Below, in pieces: positions 1 through 64,000 of a stretch of DNA of 64,000 bases. The stretch covers positions 24,552,001-24,616,000 of the forward strand of contig NC_086108.1 of assembly GCF_963921235.1 (NCBI RefSeq), in the 5' to 3' direction. How positions within the stretch are numbered: position 1 is the first letter of the stretch; the number at the start of each line of letters is the position of its first letter. A model generated the notes under the pieces. That model had not been told where the DNA came from. It saw nothing but the letters and a program-made list of their open reading frames with translations, and did no database searches. The translations under genes and the position numbers were made by a program. This stretch comes from Mobula hypostoma. Its lineage: Eukaryota.

Positions 1-79
1 AAGGGGGCTCGGTAGAGAATACAGAAGTGGCCAATGAGAACCATAAACATATGGAGAGAATCACTGCAGAAACATAGAT

Positions 80-455
80 GAGAGAATGTTTGCAAAAGTT
101 AATGTTGGTTACACAGACACTGAGGCAGAGGAAATTATATTGTAGAATGATGGAAATTTGCTGAGTAATTAAATATATTGTGTCTGAGCCAAGTAAATGT
201 TGATTAATGAAACGGAAGAGCTAATATAAAATTATGGAGAGGAAACCATGAGGTTTGACAAATGGTCTTGAACAAAAAACATTCTTTTTCCACAGATACT
301 ATACATGAATCAAAGTTCACACGCATGTTCAGCCGTCAGTTAGGGAAGTATAAAGTATATAGTATATTTCCCTTAATTGCAAGATGATCAGATTAAGAGA
401 ATTTGTGTTTCAATTGTATGGAGCTGTGGTGAAACTGCACTTGAAATATTATTGA
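80..455 (+). mobile_element. Highly degraded CR1 LINE fragment
   Basis: Weak nucleotide resemblance to the tether and RT C-terminal regions of the better-preserved CR1 copies in this window (e.g. GAGGAAATTATA...; GGTGAAACTGCACTTGAAATATT). Confidence 0.45.
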
Positions 456-1352
456 GACTGTTTACCCTTTTCCATAGATTCTACCTGGCCTGAGGTTCTC
501 CAGCATTTTATAAAGGATGCTTCTCATTTTTCTTCTTCACTTCTCCTCACCTTTCCTTTAGCTTTCTTTCCTTCATTTATATTTCCTTTCTTATCTTGCC
601 TTTTGAAAGCCCTTTCTTGTCCTTTCCTCTTTCCATCTGTTGCATGCTGTTCCCACCACTAATCCTCCACCTTCTGCACCCGAGAGCTGTCTCTGGTCTC
701 AAGAAAGTCGTCTGCCGTATCTTCACAGCAGGTTAATACTTGTGGCAATTCAATCAGCCATTTCTGCCATGTATTCCTTTCCCTGTTTATCTAACTAGGT
801 GAAAACAAAAGGTCCTCATATATGATTCAAAGAGGAGCAGATGATATAAGCCTGCAGTATTAACATATATTTATCCCATAATCAGATTTATGTTAACTTA
901 TCATGTTTGTCATGTTTATAATGCACTGTACTGCCAGTCCCAAAGCTAATTTACACTCTGTATGTACACCTACGATAATAAACTTAAATAGCAAGCTTCA
1001 TTAGTGTTATAGAACTACATTTGTACTAAATTTGTTCCAAAAATACTTCACTGGTTGCAAAACACTTTGAGATAAAAATAATGAAATCAAGTGTATGAAT
1101 TCAATCTATTTGTTCTTTTATCCTAAAATTTAACTTCCACACCTGGAGTTAGAGATATTAATGTGTACTTCTTAATAATATGCCTTACAATCAAGTCTAA
1201 ATTAGTCTCCTGGCAGAGTCTCCATTTTGTGTGTAAACTGAACTGTAACAGCTTGTACACAACAGGAATTCTGCAGATGCTGGAAATTCAAGCAACACAC
1301 ATCGAAGTTGCTGGTGACGCAGCAGACCAGGCAGCATCTCTAGGAAGAGGTG

Positions 1353-1390
1353 CAGTCGACGTTTCAGGCCGAGACCCTTCGTCAGGACTA
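1353..1390 (-). ncRNA. Minimal type I hammerhead ribozyme motif (PLE)
   Basis: Minus strand reads TAGTC-CTGACGA-AGGGTCTCGGCCT-GAAA-CG-TC-GACTG: CUGANGA and GAAA core, helix I AGTC/GACT, palindromic ACGT in place of helix III. Confidence 0.8.
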
Positions 1391-2379
1391 ACTGAAGGAA
1401 GAGTGAGTAAGAGATTTGAAAGTTGGAGGGGGAGGGGGAGATCCAATATGATAGGAGAAAACAGGAGGGGGAGGGATGGAGCCAAGAGCTGGACAGGTGA
1501 TTGGCAAAAGGGATACGAGAGGATCATGAGACAGGAGGTCCGGGAAGAAAGACGGGGGGGGGGGGGGAACCCAGAGGATGGCAAGGGGTATATTCAGAGG
1601 GACAGAGGGAGAAAAAGGAGAGTGAGGGAAAGAATGTGTGTATAAAAATAAGTAACAGATGGGGTACGAGGGGGAGGTGGGGCATTAGCGGAAGTTAGAG
1701 AAGTCGATGTTCATGCCACCAGGTTGGAGGCTACCCAGACGGAATATAAGGTGTCGTTCCTCCAACCTGAGTGTGGCTTCATCTTTACAGTAGAGGAGGC
1801 CGTGGATAGACATGTCAGGATGGGAATGAGATGTGGAATTAAAATCTGTGGCCACTGGGAGACCGCTTTGCTGAACATCTACGCTCTGTCCGCCAGAGAA
1901 AGTAGGATCTCCCAGTGGCCACACATTTTAATTCCACATCCCATTCCCATTCTGACATGTCTATCCACGGCCTCCTCTACTGTAAAGATGAAGCCACACT
2001 CAGGTTGGAGGAACGACACCTTATATTCCGTCTGGGTAGCCTCCAACCTGATGGCATGAACATCGACTTCTCTAACTTCCGCTAATGCCCCACCTCCCCC
2101 CGTACCCCATCTGTTACTTATTTTTATACACACATTTTTTCTCTCACTCTCCCTTTTCTCCTTCTGTCCCTCTGAATATACCCCTTGCCCATCCTCTGGG
2201 TTCCCCCCGCCCCTTGTCTTTCTTCCCGGACCTCCTGTCCCATGATCCTCTCGTATCCCCTTTTGCCTATCACCTGTCGAGCTCTTGGCTCCATCCCTCC
2301 CCTTCCTGTTTTCTCCTATCATTTTGGATCTCCCCTTCCCACTCCCACTTTCAAGTCGCTTACTCACTCTTCCTTCAGT

Positions 2380-2417
2380 TAGTCCTGACGAAGGGTCTTG
2401 GCCTGAAACGTCGACTG
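2380..2417 (+). ncRNA. Minimal type I hammerhead ribozyme motif (PLE)
   Basis: TAGTC-CTGACGA-AGGGTCTTGGCCT-GAAA-CGTC^GACTG; predicted cleavage after GUC, between 2412 and 2413. Confidence 0.8.
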
Positions 2418-3719
2418 CGCCTCTTCCTAGAGATGCTGCCTGGCCTGCTGCGTTCACCAGCAACTTTGATGTGTGTTGCAACAGCTTGTATAGCTTGTCC
2501 CCTTCGAGTTCAAACTGGAACAAACATAATCAAATGTATAACATACAAAATTACATAAAGCTTTCAATCAGCTTTAGATCAAAAGCACAGATTCTGTCTG
2601 TTTTGAATTGCCACAGAGATGTAACAAGACCTTCTCAAAAGAAGCAAGACAAATCTATTCATGCCTGATTTCAAGTTCCTTTGTGTTGTTTCACTAACTT
2701 CAGAACAAAGAACATAGAAATTTTTAGCACAATAAAGGTAATTTTCTCCTTTTGCTGAATTCTACAAGATGACAGCACTCTTGACATGTAAAAAGTGGAT
2801 TCTCTCCAAAATCTCTTTATACTTTTAGCATGATTTTTAAGAAAAACTATTTTACCACAGGAAATATTACAAGAAAGGGAACATTGCTACGATTCCAATA
2901 TAATTTTTTGTTTGGGATGTGTGCATCACTAACAAGGGTTTATTGTTGAACTTTGTTATACTTGAAAAGATGGTGGTGGGCTGTCTTCCTCAACTGCCAT
3001 CATCCTTGTGTGTTGGAAGGTGATCTAAGAGGGGGATTACCACTCAGTCCCACTGCTCTGGATAGAAACCACACAGAGGGCAGAACAGAGAGGGTTTTCC
3101 TCCTGTTAAGGAAATTAGTAAATCCATTGGAGTCTTAAAATATTCTGGTAGGATATTGGTCATTATAAGACAATTCTAAAAAATCCCAGATTATTTAATC
3201 CTACAGCTGCCTTGGTGGTATTTGATTTACATCTGTACAGAGTTAGGATGTGTACTGTTGGCAAGAAACCACTGAACTTGCATCGTAACCATGTATATCT
3301 GTAAAGCACAGTTTCTGTGAGTAGTTTGATGAAACCGTCAGACACAATACCCCATGAGCAGTTCACACTGCAGATGAAAATAATATTTCCTTTGCCTTCC
3401 ATGGGAAATCTAGTAAGTGAGAAGAAACTAGTTTTGTTCTACGTTAACTTCTGCTCTGTTCTTAAATCACTGCTGTATCATCAACAAACCTCCAAGTCTC
3501 CTAAGATCTGATCTTAAGCATTTAACAGGTCGGATAATTTATTTAAACCAGTCAATGTTATAAGTTTATCAAGTTGTAATGCGGAGAATTGTTCTATATT
3601 AGGGTATCTGAATCTTCAGTTTGAAATAAAACATCACAAAGGTTCCATTTTAATTTATTTTGAAAAGATAATATAGTGCACAGGCAGATTTTACATTTTT
3701 CATTTATGTTTATACATTC

Positions 3720-4134
3720 ACTCATGTCTTCTCACTGCTGCCATCAGGAAGAAGGTACAAGAGCCTCAAGATTCACACCACCAGGTTCAGGAACAGTAAT
3801 TACCCCTCAGTCATCAGGCTCTTGAACAAAATGAGATAAGCTTCTCTCCACTTCACACCCCATCATTGAAATGTTCCCACAACCAATGGACTCACCTTGA
3901 GGGGACTCTTCTTCTCATATTCTCAATATTTGTTATTATTTATTTTTGTGTTTGCTCAGTTTGTTGTCTTTTACTCTTTGGTTGAATGCCCAAGATGGTG
4001 TGGTCTTTCATTGATTCTGTTATGGTTATTAATCTATAGACTTATTGAGTACACCCACAGGAAAATTAATCTCAGGATTGTACAGTATATGGTGACACAT
4101 ATGTACCTTGATAATAAATTTACTTTGAACTTTG
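3720..4134 (+). mobile_element. Rex1/Babar-type LINE 3' end
   Basis: Reads FSLLPSGRRYKSLKIHTTRFRNS, the typical Rex1 C-terminal motif, followed by a 3'UTR ending AATAAATTTACTTTGAACTTTG. Confidence 0.75.
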
Positions 4135-6227
4135 CAAGTATATCTGTAAAGCACTCACATCCGAAGATCAATTACATTGCTATTGATGCACACAGTCCTG
4201 GATTAGACCACATCTGACATCCTAACCAGATCCTTCTGATTTAATTTTACAGCAGGTTAAATGGCTTGGTTCCCTGAATATCATTTTTAAGTGACGCAGC
4301 ATTGCAAATGTACGTGGACCTACTTGTTTCTTCCAGAACCCAGAAACAGGAAATTTGAACCTATTTATTTAATGAACTTGGTAGGTCACCAAGTCCCCAG
4401 GTTCCACTATAAAATGGTCAAGTCAGGATTGATGTAAACATCTTTGACAGGCTTAATTTCACTTTCGATTAAAACCCAGCAGACCATGTAATCAATTAAA
4501 TGACTACATCGTAAGTTAAGTACCATATTAAAGCTATTGTGCCAAGATCTGATTTCAATATAACTGAGTTTTTGTGGGGTTTTATTTTTTGTTTGTTTTC
4601 TCTTCCATACTTTTCTGTAGCTTTACATATCTGGTTACATAAAAGAACACAAAAAATCAACATTTAAGACAGTTTTCTGATAATAAACTGAACATATAGT
4701 AAACATTCAATAAGCAGAAGTGCCAGGACATAGTAGTTGCATAGCAAATACAAGTACACATTGAAGCAGCAGCCATTACTGAGGAAGACAATGGTAGGTT
4801 CACAAATTATAATAAAAGTTGTAATGATTTTTGAGAGAACAAATACTGTTTTGTTGGAGAATAAACAAACAGACAATAGCTCAACTTTTACTGAGCTATT
4901 CATTAAAGTCTATTAGTGTTCAATCTTAAGAAAGTAAAGGCGGCATTCACAAATGTAAATGTCTCTGCCAGTGCGACACAACTCACCTTTAGTTGTGTAT
5001 TTAATCTGATCACTCACCAATCTTGTAGGAAAGAACAATGAAAACACCCGAGAGTCATGCAGCTAAGAATAACTGAGTTTTAAATGACATTGCAAGTTGC
5101 AATTACTGCTGAATGACCTCTCTGGCCTTGGAATATTAATTTTGAAACTGCAGAATCTCATTTCATGAGAAAATTAATGTGGCAGATTAAAATCATAATT
5201 CATTTTATCTTATTTTTGTATTAAATTATTCTCTTAATCCTTTGTGCATGTCCCATTTTTATTGCACTCACTACAATGATTTAACTGTCATTTATATATC
5301 CAGTTCTTTACTTGTTTCACAACTTGTGAAGGTTCTTCAGAGCTTTAACTCAGTTACATTTCACTGGGTCGTGAGGTCACATGAGCTGTTAATATCCAGA
5401 AATCACATTACATTTGATTTCTGGATAGGAATACCCTGTAAAGTTGGTCAACTGATATTGCAACTCACAGCTTCTTCACACACTTCACCATTATGCCACA
5501 AATCTGAACTGAACACTTACCACACTTCCTTCTTCAGCAATGTTAGCCTGTAAGATTCTGAGTGCAAGCTTCGAAAAAGGCAACAGGGCCGGTGAGGTCA
5601 TTTGGCGCTCCTGTGATCGACAGAGCCATTGGTCTGAGGACTTTGAGTATGAGTTTCAAAAAAGCCAATGAGGCCAATTGAATAATTTGGTGCTCTTGAG
5701 ATCATTGGGTAAGCAGGCACTTGACAAGGGCCAATAAAATGAGGTTAGGTTTAAGTAGATTGGCCATTTTAGGGGTGGCTGGAGGGAGGGATAGAGTCGA
5801 GTTGTGACCGGAAAATGGCGGCGAGAGAGAACATCAAGGAAAGAAGCAAGCTGTTGAAGGAAGGAAGTTTTTGGCGAGAGTGGAAGTGAACTAGAGATAG
5901 AGGTTCCTCGCTTAACTAGTTTAACTCTCCCCAAAAGCTTTAGCAAACCTTCTTGCAAGAATATTGGTCCTCTTTGACTTCAGGTGCAGATCATACCTTC
6001 CCCAGAAGAGAAGATCCACAAACCTGAAACTCTGCCCCCTGCACCAATTCTTCAGCTGCAAACTCATCTACAAATCATCCATCTTGTGGTGCTGCTTTTC
6101 AGTTTTCTCCCTAGCTCCCTATATACACTCTTCAGTACCTTACCTCTACTTATGCCAATGGTAGCAATATGTACCACAACTTCTAATTGCTCAACCTCCC
6201 CTTTTAGAATGCTATGGACCTAATCCG

Positions 6228-7238
6228 TGGGTCCATAGGGGTCCGTGTTGGGGCCGCTTCTTTTTACATTTTACGTCAACGATTTGGATTATGGAATAGA
6301 TGGCTTTGTGGCTGAGTTTGCTGATGATACGAAGATAGGTGGAGGGGCCAGTAGTGCTGAGGAAACAGAGTCTGCAGAGAGACTTGGATAGATTGGAAGA
6401 ATGGGCAAAGAAGTAGCAAATGAAATACAATGCTGGAAAGTGTATGGTTATGCACTTTGGCAGAAGAAATAAACGGGCAGACTATTATTTAAATGTGGAG
6501 AGAATTCAAAGTTCTGAGATGCAATGGGAGTCCTCGTACAGGATACCCTTAAGGTTAACCTCCAGGTTGAGTCAGTGGTGAAGGAGGCGAATGCAATGTT
6601 GGCATTCATTTCTAGAGGAATAGAGTATAGGAGCAGGGATGTGTTCTTGAGGCTCTATAAGGCACTGGTGAGACCTCACTTGGAGTACTGTGGGCAGTTT
6701 TGGTCTCCTTATTTAAGAAAGGATGTGCTGACGTTGGAGAGGATACAAAGAAGATTCACTAGAATGATTCCAGGAATGAGAGGGTTAACATATGAGGAAT
6801 GTTTGTCCGCTCTTGGACTGTATTCCTTGGAGTTTAGAAGAATGAGGGGAGAGCTCATAGAAACTTTTCGAATGTTGAAAGGCATGGACAGGGTGGATGT
6901 GGCAAAGTTGTTTCCCATGATGGAGGAGTCTAGTACAAGAGGGCATGACTTAAGGGTTGAAGGGCGCCCATTCAGAACAGAGATGCAAAGAAATTTTTTT
7001 AGCCAGAGGGTGGTGAATCTATGGAATTTGTTGCCACGGGCAGCATTATACTCAAGTCATTGGGTGTATTTAAGGCAGATTGATAGGTATTTGAGTTCCC
7101 AGGGCATCAAAGGTTATGGTGAGAAGGCGGGGGAGTGGGACTAAATGGAAGAATGAATCAGCTCATGATAAAATGGTGGAGCAGACTCGATGGGCCGAAT
7201 GGCCGACTTCTGCTCCTTTGTCTTATGGTCTTATGGTC
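6228..7238 (+). mobile_element. CR1 LINE, 5'-truncated (RT C-terminus + 3'UTR)
   Basis: ORF 6524-7144 (LYKALVRPHLEYCGQFWSP...RNFFSQRVVNLWN), FADD motif near 6317, (TCTTATGG)n tail at 7221-7238. Confidence 0.95.
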
Positions 7239-7862
7239 TAATCTGAAATGTCCCTGACTCCGGCACTTGTAAGGCATTATACCTTTCACATCCACAGAAT
7301 CTCCTGCCTGTTTCCTTAACTACTGTATCCCCTATCACTCCTGCATTCCTCTTCTCCCCAGTTCCCTTCTGAGCAACAGAGCCAGACTCAGTGACAGAGA
7401 CCCAGGCCCTAAGGGTTTTCCTTGGTAGGTTGTCCACCCTAGCAGTATCCAAAGCAGTTGACTTGTTTTTGAGAGAAACAGCCACAGGAATACCTGCACT
7501 GTCTACCTATTCTTTCCCCTCTCCTGACAGTCACCCAGCAAACTACCTCCTCCAACTTAGGAGTGACTGTCTCTATGTATTCACTATATATCACCTCCTC
7601 ATTCTCCTTTATGTGTCAAATATAATCCAGATGTAGCTCCAATTCTCTAATATGGTTTATAAGGAGCTGCAGCTGGATTCACTTCATGCTGATGTAGGTA
7701 TCAAGGAGTCTGGAAGTCTCCCAAAACTCCCACATCTGACATAAAGAACACACCACTAACCCTGGACCCATTCTCACTGCATTATTTTAAATAAGAAAAC
7801 TTATCAGAAACCTACCTCTGCCTCTTATTGCTGAAGCACTCTAACACTGTCCCACAGCCAGG
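7239..7862 (-). mobile_element. CR1 ORF1 region relic
   Basis: VIGDTVVKETGRRFCGCER resembles the esterase-like ORF1 of the other CR1 copies (GDSIVRG...RFCG at about 37550). Confidence 0.75.
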
Positions 7863-9530
7863 CCTTCTTCTTCTTCTTCTCCTTCTTTTTCGTTTTATGG
7901 TGGTTGGCAACCAGTTTTCAATGCATTACCGCCACCTGCTAGACTTCTTGTGTTCCAACCAAATATGTCCTGGAGTTCTCTACTTTAGACAATCTAGTTC
8001 AGCCTGCAGTTCACTATTAGCATCACTCTGTAGCTGCAATTCCTCGTGAATGCTTAATGCGCTCATTAGATAATGCCGCAAACTGCTATTCTTCCCTAAT
8101 TTTGTCACATGTTTTTGTGTAGTTGCATTACCTCAATAATGTGACAAAATTACATCACTTGTAAGACTAAAATCGTCTTGTTAAAGAATATAAATATGTA
8201 ATAATTTCCTCCATTTTCCAATCTCTTTCCAACTCACCGTTGTTCTTGTTGGGTACTTCTATTTGTTGTTGGAGTTCTGCACATTTACCCTGGGCTTCAA
8301 CCATAAAATCTGAGGATTTTCCTTAAGTTCTGAAACATTTCTTAAATTCTTGACCGTTTGCGATAAATATACAGCTATTAAGATTTCATCTCCCCTGCCT
8401 GTGAACTGTTGGATCCTCCATTCAAAGTTTCTTTGACTTCTTCCTACCTAATCCCTTTAATACCAAGATACTTTTCTGCAGACTTGACGATAATTTTAAT
8501 TTTCTCAGTTCTTTTGCTTGTTTGCGCTGAACAATTAATTGCATCCACCATAAAAAGCATGAAATTCTTTCTACTCATTAGTAGTGTATCCTTATTTTTC
8601 ATATTACAGCTCTCACAATTCACCAGTTTATTATTCCCTGTATTTGTTTGCTTGACAGCCTTTTTTTCATCAAATTCTTTCACTGCCTCTGCATAACTGA
8701 TTCCTTGAGTTACTTTTACATATTGAATCTCAGCCGCCTTCTTGCTATAAATGCACCCTCGATAAGCTGCGCTGTTGTCCTTACCACAATTACAGCATTT
8801 CAGCCTAGCTCCCGCTTCACATTTCCCATATTCATGTTCTCCAGCGCATCTCCCACGTCTTTGTTTTCCTCTGCAGACCGCCGCAATGTGCCCGAATTTC
8901 TGACATTTAAAGGCGGTGGTATATATATTCTAACCGCACAACATATATACCCTAAGTAGACGTTAGTCGGCAATCTCTGTTCATCAAAGTTAATCATTAC
9001 TGATAAATTATCACACTATTTCCCGTTTCTTGTAACTTTCAAACATTTGGCCTCAATAATTTTTGCTCCTTTTATGTTCTGTTTAATCTCATCCATAGTA
9101 ACTTCTGTTGGTGTCCCTGAAAGAACTCCTCTAGTCCACTTTCTATTGTTGGGTATTGAGCATTGTACTGCTTTGCCGTCTATTTTACATAATCTTATCA
9201 TTTTACCTTGCTGAGCACTATCCTGACAAATCATTAATAGCGATCCATTTCGTAAAATCTTTGCTCCTTTAATCTCGCATATAATTTTGTTGAGCATCTT
9301 TGTCAAATGAATCGGGTTCCAATCACCAAAAGACACCCCATCTTCACTTAGTTTTATAATTGCTTTAATCTCATCTTCTTTCCATTGTTTTGCTGTCCTG
9401 TTTTGATCATCCGCTGACTCCTCAGAGTTTGATATCTCGTACCTCTGCTTTCTTTTCTTCCTCTTTCCATTCCGTTCTTCTTTCTCCCATTGAGGCAGGG
9501 AAATGATGGTAAGGTGAAAAAAAGAGATGT
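7863..9530 (-). mobile_element. Nimb/I-group LINE, internally deleted (ORF1 retained, ORF2 mostly lost)
   Basis: ORF1 fragments WNPIHLTK...LRNGSLLMIC...RGVLSGTP, LPTNVYLGY...YIPPPL and FMVDAINCSAQ...KIKIIVKSAEKYLG. ORF2 start resembles ..IANGQEFKK. 3' end CAGGTGGCGGTAATGCA with (GAA)n tail at 7864-7885. Confidence 0.75.
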
Positions 9531-11640
9531 GAGCATCTTTTCAAGAGAAAGGAGGAAGCTTACTTAAGGCCTAGGAAGCAATGATCAGACGGGGCGCTTG
9601 AGAGGTACAAAGTGGTCTGAAAGGAGCTGAAGAATGGACCTAGGGGAACTTGAAGGGGGCATGAAAAGGCCTTGGTAGGTAAGATTATGGAAAACATTCT
9701 ATATGTATCCAAAGAACAGGAGAATAGCTGCCTGGTGTCCTCAGTGGATACCTAACGTTTGTGAGCACAATGCAAAATAGGCTAATATGCTAGAAAATAT
9801 CAATGTTAAGAAAGAGGAAGTGCTGGAACTTTTGAAAAACATTAGAATAGATAATTCCCTGGGGCCAGACAGGATATACCCCAGGTTACTACAGGAAATG
9901 AGGTAAGAGATTGCTGCACCTTTGGCAAAGATCTTTCTGTCCTTGCAGTACTAGTTGGTTTGAGGGTGACAAATGCAATTCCTTTGCTCAAGAAAGGGAA
10001 TAGGGACAACCGTGAAGATTGTGAGCCAGTGTCTTACTTCTATGGTGCGCTAGTTATTGGAGAAGATGCTTAGAAATAGGATTGTACAAACATTTGGAGA
10101 AGCATAGTCTAATTACAGATAGTCAGCATGGCTTTGTGAGAGGCATATCATGCTCGTCTCACAAGTCTGATTGAATTGAGGATGTGACATAGCACATTGA
10201 AGGTAGAGCAGTGGATGTGGTGAATATGGATTTTAGTAAGAAATTTAATAAGGTTTCCTATGGTCATCTCGTTCAGAAATACAGGAGGCATGGGATCCAG
10301 GGAAACTTGGCTGTGTAAATTCAGAATTGGCTTGCTTATAGAAGGCAGAGGGTGGTAGTAAACAGACTGTATTCTGCCTGGAGGTCTGAGACCAGTGTTG
10401 TTCCACAAGGAGCTGCCCTGAGACTCCTGCTCTTTATGACTTCTGTAAAATGACTTGGATGTAGAAATGGCAGGGTGGGTTAGTGAATAGCAGGTGACAC
10501 GATAGTAGGTCGAGCGGTGAATAGCGTAGAATGTTGCTACAGGGTACAATGTGACATTGCTAGGATGTAGAGCTGGGCTGAGAAGATGCGGATGGAGTTC
10601 AATCCATAAAAGTATGAAGTGATTCACTCTGTAAGGTCAAATTTGAAGGCACAATACAGGGTTAATGGCATGCTTCTTGGCAGTGTGGAGGAACAGAGAG
10701 ATCTTGGGTTCACATCCAAAGATCTCGAATACTTGTGCAAGTAGTTAGGGTTGTTAACAAGACATCCAGTTTATTAGCCTTCATTAGCCAGGGGACTGAG
10801 TTCAAGAGCCATGAGGTAATGCTGAAGCTATATAAAACTGGTTGTTTATTATTTACTGGGATACAGTGTGGAATAGGTCTTTCCAGCCCGACAAGCCATG
10901 CTGCTTAGCAACCCCTGATTTACAATCACCCATCAGCCCATGAACCAGTACATCTTTGGACTGTGGGAGGAAACTGGCGTACCTGGAGAAAACCCACAAA
11001 CTCCATGGGGAGGATGTCCAGACTCCTTACAGAGGACGCCAGAATTGAGCTCCAAACTCCAATGCTCTGAGTGGGAATAGCATTGTGCTTAACACTATGC
11101 TTCCAAGGCAACCCATGTAGGCACACTTAGCATATTTTGTTCAATTCTGGTCATATCATTATAGGAAGGGTGCAGAAGCATTAGAGAGGATTCAGAGGAG
11201 ATTTGCCAGCATGCTGCCTGGATTAGATATTCTAATGAGAATAGGCTGAGCAAACTTGGGCTTTTCTCTCTCAGGAGCAAAGGAAGATAAAAGGTGACTT
11301 GACAGAGGCATACAAGATGATAGCAGCCATAGTCATTTTCCCGGGGTAGAAATATCCAAATATCAGGGTACATAATTTTAAGGGTATTGGAGGAAAGTAT
11401 GGGGAAAGGGGATGCAAGAGGCAAGTTTTTTACACAGAGTGAGTACATGAAATGACCTGCCAGGCATGGTGATAGAGCCATATATATTAGTGGCATTGAA
11501 GAATCGCTTCAATAGGCACTTGGTTGAGAGGAAAATGGAGGGCTGGGTAGGACAGAAGAGGTAGATTGATCTTAGACTAGGTTGAGAAGTCATTATAACA
11601 TTGTGGGACAAAGGACCAGTGCTATAATGTTCTATGCTTC
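9530..11640 (+). mobile_element. Degraded CR1 LINE (tether-RT-3'UTR), interrupted by a SINE
   Basis: Degenerate SPGPDRIYPRLL, SQHGFVRGISCSS, DFSKKFNKV and VPQG motifs; 3' end TATAATGTTCTATG near 11623-11636. Confidence 0.88.
10843..11114 (-). mobile_element. tRNA-derived V-domain SINE (HE1-like)
   Basis: V-SINE core on the minus strand (GTGGGTTTTCTCCAGGTACGCCAGTTTCCTCCCACAGTCCAAAGATGTAC) with an AT-rich tail; splits the CR1 YKTG|RHTL region. Confidence 0.8.
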
Positions 11641-12185
11641 ATATTTTAAGAAGATAGTAGCATGTAAATAGTTTGAAAATACATCGACAATCGGCCAAAC
11701 TTGCTCCAACTCCCATAAATGCAAAGTAAAAAGCAATACAGACAAAATAACAATAAACTCACTATTTTCTTCACCCTCTGAATATCAGCCACAAGGAAAA
11801 TTAAAAATTGACTCACTGGCAATAAACCTTGGAGTAATTGCTGAGAATCAATTGAAGCAAATGCTTACGTATCTCCCTCCATCAAAAGTGTTGAGTGAAT
11901 CGGATTTAAAAACATCCTTTTCTAACATCAATTCCCAATGAATTTTCTCTGACATGTGTATAATGGAGTTTTCACCTTTATACATAAAAACATTGCTTTT
12001 AAATTGGAACCTAAATGTTTTATGGAAAGGTTCACATTCTCACATATTTCAAATCACACCATTGGAGTAATTGCAGAAATCCTTTGACACAAGTACTCAG
12101 TGAAACTGATTCTGTAATTGATGAGCAACAACATAAAAGTCGCTGGTGAACGCAGCAGGCCAGGCAGCACCTCTAGGAAGAGGTA

Positions 12186-12223
12186 CAGCCGACGTTTCGG
12201 GCCGAGATGCTTCGTCAGGACTA
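12186..12223 (-). ncRNA. Hammerhead motif, helix II damaged
   Basis: TAGTC-CTGACGA-AGCATCTCGGCCC-GAAACGTC-GGCTG on the minus strand. Confidence 0.6.
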
Positions 12224-12499
12224 ACTGAAAGAAGTGCTAGTAAGAGATTTGAAAGTTGGAGGGGGAGGGATGAAGCTAAGAGCTGGACAGGTGATTGGCA
12301 AAAGGGATATGAGAGGATCATGGGACAGGAGGCCTAGGGAGAAAGAAAAGGTGGAGGGGGGGAAAAACCCAGAGGATGGGCAAGGGGTATAGTGAGAGGG
12401 ACAGAAGGAGAAAATGGAGAGAGAGAAAAAGAATGTGTGTATATAAATAAATATCGGATGGGGTACGAGGGGGAGGTGGGGCATTAGTGGAAGCGGAAG

Positions 12500-14140
12500 G
12501 CTCTTCAACTTTTCGACCACATTTTGACTCAGACTCGCTATCACAGCCGTATATCCTTTATTGGAATGTGTCTCCGCCGCAACTTACTCCAGTTGGCTTT
12601 AGGATTCATTTTCGAGCCTCTCAATTTGGACCTTCTGAGGATCCCAGGTACTCACATTTCATTGACTCTGCCTCTCATCGCTTCTCCCATCAAGCTCTGA
12701 AGGTGACACTCTCCGCCATGAGGAGGTATTTGGTGTCCCTATCCCAGACCCTCCCACACTTTCAGGACACTTTCTTCGCCGTCTGTAATGGACCTGCTCG
12801 TTATTTCATCCTCTGTCGGATCAATGCCAGCAATCGCCGTATTTTTGACTTTGTCATGCTAGGCAAGGATCACAAGAACTTACATCTGCAGACACCAGAG
12901 CCTGCTGGCCCCAATGCTAGCAGGCATGAACTTCAGATTGCGGCCCCTGCCATTGGTCTCGCCAGCTCCAACACCAAAAGGCATATTCAAAACCCGGACT
13001 CCAGCAACAACCATGACACCTTCAAAGCGATTGCGCAACCACCAACTGCGATTCCAGCATTGAAGTCCAGGCCGGGTATTTATGTGCTGCTATTGTTACT
13101 CCCGTCTCCCCTTCCCCCACCACCACTCTGCAACCCGTATCCCTCAGATCCCACCATCAGCTTCTGGGCCCTCAGAGGCTCCATCTTCCTCTCACCCCAA
13201 ACCTCGCCACTCCACTGACACCCCCAGCCTCCCCCCTCCCCCCTCTGATCCCACTTCTCATCCGTGCCGGGTCCTTACCATCCCCTCCAACCTTCAACTG
13301 ACTGAGGCAGAGCGCTCTGTCCTCAGTAAGGGCCTCACCTTTGTCCCCCTTCACCCACACCTCAGCGAGTTCCGCGTTTGCCATGATGCTGAACTCTTCT
13401 TCCGCTGGCTCCGTCTCCAAGCCTACTTCTTCAGCAAGGACTCTCCCACCCCCACCGATGACCCCTTCTCCCGTCTTCAACCCTCTTCCTCTTCATGGAC
13501 ACCCCGCTCTGGTCTTCTGCCTGCTCTGGATCTCTTTATTGCTAACTGCCAATGGGACATCAACCATCCCAACTTCACCGCACCTTGTTCCCATTCCAAC
13601 TTCACTCTTTCCGAACAGTCTGCTCTCCACTCCCTCCGCACTAATCCTAACATTACTATAAAACCCGCCGATAAGGGGGATGCTGTTGTAGTCTGGCGCA
13701 CTGACCTCTACCTCGATCATGACACCACTAAGGAGCACCAGGCCATTGTCTCCCACACCATCACCGACTTTATCCACTCAGGGGATCTCCCATCCACTGC
13801 TACCAACCTTATAGTTCCCACACCACGCACTTCCCGTTTCTACCTCCTACCCAAGATCCACAAACCTGTCTGTTCTGGTAGACCCATTCTCTCAGCTTGC
13901 TCCTGCCACACCAAACTCACTTCTGCATACGTCGACACAGTTTTATCCCCCCTTGTTCAATCCCTTCCTACCTATGTTCGTGATACTTCTCACGCTCTGA
14001 AACTTTTCGATGATTTTAACTTCCCTGGCCCCCACCGCTTTATTTTAACCGTGGATGTCCAGTCCCTATAAACTTCCATCCCCCATCAGGAAAGGCTCAA
14101 AGTTCTCCGCCTCTTTTTGGATTCCAGACCTAACCAGTTC
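12500..14140 (+). pseudogene. PLE polyprotein fragment (N-terminal region + RT fingers/palm start), frameshifted and truncated
   Basis: ORFs 12487-13218 and 13082-14071: SVLSKGLTFVP, ELFFRWLRLQAYF, ALHSLRTNPNITIKPADKG. Confidence 0.88.
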
Positions 14141-14224
14141 CCTCCCCCTCCTGTCTTCTCCTATCGTTTCAGATCTACCCCTCCCCTTCCCACTTTCAAA
14201 TCTCTTACTAGCTCTTCTTTCAGT

Positions 14225-14262
14225 TAGTCCTGACGAAGGGTCTCGGCCTGAAAAGTCGACTG
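14225..14262 (+). ncRNA. Hammerhead motif, palindromic loop mutated (ACGT to AAGT)
   Basis: TAGTC-CTGACGA-AGGGTCTCGGCCT-GAAAAGTC-GACTG. Confidence 0.65.
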
Positions 14263-14570
14263 TACCTCTTCCTAGAAATGCTGCCTGGCCTGCTGCGTTC
14301 ACCAGCAACTTTTATGTGTGTTGCTTGAAATTCCAGCATCTGCAGATTTCCTCGTGTTTGCACTGTAATTGATAAGTTACTTTCTATGGTCTGTCACAGA
14401 TACTATCACTCTTTTTATTTCCCAAGTTTAAAACAGTTCTCGAAACAAGGCTATTTACATGCTGCAATCTTCTTCTTGAGAAGCCTTAATTTCAAACCGG
14501 CTTGCTTCCGCTCTGGTATTGTGCACTGTTGGTTGCTGATGAGGCCAATGTGGATTCTGCAGAGTTTTGT

Positions 14571-14789
14571 TGTAGGTTTTCGCAAATAAAATTATGAGGC
14601 ATTTTATGTTTAAGTAAAAAAAAGTAACAACTAATCTATTGTACTCCAAAACCTGAAGACAAAGTGTGGTAAATGAACTTCACATAATTTCGTCATCACA
14701 TCAGATTCACTCTTAAAAGTAAATCCCAACTCAATGTTGGTGGTTGTGAATTATGTGCATTTCCACCAATTATGTTACATTACTCTACA
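14571..14789 (-). repeat. Gypsy 3' LTR
   Basis: TG...CA ends, adjacent to the polypurine tract, similar to 16208-16415. Confidence 0.9.
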
Positions 14790-15595
14790 CAGGCCTCCCC
14801 GCCCTGCAGTATTCATTAAAACCCGCATTGTGAGCCTGTCCGGAGCTCAGATGAGCTGCCCAGCTCGGGTCCTATGTTCAAAGGATGGAGGAACAGCAGG
14901 TGCCTCTGGCTTGTTTCGTGTTGTGTTGACATGATCACGGTCATGGCGTGATGGCAGGGGAACGGTAGTGCAATCCACCAAATCTTGGTGGGCCTGTTTA
15001 AGGTGATCTAGAGAAATACATTCAGGTTTACCCCTCTTATTTATGATAAAAGTCTTTCCTCTCGATTCAAAAATGCGGAATGGAGCATTGTAAGTGGGGG
15101 GCATAAGGTGATGTTGGAGTGCATCATGGTAGACAGTCAGTCAGAGACTGAAAAGCTCACGGTCAAACGTGCTGTACTTCCTTTTGGCGGGAAGAAGCTG
15201 CCAGCTGAAGAAGGAGAGCAGGTGCCACATGCCTACAACCAACTGTCCATGCACAGGACCCACAGCATAGCCTGAAGCATCAGTAGTGATGGCTATAGGT
15301 GTGTTGGGGAGCACATATGCCAATAGGGATGATCTAGAAAGAGCTTGTTTGCTATCATCAAGTGTCTTGGTCATGTCTGCTGACCAGTCAAGCACGTGAT
15401 TAGGGGTATTGTCTTTAAGTGTACTGTACAGGGGGAGTATAAGTTCAGCCGCTCATGAAATGAAGTGGTAACAGAAGTTCACCATACTTAAAAGTTCTTG
15501 TAAATTTTTAGTAATGCTCACAGACCTCAGAAGTCCCATTGCGCTGGCACTGTTGCTGCAAGGTGGTCGGCATTTCCTAGCGTTCCTCCCAAAGC

Positions 15596-15669
15596 GAGCA
15601 TGGTAAAAGCACAGACCCGGCATTGTCTGTTTGAGCATGGTAAAAGCACAGACCCGGCATTGTCTGTTT
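15596..15669. repeat. Perfect 37-bp tandem duplication in gag
   Basis: GAGCATGGTAAAAGCACAGACCCGGCATTGTCTGTTT twice. Confidence 0.95.
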
Positions 15670-16207
15670 GGAGGCTCTGCTGGCTGATTGAAGCAGGAAA
15701 ATGAGGAAATATGCACCTCTGCCTGGCAGACATTTTAGCAAACTCCCTATAGTCCTTTACAGGTGTATTAGCAAATTTGATCAGGCATTTGCTGCATGAC
15801 GAGTTCTTTAAATTAAAGCAAGGATGGTGATTTCCCAGGAGAGACAACATTAGATCCAATGACTTAGCATTATCAAGGTGGGCAAGGAGAGCAACTGTTT
15901 GGCGCGCTCAGACTCTGATATTCCACAAGTTTGTAAAAGGTGAGTTTTCAGCGATCAATATTTATTGTGTTCAGACGACTGTTTAAGTAGACTCGCCACA
16001 CTGGCAGCCATGGAGTTGCTGAGCAATCCTACGACATAGAAGTATTTAGTGTAGTTGTCGGAGATTTCTCATGGTGCAAATTGGGCCTTGGCTTGTACAA
16101 ACCAAGCAATGACATTTTGCTCCCACAACTCCAGCAGTCTCAAAGTGACTGTGTTGGCCAACATACTCAATAACTCTGGATTCGTCCGAGAGAATTGAGG
16201 TCACCAA

Positions 16208-16415
16208 TGTAGGTTTTTGCAATTAAAATGATGTGAAGCATTTTATGCTTAAGAAAAACAGTAACAACTTATTTATTGTACTCCAAAACCAGAACACAAA
16301 GCGTGGTTAACGACTTCATGTAATTATGACATCGCGTCAGACCTGCCTCTTAAACCCAATTTCAATGTCGGTTGTTGTGAATTATGTACATTTCCACCAT
16401 TTACATTACCCTACA
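16208..16415 (-). repeat. Gypsy 5' LTR
   Basis: TG...CA ends, immediately followed on the minus strand by a tRNA-Trp-like PBS (TGGTGACC). Confidence 0.9.
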
Positions 16416-16504
16416 TTACCACATATAGTCAGGTAATGTCTGATGGAGGGGCTGGGTAATATGTGCAAATTCTGTATCCTCCCAATATAGACACTTGTGA
16501 TCTC

Positions 16505-17052
16505 ATAACCAGAATCAGGTTTAATACCACCAGTATATGACATGAAATTGGTTGTTATGCAGCAGCAATACATTGCAAAACAAAGTAATAAAAACTGAAT
16601 TACAGTAAATACACACATGCACATATACATATTAGTTAAATTGAATAAGTACTGCAAAAATAAGTGAGGCAGTGCTTATGGGTTCAATATCCATCCAGAA
16701 TTTGATGTCAGAAGAAACTGTTCCTGAGTCACTGAGTGTGTGCCTTCAGGCTCCTGTACCTCCAACCTATTGGTAGCAATGAGAAGAGGGCATGTCCTAT
16801 GTGATGGGGGTCCTTAATGACGGATACTGCCTTTTTGAGGCATCGCTCCTTGAAGATATCCTGGGTGCTGGGGAGGCAGGTGCCCATGATGGAGCTGACT
16901 AAGTTTACAACTTCCTGCAGCTTATTTTGATTCTGTGCCCCCCCCCCACATACCAGATGGTGATGCAGCCTATTAGAATGCTCTGCACAGTACATCTGTA
17001 GAAATTTGCGAGTGTCTTTGGTGACATACTAAATCTCCTCAAGCTCCTAATC
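16505..17052 (-). mobile_element. Rex1/Babar LINE 3' fragment
   Basis: ORF 16729-16995: QDIFKERCLKKAVSVIKDPHHIGHALFSLLPIGWRYRSLK. Confidence 0.85.
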
Positions 17053-17059
17053 TCAGTAC

Positions 17060-17985
17060 CTTTCCCATTATTCCTTCTCCATTTTGAGCAGTCATCAGCC
17101 AGGAATTCCTACTTCCCACTTTCGGGACAATATTGAAGTGTTCACTCTGTCCATATAATTTCTATTATTACATAGCAAGGTGAAGTTCCTGTTTCAGGGC
17201 TCTGGTGTCAGGCATGGGAACAATGTGACTCACCCGATGGAGGTGAATGGGACTGATGAGAGAGGGAATGCTGGGGATGCAGACATCATTTTATTTGTCT
17301 TGCCAGTGGATTTGGATGAACATACCAATATATGATTTTGGCACTTTGGTAGCGTTTTCAGAAGATAGTTCATGTCTGTGAACCAGACTGAAATGTGGAG
17401 ATCGCTTTTATACCATGGACTTAGTGCTTTGAGGTCAAGATCTTCAAGTAACTAATTTCCTCAGACTGCCAGAGGTGCACTGGAGATGCTGGTGAATTTA
17501 ATCATTGTTTGCCAGCTCTCATCATGCTCCCTTATTTAGTCAAGTAGGTTGGTAGCCAGCCTTTGTTTTGCCTGTGTTTAATGTACAGGCCTTCTCTTTA
17601 TATGGCTCCATATGGCATGATACAGAGCTGGAGCTTGGGGACTCTGACCACCTGCACACGTAAGTGTTGTATCCCTGCTGAAGATCAATAGTCAAGGTTG
17701 AAGCGACTTTAGTTCCAGACTGAACTGAGGTCAGACTGAACAGCTTCTCATTCATGCTTACATCCGCAACAGTAAACTGTTGGAGATGGTGCGGCATTGC
17801 TATAATTAAGATTCAAAAAAGTGTTAGAGTGGTGATGCAGCCTCACTTGACTCTAGACTGCAGCACAACCTTCCTGAATGTACAGCCTGTAATGCATTCT
17901 GTGATGTTCACTTTCAGAATCATGTCCCAGAAAGGAACAGTAGTGAAGCAATGATGCTTGCCATTAACCTCAATGAAAGTTAAAC
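17060..17985 (-). mobile_element. Old RTE (BovB-like) RT relic
   Basis: MNEKLFSLTSVQSGTKVASTLTIDLQ resembles the RTE motif preceding YADD (DGKLFNLRRLQSKTKV...ELQ). Confidence 0.55.
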
Positions 17986-18269
17986 AAAAACATCTAGTGA
18001 CCTCTGTAACTGAGATCTTCTGCTATTTTGAGATCTGTTGTTGTAAAGGAGATCTCTGTTGTCCAAGAAATGCAACGTTATCATGCCTGGCTGTGAGCCA
18101 ATCACAAAAATAGCAGGGAAAAAGAGCATAATTTTATAATTAAACATTCTTAGCACCTTTCTTGAACAATGGAACAACATTAGCTATCTTCCAGCCCTCC
18201 AGTGCCTCAACTTTGGTTAACAAATCTTTATTCTCTCCAGATTCCTGTCAGCTTCCCCCAAATTCTACC

Positions 18270-18470
18270 ACTCACCTACACGCTTAGGAAAAGTAACCTA
18301 TCAGTCTGTAAATACTTTGAGATGCGGGAGAAATCCAGCGGACTGAGAGGTAATGTACACAGTCACAGTAAGAATGTGCAAATTCTACACAGACAATGCC
18401 AGAGATAGGGATTGAACCAGTTTCTCTGGTGTTGTGAGGCAGTAACTTTTACAAGTATACCACAATGCCA
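18270..18470 (-). mobile_element. Degraded V-SINE
   Basis: Degenerate V core (CACAGTCACAGTAAGAATGTGCAAATTCTACACAGACA) and tRNA-like head (GGGATTGAACC). Confidence 0.65.
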
Positions 18471-19029
18471 ACATGGTTCTATTTTGAAATATACAAAATA
18501 TTGGGCTGTTATGTGCACACATGGCCAGCAGTCCCATGGAGATCTGGTGACACCCTCCTCAATGGTCAGCTTGTTTCAAGCTCACTATTCCATCTCCTGA
18601 ACACCCTCCAATCCTAAACACGACAAGGTAGAATCAATAGGTGAGCAAGAGAAGGCGAAACTTCATTAAGCCTTCTGCTCTGGCACTGGGCTCACAGCAA
18701 GAACGGGGGCTGAACACAAATTAATTGAGCCAAATGACAAGAATCAATAGACACTCAAATTTCCCACTAGGACTGGCTGGTGTATAAAACTAGACACTCA
18801 TTTATAGACAACAACCTAGATTTAAATGGTAAACAGAACCTCATCTTATTCTATTTTGCTTCTAACTGCTTAGGCTACCTTTAAGCAAATTAAGTGTCTT
18901 TAATAATTTATATATTAATTCTATTGGAACACTTCCTGAAATATTGAAAAAAAAATATTTTCAAGGCCTTTGATAGCAGCACACAGTCAAAAGTTAATTA
19001 GGGTGTTCTAGAGGCCTGGCCTCACTGTT

Positions 19030-19305
19030 AGTTGGTAGCCTAGCGGTCAGTTCTGGAGTTCAAAGTTCAATTCTGGCACTGTTCTTTAAGGAGTCTGCAT
19101 GTCCTCCCTTCAGAATGCAAGTGTTTTCCCCAGGTGCTCTGGTTTCCTCCCACAGTCCAAAGGTGTGCCAAGCAGTTTGATTAGTCATTCTGAACTGTCC
19201 CTTGATTAGGTTATGTTTAATCGGGTTGATCGGGCTTTGCTGGGGCAGCACGGCTGGAAAGGTCATAAGGGCCTACTCAGGCTGTATCACTAAATAAATA
19301 AATAA
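19030..19305 (+). mobile_element. V-SINE (HE1-like)
   Basis: B-box-like GTTCAATTC, core CCAGGTGCTCTGGTTTCCTCCCACAGTCCAAAG, (TAAA)n tail. Confidence 0.8.
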
Positions 19306-19850
19306 GTACATTTGCCTGAGGTCTAGCTGCTGCTGCTCCCAGTCCCATGGTCAACTGGAACCTCAAAGGCACAAATGCATGGCCACATTGAGTGCTTTTG
19401 AAAAAGCTTCTACCATCAGATTTCAGAATTGTCAATTATCACTATCTCGTTATTCTTCTTCTTCACTATTTATTTATCTAACTATATGTCAATGTATTTC
19501 TGCCGCAGAACAACCCACTTCATGACAGAATAGGTCAGTGATTATAAACCTGATTTTGGACAAAGGACAGTGAATGGTAGAGAGAGGAGACCTGACTGTT
19601 CCATCATACAGTTTATTAAGATGGATTAAAAATTTCAGTTTAGTACATCATTTCTAAAATGACACAATCTCATATTACTAAGCTTTCTCACAGTATTGAA
19701 TGATAGTACTAGTTTTTAACCAGCTACAACTCATGTAGGGGTGACAGGGTGGAAATACATCTCTACCTCAGGAGGTGTAAGATGCTCCATCCCTCTGTAT
19801 GTTACCCTTGAGCAAGATGTAGTACCTGGTTAGCACCCCCCCCCCCACCA

Positions 19851-22800
19851 CCATAACACCATAAAACCATGAGATATGGGAGCAGAATTAGGCTATTTGG
19901 TCCATCGTCTGCTCCGCCATTTCATCATGGCTGATCCAATATTCCTCTCAGCCCCAATCTCCTGCCCTCTCCCCGTATTCTTTCATGCTCTGACCAGTTA
20001 AGAATCTGTCAACCTCTGCCTTCAATATGCATAAAAACTTGGCCTCTACAGCCGTCTGAGGCAAAGAATTCCACAGAATCATCACTCTCTGACTAAAGAA
20101 ATTCCTCCTAATCTCCATTCTAAAAGGATGCGCCTCTGTTCTGACGCTGTGTCTTCTGGTCTTAGACTCTCCCACCAGAGGAAACATCCTCCCCACATCC
20201 TATCAATGTCTTTCACCATTCAATAGGTTTCAATGAGATCATCCCTCATTCTTCTGAATTCTTGTGAATACAGGCCCAGAGCCATCAAATGCTCTTCATA
20301 TGATAAGCCATTCAATCTTGGAATCATTTTTGTGAACCTCCTTTGAACTCTCTCCAGTTTTAGTACATAATTTCTAAGATAAGGGCTCCATACCTGCTCA
20401 CAACACTCCAAGTAAGGCCTTACCAGTGTTTTATAAAGTTTCAACGTTACCTCCTTGCTTTTCTATTCTAGTCCTCTTGAAATGAATGCTAACATTGCAT
20501 TTGCCTTCATCACTACAGACTCAATTCAAGTTTCATTGTTATTTAACCATATATGAATACTTATGAATCCAGCCAAACAAGACAGTGTTACTATGGTAAC
20601 CTGCAAATTAACCTTTAGGGAATTCTGCACAATGACTCCCAAGTCCCTTGGTGCCTCAGTGTTTTGTACTTTCTCTCCATTTAGGGAAGAGTCAAACTTT
20701 CCATTTCTTCGACCAAGGAGTATGACCATACACTTAATGACACTGTATTCCATCTGCCATTTGTATGCCCATTCTCCTAATCTAAGTCCTTCTCTGGTCT
20801 CTCTACTACCTGCCCCTCTACCTATCTTCGTATCATCTGCAAACTTAGTAACAAAGCCATCAATTCCATCATCCAATCATTGATATATAATGTAAAAAGG
20901 CTCAGTCCCAACATAGACCCCTGTGGAACACCACTAGTCACCAGCAGCCAGCCAGAAGAGGCTCCATTTATTCCCACTCTTTGCCTCCTGCCAATCTGAC
21001 ACTGCTTTATCCATGCTAGAATCTTTCCTGTACTCCTATGGGCTTGTAGCTTATAAAGCAGCCTCATTTGTCTCACCTTGTCCAAGGCCTTCTGAAAATG
21101 CAAGTCTATAACATCCACTAATTCTCCTTTATCTATCCTGCTTGCTATTTCTTTAAAGAATTCCAACAGATTTGTCAGGCAAAGTCTTCCCCTGAGGAAA
21201 TCATGCTGACTGTGGCCTAGAATATCATTATCCTCCACGTACCCTGGGACCTCATCCCTTAAATTGACTCCAACTTCTTCCCAACCACTGAGATCAGATT
21301 AACTGGCCTATAGTTTCCTTCCTTCTGCCTCTCTCCCTTCTTGAAGAGTGGTGTGATATTTGCAATATTCTATTCCTCTGTAATGCTGGTTGGACTCATA
21401 CCTGACACCAAGGAAGATGGTTGTGGTGGTTGGAGGCCAATCATCTCATCCTCAGGACATCACTGCAGGAGTTCCTCAGGGAAGTGTCCTAAAACCAACC
21501 ATCTTCAACTGCTTCATCAATGACCTTCCTTCCATCATAAGGTCAGAAGTGAGGATGTTCGCAAATGAATCCAGTGATTCTCGAAAAACCATTACTAATA
21601 CCTCCATGATCTCTTCAGCCAACTCTCACAGAATCTTGAGGTGTAAACCATTTGGTCCAGGTGACTTATCTACTTTCAAATCTTTCAGTTTCCCAAGAAC
21701 CTTCTCTCTAGTTATGGTAACTTCATGATCCCTGGCACCTGGAACTTCCACCACACTGCTAATATCTTCTACAGTGAAGACTGATGCAAAATACTTACTC
21801 AATTCATCTGCCACTTCATTGTCCCCTATTACTGCTTCTCCAGCATTGTATTCCAGTGGTCCATTACCCACGCTCACCTTTCTTTTACACTTTACGTATT
21901 TAAAGAAACTCATGGTACCCTCTTTAAATATTATTGGCTAGCTTTCATATTCCAATTTTTACCTTCTTAATAACATTTTTAGTTGCCTTCTGTTGGTATT
22001 TAAAAGCTTCTCAAACCTCTAACTTCCCACTATTTTTTGCTGTATTATATGCCTTCTCTTTGGCTTTTATGTTGACTTTGAATTCTCAATGCCCACATTT
22101 GTGTCATATTTCCTTTAGAATACTTCTTCCTCTTTGGGATGTATTTAGCCTGTGCCTTCCAATTTGCTTCCAGAAATTCCAGCCATTGCCACTCTGCCAT
22201 CACCCCTGCCAGTATTCTTTTCTATCAATTCTGGCCATCTCCTCTTTCGTGCCTCTGTAATTCCCTTTGCTCCATTGTAATACTGATATAGATGAGGGTA
22301 GTGCAGTGGATGTGGTCTATATGGATTTTAGTAAGGCACTTGACAAGGTTCCACACAGTAGGCTTATTCATAAAGTTAGAAGGCATGGGATCCAGGGAAG
22401 TCTGCCTTTCTGCCTATCCTTTTAATACAATGTATATCCTTGGACATTAAGCTCCCAGCTACAATCTTTCAGCCATGATTCAGTGATGTCTACAACATCA
22501 TACCTGCCAATCTGCAACTGTGCTGCAAGTTCATCTACCTTATTCCACATACTGCATGCATTCAATTACAACTTCAGTCCTGTGTTCACCTTCAATTTTC
22601 TCTGCCTTTTTTGTTGCACCTTACCCTGTTGATTGCAATTTTGCCCCATCAGCAGCTTCTCCTCGCTACACATTGCCTCTCTTTGTAAACAAGCTACCTC
22701 ATCTTTAGTGCTATTATCATTCTTTTCTACGATACTTCTTGCATTGAAATATAGGCACTAGACACACCATGCTCAACCTTTCGATTCCTAACTTTGTCTG

Positions 22801-24810
22801 AGGGCTCACTGTAGCCAGGTGGAACCAAGAATTGTTTTCAGCTGGAGGGAAGACAGCATAGGCCCTTCCTCCCCAGATGGCTTTAAAAGCGTGCTGCCCA
22901 CTTGTGCTTAGGTCAGTGAACAATCCGTAGTGGAAGGTGAGTAGCAGCACTGCTGATCCTCCTGGTTGATTTATTTTACTGACCATGCGTACGCATGGGA
23001 ACCTGTGTGAGTGGATGTGTGAACTAATTCAGCTCCTGCTGTACACTGTAGGATGGTATAGGTCTTTGTGTGCATCACTGCTTTAGACATTTATTGAACT
23101 CATTTTGCCTAACTTGAACTTGTGTTACTTGTACTGCTAGTCTTAAATCTCCATGTGAACCTGAGGCACAGATGTGCTTTATTATATAGGTTTAGTAACT
23201 TTAACTAACACACTTTACTTCATTGATGTATTTTATTTCACTGTGATGCGCAGTTGAGACTTTAGGCTTTTATGAGCCATGAGCTAAAGATAGTACTATT
23301 GTACTTTATTTGACCTGATGCTAACTCAGGAACTGTACTTTATTTGAAATCGGATTTGCCTCTCTTTGTACAATGTTTTTAACTAAACTTCAGTTTGTTA
23401 ATAAAAGTTATCATAACTTTAAACTACCTTGTCTGACTGCTTGTCTTAAAGCGGCCCAGAACCCACCTGTGCTACTGGCTCAGTAGTTAGATTACCAACA
23501 TCTGCCTCCACAACCTCTCAACTAACTGTTCTGGCACTCTGGCCCCCATCCCCCTGCAACTCAAGTTTATACCCCACCATGCAGCATTAACAAACCTTCC
23601 TGCTAGGATATAAGTCCCCCTCCAGTTCAAGATCAAACTGTCCCTTCTGTATAGGCCCCACCTTCCCTGAAAGGGAGCTCAATGATCCAAAAATCTTATG
23701 CCCTCCCTCCTACACCAACTCCTTAGCCATGTATAAAACTGTATAATCTTCCTAGTTCTGGCCTCACTAGCATGTGGCGTAGGTAGCAATCCTGAGATCA
23801 CAACCCTGGAGGTGCCCTTTAACTTAGCACCTAACTCCCTGAACTCCCTGTACAGAACGTTATCCTACCCATGTCATTGGTACTTACATTGACCACAACT
23901 GCTGGCTAGTCACCCTCCCTCTTAAGAATGCTGAAGACTCGATCTGAGATATCCCAAACCCTAGCACCTGGAAGGCAACATACAATCCAGGAATTTTGTT
24001 CTCACCCACAGACCCTCCTGTCTGTTCCCCAAACTAATAAATAGCCTGTCACCCAGTAAGCCTTTTCTCTCCCCTTCCTTCTGAGTTACAGAGGCAGACA
24101 GTGCCAGAGACCCAACCACTGTGACTTTGCTCTGTTCGGTCATCCCCCCCAACAGTTTCCAAAGTGATATATCTGTTGTTGACGGGAGTGGCCACAGGGG
24201 TATTCTGCACTACCTCCTTAACCCCTTTCCCCTTCCTGACTGTCATCCAGTTTCCTGTGTCCTGTACCCTGGGTGCAACTACCTCTCTCAATGTCCTATC
24301 TCTCACCCCTCAGCCTCCTGAATGATCTGGAGTTCCTCCAATTCCAGCTCCAACTGCTTAACACAGTTGGGGCGAAGCTGCAGCTGGATATAGTCATCAG
24401 GGACACTGGAGATCTCCCTGCGCTCCCACATCCCACAACAGGAGCATTTTACTATTATGCCTGATGTCTCTACTATCCCAGCCAAGCAGATATAAAGGGA
24501 AAAAACGAGCTTTGCTTTCAATCCTTTGCTTTCTCTGAGTGAAGCCTCCTTTTGCTGAAGCCTCAAAGAGCTAAAGCCCTAATATCACCACTCTATGTCC
24601 ACTCAGTAAACGGCCCTGCACTTACCCTGCCTTTCTTTCATTTGTTCTTGCTAATCAATCCCAAATTCCGACTGGTCACTGGTTAAAGCTCTTTTTCGTA
24701 CCCACAACCCGCTGCTGCCTTTTATCCTCAGGCAGCGGACCTGATTGAAGTCGCTTCCTCTCCAAACTTTCACTGTCTGGATTGGCTGTTGGTCAAAGCT
24801 CTTTTTGACA
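19851..24810 (-). mobile_element. Near-full-length degraded CR1 (5'UTR, ORF1, EN, RT, 3'UTR) with nested insertions
   Basis: RT fragments (KFADDTKIG, SQHDFLRGRLCLTNLLEFF, KSPGPNGLH), ORF1 (VKCSCCGMWE...; TPVNNRYITLETV), tail at about 19851-19875. Confidence 0.92.
22809..23476 (+). mobile_element. Unclassified ~670-bp insertion, probable solo LTR
   Basis: Interrupts CR1. Inverted ends TGTAGC-CAGGTGG and CCACCTGTGCTAC; GGCTCA on both flanks; TTTAAAA near 22882 and AATAAA near 23400. Confidence 0.55.
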
Positions 24811-24849
24811 TTTGACATTCACTGCCCCCCCAATCAGAGTATTGTGAAG

Positions 24850-25100
24850 CATTGGCAGCAAGTGATGGATGGTTGTATGAGCAGATGGTGTGCATAATGC
24901 AAGTCCTGGTTATGTGATCACTGATGCCAGACAATCTCTGGAGAATTGATAATGGCTGAGGTCATACAGCTTGTAAAGACACTGCCCAGAAGGTGACAAT
25001 AGAAAACACTTCTGTATAAAAATTTGCCAGAAACAATCATGGTCATAGACCATGTTCATCCATGTCATATATTACAGAACATGATGATGATTATGATGAC
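24850..25100 (+). mobile_element. RTE-type SINE/LINE tail fragment
   Basis: Ends in an (ATG)n microsatellite after an RTE-like 3' segment (AAACACTTCTGTATAAAAATTTGCCAG...CATGGTCAT). Confidence 0.5.
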
Positions 25101-25284
25101 AACGCGTGAATTCACATGACTTGTTGTGATTCAATTGAAAGATGCAACCAGCACATCTTGTACAGGAGCAGGCAAAGGGGACTTGGGTAGGCAACTTGTT
25201 TTGCAGACATGAGTAGGGTTGAGGGGCCTGCCTCCATGCTATACAACTCTGTGACTTGCCAAATCAACATCAATAGCTTTCTAT

Positions 25285-26355
25285 GGCTATGTCCACACTA
25301 CACTGGATAATTTTGAAAACGCCAGTTTCGAGTAAAAACGACAGGCGTCCACACTAAGCGTTTTTCAAAATATCTCTGTCCACATTAGACGGATATTTGG
25401 GCGGATCTCCTCCTACTGGGCATGCGCAGGACACACAGAAAACAAGCAAAGAGGAAACGGTATACTTGGTGCACGTTTGTCCAGTTACAGACTGGAAAAA
25501 CTTAAAAGGAATTGTTCTTGGCTCTCGCGCAGGAGGACTTAAAATTGAAAGAAAAACAAATACTGGAGCGTATGGAGGCAACCAACAGGGAGTTCACGAA
25601 CAGTATGACCCGGCTGACGACGAACATTGAAAAACTTACTAACTGTGTCGCATTAATAAAGCACCTTGTTAACTGTATAAAACATGTCTGCATCAGTGTT
25701 ATCTTCTATTTCCATACAATGTTACATTTAGGCTGTTACACATCTATTGTCAGAGAAGTACTTGCATAAATAGGTAAGCCACCTTGGTTCTTGGTTCTTG
25801 ATCCTCCAAAATATTCCGCATGGAATTTAGACTGGAGGTGGTGGAGGATGTTTTCTATCCTTACCTTCATACAAGCAAGGACAGAAAACAGGGCAAGGTG
25901 AATATACTTATTTATTCAGTAAGCCGCGGGTCAAAGTATTTGGTGACTACATTTCTAACTCTTCTGGCTTCAGTCTTGTTGCCGTCTGTTCTGAAATTTT
26001 TAGGTTCTGCAAAGCGCAGAAATCAGATATCGCTGTGATGATTGTACGCTCTAGTATCAATTGTTTGGTGAAAATAAGGTAATAATAATAACAATAATAA
26101 TAAGAAGAAAACAATGAAATGCCGGGCTGCCGTCATCTGTTGCGGCACGGTCATGACAGCGGTTTTAAAAAGCTCCGGTTACTATGTCCACACTGCAACA
26201 GATATTAGGCATTTTCAGATTTACTCACTCTGGAGACCGTTTCTGAAAATCTCTGTTATTGGGGGATGAAAACACCATTTTATTGTGGACAGAGGGTCAA
26301 AACGAAGAGTAAAAGCTTCATTTTGAAAATTATCCAGTGTAGTGTGGACGTAGCC
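25285..26355. mobile_element. PIF/Harbinger non-autonomous DNA transposon
   Basis: 30-bp TIRs GGCTA(T/C)GTCCACACTACACTGGATAATTTT at both ends with one mismatch; 3-bp TSD TAT (25282-25284 and 26356-26358); subterminal GTCCACA repeats. Confidence 0.9.
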
Positions 26356-26639
26356 TATGTTAGACTGCACATACAGAAAGATTCTAACTCTGCTGTCAGT
26401 TTAACAAACTATTCCTGCAAAAGCCAGTCACTTGGGATTTGGTGAGTAACCATTTGAAGCAGAATCATCTAAAGGGTTCAAAACACTGATGTGCAGAAAA
26501 ATACTTAGGAAAAAAATGAAATGGTATCTAATCATCAGTTATGTATTACATGGGAATCGGGAATTGCCCACTACAAACAAAAATGTTTATAAATTCCAAT
26601 AACATTTTTCTTGCTATATTTATATTACACCTCTTTTTT

Positions 26640-27408
26640 ACACTTTGGTAGTAGAAATAAGTATGCAGACTATTTTCTAAATGGGGAGAAAATCCAAAAA
26701 ATCTGAGATGCAAAGGGACTAGGGAGTCCTTGTGCTGAATGACCTGAAGGTTAACTTGCAGGTAGAGTTGGTAGTGGGGAAGACAAATGCAATGTTAGCA
26801 TTCATTTCAGGAGGTCTAAAATATAAGATAAGGGATGTGATGTTGAGGCTTTATAAGGCACTGCTGAGGCCTCACCTTGAGTATTGTGAACTGTTCTGGG
26901 CTCCTAATCTAAGGAAAGATGTGCTGGCATTGGAGAGGGTCCAGAGGAGGTTCACAAGGATGAGTCTGGGAATGAAAGGGTTATCATACGAGGAATATTT
27001 GATAGCTCTGGGTCTGTACTCGCTGGAATTTAGAAGGATGAGGGGTAGGGGATCTTATCGGAACCTTTCAAGTGTTGAAAGGCCGAGAGTAGATGTGGAG
27101 AGAATGTTTCCCATGGTGTTGGGCTCTCGGACAAGAGGGCGCAGCCACCGGATAGAGTGCGTCCATTTAAAACAATGTGAAGAAATTTCTTTAGCTAGAC
27201 GGTGGTGAATTTGTGGATTTGTTACCACAGGCAGTTGTTAGGTGTTTTTAAGGCAGAGCTTGATAGGTTTTCAATTGAACATGGCATCGAAGACTAAGGA
27301 GAGAAGACTGGGGAGTGGGGCTGAGGAAGGGAAAAGGGATCAGCCATGATTGAATGGTGGAGAAGACTCGATGGGCCAAATGACCTAATTCTGCTCCTAT
27401 GTCTTGTA
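26640..27408 (+). mobile_element. CR1 3' fragment
   Basis: ORF 26732-27208 (LYKALLRPHLEYCELFWAP); CR1 3'UTR ending CTAATTCTGCTCCTATGTCTTG. Confidence 0.93.
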
Positions 27409-27459
27409 TTCCATAGGTTATGAAAGGTGCAGAGTGAACCTCAATGTCAATTATTAGAT

Positions 27460-29497
27460 ATTTATTTATTTAGATATCATGCAGAATAGGCCCTTTGAGC
27501 CTCACTGCCTAGCAATCCCCTGATTGAACCCTAGCCTAACTACAGGACAACTGACAATGTTGCCACACAGAGCTTACTTACATTGCAGGTAATCAGCAGG
27601 AACTCAGGAAATGCGGCTATGATCTGCACAAAGTCATCAAGGCAGAGAAATGACAAATCAGGGACAAGATCCAGACACAACTTTCCACCAACAACACACT
27701 CAGCTTATGGCAATGTCTGCACACCATCGCAGACTTCAAAGCTAAACGCAGTGGTGTTTCTAATATTGCTGCCTCTCTCTCGGATGAGCTATAACTTCTT
27801 TACACTCGATTCGATGTTGCCAACGCTGAGCTCCTGAGGAGAGCTACTGAAGTGACCTGCATCTTGGTCATCTGAGGCTGAGGTACACAGGTGTTTCCAA
27901 TGAGTGGACAGTCGCAAGGCTGCAGGACCGGACGGCATCCCAGGGCAAGTACTCAGGATGTGTGCAGCACAACTGGCAGGTGTGTTTACAAACATTTTTA
28001 ATCTCTCCCTCTCCCAGTGTAGAGCGCCCTTCTGCTTCAAAACATCTACCATTGTTTTAGTACCTAAAAAGACCAAGGTAACATGTCTTAAGGAATGGTG
28101 TCCTGTTGCACTCATCTCAATAATAAGCAAATGCTTTGAGAGGCTGGTCAAGGACTACATCTGCAGCATGCTGCCATCCACACACTGGACACATTCATCT
28201 ACCGACACAACCGATCGACAGATGACGCAATAGCCACAGCTCTACAAACCGTCCTTGCAAACTAGAAAAGGATGCTTATGTGAGAATGCTGTTCTTGGAC
28301 TACAGTTCAGCATTCAACATCATAATTCCCTCCAGGCTTCGCATGAGGCTCAGAGACCTCGGCCTTCACCCTGCCTTGTGTAAATGGATCCTGGACTTCC
28401 CATCAGATAGCTGGCAGGTGGTAAGAGTGGACTCCCTCATCTCTGCCCCTCCGACCCTCAACACAGGTGCCCCTCAGGGGTGTGTCCTAAGCCCCCTCCT
28501 TTACTCTCTGTATACCCATGACGGTGCAGTCACTCACAGCTCCAATCTGCTAATTAAATTTGCCGACAATACTAAATTGATTGGCCTTTTCTCAAATAAT
28601 AACAATGCAGCATACAAAGAAGAAGTCATCACTCTGACACAGTGGTGTCAAGAAGACAACCTCTCCCTCAATGTCACAAAAACAAAGGAGCTGGTTGTGG
28701 ACTACAGGAGGAAGGGAGACAGGCTAGCCCCTATTGATATCAATGCATCTGGGGTTGAGAGGGTGAACAGCTTTAAGTTCCTCGGCATCCACATCACCGA
28801 GGATCTCACGTGGTCTGTACATACCGGCTGTATGGTGAAAAAAGCACAACAGTGCCTCTTTCACCTCAGACAGTTGAAGAAGTTTGGTATGGGCCCCCAA
28901 ATTCTCAGAATTTTTTATAGGGGCACAACTGAGAGCATCCTGACTAGCTGCACCACTACCTGGTACGGGAACTGTACTTCCCTCAATCATAGGACTCTGC
29001 AGAGTGTGGCGTGGACAGCCCAGCGCATCTGTAGATGTGAACTTCCCACTATTCAAGATATTTACAAAGACAGATGTGTAAAAAAGGCCTGAAGGATCAT
29101 TGGGGTCCCAAGTCACCCCAGCCACAAACTGTTCCAGCTGCTCCCATCCGGGAAATGGTACTACAGCATAAAAGCCAGCACCAGTAGGCTCAAGGACAGC
29201 TTCTTCCACCAGGCCGTCACACTAATTAATTCATGCTAATAGAATTGTATTTCTGTGTTATATTGACTATCCTGTTGTACATGCTGTTTATTATAAATTA
29301 CTATAAATTGCACATTGCACATTTAGACAGAGTTGTAATGCAAAGATTTTTACTCTTGTATATGAACGATGTTAGTAATAAAGTCAATTCAATGTATAAT
29401 TAACCTCCCAACTGGAACGTCTTTGGAATGTTGGAGGAAATCGGAGCACCTGGAGGAAACCCATGCAATCACAGGGAGAATATACAATCTCCTTATC
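27460..29497 (-). mobile_element. V-SINE split by a Rex1 insertion (parts 27460-27560 and ~29396-29497)
   Basis: SINE tail (TTTA)n at about 27462, V core GGAGGAAATCGGAGCACCTGGAGGAAACCCATGC at about 29433; CAATGT on both sides of the insert. Confidence 0.75.
27561..29390 (+). mobile_element. Rex1/Babar LINE, 5'-truncated
   Basis: ORFs 27904-28233 (RKAAGPDGIPGQVL..CAAQLAGVFTNIFNLSL) and 28280-29092 (FLDYSSAFN, GAPQGCVLSPLLYSLYTHD, KFADN); tail AATAAAGTCAATTCAAT. Confidence 0.93.
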
Positions 29498-30229
29498 GCA
29501 ATATTTTATGTAATACACTACCTCGGAACTAGTATAAAGATTAATCTGCCTGTGGTGGCAAAAGCCACTGGAAGGAATTCCCACAAAACTTTTAATGTTA
29601 GTTTTCTCTAGTAAAGAAGAATAAAATGAGATGCATATTGTCTCTATTTTGTTCCTTCTCCTTGGCTCATTTCCCATCCTGGCTTTCTGTTCTTTGTTCA
29701 CTTTCTTTGTCTCTCTCTAACAACCTTTCCTTTACTACAAGATGGAACACCAGTTTGTCTCTCTTTCATTCCCTTGGAGTATTATTTTCACTATGAGCCA
29801 CACATACTTTGTCTTTTATATCTTGAATCTTTTTCTTGCTGGATTTGGATCTCCATGGTCCAGTATCTGATGTAGAACAGAGGTTGATTACTCTTGCCAT
29901 AACTCACTGTCTCAGTTGACCTGACAAGGTAGAATCTGCAGTCAGGTGCATTTAGAGGAAATGTAAAACTCGTGGTGAACTAAACTTTGCTGTGTGGAAT
30001 CCATTTTGTGCTCAACTTTTAAAGCAGCAAACAGGTAATATTGACGAATCTGTTTATGCAAACACAAACTTCATTCTGTGGGCTCTGCGATACAGGGTTA
30101 CCAAAATGTCACCAAAGTCAATACACAAAGATCCAGTTCCTAATAGCTTATATGGATGTGTAGTCATCTGTATATCAAAAGATTAAAATCCAATCACCAG
30201 CTTTTAATATGCTACATACATTTCATGCC

Positions 30230-30850
30230 TTTATGACCTTATGAAGTCAATGACCGCTGTGCATATTTATTTCAGACTACTGGTGAAATGTTGAGCAGGT
30301 TCCAGTCCGTCAACTTGAAGTAATCCCAAAATTGATCCTCCACAATTTTCATGGTCCTCTTCAACTTTTCTACTCTTTTCTTTGCCTGTATGCAGGCAGA
30401 GGAAGCACAGCCAGGTGGTCAGATTTCCCAAAGTGCAGCTGAGGGATGGAGCAGTATATGTTCTTGGTTGGATAGCCGTGCTTGAATGTGCTGGATCCTC
30501 TAGCATTCCAGGGAATGTATTAGTTGTAGTTAAGTAGATTCTTCAAGCTAGCCTGATTGTGCCATGATGTAACAGGTGTCAGAGTACACTGACGCATTCT
30601 TGTTGATTACAGCACTTGAATTTTCTGGTCTATGCATTGGATCATAAAACACTGAGTGCTGTATCAGAAGATTTGGAATGAACCACGCCTATATCAACCA
30701 GAATACTGAGCAGACCTCCATGTCCCTCTGATAAAGCAATTTTGCCATGATGTCCTTGATCTTGTTTGCTAATGACTGCACATCAGCCAGAAGGGTGCTA
30801 GGCAGAACATAGGGAAGAGTTGGTGATAGCCTTAGGACCCGGTAATTCAG
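30230..30850 (-). mobile_element. Old Rex1-type endonuclease/tether relic
   Basis: LPSTLLADVQSLANKIKDIMAKLLYQRDM, and EDQFWDYFKLTDWN in another frame. Confidence 0.7.
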
Positions 30851-31010
30851 TCTTACCTGAAGTCCAGCCCAGTAGCCACATTTTCTAAAACAATGGAAGC
30901 ATCCTGGTGTTTCTAGCAACTGTGTTTATCTTCTGAGTGGACTGTTCCAAGACTGCTGGTGCTGTCTTGGGTTCCTAGTGTTGCTGCATTCATTTAATTG
31001 CTTAGAAGTA

Positions 31011-32670
31011 CAGTGGATTCCAATTAATTAGGCACATCAGGACCAGTATATTATGGCCCAATTAAGTGACTGCTGCCGTTAGCTGACGTTTCAAGGAAAC
31101 AGTTAAAAAGGTATAGAAAATAAAGACAATCCGAGTCTCAAATTATGTATCTAAATGAAATACAGAACAAATTAGGATACTACAGTCTTCTTCTTCTTCA
31201 TGTGCCTTGCGTGTTACACGCTCGGGCGATCATGGCTGTCAACATCAAACGATCCCTCACAGTGTCTATGATATCTCACACACTTAGATCTGATATTTCT
31301 TTCACAGTGTCCATATATTTTCTTCTCTGCCTTCCTCTACCGCGTTTCCCAGGCATACGGCCTTGTAATATACGGCATTCTATTTCTCCCTCTCTGATGA
31401 CATGGCCCAGAGTTTCCTCTCATTTAATGTTCTCATTAAAGATCTTTTTGTATGGGCATGTTGGGGTACTGTCTCATTAGTTACCCTATCTCTATATGAT
31501 ATTTTCAGCATTCTTCTAAGAATCCACATTTCTGTTGCTTCTAAGTTTCTTTGGAGTTCTGTGTTATAGTCCATGTTTCGGAAGCATACAGCAAGATTGA
31601 TCAGATGTAACATTTTAATAGCCTAAGCCTTGTTGTCATAGAAATGTGTCTATTGGTAAAAATGTGTTTCATTTTTTGGAAGTTGGTTTTGGCGATGTCA
31701 ATTCTTCTTTTTATTTCCACTTTACTTCTAGCATCTTGTGATATAAAGCTACCAAGGTAATTAAAGCTGGTCTTTTGTTCAATCTCTTGGTTACTGATGT
31801 ACAATTGGCAGTTGGGAGTATCCTGCTGTATTGATGTTACCATACTTTTTTTTTACAATTGATGGTTAGACTAAAATCTGCACTGAAGTACAGAACTAAA
31901 CCCTAATACTCATTGACGAAAAGTTAATCCATGTTGCATTCTTGTGACTGTAAATGAACAAAATCGGCGCAGTTACCTAGTGCAGATAATGGACTGCCTT
32001 CATACAATGCTGTTGATGACTGCATCCTCCTAATCCTCATTTTCATTGTAACATTCAAGATGGCTGTTGATGCCTTCAAATTCTTTGTACTTCCTAACTT
32101 GTTGAAGTAATGAAATTATTTCATTTTCACTCCTAGCCATTTCAGGTATCTCCAAGCCTGCATGCAAATTGGGATAAAACTTATCAAGGCTCCACAGCTG
32201 AATGTCCAGAACTGTTGAAACATTAAGGAAAAGTTTAACACATAAAATGATACAAACAAAACCACTAAAAAAATGGCATATGATTTATTAGCTACTGAAA
32301 GTGTGTGGTGTAACATACTCTCAATCTCCATGCATTTTTTTAAACTATTACTCAATTTTACTCTGTGCAGTGGTCAACTCGGTCCACATGTCCCTTACAA
32401 CACTTGAACTCTCTCTATTCTATAATGTCCAACTGATATCATGTAAACATTGTTTGCTCTAAGCATGGTGTGTTGAAAGGCCTTGCAAGTGTGTGCAAGT
32501 GGTACTAATTAGAGACTGTTCAGCAACAGTCGCCTGCCCCAATTAGGCAGCATAAAGTCCCAAATAATCGAAGGGAATCAGCTAGTTTCTCAATTAGCTT
32601 TTGTTCAAGAGTTATCCCAGAAAAACGGCTGAACCAATTAACTGATGGGCCAATTAACTGGAATCATCTG
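31011..32670. mobile_element. Tigger/pogo-like (Tc1/mariner) non-autonomous DNA transposon
   Basis: Imperfect TIRs CAGTGGATTCCAATTAATT (31011) and AATTAACTGGAATCATCTG (ending 32670); preceded by TA (right flank is TG); subterminal CCCAATT repeats. Confidence 0.65.
31186..31885 (-). mobile_element. RTE-clade LINE 3' fragment nested in the pogo-like element
   Basis: FNYLGSFISQDARSKVEIKRRIDIAKTNF and LEATEMWILRRMLKISYRDRVTNE; (GAA)n tail at 31186-31199. Confidence 0.88.
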
Positions 32671-33259
32671 TGTTGTTTACTACAGTAGCTTCCACTACAG
32701 TTTTCAGGCTTTAAAGGTCAAATCTTGAGCATGAAACTGTAGCTGCCAGGTTCTTGCAAAAGCATCGCCTCTCTTTGGCTCAATCTTACATTTGTGCATC
32801 ATTCATATTATCAATGGATAGAATGCTTCAAATTATAGAATAAAGTTCCAGAAAGTTTTGTAAGGGACATATGGACAGAATAGACCACTGCAGAATAAAA
32901 CTGAGTAATAGTTTTTAAAAAGTGTAAGGAGTTTGAGAGTATTTTACACCACATTTTCAGTTGTTAATAAATTACATGTGGCTGTGTTTGTATTACTTTA
33001 CTTGTCAAATTTGTTCAGCTTTTCTAAATGTTTTGAGAGTTCTGGATGTGCTGCTCTAGAGCCTCAACAAGTTTTATCCCAACTTGAAAGGTTCAGGTTG
33101 TACTCAGAGGATATCAAACAGACTAACTACTAACCATGAACACTTCAAGTTGATGCAGTTTGATGCTGGAGCTTTGGACAAAATATCATCCTTGTTGAAG
33201 TAGGTAACTGATGAAATAATTATGCAACAGAAGGTACATGTGCCTGAGGATTTGCAACA

Positions 33260-33556
33260 ACCAGGTTCAAGAACAGTTACTACCCCTCAACCATCAGGCT
33301 CTTGAACAAAAGGGGATAATTATACTCATTCTATTTCCGGTGATACCACAACTGAAGGTCTCACTTTAGGGACGCTTTATCTTATTTCACACTTGATCAC
33401 CTGATTTTTTAAATTTATATTTGCAGTTGTTCATTGATCCTGGTTACAGTTACTGTTCTGTAGATTTTCTAAGTATGCCCACAGGAAAAAGAATCTCAGG
33501 GTTGTATGTGGTGACATGCATGTACTCTAATGATAAATTTTATTTTTTAACTTTGA
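33260..33556 (+). mobile_element. Rex1-type 3' end
   Basis: Similar to 3780-4134 (ACCAGGTTCAAGAACAGTTACTACCCCTCAACCATCAGGCTCTTGAAC...GAATCTCAGGGTTGTATGTGGTGACAT). Confidence 0.75.
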
Positions 33557-34924
33557 TAAATGCAACTAATAGCTTGGGAGCTGCAACTTAGTTAATGTAA
33601 AACAGGGAAAATGTTTCGATGGCATATGTCAAAATAAAGTTGATTGCAAAACTCAGCAAAATAATTTTAAAAAGACAAAAATATGCATTTCTCTTGGCAT
33701 TAGCTCTCATCAAAAATTTAAGATTCAACTAAAATCGAAGTATTGCAAAGATCTTTCAACCCATTCTAACCAAAAGCTGGTCATAATGCCTCCACTGAGT
33801 ACCAATAATCTTGACGCCTGATAACTGCAAAGGTCAGTGTAAATGAGGAGCATTAAACAGACATAAATCACCTTTTTCTGTACTCAGATTTCAAGATAAA
33901 ACACCTGGGCAGCATGGTGATCTAGAAGAGCATACTCATAGTTTTTCTCAAGCCCAGTAGAGAGTTGTGTAAATACTGGACAGTAACAAGATGCTTGCTT
34001 CTCTCTGTACCATAATTTGTGCTTAACGTTGTCAAGTTTTGATAAATTCACCTTTAAACCTTGTACTTTCATGTCTGCATTGTATTTATTTTGGTCCTAG
34101 TCTCTAGGCAAAAACGGCATGATTTCATATCAGAAGGAAACAAACGTAACAGAGGAAATAAAATAACCCAATTACTCCTGTTATTTGTTTCTCTTTGAGG
34201 TCACATGAATATGCAGATGTCTTGGGGAAGTCAAAGAATGTTTGCCCAGACAGGCTCTTAACTGCCAAAGAGCAGTAATCAGACCAAACACTGATCGCAT
34301 GGCATGATGGCACTGGAAGCAGACTTTCTCTCTCAGTGTGGCCTTGACAACAACGTCCTGGTGGGAGACCATGCCCAGGGAATTAGTGATGCCCTGTGAA
34401 TGCAGTATTCTTTCAACTCCAAGTGTGCTCAGCATCTCATCTCATCCCACTCCATTAATGACAGTCTGAGGTCATAGCAGACTGGTCTGTTGGTTATTGC
34501 TCCAAAGAAACAAGTGATGTAAGAAATAAAGCTTTCCCTCCCATGGAGTTACTGGCATCAAAGGAAAGAGTGCAGAATTGTTGTTTTATGAAACTGCCAA
34601 TGGTGATGTTCTTTACATTTATTTTTATAAAAATTCATGTGACATTCAAAGAAGAACTCCTCAATGAGCAATGTCAGCGTGCATTCTGTGCCAGACAAAG
34701 ACCACGGTGTAGCCAATTGCATAACCAAACAAAAAGTTTCCTACTTGACTTCTTGGTTTGTATGTTATTGCCTCAGGCAGGTTAAATGCAGCTTCAAAGA
34801 TTTACTCAGAGGAAGAAGGCCAGCTCAGATAGCGGAATGAACATTACATAGAGTGACTGTGCAGCCTGAAACAAGGGTCGCCTTCATGATGGGTTAAATT
34901 GTTTAACCTCCTCAAGTATTACAA

Positions 34925-36365
34925 TCATAGAGATAATACAGCGTGGAAATAGGCTTGTCTATGCCGACCATGATGCTCACCTGAGCTAGTGTGACTGGCC
35001 TCCTTCTCCATGACCTTTCTGAGTTTATTAAAGGTTATAATAGTACACATCTCTGCTACTTTCTCAGCTAGCTCATTTGAAATAAAAACTTGCTCTTCAG
35101 ATCCTTTTAAAACTTTCCCCGCTCATCTCAAACCTATGCCCTCCAGTTTTTGATATTTGGGGAAAAGACTGTGACCATCAATCTTATTAATGCCCCTCAT
35201 GATATAATAGACCTCTAAAAGGTCTTTCTCCATCCTCCTTCACTCTGGAGAAAGCAGTCCCAAGTCTACCCACTCTCTTTTTATAACTTAACCCCTCAGT
35301 CCCAGCAACATCATTGTGAATTTTTTCTGTCCTCCTTGCAGTTTGACCACATCTTCCTATGGCGACCAGCTTTTCACACAATACTTCAAGTACACCATCT
35401 CCAGTGTCTTATACAACAGTAACATGAATTAACTCTCATAGTCAATGCACCAACAGAAGAAGACAAGCATATCATTTATTTTCTTCATCACCCTTTCTAT
35501 TGGTGTCTCCACTTTTAGGGAACTACATACTTGTATCCCTAGGTCTTCCTGTTCTATAACAATCTCACAGGCCCTACCCTGGTTTAACTTCTTAAATATG
35601 CATCTCTTTGTACTTGTCTGTGCTAAATGCCTTCCGCTACTCCTTTGCCAACTGATCCAATTGACCTAGATCCAATTGTAACCTTCCCACCCTTCATCAC
35701 TATCCACAAAAACATTGTCATCTGCAAACTTGCAAATCATACACACGACTTTGGTTCTTTGCAGAAATGGGACCCGCTCTCGGGGGCTTCATGACTGTCC
35801 ACTTTTTGATATGCCAAGGATGCATTCTGCAAGACTAGCTTGGCTTCAGGGCGTTGGATTTTCGTGGTTCTGGAGGTCGGCGGATTCGAGGTCGGTGCCA
35901 CCACCCGATGTGTCATGGGAGTACAATGCTTTGCTGTTGCTTATGTGTGGGAGGGGGAGCTGGGGGGTGGTTGCTTTGGAGTTCTAACATTTAACTGTCA
36001 TTCATTCTTAGGGGCATTCCTCTGTTTTCTTGGTTGTTTGTGAAGAAAAAGAATTTCAAGATGTATATTGTATACTTTTTTCTGACATTACACGTACCTA
36101 TTGAAACCTATATTCTCATCCAAATCTTTCACACATACACAATACTATTGCTATTCCCTGCGGTGCACCACTGGTGGCAAGCTTCCAATCACAGCCACGT
36201 TCTGACTTATTTCATCAAGCCAACTTTGTCTCCAATTTGCTTTCTTATCCTGGATTCCGTCTGCTTATAACTTCTGGAACAGCCTAACATGCGAGACTTT
36301 GTCTAGATGAAGACCACGTAGTCAACATCTACTACCCAGCCCTCATCAAGCTCTTAGTCATCAAT
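34925..36365 (-). mobile_element. Degraded CR1 with a nested insert at ~35745-36110
   Basis: CR1 3' end at about 34925, CKFADNV-like motif at about 35715-35735, DVDYVVF-like motif at about 36315. Confidence 0.7.
35745..36110 (+). mobile_element. Non-autonomous element with a Rex1-like 3' tail
   Basis: GC-rich head and tail GAAGAAAAAGAATTTCAAGATGTATATTGTATAC...CCTATTGAAACCTAT, resembling the Rex1 3'UTR ends in this window. Confidence 0.5.
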
Positions 36366-36374
36366 CAAATAAAC

Positions 36375-36635
36375 TAAAGATTAGCATTATTTGTCACATG
36401 TACATTGAAACATCGAAACATACAGTGAAATGTGTCATTTGTGGCAATGACCAACACAGTCCAAATATGTGCTGAGGGCTTCTTGCAAGTGTTGACATGT
36501 TTCTGGCACTAACACAGCAAGCCCATAGCTTACTAACCCTAACCTGTACATAGATCTTTGGAATGTGAAAAGAAACCAAAGTACCCAGAGGAAACTGACA
36601 GTCACAGGGAGAACATGTTGCCTTACACAGTGTCA
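36375..36635 (-). mobile_element. V-SINE with Rex1-like tail
   Basis: TCTTTGGAATGTGAAAAGAAACCAAAGTACCCAGAGGAAACTGACAGTCACAGGGAGAAC core. Confidence 0.7.
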
Positions 36636-37104
36636 AGATGGTAGCAGAGTAGTTAGCTTAATGCTTTACAGTGCCAGCATTGCAGGTTAAATGAAATTTG
36701 TGAGACACAGTTTCCTATGCATAATACCATGCTGAATCTCGCGAATCAGTTCTTGCCTTTCCAAACATGGATTCTATCTCTCAGTAGATCCTCCACTAAT
36801 TTCCTAACACTGATTTTCAAATAGTCAGCCTATTGTTCCTAACCATGTTCTTGCACAATTCCATAATCTGTAAAATCACCAATCAAAGTTAAAGCAATTT
36901 ATTATGCTGTTGCTATTGTCTAGTAACTTCTTGAAGCTTTGTCTTCAAGTGGAAATTATGCCATATAGATGGCTAGGAATTTCAATGTTTAATTAGACTG
37001 TTGTGAGTCACTCCCAACGAGACTTTAATGAAAACAGGCAGAGGTTTTATGTTTCTAGTGAATTACTTTACACCTTTCTTTTTCTGTTAGTGCAAAGCTG
37101 GTGC

Positions 37105-40100
37105 TCTGAGAATGGGATCAGAGTTAGTGGTGTGTTCTTTGTGTGAAATGTAAGAACGCTGGGAGACCTCCAGTCTACCTGATTGTTACATCTGCACAAA
37201 GAGAATCGAGATGTAGTTCCTCAGAGAGTTAAGCAACTGGAACTGCAGTTTGATGACCTTTGACACATGGGAGAATGAGGAGGTGATAGATAGGAGCTAC
37301 AGGGAGGTATTCACCCCAAAGTTTCAGGAGGCAGGTACCTGAGTCCCTGTCAGGAGAGGGAGAGGGAATAGGCAGCTAGTGCAGAGGACCCCTGTTGCGT
37401 TTTCCCACAATAATAAGTTTATCATGTTGCATACTGATGGAGGCAAAGAAGTCCCAACGGGGGAAATCACAGCGACTGGGTCCCTGGCACTGTCTGGCTC
37501 TGTAGCTCTGAAGGAAGGGCGGGGGGCAAGAAGTAATGCAGTAGTGATAGGGGATTCCATAGTTAGAGGAGCCGTCATGAGATTCTGTGGACATGGAAAA
37601 GACACCCAAATGGTATTTTGCCTCCCAGGTGCAAAAGTGAGGGATATCACAGATTAGGTCCACAACATTTTAAAGGGGGAGTGTGAGCAGTCAGAAGTTG
37701 TTGTGCATATTGGGACCAATGACATTAGTAGGAAAAGGTCTTGAAGAGAAAACATGAGGAGTTAAGTAGAAAGCTTGAAAAGCAGAACCTTCAGGATAAT
37801 AATCTCTAGATTGCTGCCTGTAACACATTATGAGTGAGGATAGGATGGTTTGGTAAATGAATGGGTGGCCAAGGAATTACTGCAAGGGGCAGGGTTTCAG
37901 ATTTCACGATTATTGGGATTTCTTCTGAGAAAGGCATGGCCTGTATTTTAAAAAATAGGAAGGGTTACACTTGAACTTGAGGGGGGGAACCATATTCTTC
38001 TGGGTAAGTTTGTTAGAGCTGTTGGGGAGGGTTTAAACTTATTTGGCAGATGGATGGGAACTGGAGTGACAGGACAGAGGATGGGGCAGTTGGTATACAA
38101 GTAGATGCAGTGTGTACTGAGACTGGGAAAGGACAGGCATTTGATAAGGTAAATTGCAACTAGTAGGATGAGTTGCAGGGTAACACGGGGACAAAATTGA
38201 AAAGGGCAATGAACACTGGACTGAAGGTGTTATACTTGAATGCACGCAGAATATGGAATAAGGTAGATGACCATGTAGCACAATTAGAGATTGGCAGGTA
38301 TGCCATTGTGGAAATCACTGAGTCATGGCTGAAAGAAGATTGGATAGATAGATAGATATTTTATTGATCCCAAAGGAAATTACAGTGTCACAGCAGCATT
38401 ACAAGTGCACAGAAATAAATATTAGAAGAGAAGTAGAAAGAATAAAAAATGTATTACCACAAGCAGTCTAACAGGAGGGGGTCATCACTTCTCCAGCTAT
38501 AGACTGATATTAGAGCCTAATGGCCGAGGGTAAGGATGAAATCCTACAGCGCTATTTGGAGCAGTGTAGTTGTCTTAGAATATTACTAAAAGTGCTACTC
38601 TGTTCAGCCAAGGTGGCATGCTGAGGGTGAGAAACACTGTCCAGAAATACCAGGATTTTCCATAAGGTCCCTTGTTCTACCACAGCCTCCGGTGTGTGCA
38701 GTTTGACTCCTAAAACAGAGCCAGCTTTTCTAATCAGTTTATTGAGCCTGTTGGCATCACCCGTGTTGATGCCATTGCCCCAGCACACCACCACAAAGAA
38801 GACTGTACTGGTGTCAACACACTGGTAGAACAGGTGAAGGAGAGGCCTGCATACTCTAAAGGACCTCAGTCTCCTCAGGAAGTAGAGGTGACTCTGGCCG
38901 TTGTACACAGCCTCTGTTGGTGCTCCACTCAAGTCTGTCATCTAGGTACACCCCCAGGTACTTGCAGATCCCCACCACATCCACGTCCTCACCATTAATA
39001 GTAACAGGGAGCAGTGTAGGCTTGGTCTTCCTAAAGTCCATCACCATCTCCTTTGTTGTACTGATGTTGAGATGCAAATGATTCAGCTTGCGCCATTTTG
39101 ACAAAGTCCTTCACCAGGGCCCTGTATTCATTCTTGTGTCCTCCCGTTATGCACCTAACTATTGCTGAGTCATCAGAAAATTTCTGCAGATGACATGACT
39201 CAGTGTTGTATCTAAAGTCCGAGATATAGAGAGTGAACAGGAAAGAAGCCAATACAGTCTCCTGTGGGGCCCCAGCAACTATAGACATGTCTGACACAGC
39301 TCTGAAGCTGCACCAACTGTGGTCTGCCATTCAGGTAGTCCATTATCCAGGATACAATGGAAGTGTCGACCTGCATTTAATGGAGCTTTCTCCCCGGCAG
39401 TGAGGGCTGTATGGTATTGAAGGGATGAGAAATCAGAAAATCTGATCCTCACAGAGCAGCCATGCTTATCCGAATGGGAGTAGGCTCTGTTCAGCGTGTA
39501 GATGACAGCATTGTCGACTCCAATGTGCTCCTGGTAGGCAAACTGCAGGGGATCGAGGGCTAATCTGATCAGGAGTTGTAGATGAGTCAGGACAGCCTCT
39601 CTAGGGTCTTCATGATTTGTGAGGTCAGGTCAGGTAGTCATTCATGACTTTTGGTTGGCCCTTCTTGGGTATTGGAGCCAAGATGATGTTTTCCTCGCAG
39701 CCAGGGCCCTTTCCGCGCTGTGACTCAGATTGAAAATGCACTGGAGAACTCCACACAGCTGCTCGGCACACTCCTTCAGGTCCTTGGGGTTCACACCATC
39801 GGGTCCCAAAGCTCTGTCGTGTCTGAGTCTGCCCAGACCCTTCTCACCTGCTCAGTAGTGAAGGTGAGTCCATGATGATTGGGGAGTTGGTGGAAGGTAG
39901 GGGCTGGGGGAAGTGAAGATTTAGGATGGCAGTAGTTGGTATGTGGGGGTGTGGATGGTAGGTGCAGGGCAAGGAGGGGATGTACACAGTGGAAGCCTGT
40001 GTTGTTCATTCACTTGTTGGACTGAAGTGGGGAGGGGGAGGAGAGCGGGAATTGGTGCTGAGGGAGCATTGGGTGTCTTGGAACCTGGACTGGCGTGCTG

Positions 40101-41366
40101 AGAGGGGTGCGAACAGGAGGGCAATTGTCAAACCTATTGAAGAATTGGTTTAACTCATTAGCCCATTCACAGTTGGATTCCAAGGCTCTATAGCAATGCT
40201 GATTGGAGCCAGCAATGCTTTTTTATGCCTCTCCACACTTCCCATGTGTTACTCTGTCACAGCTTGTTCTTGAGCTCTCTCCTGTATTCCTCTTTCGCTC
40301 ATTATGGCTGGGAGCTTAATATTCAAGGATAAACATTGCATCAAATGGAAAGACAGGTAGTCAGGGTGGGGAGGGGTTGGGATGTTTCTTTTAGTGAAAA
40401 ATGAAATCAAGTGAAAGAGGTGGCCAGGTTTGTGGATGATATGAAGAGAGGTGGAGGTGCAAATTCTGTTGAGGAAGCAGGGAGGCTCTGGAAGGATTTA
40501 GACAGACTAGAAGAATGGGTGAAGTGACAGATGGAATACTGTGTCAGGAACAGCATGGTCATGCAATTTGGTAGAAGGAATAAAGGCATAGATTACTTTC
40601 TAAATGGGAAGAAAGTTCAGAAATCAGAGGTGCAAAGGGATTTGGGAGCCCTTGTGCAGGATTCCTTAATGGATATCTCTTTGACGAGTAGGTGGTGAGG
40701 AAGACAAATACAATGTGCGCATTCATTTCGAAAGGACTAGAATATAAGAGCAAGTGTGTCATGCTAAGGCTTTACAAGGCGTTAGTCAGACCCCACATGG
40801 AGTATTGTGAGCAGCTTCAGTCCCCTTGTCTAAGAAAAGGTTTGCTGGCATTGGAGAGGAGAACCTAGAAGAGATTCACGAGGATGATACCAGGAATGTT
40901 AAGGTTAATGCATGAGGAGCATTATATGGCTCTGGGCCTGTACACACATGAGTTTAGAGGAATGGGGGTGGGGGATCTCATTGTAACTTATCCAACATTG
41001 GAAGGCCGAGCTAGAGTAGATGTGGATAGGGTGTTTTCTCTAATGGGTGAGTCTTGGACCAGAAGGCAGAGCCTCAGAATAGAAGGACATCAATTTAGAA
41101 CAGAGATGAGGAGGAATTTCTATAGCCAAAGAGTAATGAATCTGCAGAATTCATTGCCACTGATAGCTATCAAGACTAAGTGCTTGAGTATATTTAAAGT
41201 AGGTGCCACAGGTTCAGGGAGAATGGGATCGAAAGCGATAATATATCAGTCATGATGAAATGGTGGAGCAGGAGAATGGGATTGAGAGGATAGTATCATC
41301 CATGATGAAATGGCCTAGCAGACTCGATGGGCTGAATGGCCCAACACTGATCCTATTTCTTATGGT
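37105..41366 (+). mobile_element. CR1 (ORF1 + EN start, deletion, RT C-terminus + 3'UTR) interrupted by Rex1
   Basis: ORF1 SGNH-esterase-like VVIGDSIVRG...CLPGAKVRDI...VHIGTND; EN LYLNARRIWNKVD..ITESWL; RT C-terminus at 40420-41255. Confidence 0.9.
38341..40300 (-). mobile_element. Rex1/Babar LINE nested in CR1
   Basis: GAPQETVLASFLFTLYISDF...QKFSDDSAIV, TKEMVMDFRK and LYFLRRLRSF; (GATA)n tail at 38343-38358. Confidence 0.9.
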
Positions 41367-41980
41367 GATATCTCAATTTATCTGTATTCAAATGTTCAAA
41401 ACAGATTAATTCACGGTCATATACACCAGGGTGCAATGAAATGCAAACACAACATAATTTAATTTGATTTTATAGTGAATTGTCACTCATTTGAAGTCCT
41501 TCAAAGTATTTGACTTTGTAGCATGAAACATTATTAAACTGGATGAGAGACCTATTCCAGGAATGGTGGTGTTTCAATACTGGGATCTCACTGAGACAGA
41601 GCACTACACACAAGTCCTATCTTGTTTCAAAATAGTTTACAGATATATAACTAGTAAATTTCAGAAATCATTTAAGAGCAAAATAGTGCTTTGAACTGTA
41701 GATTTTTTACATGTACCTGCACAGCATCTTGGTATTTCTAAGTTGTTAAAGAATAATTTATTTAACTAAGATGTATGTTGTGATGTTCTGACCATGGCAT
41801 TAATTTACCTCTAGATCTCATTGATCACAAGTAAAAAGCATTTAGACAACTTAGCAGAGGATGTAAAGTATTAAAATTTCTGACACCTAGCTCCCTCCAT
41901 CTATCATCCCATTTACCACTTGCCCTCGATTTATGCCCTCTGGTTTTATCCACGGGGAAAAGTTTCTTGTAGTCTACCTG

Positions 41981-42133
41981 CACACACAAAATGCTGGAGG
42001 AACTCAGCAGACTCGGTAACATCTCTGGAAAAAAAGTACAGCCGACGTTTCGCACTGAAACCCTTTGGCAGCACTTTTGCATTTTGTGTGCGTTGCTTGA
42101 ATTTCCAGCATCTGCAGATTTTCACTTGTTTTC
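41981..42133. mobile_element. Older PLE mini inverted insertion
   Basis: 10-bp TSD AGTCTACCTG (41971-41980 and 42134-42143). The minus arm carries a degenerate hammerhead; the plus arm ends with the PLE tail TTGAATTTCCAGCATCTGCAGATT. Confidence 0.85.
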
Positions 42134-42291
42134 AGTCTACCTGTCATCGACTTCAATCATTGCCCTTCTTAACCTATTGAAGTACAGGGTTAACAAACCA
42201 GGCCTCTTCATTCTCTCCTCATACCTGAAATCCAAACCAGGTAACAGCCTAGGAGAGAATTATGTGAGGTGAGGGGACAAACTTCACTCAT

Positions 42292-42387
42292 GCAACACAC
42301 TCACTACTGAAGGAACTCAGCAGGCCAGGCAGCATCTATGGAAAAAGAGTATAGTCAATGTTTTGGGCTGAGACCTTTCACCTGGAA
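42292..42387 (-). mobile_element. PLE pLTR fragment ending at a degenerate hammerhead
   Basis: GGAACTCAGCAGGCCAGGCAGCATCTATGGAAAAAGAGTATAGTCAATGTTTTGGGCTGAGACCTTTCACCTGGA. Confidence 0.75.
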
Positions 42388-42929
42388 CCTTAACTGTGGG
42401 TTTTTCTTTGCATAGGATACACTTTGAGGAAATGCTCAGTGGCCTGGAATTGTTTGCAAATGGAAACACATTATTTCCCCAGATTATTTGAGTCAAGTCT
42501 GACTGGGATTTGGATCAAATAAAGAGCACACTAGTTCTGTGTTCTGGGACTGAAGCATTCTATATACCTGGGGAAACTGTGTGAGTCACTTTGCACACTG
42601 ATTGCCTGCTAGAGTTATCTATGATGCAGGAGGGAATCACTATCCTGTGACCTTACTCCTCAGCCCAGCTTCATAAAGCTAGCCAGATCTGGGCATACAA
42701 ACTGCCAGGCTGCTCCGATCAAAACTGGAATCATGTAAGAGCTAGCATACGTACAGAACTGACAAAATATTTATCTGGTACTCAAAATTCCATTTTCAGA
42801 TCCTCATTTCTTCAGATTTTTATTGAATGCCAGAGCCCTTTATTCAAAGTTTGGTTTCTTTTTTTCCCTCTTTTTCTCATATACACGTCGTGCAGACTAA
42901 ACCACACATTGAAGCTAATTGACAGTGGG

Positions 42930-43030
42930 TAATTAATCAATCAACCTGCACGATGGGAAAATGGAGCCCCCAGAGGAATCCCATGCAGCCAAAGAGAGAA
43001 TGTGCAAACTCCAAATTGAAAGGATTCATA
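42930..43030 (-). mobile_element. V-SINE fragment
   Basis: GGAGCCCCCAGAGGAATCCCATGCAGCCAAAGAGAGAATGTGCAAACTCC. Confidence 0.65.
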
Positions 43031-43035
43031 CTGGT

Positions 43036-43597
43036 AGAAGACCATAAGACTAGGGAGCAGGATTAGGCCATTAGGCCCATTGAGTCTGTTTTGCCATTCA
43101 GTTATGGCTGATTTATTATCCCTCTCAACCCCACTATCCTGCCTTCTCTCTGTAACAATTGACACCGCTACAAATCAAGAATGTATTAATCTCTGCTTTA
43201 AATATACCCAATGATTTGGCCTCTACTGCCACCTGTGGCAATGAATTCCACACATTAACCACCCTCTGGTTAAAGAAATTTCTCATTATTTCTGTTCTAA
43301 AGGAACGTTCTTTAACCCTGAGGCTGTCCTCTCTGGTCCTTGACTCCCACTTTTGGAAGCATTATCTCCACATTCACTCTATCTAGGCCTATCATATTTA
43401 ATAGCTTCCAATGAGATCCCCCCTCCCCCTTTCTGCAAAGCTTCAGCAAATAAGGTCCAGAGCCACCAAACATTCCTCATCATTTCATTTCCAGGATCCT
43501 TCTCATAAACTTCCTTTGAACCCTATCCAATGCCAGTATTTTCTTTCATAGATCTGGGGCCCAGAACTGCTCATAATATTCCACAATTTGGTCTGGA
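43036..43597 (-). mobile_element. CR1 3' fragment
   Basis: Tail AGACCATAAGAC; reverse complement encodes an RNFFNQRVVNVWNSLP-type motif. Confidence 0.88.
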
Positions 43598-45961
43598 GTT
43601 CCACCATTGTGTTGCCCCTACATCTCATCACTTTCTCTTTATGTCAATGGAATTTAAATTCAAATTTCCTTAATTTTGAAATCTACTTCTACTTGGCTGT
43701 TGGCAATCAAAGAGAATGCTGTTACAAAAAGGAGAACATAATGTAATGGTGCAGATACTTTTTCTGCAGCAAAGGTCTACATTGACTAAGTTCTGTTTGT
43801 TGGAATAAAACTTTGTGGACATACCTCATTTCCATACCTCATATCTAGCGTATGAATTGTAATGAAGCTGGAAACCACCAGCATACTGTATGTTATTTCT
43901 AGCAAGAGGTCTGTAAGTCCAGTCTTTGGGCAGGCAAATTATATTATTCAAAACCTTCACTGTTGTCATCTTCAATTCAAAGAAGTCCTTGAACCATCCC
44001 TTGAACAGGCTGTAGGCAGCGTCTCCTTGGTAACTGCAGGAAATGAATCGATGTATAAGTCTCCCAGATGGATCAGGATGCTCTTTTTAACTTCCGAAGA
44101 CTGAGGCAAAAGTAGTCTTCAGCAGGGTCTATTAAACTTCAGTGATGTCAAGGATCCTGGTGCTATGGATGAATGAATGGTTTATAGCTGTCACTTGGCT
44201 GCTCATATTCTTCCTGCCATTTCACAGTACTGCTCTCTCTAATGTTCTGATGAGAACATTTCCCTTTGTTGGAAGTCTGATTGGACAACTCAGACGACCT
44301 TTTCTTCCAGTGCTTAGCTCATATAATTATGGCTGTTCTCAATCATCATTAACATGGTCTCCAATTTGACAGCCAGCTAAGGAAACCTTTGTAAGAAATG
44401 CTGGAATCAGGAGTCAGGGCATCTCATTTACATTATTTTTAGGATACTTATGCCAAATTTCTGCAGGGCCTATCGCTTTCAGAAGGAAAACTACAAAGCG
44501 TTGTATGATGAAGTCCATTCTGGAGCCCAGTGGAAGATTCAGACTGCTCTCCTGTCTGTAGGATACTTCCAATTGTGAATGGAGTTGAAGATTTTGTGTT
44601 GAGCTCCCCACTCATTGCTCTCCTGACATAAGTGCATGTCCTGTCCCACTTTGCTGCAGTCCTGGGCCCCTGTGATATCAGTGCTTACATTATGAGATCA
44701 GCTTACATCATCCCTGAGCTGTCATGTGTCCCTGGATCAGGTGACTACAGTCAATCAGCCAGCTGAGGGAGGCAGCCTGGTGTGCTGGTGGTGTTAATGG
44801 CCACAATGGAGTTACAGACTTTATTGTCTGTACAGATCTTATAGCAAAATGTCAATGATTACCAGCCTCATTGGATCAAATGACTGTTCACTCCTCAAAG
44901 ACCCTTCATTCTCAACATAAGTATGACGGAGGATGCAAGATGGACATTTCTAGCCCAGTCACGCTGAGCCATTGTGCTACACTAACCCCACACTTCCCAC
45001 ACCCACCATCTGACACAATACTCCCTTCCCCTTCACACCTCGCTCTCACACATGTCTGTCATCAGTACTTGCCTTTTTTTCATTGGGTAAGTTCAGTTTC
45101 AAAGAAGATGGTGTGCTTGACAAGGGTGTGAGGGGCCTCTGGCTAACAGTTCCAACTTACTGGGGTTCTTTCCTGTTCTGTCTTCTCCTACTTTGTAATA
45201 GATCTTGCTTTTTCCTGGAGAGCCTCAGGATTTGTTAGGTTTGCCTTGGTGACTGACACCTTAAATTGACATTAGAATTTCAAAATCTGCAACTTCAATC
45301 ATCTGTAACAATTTATGGTATGTTTAAGGCACTTCGAGTGAGAGGACATATCCTCTGTTTACAGGCAAGACAACTACCTGCCATTCACTGAATGTCTCCC
45401 TCAGCAAAGTTTTCTCTGTCTCTAGTTTGGAACATTTCATGTCTGGTGCGGTGCACCAAAGCAGAAAGCCCTCCACGTTTCAACAGCTCATCTGTAACAT
45501 TAAACATTAAGCATTAAGCAAGCTAACAATAGTCCAGTTTGCCCAAATCATTCAGATGGCTATAAGTAGAATCTTTCTTCCATTTATTTTACAAATTGTG
45601 GACTTTGCTGACGAGACCAGGATTTAGTACCTTTCTGACACACCTTCCTGAACAAGTACAGCTGTTCAGTGACATTTGAGAGGAAGTTCCTAAATGTAGA
45701 CCTGACAATAAAGGAAGGGCAATATACTTCCAGGTGGGGAGAGTGAGCAACATGGTGTACCCTGTATATAGTGGGATTCACACGTGCCTACTGGCATCAC
45801 TGTAACTGTGACCACCATGAATGACAAGTAATTGCAGTGAATTATTTACATAATGCACACTGCAGTCACTATGCATCAGTGGCAGAGGGAATTAATGTTT
45901 GGTTTGTAGCTGGAGTATCAACAAAGTTATGAATACCCAAATTAATGCTTGATATTACATT

Positions 45962-46263
45962 AGTGTTGGCGTGTGACCAAGTGGTCTAGTGATTTGAAGG
46001 TCACTAGTTCGAGCTTTGGCTGAGGCAATGTGTGTATCCTTGAGCAAGGCACTTAACCACACATTGCTCTGCGTTGACACCAGTGCCAAGCTGTATGGGT
46101 CCTAATGCCCTTCCCTTGGACAACATCAGTGGCGTAGAGAGGGGAGACTTGCAGCATGGGCAACTGCTGGTCTTCCATACAACCTTGCCCAAGCCTGCGC
46201 CTTGGAAACCTTTCAAGACGCAAATCCATGGTCTCATGAGACTAGCGGATGCCTACATAAAAA
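45962..46263 (+). mobile_element. tRNA-derived CORE-type SINE
   Basis: A-box-like TGACCAAGTGG, B-box-like GTTCGAGC, CORE-like TGTATCCTTGAGCAAGGCACTTAACC; 8-bp TSD ATTACATT at 45954-45961 and 46264-46271. Confidence 0.75.
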
Positions 46264-49200
46264 ATTACATTGAGAAAACAATGCTTAAAAAATTGTCCTA
46301 TCCTATTATTCCAACTGCTTTAACAATCAGAATAACTCCATCTCCAAGTCCACTATCAGATACAGTGCATGAGCAAAGTCTCAATGATAAATATCAGAGA
46401 CTAAATCCTCCAGTAAGAACTTCCTTTATGGAAAATCCTACAAGAATAAATTATGCAAAAGAAATCTACTGAGTCATACAATGAGACTTGTAAATTTTAG
46501 CTCCCTGCCCTTGACCATTGGCTGAAAGTACATCTGCTAGAAAACTTCCAGTTCTACCTCATCAAAAGGGAATAAACAACAAGCATCCTAACTGCACTAC
46601 TCATGGAAATGCTGGGCTACAGTGAATTTACAAACAGGTCTGACTTGACATGAACTGCACAATATTAAAGGCAAAGGAAAATACTAAGTCTGTATTGACA
46701 CTATTATCTTTGTAGTTCACCTTAGTGGTAGGTTTCCAGCTTGACTGTTGTCTCTAGTAGATCCTTGCAGGGCTCCTGTGGTACCTCCTCCTCAGTGGCA
46801 ATGATGACAAACAACAATAGTTAAAGTTCAGCTTTGCCACATGCACTATCTTAGGCTGAGGGGCTAGAGTCCTGAGTACCTGTCTGAGAAGCATACACAA
46901 GGGTCTTGCAGATGGCAGGAGGTGGTGCTGATGAAACAAAGCAGCACTTTCAAGGTCAACAATGTGGCTGACGCTGGGATTGCATCGGCTGTATACCTGA
47001 TGTGACCCAGATAATAGTCCGGCATCAATGCCTACTGACACTGTCAGCATTCTCTCATCTATAATGCACTGCCTGACAACAATCAGGTTTCTTAAAGACA
47101 GCTGTATGCTGCTGGTCAGCATCTTTTAGCTCCTGAAGAGAAGTAGTCTGCTTCCAATATGTCAGCTCTGAGTGCAAAGGCCTAAGGTTACAATAGGCCA
47201 TCTACTGGTCTCCATCTATGCCACACCACAAGCAGACACCTGCTTCCAGCACAATGGGAATGTCGATGCTACCTCTGAGAGGTGCCCTCCTCTTCATAAT
47301 TAGAGTGGTTCAGCAGAGAATTTTATGAAAGATTCTAATGAAAGATGCCAATGTTCCTTAATTCTTCTTCCATTTCATTGGCAGGCCCTAAAATTGACAG
47401 GTATTTCAACAAGCATCTGCCTACCCAGTTATGCTCCTCTATTCACAGATTTCATCAACGTGTTCTGCGGTGGATCTGAGACATGACCTGTTCCTGTGGG
47501 AAAATGACATTCACATTTCCCTATCCTTCAGGCATAACTACACCCTACTAGTGTTTCTAATTTAGTTTGGGTATAATTCTTTAGTGAGTATTGGAGTTGT
47601 TGTTTGCTGGGGTCAGGAGCAACAATATAATGGCCTTCATCTCCATGAGTGAATGATATCTCCTTTGATTCCCCAGTGATAATAAGCATAGCAATAGTGA
47701 ATGCATAGTATTCCTCAGAGGGGTTGTCCAGCAGACACACAAATATACATGGAACAGAGGAAACTTGCACCATAAGAAACCTGCAGACTTTATTAGCTTC
47801 TGGCATTCTTAGTTCCCGAACAAACTTTGTAATCATAATATGGATCAGCAGCATCTAAGTGGAACACCTAACTTAATCTAATGCTGTTGCAACCTGATCC
47901 AAAGTGGAAAGTCTAAGTGGAAATTTCAGAATACTCCAAATACACAAATGTCTCATTGTGACAAAGTGTGAAATGCGCTTTGAGGAGACTTGGTTATTCA
48001 GAAGTATTGCAGAGGTGAGGAGTGCAGATAAGTGAACAGCAAATGAATCTACCGGGTACACATGTTGAGCTGAGTTATGTGTGAGAGGTGGTGCTTGTTT
48101 CAGTTCATATTTATGAGCCAAAAGGGTCACAGCACACATCAGGCAAAGCAAGTGAGACAGCACATTCACTTCCAGTACTGTCTAATTCACTGACAGGTGT
48201 TCTCAAGGCAATCATAACTTGATTAGGTTCTCAGACATGCAGTATTGACAACAGAAATCCTTTTCAACCATGTACTGGATAGAGAAATGAGGTGTTGCCC
48301 ACTATGATGTTTTCACCGGGATCACCACTATAAGTGATGTCCCAGTACAGCAGTGCAGTAGAGACTGAACACACACCAGGCGGCTTGACTGAAATTCTAA
48401 ACCACTGACTCCGTCACTGAAGCACTGTGGTTGTAGTCAGTACTATATACATGATGCACTGCAGCAATCGAGCTATGCTCCCTTCTCAGCCTATCCTAAT
48501 TGTTACCAAGCAGAAAGGCAAAGGTTGCACGAGCATTGGGCATGCCATCTGCCCCTCCATTACACACCATCATGAATTGGAAGCTTAATCTCGTCCCTTC
48601 GTTGCTACTGAGTCAAAATCATGAAACTCTCTTGCCATCAGCATGGTGGAGCTCTTCCACCACAAGTTCTGCAGTTTAGAGTAACATGCTATGACCTTTG
48701 CTAGGACAGTTTGGGATAGCCATTAAATGTGATCCTTGACCAATGGCATCCACATTCATGGTGCAGCTTGTTGCCTGATTTACACACAACAGTCAACCAG
48801 ACTGCGGAGGTTACAACAAAATTTGTCTTGCTGTCACTAGTGAGGAAGTAGGCTTAACTGGAACAGAAATGACACGTTGAACATTTTCACCACCAGTGGC
48901 ATTGTCTGTCAGCAATTACGCTGAAGGGGGTTATCAACTTAATGTGTTAGAACTTGTGGAGTTCTGGGTGGGGGTGGAAAGTACACCTTTAATGTGTGTA
49001 TTCCCCACCCAACTCCACATCTACACGAAAGGAGTTCAATTAGGATACAGTAGGTTTGTATACCATCTGGGAAAATTGCTAATCACTTGTGTTAGTCTTT
49101 ATTCAGTAGGCACCTGATCTAATAATGTTAATTGGACTGCTATCTGGGGATTTAACATTAATTTAATCACTAATTCATTGTAATCTCAGACACAATCCCA

Positions 49201-50321
49201 ACAATAAGGTAAAAGTCAGCAATTAAATCAATGCAGAAATGGAGTGATATTATTGAATAGACTTAGACATGTTACCCAATTTTCAAATTAACTCTGCCCA
49301 ATAATTAATTGTTTGGTGGTCCTAACTATTCCTATACAAATCAATTAAATGCACAGATATTTAAGTCTTAACATTAATTGCTGACTGTGGGCAATAAATT
49401 GTTGTTACTATTTTTTGTTCTGCTTCAGTAATGATTTGTCAAGTCAGGGTTTATTCAACCAATCAAGCTTTAGTAAATAACTCAGTTCAAATCAAGCTGA
49501 GTATTGAAAGGCAATATGACATGGAGAGTAACCCAACTCTGCACATTTGGAGCATACAGTATAAAAGTGATGTTGTCATATATTACATTAGGTGAGTTGA
49601 AATGCTGCTGTAATGAGGCTGATGGGCTGAATGGCATTTTCCCTTTTTTTATGTCTTTAGTACAAACCAAAGTCGATTCAATGTAATGCAGATCAGCATT
49701 GTGCTTCTAATGTGCAATGGTTTTAAATTGACCTTTAGACATTTAACAATTCCCTATACAGTATGTCAAAATCTTTCACTCCTGTGTTTAGGCATTGTGC
49801 AGCTCCATTACATTATGTGCATCGACTACCATCCCTGATGGCCACTCAGAAGTGTGTGTATATATCTCCATTAATCCAGAGTTCAATATTTAAATTCAAT
49901 TTTGCCTTTTTTTCATATTTGCCTATGATTCTAATTGAAAGAATGTTTGTATGTTTGTTGCCAATTTCGTTATGTGACAATCCAGAGATCAACCTTTGCT
50001 GATCTGCTTTTCACTTGAATGCCGGCTGGCTACTCGTATTCCTTCAGCGGAACCTCTTCCCTATTCTATCTTCACTGCTGTATCTTGCATGGAGTACAAC
50101 AAATTGGTCTTTCCCCTCCAACCCACATGGTTGTTCTTAACCCTGCCACAGGGCAGGCAAAACAATCTTCGAGACATGTTCACAGTACAGTCTACACAGG
50201 TTGCAAAAATTAGAATGCTTGAGGCTTCCGCAGGACTACCTGTTGGTTTTCTTGGACCCATGAAACTGTATGTCCTAGAATTAGGAGCAACCGAGAAAAT
50301 GGTCATCTCGCCTCACCACTC

Positions 50322-50440
50322 TTAGTCCGGATGCAGGGTTTTGATCCGAAATATCAAGTGTTTCTTTTCTCCCACGATGCTTCTCAACCAACTGAGTTCT
50401 TCCAGCAGGCTGTGTATTGCTCAGGTTCCTCACATCTGCT
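50322..50440 (+). mobile_element. Old PLE pLTR fragment starting at a decayed hammerhead
   Basis: AGTCCGGATGCAGGGTTTTGATCCGAAATATC...GATGCT...CTGAGTTCTTCCAGCA. Confidence 0.55.
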
Positions 50441-51164
50441 CCATTTGCAGTTGCATCTTCCTGTCCCTGTTAACTCATCTGATGGTTCACTTTGGGTCTG
50501 TGCCAGTCTCTTGGAGTGACTTTTGCCCTCCGTGAAGCATTGGAATGTCCAAATCATGAATCCATTCCTCCATGAATCAAAACGGCTTTATTATTGGAGA
50601 TGTGGTCTGCGTTCATCAATGATGTACCTGAAACTCCATATACTGCAGTTTTAACAGATCACATACCCTCCCTACCTTAATTCACAAAATTTGATTAAAT
50701 TAAATTAAATTTGATTTAATTTTATTTTATTAAATTTATGATGTACTCTTCTCCCTGCTTCACCAGACTCGACTTGCCAAAGTTAACGCATGCTGTTCTT
50801 CCCTTTAGCATAACCTAGTAAAGCCTTTGTCAATGTCTTCCGTTCATTGCCCCAGCTAGGAATGTAATTACCGAGCAGGCTACTTGTTCACTACTTTATA
50901 TTGGTCTTTTACACACAGATGAAAACAATGAAGTTAATTAAATCAAATTGGTAAACTAAATTAAACAAATAAATATTTAAAATTTAATCACTCCCTTACT
51001 CATTCCAGAGACATTGCACAATGATGAAGAGATACTAAAATCTGCATGATGTTGATTACCATCTGCAACTTTATCGTGGCTTTTTTTCCAAGAAATTCAT
51101 CCCATTTTTGTTGATGGAATTGGTCAAAGGCCACCAGACAGAATAAGGACACACAGATTAGATT

Positions 51165-51530
51165 TACATGTGCAGCAAATCTTATCAGTATTACAGTGGA
51201 GAAAAGGGAATTACAGAGACATAAGAGAGGAGTTGGCCAGAATTTATTGGAAAAAAACACTGGCAGGGACAACAGCAGAGCAGCAATGGCTGGAATTTCT
51301 GGAAGCAATTCAAAAGGCACGGGATATATACATCCCAAAGAAGAAGAAGTATTTTAAAGGAAAGATGAAACAAGAGAAGTCAAAGGCAACGTAAAAGCCA
51401 AAGTGAGGGCATAAAATAGTGCAAATATTAACGGGAAGTTAGAGGATTGAATCAGCCATGATAAAATGGCAGAGCAGACGCGATGGGCCAAACGCCTAAT
51501 TCTGCTTCTACATCTTATGGTCTTGTGTCT
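51165..51530 (+). mobile_element. CR1 fragment with the whole RT deleted (tether fused to 3'UTR)
   Basis: WRKGNYRDIREELARIYWKK...YIPKKKK, then directly ATCAGCCATGATAAAATGG...TCTTATGGTCTT. Confidence 0.85.
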
Positions 51531-51660
51531 TGTTGTCCTCACTGAGAAGAATGTAATATCCGTGTATTATATTTATATCTTAATTGAAGATAGCACCACC
51601 GAACAACACAACCAAAGGTGACCTCCTTCAGATAGTTTACAAAACTACTATTATTTCCTT

Positions 51661-51852
51661 CAAAGTTGCTGGTGAACGCAGCAGGCCAGGCAGCATCTCT
51701 AGGAAGAGGTACAGTCGATGTTTCAGGCCGAGACCCTTCCCTGAAACGTCGACTGTACCTCTTCCTAGAGATGCTGCCTGGCCTGCTGCGTTCACCAGCA
51801 ACTTTGAGGTGTGTTGCTTGAATTTCCAGCACCTGCAGAATTCCTCGTGTTC
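51661..51852. mobile_element. 192-bp PLE hairpin insertion
   Basis: 13-bp TSD CTATTATTTCCTT (51648-51660 and 51853-51865); 67-bp inverted arms at 51661-51727 and 51740-51806; PLE tail on the right. Confidence 0.93.
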
Positions 51853-53663
51853 CTATTATTTCCTTACTACTTCTTTCAAATATGTTTCTGTTACAGTTAG
51901 ATTCTGTGATACATAGAAACATAGAAACATAGAAAATAGGTGCAGGAGTAGGCCATTCGGCCCTTCAAGCCTGCACCGCCATTTATTATGATCATGGCTG
52001 ATCATCCAACTCAGAACCCCGCCCCAGCCTTCCCTCCATACCCCCTGACCCCTGTAGCCACAAGGGCCATATCTAACTCCCTCTTAAATATAGCCAATGA
52101 ACTGGCCTCAACTGTTTCCTGTGGCAGAGAATTCCACAGATTCACCACTCTCTGTGTGAAGAAGTTTTTCCTAATCTCGGTCCTAAAAGGCTTCCCCTCT
52201 ATCCTCAAACTGTGGCTCCTCGTTCTGGACTTCCCCAACATCGGGAACAATCTTCCTGCATCTAGCCTGTCCAATCCCTTTAGGATCTTATACATTTCAA
52301 TCAGATCCCCCCTCAATCTTCTAAATTCCAACGAGTACAAGCCCAGTTCATCCAGTCTTTCTTCATATGAAAGTCCTGCCATCCCAGGAATCAATCTGGT
52401 GAACCTTCTTTGTACACACTCTATGGCAAGGAGGTCTTTCCTCAGATTAGGGGACCAAAACTGCACACAATACTCCAGGTGTGGTCGCACCAAGGCCTTG
52501 TACAACTGCAGTAGTACCTCCCTGCTCCTGTACTCGAATTCTCTCGCTATAAATGCCAGCATACCATTCGCCTTTTTCACCGCCTGCTGTACCTGCATGC
52601 CCACTTTCAATGACTGGTGTATAATGACACCCAGGTCTCGTTGCACCTCCCCTTTTCCTAATCGGCCACCATTCAGATAATAATCTGTTTTCCTATTTTT
52701 GCCACCAAAGTGGATAACTTCACATTTATCCACATTAAATTGCATCTGCCATGAATTTGCCCACTCACCCAACCTATCCAAGTCACCCTGCATCCTCTTA
52801 GCATCCTCCACACAGCTAACACTGCCACCCAGCTTCGTGTCATCCGCAAACTTGGAGATGCTGCATTTAATTCCCTCATCCAAGTCATTAATATATATTG
52901 TAAACAACTGGGGTCCCAGCACTGAGCCTTGCGGTACCCCACTAGTCACCGCCTGCCATTCTGAAAAGGTCCCGTTTATTCCCACTCTTTGCTTCCTGTC
53001 TGCTAACCAATTCTCCACCCACACCAATACCTTACCCCCAATACCGTGTGCTTTAAGTTTACACACTAATCTCCTGTGTGGGACCTTGTCAAAAGCCTTT
53101 TGAAAATCCAAATATACCACATCCACTGGTTCTCCCCTATCCACTCTACTAGTTACATCCTCAAAAAATTCCATGAAATTCGTCAGACATGATTTTCCTT
53201 TCACAAATCCATGCTGACTTTGTCCGATCATTTCACCGCTTTCCAAATGTGCTGTTATCACATCCTTGATAACTGACTCCAGCAGTTTCCCCACCACCGA
53301 CGTTAGGCTAACCGGTCTATAATTCCCGGTTTCTCTCTTCCTCCTTTTTTAAAAAGTGGAGTTACATTAGCCACCCTCCAATCCTCAGGAACTAGTCCAG
53401 AATCTAACGAGTTTTGAAAAATTATCACTAATGCATCCACTATTTCTTGGGCTACTTCCTTAAGCACTCTAGGATGCAGACCATCTGGCCCTGGGGATTT
53501 ATCTGCCTTCAATCCCTTCAATTTACCTAACACCACCTCCCTACTAACATGTATTTCACTCAGTTTCTCCATCTCACTGGACCCTCTGTCCCCTACTATT
53601 TCTGGAAGATTATTTATGTCCTCCTTTGTGAAGACAGAACCAAAGTAATTATTCAATTGGTCT

Positions 53664-53803
53664 CAAACAACAGGAATTCTGCAAATGCTGGAAATTCAAG
53701 CAACATACATCAAAGTTGCTGGTGAACGCAGCAGGCCAAGCAGCATCTATAGGAAGAGGTGCAGTCGACGTTTCAGGCCGAGACCCTTCGTCAGGACTAA
53801 CTA
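53664..53803 (-). mobile_element. 140-bp PLE mini-element (hammerhead + 3' tail)
   Basis: 13-bp TSD ATTCAATTGGTCT at 53651-53663 and 53804-53816; sequence closely matches 1258-1393. Confidence 0.95.
53762..53799 (-). ncRNA. Minimal type I hammerhead ribozyme motif, intact
   Basis: TAGTC-CTGACGA-AGGGTCTCGGCCT-GAAACGTC^GACTG. Confidence 0.82.
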
Positions 53804-54965
53804 ATTCAATTGGTCTGCCATGTTCTTGCTCCCCATAATCAATTCACCTGTTTCTGTCTGTAGGGGACCTACATTTGTCTTTACCAGTCTTTTCCTTTTT
53901 ACATATCTATAAAAGCTTTTACAGTCCGTTTTTATGTTCCCTGCCAGTTTTCTCTCATAGTCTTTTTTCCCCTTCCTAATTAAGCCCTTTGTCCTCCTCT
54001 GCTGAACTCTGAATTTCTCCCAGTCCTCAGGTGAGCCACTTTCTCTGGCTAATTTGTATGCTTCTTCTTTGGAATTGATACTATCCCTAATTTCTCTTGT
54101 CAGCCACGGGTGCACTACCTTCCTTGATTTATTCTTTTGCCAAACTGGGATGAACAATTGTTGTAGTTCATCCATGCAACCTTTAAATGCTTGCCATTGC
54201 ATATCCACCGTCAATCCTTTAAGTGTCATTTGCCAGTCTATCTTAGCTAATTCACGTCTCATACCTTCAAAGTTACCCCTCTTTAAGTTCAGAACCTTTG
54301 TTTCTGAATTAACTATGTCACTCTCCATCTTAATGAAGAATTCCACCATATTATGGTCACTCTTACCCAAGGGGCCTCTCACGACAAGATCGCTAATTAA
54401 CCCTTCCTCATTGCTCAAAACCCAGTCCAGAATAGCCTGCTCTCTAGTTGGTTCCTCGACATGTTGGTTCAAAAAACCACCCCGCATACATTCCAAGAAA
54501 TCCTCTTCCTCAGCACCTTTACCAATTTGGTTCACCCAATCTACATGTAGATTGAAGTCACCCATTATAACTGCTGTTCCTTTATTGCACACATTTCTAA
54601 TTTCCTGTTTAATACCATCTCCGACCTCACTACTACTGTTAGGTGGCCTGTACACAACTCCCACCAGCGTCTTCTGCCCCTTAGTGTTACGCAGCTCTAC
54701 CCATATCGATTCCACATCTTCCTGGCTTATGTCCTTCCTTTCTATTGCGTTAATCTCTCCTTTAACCAGCAACGCCACCCCACCTCCCCTTCCTTCAAGT
54801 CTATCCCTCCTGAATATTGAATATCCCTGAACGTTGAGCTCCCATCCCTGGTCACCCTGGAGCCATGTCTCTGTGATCCCAACTATATCATAATCATTAA
54901 TAACAATCTGCACTTTCAATTCATCCACCTTATTACGAATGCTCCGTGCATTGACACACAAAGCC

Positions 54966-55753
54966 TACAGTTTGAAGCCTGTAGTGATCTACAGTTTGAA
55001 GGTGTGTTTACGGGCTGACTGATCGATTTGGTGCTTTGCTGACTCCAAAGGAAGTTCGGTGAGGTTTTGAGCAAAGTGTGCACCCTTGAGGCCAAGAAGC
55101 CCGGAGAAGGGCATGAGCCTATGATCGACTCCATTCCATGCCGGTATTGGCGATTAAAGTGTTAAGGAAGATTGAAATCAGTGAGAATGAGAGTAGAAGC
55201 TGTTCTGCACTGTCTGTCTGCATTTGACCAGTCTCTCTATTCCCTTCTCTCTCACTGCTGCTGGAGGAAGGTGCCTGTGTTCAATTGATATCTTTCTCTC
55301 TCTCTCTCTATCTCTCTCTTCTCCCCCCCCCCCCCCACCTCTCCCTCTCACTCAATACTGCAGGAAGATGGTATTGGAGACTTGGGTTTTGGGCAAGGTT
55401 TAACCGATGTGGATTGGACTCTGTAGTTCACGTTATGAGATGTTTCTGGTTGTTCAATTTTGTTGCTATTTTGTGCAATTTTGATCAGTCAACGAATGAG
55501 ACAGAATTAGATTGAACTGAACTGAGCTGAGCTGAAACTGAACTTTCCTGGACTGTTTCGATGACTGGGGTTTGATGTTCTATATTCTGTGTTTTTCGGG
55601 GGGCGTTTTTGCCATTTATACAATTTGATCCCCTTTGTAGGGTCTTTGATGTTTTTCTTTGAATGGATTCCATTGGATTTCTTTGTTTCGTAGCTGTATG
55701 GTAAGATGAATCACAGCATACATACTTTGAAAGTAAGTATACTTTGAATCTTT
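54966..55753 (+). mobile_element. Non-coding repeat with a Rex1-like tail; contains (CT)n and (AACTG)n tracts
   Basis: Ends CATACATACTTTGAAAGTAAGTATACTTTGAATCTTTGA, like the Rex1 3' ends at about 4110-4134. Confidence 0.5.
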
Positions 55754-55904
55754 GAAAATTGATAAGCCGGGGGGACTTCCAGGTCATCAAGGGAATGGCG
55801 GCGTAAGGAAAAGGTCTCTCGACAAAAAAGAAGGTAAACTGCCCCAAAATCGAATTTAGACAAATACTTAATATTGCATAACTATATTAATAAAAGGGGC
55901 AAGG

Positions 55905-56891
55905 ATGATGTCTAAGAACAAGAATAAAAAGTCCGCTTCGAAGGCTGATAAACATAAAGAGACGCAGCAAGGCAACAGGCCTAGCTCCCCCACAGCAAGC
56001 CAGGATGGAGATAATGAGGGGGAATCGGTGACTCTGTCTTTGATTCTCGGAGAGATTCGCAAGTTCCGACAAGATAACAGCAAACAGCTGGAAGATATTA
56101 AAGGAGAAATAGTAAAAACTAACTCGCGGATAGATGAAGCTGAAGCGAGGATTGTTGGAATTGAAGAGAAGCTACAAAATGCCGAGGAAGTGATAGCAGA
56201 AATGCTGAAGCTACAAGACCAACTCCAGTGGAAACTAATAGATCAAGAAGGCCGCTCGAGAAGGGAAAATGTGAGGATCTACGGAGTTCCCGAAGGAACC
56301 GAAGGTAAACCCGGATTGATGATTCCCTTTGTGGAGAAGCTGCTTAGAGAGAACCTTGATATACCGGCCGCAAAAGACCTACAGATAGAAAGGGCTCACC
56401 GCGCGTTGGCACCACAGCCTCCGGCAGGCGCCCAGCCCAGATCGATTCTGGTCAGATTTCTCAGTTACAGAACGAAGGAAGAGGTGCTTAAAAGAGCATG
56501 GCAAAAGAAAGGTTTCGTGTGGAACAACTGTAAAATCAGTTTAGACCACGACTACGCACCGGGGATTCTTGCCAGACGGAAGGAATATACGGAAACACGG
56601 AGAGTCCTGAAGGAAAACAACATCAGATTCCAGACCCTGTATCCAGCTCGGCTGAGAGTCTTTTACGACGAAGGGACAAAAACTTACGCTACGGTGGAGG
56701 AGGCAACGTCGGACCTGGTGGACCGGGGACTACCTATTAAAGTTATCACCCAACCGGAGTCGCTACTGGAGAGAATTCGGCAGAAGTCGTGGCAGTTAGT
56801 GGGGCAAGGACGCTCCACTCGAAACAGAGTGTCAAACTACAAGGAAAAGCTACAAATATTCAGACGCGAATGTACAGAGAATACAGATTAA
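55905..56891 (+). CDS. L1 ORF1p (coiled coil + RRM + CTD, Transposase_22-like), intact, 328 aa
   Basis: EGRSRRENVRIYGVPE, IERAHR, PRSILVRF, LYPARLRV motifs. Confidence 0.93.
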   Translation: MMSKNKNKKSASKADKHKETQQGNRPSSPTASQDGDNEGESVTLSLILGEIRKFRQDNSKQLEDIKGEIVKTNSRIDEAEARIVGIEEKLQNAEEVIAEMLKLQDQLQWKLIDQEGRSRRENVRIYGVPEGTEGKPGLMIPFVEKLLRENLDIPAAKDLQIERAHRALAPQPPAGAQPRSILVRFLSYRTKEEVLKRAWQKKGFVWNNCKISLDHDYAPGILARRKEYTETRRVLKENNIRFQTLYPARLRVFYDEGTKTYATVEEATSDLVDRGLPIKVITQPESLLERIRQKSWQLVGQGRSTRNRVSNYKEKLQIFRRECTENTD

Positions 56892-57253
56892 TTAAGAGAA
56901 ATGACTGAAAAGAGTAAATCGGACTTAAAAGTAAAATGAAAACTGGTAATTGAAAATAATCTAGGCGGAATAACTTGAATGATAGCAATATGGTCGAGAC
57001 ATAAATAGGAGAAAATTCTCTATGATTATTCAAACTGCTGAGGGCCCTCTAACACAGGGTGAAGATAGAGTTTATCCCTCTGAACTGAGACGGGTCGGTG
57101 CTCAGGCCTCACTGTGGGAAGTCGGGGAAAATTTTCAAATGTTATACGTTCAGAAATGTCTAGGGTGTGGTTATATGTCTTGGTTTACTGTTGAGAAGGG
57201 ATTGCTTACTGTTTGGTTAGAAAAGGAGAGTGCTTTTTTTCTACTAGAGAAAA

Positions 57254-60200
57254 ATGCAAACTGAATTGGTAAAAATAATTTCCTATAATGTTAATGGGGT
57301 TTTGAATCCAATTAAAAGAAATAAGATTATGTCTAAATTGAAAAAAGAGAGGGCACAAATAGCTTTCCTCCAGGAAACACATATGAGCCAATCTGAACAT
57401 GGAAAATTAAAAAGAATGGGCTTTAAGCATGTATTTTATTCATCATATAAATTGAGTCACAAAAGAGGGGTAGCTAGTTTAATATCAAGTACTCTTAATT
57501 ATGAACATATTTCAGAGACTAGAGACAAAGAAGGACGGTTTGTAAAAATCACAGGAAGAATAGAAGGTACAGAAATAACATTGCTGAATGTTTATGCTCC
57601 TCCAGGTAGTGAATGGTCATTTTATAGACACATTTTTGACCTAATGGTCAGTTCTCGAGGGGTAGTAATTTGTGGAGGGGATTTTAATATTAGATTAAAT
57701 CCTATATTACATTCTTCAAGAATAGTTACTCAGAATAAACCTCTGACTCGGAAAGTGAATTCATTGATGGAGGAGTTGGGAATTATAGATGTCTGGAGGG
57801 AATTACACCCTACTAGTAAAGATTATACATATTACTCTTTCCCTCATTCAGCCTATTCAAGGATAGACTATTTCTTTATCTTTAATACAGATAGACTCAG
57901 GATAAAAAACTGTAATATTGCAACAATTGATCTGTCGGATCATAGCCCAGTCTCTATGCCTCTAATCCTGGAAAGGAAAATGAGGAAAACACTATGGAGG
58001 CTAAACTCACATATACTTAATAACCCAAAAGTAATGGAGAGATTAAGGGGAGAAATCAAAGAATATCTACACCTTAATGACACGGGAGAAACATCACCAG
58101 TGATTTTATGGGATACATTGAAAGCTGTACTGAGAGGGAAAATTATTTCCATTACTACTCACATGAAAAAAATCAATGCACAAAAATTAGCAGACCTTCA
58201 AGGAAAATTAAAACAACTTCAAGTTGGATATAGCAACAAAAGTAATTCAAATCGAAAACAGGAAATTAGGAAATTGCAAAGTGAAATTGATGATATTTAT
58301 ACGTTGGAAACTCAAAGAAATTTTCTTTACCTGAGACAAAAGAATTATGAAGTAGGAGGTAAATCAGCTAGATTATTAGCATATAAATTACGAAAACAAC
58401 AAGCAGACAATACAATTCATAAAATAAAGAATCCAAAGACAAAGCTTGTGGAGAGTACAATAGGGAAAATTCAAGAGAGTTTTGAAACGTATTATTGAGA
58501 GCTGTACTCCCAACCCCGGGCCCCCAATGAGCCCTATATAGACAGTGTATTGAATTTTTTAGATCTACCTAAACTTACAGATTTACAAAATGAAAGTTTA
58601 TTAGAACCAGTAACTGTCAAAGAACTGAACGTGGCCATCTCTAGGTTAAAGGCTGGAAAGTCCCCGGGTTCTGATGGGTTTATCTCAGAGTGGTACAAGT
58701 CCCTGAAGACACAGTTAGCCCCATTACTACTTAACACCTTTAATTGGATCTTGCAGAGAGGAGAAACTCCACCTTCCTGGAGAGAAGTGATTATTTCAGT
58801 TATTCCTAAAGAGGGTAAAGATAAACTAGAATGTGGCAATTATCGGCCAATTAGTGTTCTTAATTTAGATTACAAACTATTTACATCTATATTAGCGTGC
58901 AGATTGGAAAAGCTTTTACCTGGCCTAATCCATTTAGACCAGACTGGATTTATTCAACAAAGACAAACACAGGACAACATAAGGAGAACTTTGCACATAT
59001 TAGAACAGGTTAATAAGAACGAGACAGAGACAATGGTAGTAGGATTGGACGCTGAGAAAGCTTTTGATTCGGTTAGTTGGGCATTCCTATACAGAGTGTT
59101 AGGAAGTTTCGGCTTTCAAGAAAGGTTTATTAAAGTAATTCAGACTCTGTATGACAGCCCAACAGCCTGAATTAAGATAAATGGGGACCTCTCTGACTCC
59201 TTCATTTTAGAGAGAGGCACTAGACAGGGATGCCCAATTTCTCCTCTCCTTTTTGCGCTATATATTGAACCACTTGCCCAACTAATAAGACAGAGCGAAA
59301 TCGTAAAAGGTATCAAGGTGGCAGGGATTGAACAGAAAGTGGCGTTATTCGCAGATGATGTTTTGGTCTATCTGAGTGAACCAGAAAAATCATTTATAGG
59401 ATTGTTTACACTGTTGGATGTCTTTGGGAAAATATCAGGTTATAAAATAAATGTAAAGAAAACGCAGGTTATGTCCCTAAATTATACACCATCCAAAAAA
59501 TTGCAGGATACATACGATCTTAAGTGGGAAGCTAAATCATTAAAATATTTAGGAATAACCCTGCCGAAGATCTTTCAACACTGTCACAGGTAAATTATGG
59601 GCCATTAATCTCAGAGATAAAAGCAGATATGCATAGATGGAATCTTATCCCCTTTTTAAGTTTAAATTCAAGGATAAATACTATAAAAATGAATATTCTT
59701 CCTCGGTTATTATATCTTTTCCGTACTTTACCAGTGGAGGTGGATGATAATCAATTCAGGGAATGGGACAAATGGATTTCCCGCTTCATTTGGCAAGGAA
59801 GGAAACCTAGAATTCGATATAACACTTTACAGTTAGGGAAGGAAAGAGGAGGTATGGTTCTTCCTTGCCTGAGAAATTATTTTTATGCCTCACAGATAAC
59901 CCCTCTGTTATATTGGTGTAATAGGGAATATAAGGCTAGATGGAAGGAAATAGAATTTGGATTAGTTGACAGTTTTCCTCTTCAGGCCTCAATAGCTGAC
60001 AAAGGATTGATGGCCCAGTTGGAAAAATTTAATAATGCTTGGATAAATCTTACATTAAAAGTATGGCAGAAGGTGGTTAATTCATGTGGAATTAATAACA
60101 TGCTAAAACTCTTTAGATGGTGTGCATATGATACCGAATTCCTTCCCAACAGAGGAGATAAAAGATTTGAGCTATGGATAAAGAAAGGTCTTACAACCTA

Positions 60201-61041
60201 CCTCTCATTTATAGATAAAAGAGTATTACAAAGTTTCCAAATCCTGCAGGACAAACATGGCCTAGAACATAATGACTTTTTTAGGTACCTTCAAATACGA
60301 AACTATGTTAACCAGAGTTGTAGATATACAGACCTATCAACAGTAGAATTAGAATTTTTCAAGATTCTGAATTCGGCTTGCAGTTCAATACCTAGTAAAT
60401 CAGTTTCTCGCCTATATAATGCACTCTCCCATGCGAAAAATGTAAATACACTGTATATTAAAGAGAAGTGGGAGAAAGAAGCGGGGTTGGTACTTTCAGA
60501 GGAGGCTTGGGGGAAAATCTGCAGCTTTCAATGGTCCTCGACTAATTCTTTGACTTGGAGAGAACATTGTTGGAAAAACATTATAAGATACTTCAAGACC
60601 CCATATCAGGAAAAATATAAAGATACAAATGTGATGTGTTGGAGAAGGTGCGGCTCTAGGGAGGCAAATCATTTTCATATTTTCTGGGATTGCCCTAAAT
60701 TAAGTCTATTTTGGGAAGGTATTCATAGAACATTAGTTAAGGTACTTAGGTCCCAGATACCTCTGCACTTTGAGACGCTCTATTTGGGGCATGTATTGTT
60801 CCTTGAACAGAAGGAAGATATAAAGTTGCTGCAGGCCCTCTTAGCGGCAAGTAAGAAATCAATCACTAGAAAATGGCTAAATCCAATACCACCTACATTA
60901 GAAGATTGGTACGAAATTATCTTGGAAATATTTAAAATGGAAAAGTTGACCTACTCCCTGAGAACTCAAAAAGAAACATTTTATCAAATCTGGAATAAAT
61001 GGATTGAATATATAACCCCAATGCGAGCAGACTTTAGATGA
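57254..61041 (+). pseudogene. L1 ORF2p (APE EN, RT, C-terminal Cys/His knuckle) with two stops and one frameshift
   Basis: SYNVNG, FLQETH, GGDFN, SRIDY, SDH; DAEKAFD, TRQGCP, LFADD; CWRRCG..NHFHIFWDCP. In-frame TGA at 58496 and 59168; 1-bp deletion near 59570. Confidence 0.95.
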
Positions 61042-61944
61042 CTCTCCTAATGATTTATATTGCTCTTCTCATCAACACAGTAATATTGCTAACGTAAGCA
61101 CCCCTAGTCTAAATGTTTGTTGTTGTTTTTTTTTGGAAAATAGAGAATTAACACAAGTAAAGGGAAAGATTTGGGAAAGGGATAAAAAAAATGAAAAAAT
61201 TAAGTAAGTAAGTACATAGGGATTGGATAACTATGTCTGCGGGCAGGAACAAGCACGAACAGATTGGGATATAAACACCTACAATGGTTGGTATATAGGC
61301 TTGTATGCAACATTTTGGACCAGTGGAAATGGTCCAGAAGGGTTGTATGGAAACTATTATTACCATTTTTCTTAACAACTAATTTCATTACTTAGCCTAA
61401 TAGGTTAGATTTACCACAGTACATAATTATCTATTTAAATGTTTATTTTGCTTTTATATCATCTCAATGTGTACTTAAGAATGTATAAATAATTGTAGTT
61501 TTATACATATAAAAAAATGGAAAAGGTTATATGTGTGAAAAAAGTACATGATAATTGTGAACTCCTTATCCAAATAAAAATAAAATTTAAAAAAAAGAAA
61601 ATTGATAAGCCACAATTAATATCCTTTTTTCTAAAAAGGGTGTACAGAAAAATAAAAAAAGTTGGAAATCGATATTACATGACTAATCTAGTGGCAAAAA
61701 AAATCATTTGTTATTGATATCCTTGCTTTGAATTTGATAATACAGAAAAAAATTAAAGGTTAAATCAAACAGGATTTATGAACCCATCTGAATCAGGGTG
61801 CTTTATTGGACACTGGTATAATTATATTGAATAATTAATTCATGGCTTCAATAGACCATTCGGCTTAATCTAGATGGAAAAATAATTAATTTGCCTGAAT
61901 TTAAACATAGATTTACATTTGTGCATCTTTTTTATCTAAAGGAA

Positions 61945-62012
61945 GTACATGTTTGGCAAAGCATCGTGGGCCGAAGGGCCTGTATTGTGCTGTAGGTTTT
62001 CTGTGCTTCTAT
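61945..62012 (+). mobile_element. Short CR1 3' terminal fragment
   Basis: GGCAAAGCATCGTGGGCCGAAGGGCCTGTATTGTGCTGTAGGTTTTCT. Confidence 0.65.
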
Positions 62013-62129
62013 ATTCAGTAGATTTGTTTATTTTTGTGGTACTTTATTAGATTATGGTATCTGTAAGTACCTCAGGTCATGTGTATAGCATCAGGCCATA
62101 TATCACAAGCAGGTATGGCTACAAAAACA

Positions 62130-62445
62130 GAGATGGGCAGCAGAGTGGCACCATAGTTAATGTTATTACAGCACAATTCCAATGAATTGGGTTCAAACCT
62201 GACCTCAGGTGTGACTGTATGGAATGAGCTCTGCAGATTTCTAAAGGTGCTCCAATTTTCTCCCACATGCTAGGGATGTACTAGTAGGTCAATTTGCTGC
62301 TCTATCTTGCCTGTAGAGTTAATGAGAGGCAGGCAAATTGGGAGAGAGTTGATGGGAAAATTGGTTTACAGTGAAATGAGTGGGAGAAATGGAACTGCTT
62401 TGAGAGCTAGCAAGACTTAATTGGCTAAATGGACTCCTCTGCATA
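62130..62445 (+). mobile_element. Degraded V-SINE
   Basis: tRNA-like head (GTGGCACCATAGTTAATG...GGGTTCAAACC) and GGTGCTCCAATTTTCTCCCACAT core. Confidence 0.6.
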
Positions 62446-62554
62446 ATAAAGGAACATGATTACATTTCCAAATAGAATGCGAAGATATACCATAGAAACA
62501 AATAACAGACTATTCAGACCCTTGCCCTGCTTTGCTCAAGTGATATATTTACAT

Positions 62555-63022
62555 TTGGTGCACAGTTGAGAGCATCCTGACTGGCTGCATCATTGCCTGG
62601 TGTGGGAACTGTACTTCTTTCAATCACAGGACTCTGCAGAGAATGGTGCAGACAGCCCAGCGCATCTGTAGATGTGAATTTCCCACTGTTCAGGACATTT
62701 ACAAAGACAGGTGTATAAAAAGGGCCTGAAGGACTCACCCTAACCACAAACTGCTCCAGCTGCTACCATCCAGGAAGTAGTACCGCAGCATTGAAGCCAG
62801 GACCAGCAGGGTCCAGGACAGCTTCTTCCACCAGGCCTTCAGACTGATTAATTCACACTGATAGAATTGTATTTCTTTGCTATATTGACTGTCCTGTTGT
62901 ACATATTACTTATTACAAATTACTATAAATTGCATGTTCAGATGGAGATGTAACATAAAGACTTTTACTCCATACGTACAGTATGTGAAAGATGTAAGAA
63001 ACAAAGTCAATTCAATCCAATT
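62555..63022 (+). mobile_element. Rex1 3' fragment, same family as 27561-29390
   Basis: Close similarity to 28925-29390, including the AAAGTCAATTCAAT tail. Confidence 0.9.
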
Positions 63023-64000
63023 ATAGCATGCTCCATTCTCCCTTTTCTTAATTCACTCCTGCTTTATCTCACACTTTCAACAATGTCTACTACCATTTAT
63101 CATTCATTCTCTCTTAGATTCCTGTGTTTCATTACCAACATTGTCTTTGACTTTCTACTCTTTCCACTTCCCTGCACTTGAAAAAAAGTAGAGTTCTAAT
63201 TTTGCCCGGATCTGGTAAGAGGTCATTGACCTAAAGCATTATCTCTGCATCTACCTAACGTTGCCTGACCTACTGAGTGTAGCAGCAGCATGAACAAACT
63301 TACACTGCTGCTGGAGATCTCACACAGGTTGTCAACCTGGGTGATGCACCTTCTGGTCAATCCAGTAAATTACCTTCCAAATACTCAAAGAAGTGTATTC
63401 GATCCTTTATTAGCAGCTAGCAAAACATACAGTCTTGAAGCGATGAAACTTAAAACATACTTGAGCAGACTTAAGCAAAGTTAAGCAGTCAACAAAAGAT
63501 ATGACACCCAACGTTTCCCAGCTCGAAACTGTCCAGAACAAATACATTGGCAGGGGTCCCAACCTGGGGTTCACAGACCCTTTCCTTAATGGTATTGCTC
63601 CATGGCGTAAAAAAGGGATGGGAATACCAGGTTTAAGGGGGAAAAGAGCAGTAGTTCTACCACGAGTGGAGTCATGGCTTCATTATAATGGGTAGAATGT
63701 TAAGTTCCATAAAAGTAAAAATATGGAACTTAGCTGTTTATAATGTCACTGGTTTACTGGCTCATAGTCCTCAACATGGTTAACAATAGATGACAGGATA
63801 ACGGCTGACTTTTGCACAGTCAGTGAGAGCAGGCAACCAGCATGATTGATGATACTGTTTATAAGTGACAGGGAAACCATTCCAAAAGATAACATGGGCA
63901 TCACAGAAAGTAATAGAAAAAGCATTGTTCCAGCAGTCTGAATAAAATGACATTATTGTAATGGTGCTGACTGCAAGGTGATTGGATGCCAATTTTCATG

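Follow-up and report, generated by a model that had tools for sequence, protein, structure and literature searches.

Five short motifs that look like minimal hammerhead ribozymes are scattered over a 64,000-nucleotide stretch of Mobula hypostoma DNA (the window), which raises the question of where they come from and whether they could still cut RNA, including that of the host. When the sequence was re-read, the five sites were found at the positions and on the strands given in a preliminary description, with the reading AGTC-CTGACGA-A-(helix II)-GAAA-(C/A)G-TC^GAC/GGC, and the cut placed there at 2412/2413 is the one predicted for the 2380 copy.

1353..1390, minus strand: minimal hammerhead, intact, G10.1-U11.1 wobble; predicted cut 1358/1357
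2380..2417, plus strand: minimal hammerhead, intact, G10.1-U11.1 wobble; predicted cut 2412/2413
12186..12223, minus strand: minimal hammerhead, helix II broken (2/4 pairs lost), failed by the structural descriptor
14225..14262, plus strand: minimal hammerhead with AAGT, non-palindromic
53762..53799, minus strand: minimal hammerhead, intact; predicted cut 53767/53766

All five had been called clear copies. Of these, 1353, 2380 and 53762 are intact; in 12186 GCAT replaces GGGT and creates two helix II mismatches, and in 14225 the loop is altered. Since the AAGT of the latter is the only one among 140 descriptor matches in sampled loci, it is likely a private mutation. The structural descriptor recovered four of the five motifs (100 dinucleotide-resampled windows gave a mean of 0.01 matches, maximum 1), and the replacement of helix III by a palindrome was confirmed, ACGT being present in 4/5 window copies and 64/74 sampled copies. 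A search against the Rfam hammerhead models, as had been suggested, returned zero matches at E≤10 for the whole window and for 2300-2520. Fully intact motifs make up 45 of the 74 motif-spanning copies, an extra A lies between A9 and 10.1 in 52 of 53 copies, and the 10.1-11.1 pair is G-U in 4/5 window and 58/74 sampled copies, and G-C in 13/74. The motif density of the window is unremarkable: it holds three exact matches, and the genome rate is about one per 60 kb (58,318 exact matches in 3.48 Gb; tail matches, 86,368; reversed-pattern controls, 0).

The five had also been taken for dispersed copies. As motif sites they are, but they are not separate elements, since three insertions, bordered by 11-13 bp target-site duplications (TSD), hold all of them: two are head-to-head inverted pairs and the third is a solo copy of 140 bp. 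These insertions and the other copies in the window are as follows.

1258..2479, unstranded: insertion A, head-to-head inverted pair of 5'-truncated Penelope-like element (PLE) ends; TSD 1247-1257 / 2480-2490
12123..14362, unstranded: insertion B, inverted pair; TSD 12112-12122 / 14363-14373
41980..42134, copy on the minus strand: older copy, core region 42040-42075, C at core position 6; adjoining inverted long-tail piece 42082-42134
42313..42379, minus strand: older 5'-truncated copy, core decayed
50321..50440, plus strand: old diverged homologue, core broken; local score above shuffles
51661..51852, unstranded: inverted pair, both arms truncated within the hammerhead; TSD 51648-51660 / 51853-51865
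53664..53803, minus strand: solo copy, 140 bp, inside a LINE; TSD 53651-53663 / 53804-53816
63216..63287, plus strand: very old diverged homologue, the weakest match (63210 copy); local score above shuffles

Each arm of insertion A comprises the GIY-YIG end, the pLTR, the hammerhead and a tail, long on the left and short on the right. Insertion B joins an inverted pLTR arm (12124-12493, minus strand) to a sense arm that carries the 5' part of the PLE ORF (12499-14161) and, after an internal deletion of about 1.46 kb, the pLTR end, the hammerhead and a long tail. The solo copy extends from 36 nt before the cut to 102 nt after it. The pair at 51661-51852, whose arms start at −23 and −11, was absent from the preliminary description; the four decayed copies listed there are true homologues, with local scores of 62, 81, 51 and 35 against shuffle maxima of 31, 29, 30 and 29. 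The C at position 6 of the 42040 copy is a subfamily trait (see below) and therefore not decay alone.

The window motifs are minimal type I hammerheads in the pLTR of a very abundant Neptune-type PLE. Their earlier attribution to PLEs was upheld by an RT/GIY-YIG ORF in sense with the motif and by the tandem and inverted layout. The natural open frame encodes 1,016 aa, the last 904 of which match RVT_1 (E=5e-5) and GIY-YIG (E=9e-4), both below the curated cut-offs; a PDB search with the ORF gave no significant match. A CX4CxxC linker lies between RT and EN in the translated ORF (Neptune-type, CX2-5CxxC), and the assignment of the element to Neptune, probable as against Nematis, comes from this motif and from host range. 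The motif is found about 325 nt past the stop of the ORF, and the first ATG of the following unit comes 138 nt downstream of it. Elsewhere in the genome, a motif-ORF-motif-ORF-motif tandem array (L051+L052) runs on one strand with periods of 3516 and 3514 bp, which places the motif in both pLTRs of a unit, in sense with the ORF. As its same-strand motifs are 3.5 kb apart, dimers could form in cis, and pairing in trans between dispersed copies is not required. With regard to the spliceosomal intron that EN+ PLEs may have in their 5' region, a pyrimidine tract and an AG are present upstream of helix I; no canonical splice joint was seen among the contig joints shown. The element is covered by contigs of 3/4 presumed-RNA runs, which carry no information on ends, strand or level.

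The preliminary description had held that its proposal would fail if the core were no more conserved than its flanks across copies. Within the family it is not: changes amount to 3/530 in the core and 23/1802 in the flanks (p=0.24). About the source elements this comparison tells us nothing, since drift in dead copies is neutral. Between families the core is conserved. An unrelated Poseidon-type family, with 150 matches and with EN remnants in 4/30 loci (29-39% identity), keeps CUGANGA, the extra base after A9, GAAA and UH, and has ACGT either unchanged or in forms produced by CpG decay. Pairs 2.1-1.1, 2.2-1.2, 10.2-11.2 and 10.3-11.3 are changed on both sides between the Neptune- and Poseidon-type families, as compared with scripted structure anchors and with part of the Poseidon-type helix II fixed by the search pattern. 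Core and palindrome thus persist although the helices differ, a point in support of selection on source elements.

A subfamily with C at core position 6 (A6C) has at least 5,576 matches, its own pLTR and an ORF about 70% identical, and 26/30 of its loci are without the main-family tail; main-family copies have A6 in 53/53 cases. For another hammerhead at 0.3 mM Mg2+, a rate of 0.30 per min fell to 3.6e-6 per min with A6C; at 1 mM Mg2+ the A6C rate is 0.067 per min (PMC7151607), so that a C6 ribozyme is not dead. G10.1-C11.1 is modal in older subfamilies (18/23 and 19/29) and the youngest has G10.1-U11.1; since pairing survives as G-U, G10.1-C11.1 is a typical and not a defining trait. Because of this wobble in the youngest subfamily and the amplification of the A6C subfamily, the Neptune-type lineage may have little ribozyme activity at all.

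The ends of the insertions were studied on 100 consecutive copies picked by an anchor at +19..+48, which makes 3' ends upstream of the anchor invisible. In this sample all 100 3' ends lie at least 50 bases past the cut site, 52 of them at +55..78 and 40 at +95..115, typically about 67 or 102 nt past the cut. Head-to-head pairs combine one short and one long 3' end in 17/17 cases, and likewise in three window pairs. The 5' ends show no enrichment at the cut (+1), clustering instead near the 5' edge of the ribozyme, with 31/100 at −47..−21; by pattern counts, 488 copies start at the cut, compared with 457 at −40 and 287 at −60. A start at −32 was counted 8,535 times with a looser pattern, about 57 of the first 100 being other subfamilies, and a stricter pattern was used thereafter. 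Upstream extension of at least 299 nt towards the ORF was seen in 36/100 copies and an inverted partner within 1.2 kb upstream in at least 38/100; only 5/100 had a same-strand tail within that distance. Short solo copies with TSDs account for 11 of the 55 sampled copies whose 5' ends lie within 100 nt of the cut. The within-family core, no better conserved than its flanks, the 3' ends past the cut, the 5' ends off it and the amplified A6C subfamily suggest that cleavage is not required for insertion, and we infer that the template for reverse transcription is uncut at the motif, or re-ligated. An intact junction is also expected from re-ligated circles, a point against reading the template as uncut.

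Other templates, and a start site at −32, were considered. Cut RNA was rejected, as 5' ends are not enriched at +1, and so was a spliced template, as the sequences upstream of the −30..−36 starts are not common to copies. A capped start at −32 was unsupported, no excess of G preceding it by eye when inversion junctions were set aside.

In four of the five motifs, 33-37 of 37 nt are predicted to pair with the antisense arm, which is transcribed first. In the monomer, G5-A6-N7-G8 is predicted to pair with C15.2-G16.2-U16.1-H17, and when upstream sequence is added, a predicted hairpin over −47..−17 displaces the ribozyme fold; predicted monomer folds do not exceed shuffles in stability (z −1.1 to +0.6). 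No pseudoknot is needed to draw a double-hammerhead fold, and the active dimer is predicted to lie 10.5 kcal/mol above two misfolded monomers, hence disfavoured even in cis, by a model that ignores Mg2+ and tertiary contacts. Duplex trapping, damage to 2/5 copies and neutral decay lead to the prediction that the window copies are inert and leave host RNA uncut. Among 142 window ORFs (136/213 unmasked and 6 others), the search for host exons yielded an RNase H match and weak noise, with which short exons or one large intron are still compatible.

These data bear on the model of the preliminary description, in which copies at different sites could form trans-dimers and could cut host pre-mRNA transcribed across them in sense. 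Dimer action is indeed the published model for PLE minimal hammerheads (PMC4209133). Partners would be plentiful among tens of thousands of copies, 45/74 of them intact, the double-hammerhead fold needs no pseudoknot, duplex trapping does not affect solo copies (53762, for example), and introns are depleted of Xenopus retrozymes (bioRxiv 10.64898/2026.07.22.740005). The model nevertheless appears very improbable. Both partners would have to open helix I, in published work monomers show no activity and dimers little (PMC4209133), and 8/9 Xenopus dimers gave no cleavage. At least 38/100 copies have a nearby inverted partner, and the core bears no sign of selection among copies. Trans-dimers of dispersed copies are disfavoured by the predicted locking of 4/5 motifs in duplex, by the +10.5 kcal/mol of the dimer and by the cis partners on source elements, and host intron cutting by the predicted antisense trapping and by the absence of a host exon among the 142 ORFs. 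An equally slight chance is given to the short copies being a non-LTR retrozyme or SINE family spread by ribozyme-cut, circularized monomer RNA. The solo copies with TSDs (11/55) and the pLTR origin of vertebrate retrozymes (bioRxiv 10.64898/2026.07.22.740005) would fit, but the window has no head-to-tail short units, same-strand tails are rare (5/100), and the 5' ends are heterogeneous and off the cut, with 36/100 copies reaching at least 299 nt towards the ORF.

The explanation that we consider probable is that minimal hammerheads in the Neptune-type pLTR work on source elements, likely as cis dimers with the element protein, the window copies being inert. On tandem source elements, two motifs would likely pair in cis through the ACGU palindrome, probably assisted by the element protein, with slow RNA cutting. 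Reverse transcription would start at two sites a short way past the motif, on uncut or re-ligated RNA; short truncated copies would then usually retain the motif, so that copy number needs no host function. Cleavage would serve the source transcript (trimming or turnover) and be dispensable for insertion. It is possible, though we would not expect it, that the hammerhead acts for the most part uncut, its latched structure serving to mark the element RNA's 5' boundary, with cleavage dispensable for amplification in vivo; this would follow from the thousands of A6C or G10.1-U11.1 copies, from a cut that is not a favoured 5' end and from cDNA ends at the first base of helix I. Such a boundary marker would be a start site or a reverse-transcription stop. 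That catalysis is vestigial, with cutting hardly ever taking place and the motif kept as a folded signal either at this boundary or for the element protein, seems unlikely. It would accommodate the A6C subfamily (at least 5,576 matches, against A6 in 53/53 main-family copies), the slowing of another hammerhead by A6C at 0.3 mM Mg2+ (0.30 against 3.6e-6 per min; PMC7151607), the G-U pair of the youngest subfamily, the predicted misfold of the monomer, the −47..−17 hairpin predicted when upstream sequence is added and the 31/100 5' ends at −47..−21. However, A6C still gives 0.067 per min at 1 mM Mg2+ (PMC7151607), A6 is present in the youngest family, the core and palindrome are common to the Neptune- and Poseidon-type families despite swapped helices, the predicted folds are no stabler than shuffles (z −1.1 to +0.6), and the cap signature, an excess of G before the −32 start, is absent by eye.

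This class of ribozyme is already published (Cervera 2014), and the five window copies belong to a very common repeat that has tens of thousands of them in the genome. As a finding this is ordinary; what it offers is material for asking what PLE hammerheads do. Tens of thousands of datable copies permit tests of the need for cleavage in insertion, through the A6C subfamily and end positions, and of whether introns have been cleared of intact sense copies. If the hammerhead does act mainly uncut, the genome would be a natural experiment on the purpose of the PLE ribozyme.

Minimal hammerheads are known from the pLTRs of metazoan PLEs, including Neptune, Poseidon and Xena PLEs of fish (Cervera and De la Pena 2014, PMC4209133); the searchable supplementary files contain no shark or skate names. 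The Mobula motifs share with them the type I core, the lack of helix III, the palindromic 15.2-16.2, the extra base after A9, a helix I of 4-5 bp, mostly solitary truncated copies and opposite-strand pairs 100-700 bp apart. They differ in a helix II of 4 bp (7-8 bp in Schistosoma), in the G-U pair of the youngest subfamily (G10.1-C11.1 is usual there, outside the descriptor), in a copy number far above the 4,000-9,000 of coelacanth and Xenopus, and in the A6C subfamily. Animal non-LTR retrozymes also have type I, pLTR-derived hammerheads, which work better as dimers (PMC7229834; bioRxiv 10.64898/2026.07.22.740005), but as head-to-tail short repeats, each with a hammerhead, of which the window has none; here we find truncated or inverted PLE ends. 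With the EN+ PLEs of the Neptune and Nematis clades (Craig et al. 2021, PMC8557442), the element shares RT, Cys linker and C-terminal GIY-YIG, partial tandems, an inverted 5'-truncated copy and a 30-40 bp tail at one end only. In the anole Poseidon element PAc (Frangieh et al. 2024, PMC11167929), the ribozyme cleaves only with the element protein, mutants still insert and RNA-seq ends at the cut were not seen. As in PAc, the hammerhead lies at the pLTR-ORF junction and two adjacent internal reverse-transcription starts just downstream, here putative, set the tail; the template is uncut RNA in PAc and probably also here. The linker is Neptune-type here, and the first ATG comes 138 nt past the cut, whereas the PAc cut is 26 nt inside the ORF.

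The five hammerhead motifs of the preliminary description were all found as described, and a structural descriptor recovered four of the five (0.01 expected, from 100 resampled windows). Their presentation as five clear copies holds for three, which are intact, but not for the copy at 12186, whose helix II is broken, nor for that at 14225, which has lost its palindrome. The four decayed copies proposed alongside them are true homologues; the Rfam search suggested there was without any matching hammerhead model. The motif in the window is real and of an already known kind: PMC4209133 describes the minimal hammerhead class, its occurrence in Neptune elements of fish and in opposite-strand pairs among the cases covered, and reports an inactive monomer and low dimer activity. 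The window copies represent three insertions with target-site duplications of 11-13 bp, listed here with a truncated pair:

1258-2479, pair A, head-to-head insertion with target-site duplication
12123-14362, pair B, head-to-head insertion, ORF internally deleted, with target-site duplication
inside a LINE, 140-bp solo hammerhead copy, insertion with target-site duplication
51661-51852, fourth insertion, truncated inverted pair

The LINE interrupted by the solo copy, which is in sense to it, lies at 52011-54964 (minus strand), carries endonuclease and RT, and is presumably CR1-like. Whichever direction a transcript runs through a head-to-head pair, the antisense arm is transcribed ahead of the sense ribozyme, and in minimum-energy folds 33-37 of the 37 ribozyme bases are paired with that arm. 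The window copies are predicted to be inert, and the earlier proposal that they could cut host introns transcribed across them is unsupported.

Genome-wide, the motif has 58,318 exact matches and the sequence immediately 3' of it 86,368, with 0 for each reversed-pattern control. The carrier has the layout of Neptune/Nematis-type Penelope-like elements (PLEs; PMC8557442), and the repeats suggest that the host is a cartilaginous fish. A young tandem array (L051:6957 to L052:4350, minus strand) holds three intact same-strand motifs spaced 3516 and 3514 bp apart, in units that differ by 6 mismatches and 2 gaps, and has one uninterrupted 1,016-aa ORF; the motif lies ~325 nt past the stop codon and 138 nt ahead of the next unit's first ATG. 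At window 2355-2384, and at equivalent positions in all Neptune-type subfamilies, helix I is immediately preceded by a sequence resembling a branch point, a pyrimidine tract and an AG, possibly forming a 3' splice site; one is reportedly present in D. virilis Penelope.

We then looked at conservation and at the ends of copies (positions are counted from the predicted cut) in all 100 consecutive tail-anchored copies of the first 3.3 Mb of one contig, chosen with the core disregarded. Greater conservation of the core than of the flank, the expectation at the outset, was not observed within the family (3/530 versus 23/1802 differences, p=0.24; non-CpG positions of the 53 copies spanning -60 to +16, four subfamily-diagnostic flank columns dropped) but was found between lineages. 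Within the family decay is CpG-driven and neutral, and of the 74 copies that span the motif, 45 carry it without any damage. Older Neptune-type subfamilies have the motif in common while their upstream pLTR diverges. A second, unrelated family, with Poseidon-like endonuclease remnants (L251-L280, e.g. L276:1493-1544; 150 exact matches genome-wide), retains the core, extra base and palindrome with different helices, four pairs being changed on both sides; among 30 copies, the palindrome read ACAT in 8 and ACGT and ATGT in 5 each, ACAT and ATGT being ACGT after CpG decay. Such retention with double-sided pair changes supports selection on source elements.

Two features count against full activity in this lineage: a G10.1-U11.1 wobble in 58 of 74 young copies, and an older Neptune-type subfamily with C at core position 6 (L281-L310 and window 42040-42075; 5,576 genome matches), whose pLTR is distinct and whose ORF remnants share ~70% identity with the young family. 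In another hammerhead, PMC7151607 gives the A6C mutant as ~100,000-fold slower at 0.3 mM Mg2+, with a rate of 0.067 per min at 1 mM. Folding predictions were also examined. In the isolated monomer helices I and II form, but the palindrome and the base at the cleavage site are predicted to pair with core bases 5-8, in Poseidon-type copies too; G5-A6-Y7-G8 is complementary to C15.2-G16.2-U16.1-H17 in both families (window 2385-2412), and by prediction the monomer thus latches the site at which it would cleave. When the preceding 50 nt of pLTR are included, a predicted hairpin over -47 to -17 displaces this fold. By the energy model, the double hammerhead lies 10.5 kcal/mol above two misfolded monomers for window copies, and 2.9-7.9 kcal/mol above two monomers for the other intact-core copies tested. 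Since the models leave out tertiary contacts and Mg2+, and shuffled sequences fold just as stably, they indicate no more than that cleavage probably needs help.

The 3' ends fell at +55 to +78 in 52 copies, +95 to +115 in 40, +50 to +54 in 6 and elsewhere in 2, the anchor at +19 to +48 concealing ends closer to the cut. All 17 head-to-head pairs had one short and one long end (~6e-6 by chance). These classes match the two internal start sites shown for an anole element (PMC11167929), and the one-sided tail described in PMC8557442. Because the 3' ends lie beyond the cut, we infer that the template was uncut, or re-ligated, at that ribozyme. At the other end, 36 of 100 copies extend at least 299 nt upstream and 3 end within 3 bases of the cut, while 31 end at -47 to -21, a bin picked after data inspection (1.15 per base versus ~0.045 at -101 to -298); these 31 comprise 19 inversion junctions, 8 solos with target-site duplications and 4 unclassified. 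Truncated starts genome-wide numbered 1,734 at -32, 488 at the cut, 457 at -40 and 287 at -60, with patterns of unequal stringency; by eye, the first 100 at -32 included 16 palindromic junctions and ~10 with the flank of another subfamily. From these counts, cut RNA is not favoured as template. The cluster peaks close to the start of helix I (window 51739/51740 and 53803), and the pile-up at the ribozyme 5' edge appears real; microhomology between two cDNAs, a hairpin stop or a start site are possible causes.

According to PMC11167929, cleavage of the anole element is protein-assisted and dispensable for insertion. A 2026 bioRxiv preprint (10.64898/2026.07.22.740005) describes retrozymes in a single cartilaginous fish; of 9 Xenopus dimers, it reports that 1 cleaved. 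Within incomplete literature coverage we found no paper on this PLE family or an A6C PLE subfamily. What remains of interest is solely a genomic hint that amplification may not need cleavage.

Other features were also observed. A near full-length L1-type LINE with a few stops (window 55872-61041, plus strand) carries ORF1 (weak Transposase_22 match), endonuclease and RT. An LTR-retroelement-type RNase H fragment lies at 15141-15449 (minus strand; Pfam RT_RNaseH_2, E=1e-14). At 8444-9540 (minus strand), two partial ORFs show a pattern like that of a zinc knuckle; they had no match in a Pfam search, and we take them to be, probably, ORF1 of another LINE. Elsewhere in the genome, a 273-aa frame that does not appear to derive from a transposon (L010:6897-7715, minus strand), with an inverted hammerhead pair 1.6 kb away, is possibly a host exon.

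Follow-up and report, generated by a model that had tools for sequence, protein, structure and literature searches.

A 64,000-nucleotide stretch of the Mobula hypostoma genome (contig NC_086108.1, from position 24,552,001; G000:C50:24552001; genome size, 3.48 Gb), hereafter termed the window, contains a 192-bp insertion enclosed by a 13-bp direct repeat, CTATTATTTCCTT, at 51648-51660 and 51853-51865 (Table 1). The insertion has two stem arms of 67 nt each (51661-51727 and 51740-51806), and the sole noncomplementary pair, T51719 opposite G51748, is a T·G pair on the plus strand and an A-C mismatch on the minus-strand RNA. The arms are separated by a 12-nt loop, CCGAGACCCTTC. An automated inverted-repeat call on the same hairpin gave arms of 68 nt with 99% identity, and the predicted fold of the plus strand has an energy of -152.4 kcal/mol (z, -21; 200 shuffles). 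The hairpin is far beyond chance as a hairpin, yet it is not rare in this genome. The tailed arm shows 92 to 96% identity to other copies within the window and 92 to 100% identity to 40 scored genome matches. A first-pass annotation of this DNA had already given the 67-bp arms, the single G-U pair on plus-strand RNA, the 12-nt loop, the flanking target site duplication (TSD), and the 192-bp insert, all of which agree with the present geometry.

Table 1. Features of the 192-bp hairpin insertion (element positions are numbered with hammerhead residue C3 as position 3)
Feature	Position	Strand	Basis or remark
TSD, left copy (13 bp)	51648..51660	.	Identical to 51853-51865
Tail-less inverted arm of the PLE terminal repeat, element ~87 down to 8, loop included	51661..51739	-	
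Loop: hammerhead G8-A9, extra A, and most of helix II; confined to the tail-less arm	51728..51739	-	Sequence; intact neighbors at 2376-2420 and 14223-14265
Tailed arm, element 20 to ~132; begins at helix II 3' strand	51740..51852	+	Identity to other copies
Unpaired 3' part: rest of the terminal repeat and PLE "tail," on one arm only	51807..51852	+	Tail known from the available text of PMC8557442 and PMC11167929
TSD, right copy (13 bp)	51853..51865	.	Identical to 51648-51660

The hairpin derives from a Penelope-like element (PLE), as the first-pass annotation had supposed; its terminal repeat is continuous with a PLE-type reverse transcriptase (RT) frame in long copies. A natural tandem copy of 3.46 kb (G000:C2:60036995-60040576) encodes an RT with DKG and YIDD motifs, and its RT frame matches Pfam RVT_1 with an E value of 8.6e-5, below the curated cut-off. 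Natural family copies have a CX4CXXC linker (CKRNKCYTC), and the C terminus of the 3.46-kb copy contains, as judged by eye, a GIY-YIG-like VIY...YIGET motif together with conserved His and Cys residues; searches of its endonuclease part against Pfam, NCBIfam, and PDB sequences gave no match. The terminal repeat joined to the RT frame, the tandem copy, and the one-sided tail of the inverted pairs are the arrangement of endonuclease-bearing (EN+) PLEs, and these sequence features fit a young EN+ PLE. The family probably belongs to the clade Neptune, judging from its linker; in the available text of PMC8557442, a CX2-5CXXC linker between RT and EN is a Neptune feature, and a linker motif is known from Nematis as well.

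The loop is the antisense of element positions 8 to 19, consistent with the earlier description of it as antisense to the hammerhead helix II region. The minus arm starts at G8, lacks C3 to C7, and carries a CpG-type change, G28>A (T51719), in the helix III palindrome, and the plus arm starts at position 20 and lacks the entire CUGANGA box; the earlier view that neither ribozyme is complete thus stands. The CUGANGA box, helix I 5' strand, and palindromic helix III that define a minimal type I hammerhead do not occur together in this copy. Hammerheads were recognized from their core motifs and the available published description of the minimal form (PMC4209133) rather than by a model match, and a search of the whole window against Rfam at gathering scores gave 0 matches. 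Intact hammerheads are present in neighboring copies at 2376-2420, 14223-14265, and 53760-53802. The core boxes, the extra base before helix II, the palindromic 15.2-16.2 pairs, and helix I and II pairing are all present at 2376-2420 and 53760-53802, and helices I and II appear in the predicted fold of an intact copy, with a z of only -0.9 for the whole 143 nt. According to the available text of PMC4209133, minimal type I hammerheads of metazoan PLEs can occur as dual motifs on opposite strands, 100 to 700 bp apart. Intact copies of the present family match this type in their CUGANGA and GAAA, the single extra base that precedes helix II, the palindrome of helix III, and the shortness of helix I, whereas both motifs of the 192-bp copy are broken by truncation.

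Four further young insertions of this PLE repeat lie in the window. A longer head-to-head pair of the family (1259-2479) has arms of approximately 605 and 625 nt, the tail on the left arm, a 14-nt TSD, and a 9-nt junction overlap. A complex PLE insertion at 12124-14358 consists of an inverted arm, a broken RT stretch (approximately 12500-14160), and a tailed end that is short; this insertion also has an internal deletion, whose junction overlaps by approximately 23 nt. A single tailed copy of 136 bp (53667-53802), which ends at element position -5 and has a 13- to 15-bp TSD, lies inside a minus-strand LINE-like element (RT, 52014-53348; endonuclease, 53804-54964) whose short-repeat tail ends approximately 60 bp from the hairpin. 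A second LINE-like element on the plus strand (57248-61038) has endonuclease and RT frames and is accompanied by a 501-amino-acid stop-free frame after it (59536-61038), which has no Pfam match. An LTR-type RT/RNase H fragment lies on the minus strand at 15144-15452. No host domain was found in 150 of the 173 long reading frames of the window, and the domain matches were to retroelements only.

The family was surveyed in a sample of 1.664 Mb, comprising 15 blocks on 13 contigs, one of which contains the window, with arms accepted at identities of at least 87%; this filter lost at least one real pair and let in a few tail-only fragments of older families. In total, 86 arms were found, of which 44 form 22 head-to-head pairs and 42 are single. 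Scaled from this sample to the genome, the numbers are approximately 180,000 arms and 46,000 pairs. A tailed arm was joined to a tail-less one in all 22 sampled pairs and in 55 of 56 pairs derived from searches, a set left after 14 of 70 loci were dropped for low identity or a missed arm. A flanking repeat of 12 to 18 nt, with one mismatch allowed, encloses 22 of the 22 sampled head-to-head pairs (1.664 Mb). The lengths of the two arms are coupled (rho, 0.85), with 11 short-short, 10 long-long, and 1 mixed pair in the sample. Of 21 sampled pairs, 16 have a tail-less arm that extends further upstream than its partner (P = 0.027); this lead is absent in short-loop loci (19 of 36; P = 0.87), which were selected for near-equal arms. 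Each arm has sequence that is unique to it in the 192-bp copy and in 16 of 21 sampled pairs.

Alleles were compared between the arms of 74 of 81 pairs, with L251 to L256, which had been chosen for discordance, left out; L144 and L145 are duplicates of one event. At non-CpG polymorphic sites, arm-to-arm discordance was 30 of 349 (8.6%) versus 39.9% between pairs and 2.5% at invariant sites, and many of the discordant sites fall in poly-C tracts. The low discordance fits an origin of the two arms of a pair from one source copy. The shared alleles could come in part from gene conversion between arms or from two RNAs of one locus; 25 of 209 rare variants are common to both arms. Two individual loci, L242 and L259, carry a rare variant in both arms, from either a mutated source copy or gene conversion. 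An origin of the arms from two random family RNAs, which was hinted at by approximately 6 of 50 listed matches, was rejected on the basis of the subfamily alleles shared by the arms.

Inversion junctions were surveyed genome-wide with pairs of 14-mers facing each other across a gap of at most 30, with equal geometry at the hammerhead and at both control positions; this geometry misses pairs with both ends near position 0. Short-loop junctions numbered 3,307 at the hammerhead, 190 downstream (breaks at approximately 36 to 66), and 724 upstream (approximately -45 to -15), and reversed control patterns gave 0 loci. Ten of 15 fetched hammerhead-junction loci belong to the young family, which corresponds to approximately 2,200 of the 3,307. 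Per arm reaching each anchor in the sample, the hammerhead excess is approximately 15-fold over downstream and only approximately 2-fold over upstream. Among the 86 sampled 5' ends, 27 lie in the zone from -15 to 20, compared with 4 and 2 in the adjoining 36 nt on the downstream and upstream sides, respectively. The junction enrichment at the hammerhead expected by the first-pass annotation is therefore real, but the hairpin-specific cause it had proposed did not hold, because single copies end in this zone as often as paired arms do (12 of 42 and 15 of 44, respectively).

The 5'-end profile was refined with genome-wide patterns in three-base windows, from which read-through copies were removed by hand in 100 listed matches each. 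At -10 to -8, 41 of 100 among the matches listed were kept (1,286 matches; approximately 530 ends); at -5 to -3, 77 of 100 listed (4,314 matches; approximately 3,300 ends); and at -2 to 0, 95 of 100 listed (7,904 matches; approximately 7,500 ends). The window at 8 to 10, searched with a narrower filter, gave 2,573 matches with 63 of 100 listed kept, or approximately 1,600 ends (2,400 when scaled for the filter), and that at 30 to 31, the scissile bond, gave 755 matches with approximately 82 of 100 listed kept, or approximately 620 ends. The pile-up is real, is general to all copies, is centered on the helix I 5' strand, and exceeds the count at the scissile bond approximately 12-fold. The alternative of one sharp 5' end at G-4 was dropped since the -2 to 0 window has more than twice as many ends. 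The ends of the hairpin at 51661-51852 itself, positions 8 and 20, lie on the 3' shoulder of the pile-up, off the peak.

The 192-bp insert is a dead, minimal head-to-head insertion of a young, apparently EN-bearing PLE, likely made by double-ended priming on the RNA of one source copy. The pairing of a tailed with a tail-less arm, together with a single source, agrees with a model in which both DNA ends act as primers and the two established RT start sites are used. We infer the double priming, the single RNA, and the cause of the stopping zone from finished insertions. In this model, both ends of a 13-base staggered DNA cut would prime reverse transcription on one source copy's RNA, one at the tail end (approximately 132) and the other 30 to 45 nt upstream (87 to 105), positions that would correspond to the pair of RT start sites demonstrated in vitro with the anole element. 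Synthesis of each cDNA would proceed toward a strong stopping zone at the helix I 5' strand, which most likely marks where a short template RNA begins, and the products would be trimmed and then end-joined, in the 192-bp insert at positions 20 and 8. The first-pass annotation had instead proposed a fold-back or template switch at the ribozyme structure, in which a single cDNA would serve as its own template. Such an event would account for the arm-shared alleles, the coupled arm lengths, and the junction enrichment at the hammerhead, and it may have formed those sampled pairs whose tailed arm is the longer (5 of 21), but it requires one arm to lie wholly inside the other. Fold-back is excluded for the 192-bp copy because each arm holds sequence absent from the other, positions 8 to 19 being present in the tail-less arm alone and the tail in the tailed arm alone; most sampled pairs likewise have unique sequence in both arms, and single copies end in the same zone. 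For the family as well, this origin is very improbable. MITEs are short, noncoding, TSD-flanked elements with terminal inverted repeats, and the 192-bp hairpin resembles them in all four respects but is unlike them in that its same-junction loci do not form a homogeneous amplified unit with fixed ends. The exact junction of the insert does recur, as the first-pass annotation had proposed to check, with five genome occurrences including itself, and a commoner junction, 6/-4, with a 2-nt microhomology, makes up approximately 10 of 100 listed matches in the 4,314-match search; end joining appears to be strongly guided by microhomology. The outer ends and flanks differ among all 5 same-junction loci, two of which have the tail on the loop-bearing arm, and among all 10 fetched copies with the 6/-4 junction, which also differ in tail side and subfamily alleles, and the TSDs of 12 to 18 nt are the same as those of long PLE pairs. 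These look-alikes are repeated independent events, and the MITE-like label of the first-pass annotation, or a SINE-like nonautonomous element multiplying as a hairpin unit, is largely refuted and extremely unlikely. The 6/-4 junction (L241 to L250, G000:C1) is represented by some hundreds of independent copies genome-wide. One hairpin insertion is present twice, 4 kb apart (L144 and L145; G000:C1:13257903 and 13261860), probably through local duplication.

Among three readings of the end pile-up, the favored one is that RT runs off a short RNA at its 5' end, because a structural stall is expected 3' of the stems, where ends are rare. The stopping zone matches what we take to be a pyrimidine-purine initiator-like sequence, and it also coincides with the predicted outer pair of helix I and with a motif of branch point, pyrimidine tract, and tandem AG. 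In a rival reading, the insertion is likewise double-ended, but RT on a long RNA would be blocked near -5 to +10 before it reaches the RNA end, the obstacle being either splicing factors at the 3'-splice-site-like motif or a hammerhead-bound protein. A CTTACTAAC-like sequence, a pyrimidine tract, CAG, and TTAG stand immediately 5' of helix I, the ends prefer the G of both AGs by hand count, a stalled leading enzyme would couple arm lengths too, and in the available text of PMC4209133 the intron of Drosophila virilis Penelope ends at the helix I 5' end. Blocked RT is nevertheless unlikely, since a structural stall should fall 3' of the stem (23 to 38), where ends are approximately 12-fold rarer, and the TSD lies at most 1 nt from the end in 4 of 4 single copies ending at -5 to -3. 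Because the TSD adjoins the end in these four copies, no upstream exon was copied; a spliced upstream exon was also rejected by the lack of a common upstream sequence among 100 listed matches with ends at -5 to -3. A GT..AG joint ending at either AG was found in none of the joints listed (15 joints per copy, two natural copies, and contigs of presumed-RNA runs; 433 and 67 more joints lie beyond those listed), a result that is neither for nor against splicing. In the D. virilis Penelope, the intron end lies 46 bp plus 75 bp past the start site, according to the available text of PMC2377424. The window itself contains, at 2360-2382 and 14204-14228, the branch-point-like CTTACT(A/C)AC, a pyrimidine tract, and tandem CAG/TTAG immediately before helix I, and older PLE families in the sample have a YAG just before the hammerhead. 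A role of the 192-bp copy, which the first-pass annotation judged a would-be Drosha/Dicer substrate, as a hairpin RNA that is retained or exploited to give small RNAs against the family receives very little credence: the near-perfect stem of 67 to 70 bp would form if transcribed, but thousands of equivalent hairpins in the genome make this one unremarkable, and a LINE-like element ends approximately 60 bp away in the surrounding repeat-rich DNA. Among 16 sequencing runs presumed to be RNA, none contained as many as half of the sequence words searched. No function is indicated for this copy.

A stricter form of double-ended priming is offered tentatively, as somewhat below an even chance. Paired priming would be obligate, with a protein dimer on one RNA using the tail-end site for one target strand and the upstream site for the other, and short transcripts starting from the outer edge of helix I would mass-produce tens of thousands of near-perfect 70- to 130-bp hairpin loci, a possible built-in double-stranded RNA source against the family. 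If true, one step would account for both the inverted arm and the one-sided tail, PLE features that have long lacked an explanation. As an insertion of an abundant PLE, the locus is ordinary and very short, one of thousands of similar hairpins; it matters little in itself, the population figures matter modestly, and the interest lies in what the family as a whole says in favor of paired priming on one RNA. The one-tail rule, the same-source arms, and the helix I stopping zone give a concrete model that is testable in the existing in vitro PLE system. Annotators should be warned that such hairpins are by origin neither MITEs nor microRNA precursors.

In L1 twin priming, two target ends prime on one RNA and leave an inverted 5' part between TSDs; the L1 segments hardly overlap, whereas both arms here copy the same stretch of at least 70 nt. 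A literature search covering few subscription papers and no supplements found neither a map of PLE inversion breakpoints nor an application of twin priming to PLEs, and Fig. S2 of PMC11167929 may show end profiles. The inverted truncated arm and the one-sided tail are themselves described PLE features, the canonical EN+ unit being a 5'-truncated copy with an adjacent inverted 5'-truncated copy and a 30- to 40-bp tail at one end (PMC8557442 and PMC2377424, available text); their origin is called undefined in PMC8557442, and the available text of these two papers gives no figures on inner-end positions or a strict one-tail rule. The present family shares with canonical EN+ PLEs the inverted truncated copy, the tail at one end, the pseudo-LTR hammerhead, and an RT, together with a candidate C-terminal GIY-YIG-type endonuclease whose motif was seen by eye, and the 192-bp copy differs in that both arms are only approximately 80 to 113 nt and no open reading frame is left. 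Non-LTR retrozymes, as described in the available part of bioRxiv 10.64898/2026.07.22.740005, are alike in their PLE pseudo-LTR origin and hammerhead but consist of tandem units, each with a complete hammerhead, whereas the units here are head to head and both motifs are incomplete. The closest mechanistic comparison is with Poseidon of Anolis carolinensis, for which the available text of PMC11167929 reports that the PLE protein cuts and extends both DNA strands in vitro, that RT starts at two adjacent internal RNA sites bounding the tail and requires RNA downstream of them, and that mutants with a dead hammerhead insert normally, so that ribozyme cleavage is dispensable. Poseidon and the present family would be alike in the two start sites that define the tail; they differ in clade and host. 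In the same text, no difference in start-site use was seen between top and bottom strands and inverted arms are not accounted for, whereas the two ends of the insertions described here would nearly always use different sites.

Follow-up and report, generated by a model that had tools for sequence, protein, structure and literature searches.

A hammerhead-bearing 3' fragment of a Penelope-like element in Mobula hypostoma and the distribution of 5' ends across its family

Penelope-like elements (PLEs) are described, in the portions of the literature available to us, as heavily 5'-truncated (PMC8557442) and as carrying a 30-40-bp tail (PMC8557442, PMC11167929). Insertion involves cutting and extending both strands of the DNA, two internal start sites for reverse transcription bound the tail, and the main template is an uncut RNA (PMC11167929). 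According to the accessible sections of the corresponding reports, the start site of Penelope is located in the pseudo-LTR (PMC2377424, PMC8557442), and in D. virilis about 120 nt separate it from the hammerhead downstream, an intron lying between the two (PMC2377424, PMC4209133). The available text on minimal PLE hammerheads adds that helix III is not required and that "Most motifs are single elements, probably truncated PLEs" (Cervera & De la Pena 2014, PMC4209133). Retrozyme monomers, as presented in an excerpt of a recent preprint, are possible non-mobile offspring (bioRxiv 10.64898/2026.07.22.740005).

The insert, its hammerhead motif and the parent element

In the window, by which we mean the whole stretch of 64,000 nucleotides of Mobula hypostoma DNA that was analyzed, a short PLE fragment flanked by a target-site duplication interrupts a LINE. 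The features of this locus are the following:

52011..54964, minus strand: host LINE ORF2 (AP-type endonuclease and reverse transcriptase), interrupted by the insert
53651..53663, no strand assigned: target-site duplication, left copy, ATTCAATTGGTCT
53664..53803, minus strand: insert of 140 bp, made of one extra T (53803) and the last 139 nt of a Penelope-like element
53664..53699, minus strand: optional 36-nt tail, TTGAATTTCC...TTGTTTG, between two alternative 3' ends
53762..53799, minus strand: minimal hammerhead motif, from sequence, regular expression and centroid fold
53804..53816, no strand assigned: target-site duplication, right copy, ATTCAATTGGTCT

On the minus strand the insert starts with T followed by AGTTAGTCCTGACGA..., that is, at the A of the TCAGTT present in longer copies within the window (2375-2380 and 14220-14225). 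The leading T belongs to neither the target nor the element, and long copies have C at the same place. The two copies of the 13-bp duplication are identical. Moreover, all 11 paralogous LINE copies that were fetched (97-99% identical) have the empty site, with the 13-mer present once and continuing directly into GCCATGT; the boundaries of the insert are therefore exact. Removal in silico of the insert and one duplicate resulted in an open LINE ORF2 frame of 502 aa (Exo_endo_phos), followed, after one frameshift, by a 445-aa RVT_1 frame. The automatic Atlas names given to this LINE are "jockey-like". Three other genomic copies are 100% identical to the insert over 138-139 nt. The initial annotation had described a recent insertion with a perfect 13-bp duplication into a LINE ORF2, starting at the A of TCAGTT and made up of an uncleaved hammerhead motif and some 100 nt of PLE 3' end, and all of this is borne out. 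Taken by itself, the 140-bp insert is routine genome debris.

The core pieces of the hammerhead motif, CUGACGA (53794-53788), GAAAC (53774-53770) and GUC (53769-53767), stand in type-I order, and helix I is formed by UAGUC/GACUG. Helices I and II were both paired in the centroid fold of the insert, and the predicted cut, between 53767 and 53766, is uncut in this copy. A regular expression for the core matched the insert and 96 of the 134 copies in the sample that extend as far as the motif, and Rfam returned no hammerhead family at the gathering threshold over the whole window, nor at E <= 10 over 53640-53830. Three of 190 sampled copies begin 1 nt past the first base of the predicted cleavage product, which is only a weak hint of self-cleavage.

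The parent is a Penelope-like element of about 3.5 kb with a reverse transcriptase (RT) and a GIY-YIG domain, and long copies continue from the 3' region into the end of the GIY-YIG ORF. At one locus, L140, the element is arranged in tandem with a period of 3,516 nt and 99.5% identity, the tail running directly into the head. A 679-aa frame at this locus matched RVT_1 (E = 3.6e-5, 24 bits, under the Pfam cutoff of 29.6) and another matched GIY-YIG (23.5 bits, over the cutoff of 22.6); one frameshift splits the two frames in that copy. Over positions 1900-2900 of L140, the hammerhead edge marks a rise of about 5-fold, and the head a fall of about 1000-fold, in the word depth summed over contigs of unknown kind; such contigs cannot show starts, and this profile is given no weight here. 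Head-bearing copies carry upstream pseudo-LTRs of variable extent. In the 3.48-Gb genome the tail 29-mer of the element has 36,952 exact matches and the tail variant of the insert has 189. Further copies in the window are:

1259..2479, no strand assigned: head-to-head inverted pair of longer copies (GIY-YIG end, 3' UTR and hammerhead)
12124..12493, minus strand: older copy that lacks the tail (identity about 79%)
14139..14360, plus strand: 222-bp copy, with TCAGTT at 14220-14225
51660..51851, no strand assigned: fold-back mini insertion, with an inverted arm (51660-51739) and a forward arm (51740-51851)

The right arm of the inverted pair has no tail, and 1292-2479 is self-complementary at 92.6%. 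In the fold-back mini insertion, the junction of the arms falls inside the hammerhead.

5' ends of family copies

The 5' ends were mapped in 190 copies (100 + 90) picked only by the tail 29-mer, without regard to length; the 30 best matches to the insert, being biased to copies of at least 133 nt, were not used in this histogram. We define a hot zone of 30 nt at the 5' edge of the hammerhead, from -16 to +13 relative to the A of TCAGTT. Forward-arm 5' ends fell inside the zone in 68 of the 190 copies, or about 36% (36/100 and 32/90 in the two samples), and ends were also found at many positions outside it. For the 125 short copies, the same 68 ends lie within 30 of 174 positions, compared to 21.6 expected (p = 5.7e-21). 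Thus, the proposal in the initial annotation that the 5' end is not random, and the non-uniform histogram it anticipated, both stand. The peak that it placed at the A of TCAGTT does not. Ends within the zone form sub-clusters at -14 to -8, at 0 and at +5 to +9. In a map of duplication-bounded ends, which is restricted to simple copies flanked by repeats of 8 bp or more (39 of the 84 simple copies; row L093 is an inverted copy), 17 of 27 short copies with clean duplications end in the zone. Of these 17 ends, two fall on the A and 10 on the mode, +5 to +9, GTCCTGACGA. Three copies (the window insert, L059 and L244) begin precisely at the A, and the A +/- 1 holds 3 BLAST-mapped ends versus 6.8 expected under an even spread within the zone. 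An initiator-type peak at the A is accordingly absent among the 17 duplication-bounded ends and among the BLAST-mapped ends.

The zone is also used in another context. The upstream pseudo-LTRs of head-bearing copies start in it in 7 of 29 cases, and the share of ends falling in the zone is alike in the 3' context (68 of the 143 copies reaching it) and in the upstream pseudo-LTR context (7/20). In nine of 13 full-length copies the pseudo-LTR reaches past the zone, indicating that many templates read through it. Genome-wide, an exact 30-mer through the zone occurs 41,058 times versus 40,630 for one inside the hammerhead, a comparison of exact counts that is uninformative since, in the sample, the two words have equal exact counts (63 vs 63) despite 88 vs 133 matches at up to 3 mismatches, and the hammerhead word contains more CpG.

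An abutting inverted arm was found in 79 of the 125 short copies, and 68 of these arms stop about 36 nt short of the full 3' end and are without the 36-nt tail. The zone contains two palindromes, CCTTC/GAAGG and GTC/GAC, and 24 of the 79 inverted junctions are symmetric snap-backs in the zone, centered on them; the sequence CCTTC...GAAGG could itself favor template switching. In asymmetric inverted pairs there was no link between the zone endings of the two arms (odds ratio 0.86, p = 1), an independence that fits a per-molecule chance of stopping as well as a mixed pool of RNAs. Untemplated bases occur at junctions. In the composites L148, L155 and L161 one segment stops in the zone and copying resumes on another template, with duplications bounding the whole. 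We read the untemplated bases, the symmetric snap-backs and these composites as signs of run-off. The end ...GTTGC of composite insertions adjoins their duplication. Two 3' junctions run into the head (L116 and L208), and from these we infer a putative internal start of reverse transcription.

Possible origins of the hot zone

We think that the insert is probably a 5'-truncated copy, dead on arrival, of an endonuclease-bearing (EN+) PLE that is very abundant; the 5' end of the insert likely marks either the start of the copied RNA or the release of the RT just before the hammerhead. By analogy with the Anolis element in vitro, target-primed reverse transcription would begin at the tail, at an internal start site, and would then copy through the uncut hammerhead. 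Synthesis would end by run-off at an RNA 5' end within the zone, with one untemplated T added at the run-off end, and the simplest candidate for the RNA concerned would be the leader of transcripts that the element starts in its pseudo-LTR. Several points count against this reading. The ends form sub-clusters scattered across some 30 nt, wider than a single focused start site would give, and an RNA starting in the zone is deduced from DNA copies only. In D. virilis Penelope the start site is farther from the hammerhead, by about 120 nt and an intron. Many templates read through the zone, the unlinked endings of the two arms would fit a stop as well, and the palindrome CCTTC...GAAGG could favor template switching. 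More tentatively, the 5' edge of the hammerhead may be a true RNA 5' end, created at a pseudo-LTR start or a processing site, in which case a leader of about 105-140 nt made of hammerhead and tail would itself be the template. If so, about one-third of the family copies, likely tens of thousands by a rough extrapolation, would be leader run-offs, and the hammerhead would mark the start of the transposition RNA, beyond being a cutting site. The pile-up lies just before the ribozyme and away from the cut site, which argues against simple "cut then copy" models, and the family-wide pattern bears on the role of the hammerhead in PLEs and on where the template RNA begins.

It seems somewhat unlikely that the zone instead reflects the enzyme, with the RT on long RNAs stopping, folding back or switching template at the 5' edge of the hammerhead because of a local palindrome or of a protein bound to the hammerhead-tail region. 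The palindromes with their symmetric junctions, the similar share of zone ends in the 3' and upstream contexts and the independent behavior of the two arms would all agree with such a stop, as would the finding that the Anolis protein aids hammerhead folding and hence binds nearby (PMC11167929). However, an RT arriving from the 3' side should stall at the entry of a structure and not past it, and the predicted folds of the 240-nt 3' region, of the insert and of the zone cDNA were not above shuffles in stability (z = -0.36, -0.13 and 0.03). Simple copies with clean duplications, moreover, cluster in the zone too (17/27).

The initiator motif is TCA(+1)GTY, to which TCAGTT conforms. The initial annotation had suggested that a focused initiator at the A gives rise to a transcript of about 140 nt, mobilized by the PLE enzyme as a SINE- or retrozyme-like unit. 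The strong enrichment of 5' ends in the zone and the three copies that begin exactly at the A are in line with this view, and promoters in PLE pseudo-LTRs are already known from the accessible part of an earlier study (PMC2377424). We nevertheless regard it as quite unlikely, as the A is not the peak, a 140-nt copy would be without any upstream promoter, and the insert is a single unit with no tandem arrangement. The mini copies also carry no lineage-specific variants. When 65 mini and 64 long copies were compared, leaving out those with more than 12 mismatches in 66 nt (3/68 mini and 1/65 long), no variant column differed (smallest uncorrected p = 0.086) and mean divergence was equal, with mismatch counts over 66 nt of 3.6 vs 3.6 and 3.2 vs 3.4. 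That variants and divergence are the same in both groups indicates that the mini copies are by-products of the autonomous element rather than a SINE-like lineage. Each mini copy is single and has no known means of copying itself, and the proposed SINE- or retrozyme-like unit is not supported.

Another reading takes TCAG/TT as a 3' splice site, and no initiator, such that nearby ends would reflect spliced or partly spliced templates. Helix I is directly preceded by branch-like motifs (CTTAC/CTCAC) and by a pyrimidine tract with CAG after it; according to the available text of PMC4209133, the intron of D. virilis Penelope also ends at helix I. In addition, retrozyme-like arrays elsewhere in the genome have 310-nt units that include 177 nt of the element head; at two loci this tandem unit joins head position 177 to TTAGTCC, and the 3.2 kb missing from it start with GTATCC and end with CAG. 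Still, this is one ancestral junction only, with a weak donor, whereas another array and all composites have non-GT-AG junctions with microhomology. No duplication-bounded copy starts exactly at +2, and among the contig joints listed none has GT..AG ends at this acceptor. We consider splicing at this site very unlikely. Independently of it, the 310-nt arrays represent a route to retrozyme-like units, in which pseudo-LTR and head are kept and the ORF is lost.

Plain random truncation, with an end near TCAGTT by coincidence, is hardly credible given the zone enrichment (p = 5.7e-21) and its recurrence in two independent samples, even if ends do occur at many positions and heavy 5' truncation of PLEs is known from the part of PMC8557442 at hand.

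Comparison with known systems

SINEs that borrow a LINE 3' tail resemble the insert in being short and in carrying a 3' end recognized by the enzyme of an autonomous element. They differ in having a promoter head of their own and a lineage with diagnostic changes; the insert consists of hammerhead and tail only, has no head of tRNA, 5S or 7SL type and belongs to no separate lineage. With the non-LTR retrozymes, as far as the excerpt of their description goes (bioRxiv 10.64898/2026.07.22.740005), the insert shares a sequence derived from a PLE pseudo-LTR and one hammerhead per unit. Those elements are built from tandem hammerhead units, whereas the insert holds one colinear 3' end, neither tandem nor permuted.

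The motif agrees with the minimal PLE pseudo-LTR hammerheads, in the available text of PMC4209133, in its type-I layout with a 5-bp helix I, in CUGANGA, GAAA and GUC, and in a nearly absent helix III. A palindromic ACGU suggests that it may act as a dimer, as in those hammerheads. It differs from them in a predicted helix II of no more than about 3 bp and in the absence of any Rfam match for the motif of the insert.

The closest agreement is with EN+ PLE insertions of the Penelope/Poseidon/Neptune type, as described in the accessible parts of PMC8557442 and PMC11167929. The family has an RT with a C-terminal GIY-YIG domain, tandem or pseudo-LTR units, heavy 5' truncation and abutting inverted arms with a tail at one end only; the insert belongs to it by homology to the 3' end and by its flanking target duplication. 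Target duplications 8-15 bp long, two internal RT start sites at which 3' ends lie, and a hammerhead motif some 100 nt from the 3' terminus are also shared, and the optional 36-nt tail agrees with the 30-40 bp given in both sources. The element is thus an ordinary one. What sets it apart from EN+ PLE insertions, as described in those parts of the two sources, is that across the whole family 5' ends pile up sharply where the hammerhead begins, at its 5' edge, a pattern that is moderately interesting.

The insert, its host LINE and its parent element

The insert is the 3' end of a Penelope-like element (PLE), comprising a hammerhead motif and a tail, and lies between two copies of a target duplication.

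Insert and target duplication (window coordinates)
53651-53663 and 53804-53816: target duplication ATTCAATTGGTCT, a perfect direct repeat of 13 bp
53664-53803, minus strand: insert, 140 bp, with the perfect 13-bp direct repeat on both sides

When the genome was queried with the left flank of the insert, the 13-mer was found once, followed at once by GCCATGT, in 11/11 host-repeat paralogs (97-99% identity). Thus, the boundaries of the insert are exact, as is the duplication, which the initial annotation had described as perfect. The insert lies in a LINE ORF2 of the same strand; for this host, the automatic Atlas names give only 'jockey-like'. Removal by script of the insert and one duplicate regained a 502-aa open frame (Exo_endo_phos); downstream, past one frameshift, lies an RVT_1 frame of 445 aa. 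A further LINE-like element, next to this LINE on the plus strand, has two long open frames (55872-56891, 339 aa; 57248-58498, 416 aa, endonuclease-like from its sequence). On the minus strand the insert begins with T followed by AGTTAGTCCTGACGAAGGGTCTCGGCCTGAAACGTCGAC and ends in CCTGTTGTTTG. The leading T comes from neither the target nor the element; long copies have C at that place. We conclude that the insert is genuine and recent, an ordinary PLE copy that has been truncated.

Over 138-139 nt the insert is 100% identical to three other copies in the 3.48-Gb genome, in which the window occupies C50:24552001-24616000. Eight further matches lie inside the window, longer copies among them, whose upstream sequence ends in CTCTTCCTTC and is followed by AGTTAG; TCAGTT stands at 2375-2380 and 14220-14225, where it had been placed before. 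Going upstream, longer copies continue into a C/T-rich 3' UTR and then the end of a GIY-YIG ORF. At one genomic locus, L140, a head-to-tail tandem with a period of 3,516 nt (99.5% identity) joins the tail, ending in CCTGTTGTTTG, directly to the head of the element (CGTTTAAATTCAC). Its unit holds a 679-aa frame matching RVT_1 (24 bits, under the Pfam cutoff) and, past a frameshift, a 173-aa frame matching GIY-YIG (23.5 bits, over the cutoff), which is the architecture of an endonuclease-bearing PLE. The family has a huge copy number: the genome contains 36,952 exact matches to the tail 29-mer with CATCTG, 189 to the insert's own CATTTG variant, and 907 matches to a head 28-mer with at most one mismatch. 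The window also has a 1.2-kb near-palindrome (1259-2479; arms 92.6% identical), formed by two head-to-head copies that extend into the coding end for GIY-YIG; its right arm has no 36-nt tail. Among runs X1-X8, 66-83% of sampled words from the element's 3' 540 nt were present in two differently coded organisms, so that near-identical copies occur under more than one organism label.

The hammerhead motif of the insert, a putative ribozyme, has the type-I order CUGACGA, GAAAC, GUC. Helix I has 5 bp (UAGUC/GACUG), helix II is short in the predicted fold, and there is next to no helix III. PLE pseudo-LTRs carry minimal hammerheads of a dimer type (PMC4209133), with which the palindromic ACGU is consistent. 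Neither the gathering score nor a limit of E <= 10 gave an Rfam match, so the motif is recognized from sequence. The predicted cut site lies within the copy; its template was therefore uncut, in agreement with the in vitro preference for unprocessed RNA, the main substrate there (PMC11167929).

Distribution of 5' ends among short copies

Copies were taken in genome order with the exact tail 29-mer as the sole criterion, a selection blind to the 5' end of any copy exceeding about 36 nt. Sample A comprised the first 100 of the 189 matches of the insert's tail variant, and sample B the first 90 listed matches of the common variant. Every sampled copy was aligned to a natural full unit, with the A of AGTTAG as position 0. 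Forward-arm 5' ends fell at -16 to +13, a zone of 30 positions at the hammerhead's 5' edge, in 36/100 copies of sample A and 32/90 of sample B; a prior mapping on another reference copy agrees (36/100). The 125 short copies are those with their end in approximately the last 210 nt; an even spread of ends would put 21.6 of them in the zone, whereas 68 were there (binomial p = 5.7e-21). Thus, the initial annotation was right that the truncation point is not random.

That annotation also derived the insert from a short transcript beginning at an initiator A in TCAGTT, and here the distribution departs from it. BLAST ends at A +/- 1 numbered 3, versus 6.8 expected within the zone. When junctions were read for simple copies flanked by duplications of 8 bp or more, 17 of 27 short copies started in the zone: four at -14 to -8, two at the A, ten at +5 to +9 (GTCCTGACGA; microhomology leaves several of these uncertain by 1-3 nt) and one at +11 or +12. 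The two at the A are L244 and L059, the latter with an extra G comparable to the extra T of the insert. Only 3 of the 190 sampled copies (L099, L121 and L188) have their 5' end beside the predicted hammerhead cut, at ACTGCACC, one base past the first base of the predicted cleavage product; these are possibly rare copies of cut RNA. The 5' ends are thus non-uniform and peak in the zone, but not at the A.

Short copies starting near the hammerhead (minis) were compared with long copies over the 66 nt between hammerhead and tail word. The 65 mini and 64 long copies did not differ in any variable column of this interval (lowest p = 0.086, uncorrected), and the two classes had equal mean divergence from a natural reference (in mismatches, mini vs long: 3.62 vs 3.64 and 3.23 vs 3.39). 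This indicates that minis and long copies share their sources and their times of origin, and the proposal of a SINE-like mobile unit is not borne out. Retrozyme-like arrays, distinct from the minis, are present at two loci. L274 (G000:C2:157815200-157818800, element on the minus strand) has 4.1 tandem 310-nt units, each of hammerhead, tail and 177 nt of head, in a single insertion with a 13-bp duplication; L280 (G000:C50:58410981-58414011) has the same unit junction with different flanks. A short tandem at L275 (G000:C2:122541800-122544000; period about 265 nt) joins a pseudo-LTR to 108 nt of head; it has a 13-bp duplication of its own, TTAGCATTAAGAT, and its junction lacks GT-AG ends.

Inverted arms and possible causes of the clustering

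An abutting inverted arm was found on 79 of the 125 short copies. Since 68 of these arms end about 36 nt before the full 3' end, the tail is on one side only; 40 of the 79 have their inner end in the zone. Junctions were symmetric in 24 cases, the form expected from snap-back at the palindromes CCTTC...GAAGG and GTC..GAC. At L155 (G000:C1:52910860-52913887), a filler, CCTAACCTAACC, with a telomere-like or slipped-repeat look lies between the inverted and forward arms.

We tentatively favor, over a stop by the enzyme, the view that the zone is where RNA 5' ends may lie. Untemplated junction bases, snap-backs and jumps to a second template from the zone were counted in its favor, as was the start in the zone of the upstream pseudo-LTRs of 7/29 head-bearing copies. 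Penelope pseudo-LTRs contain the start site (PMC2377424, PMC8557442). The leader of a transcript initiated in a pseudo-LTR, together with internal reverse transcriptase starts, would give exactly such copies of 105-140 nt.

The second reading, held to be somewhat less likely, is that the enzyme stops or switches template in the zone on long RNAs. The palindrome in the zone, the similar stop share in both contexts and the lack of a link between the two arms (odds ratio 0.86) support such a stop, but a stall is expected at the entry of a structure, not after crossing it, and the predicted folds are not unusually stable.

In appearance, CTTACTCAC-TCTTCCTTCAG/TT resembles a splice acceptor preceded by a branch site and a pyrimidine tract. 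The motif is exactly where the D. virilis Penelope intron ends, at helix I (PMC4209133), and in that element the start site is 46 bp ahead of a 75-bp intron (PMC2377424). In the 310-nt unit, CAGCCAT is followed directly by TTAGTCC. Absent from the unit are 3.2 kb that start GTATCC and end CAG; with these GT...AG ends, the ORF looks spliced out. However, that junction is one ancestral event and the others are not GT-AG, so we rate splicing as a lead only.

Head-bearing copies are often composites, for example zone to tail to head at about 150-185, joined to a second segment running from a variable point x to GTTGC; they use an alternative 3' end lying 36 nt short of the full one. L148, L150 and L161 are duplication-bounded composites, with variable, microhomology-rich junctions. 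In L116 and L208 the 3' junctions read TTGTTTG + CGTTT(T), entering the head by 5-6 bases; the template of these copies therefore went past the tail, and copying started internally. PLEs form partial tandems, carry an adjacent inverted 5'-truncated copy and have a 30-40-bp tail at one end (PMC8557442); both DNA strands are cut and extended, and two internal reverse transcriptase start sites bound the tail (PMC11167929). The inverted arms, one-sided tail, composites and internal starts found here match this published PLE anatomy.
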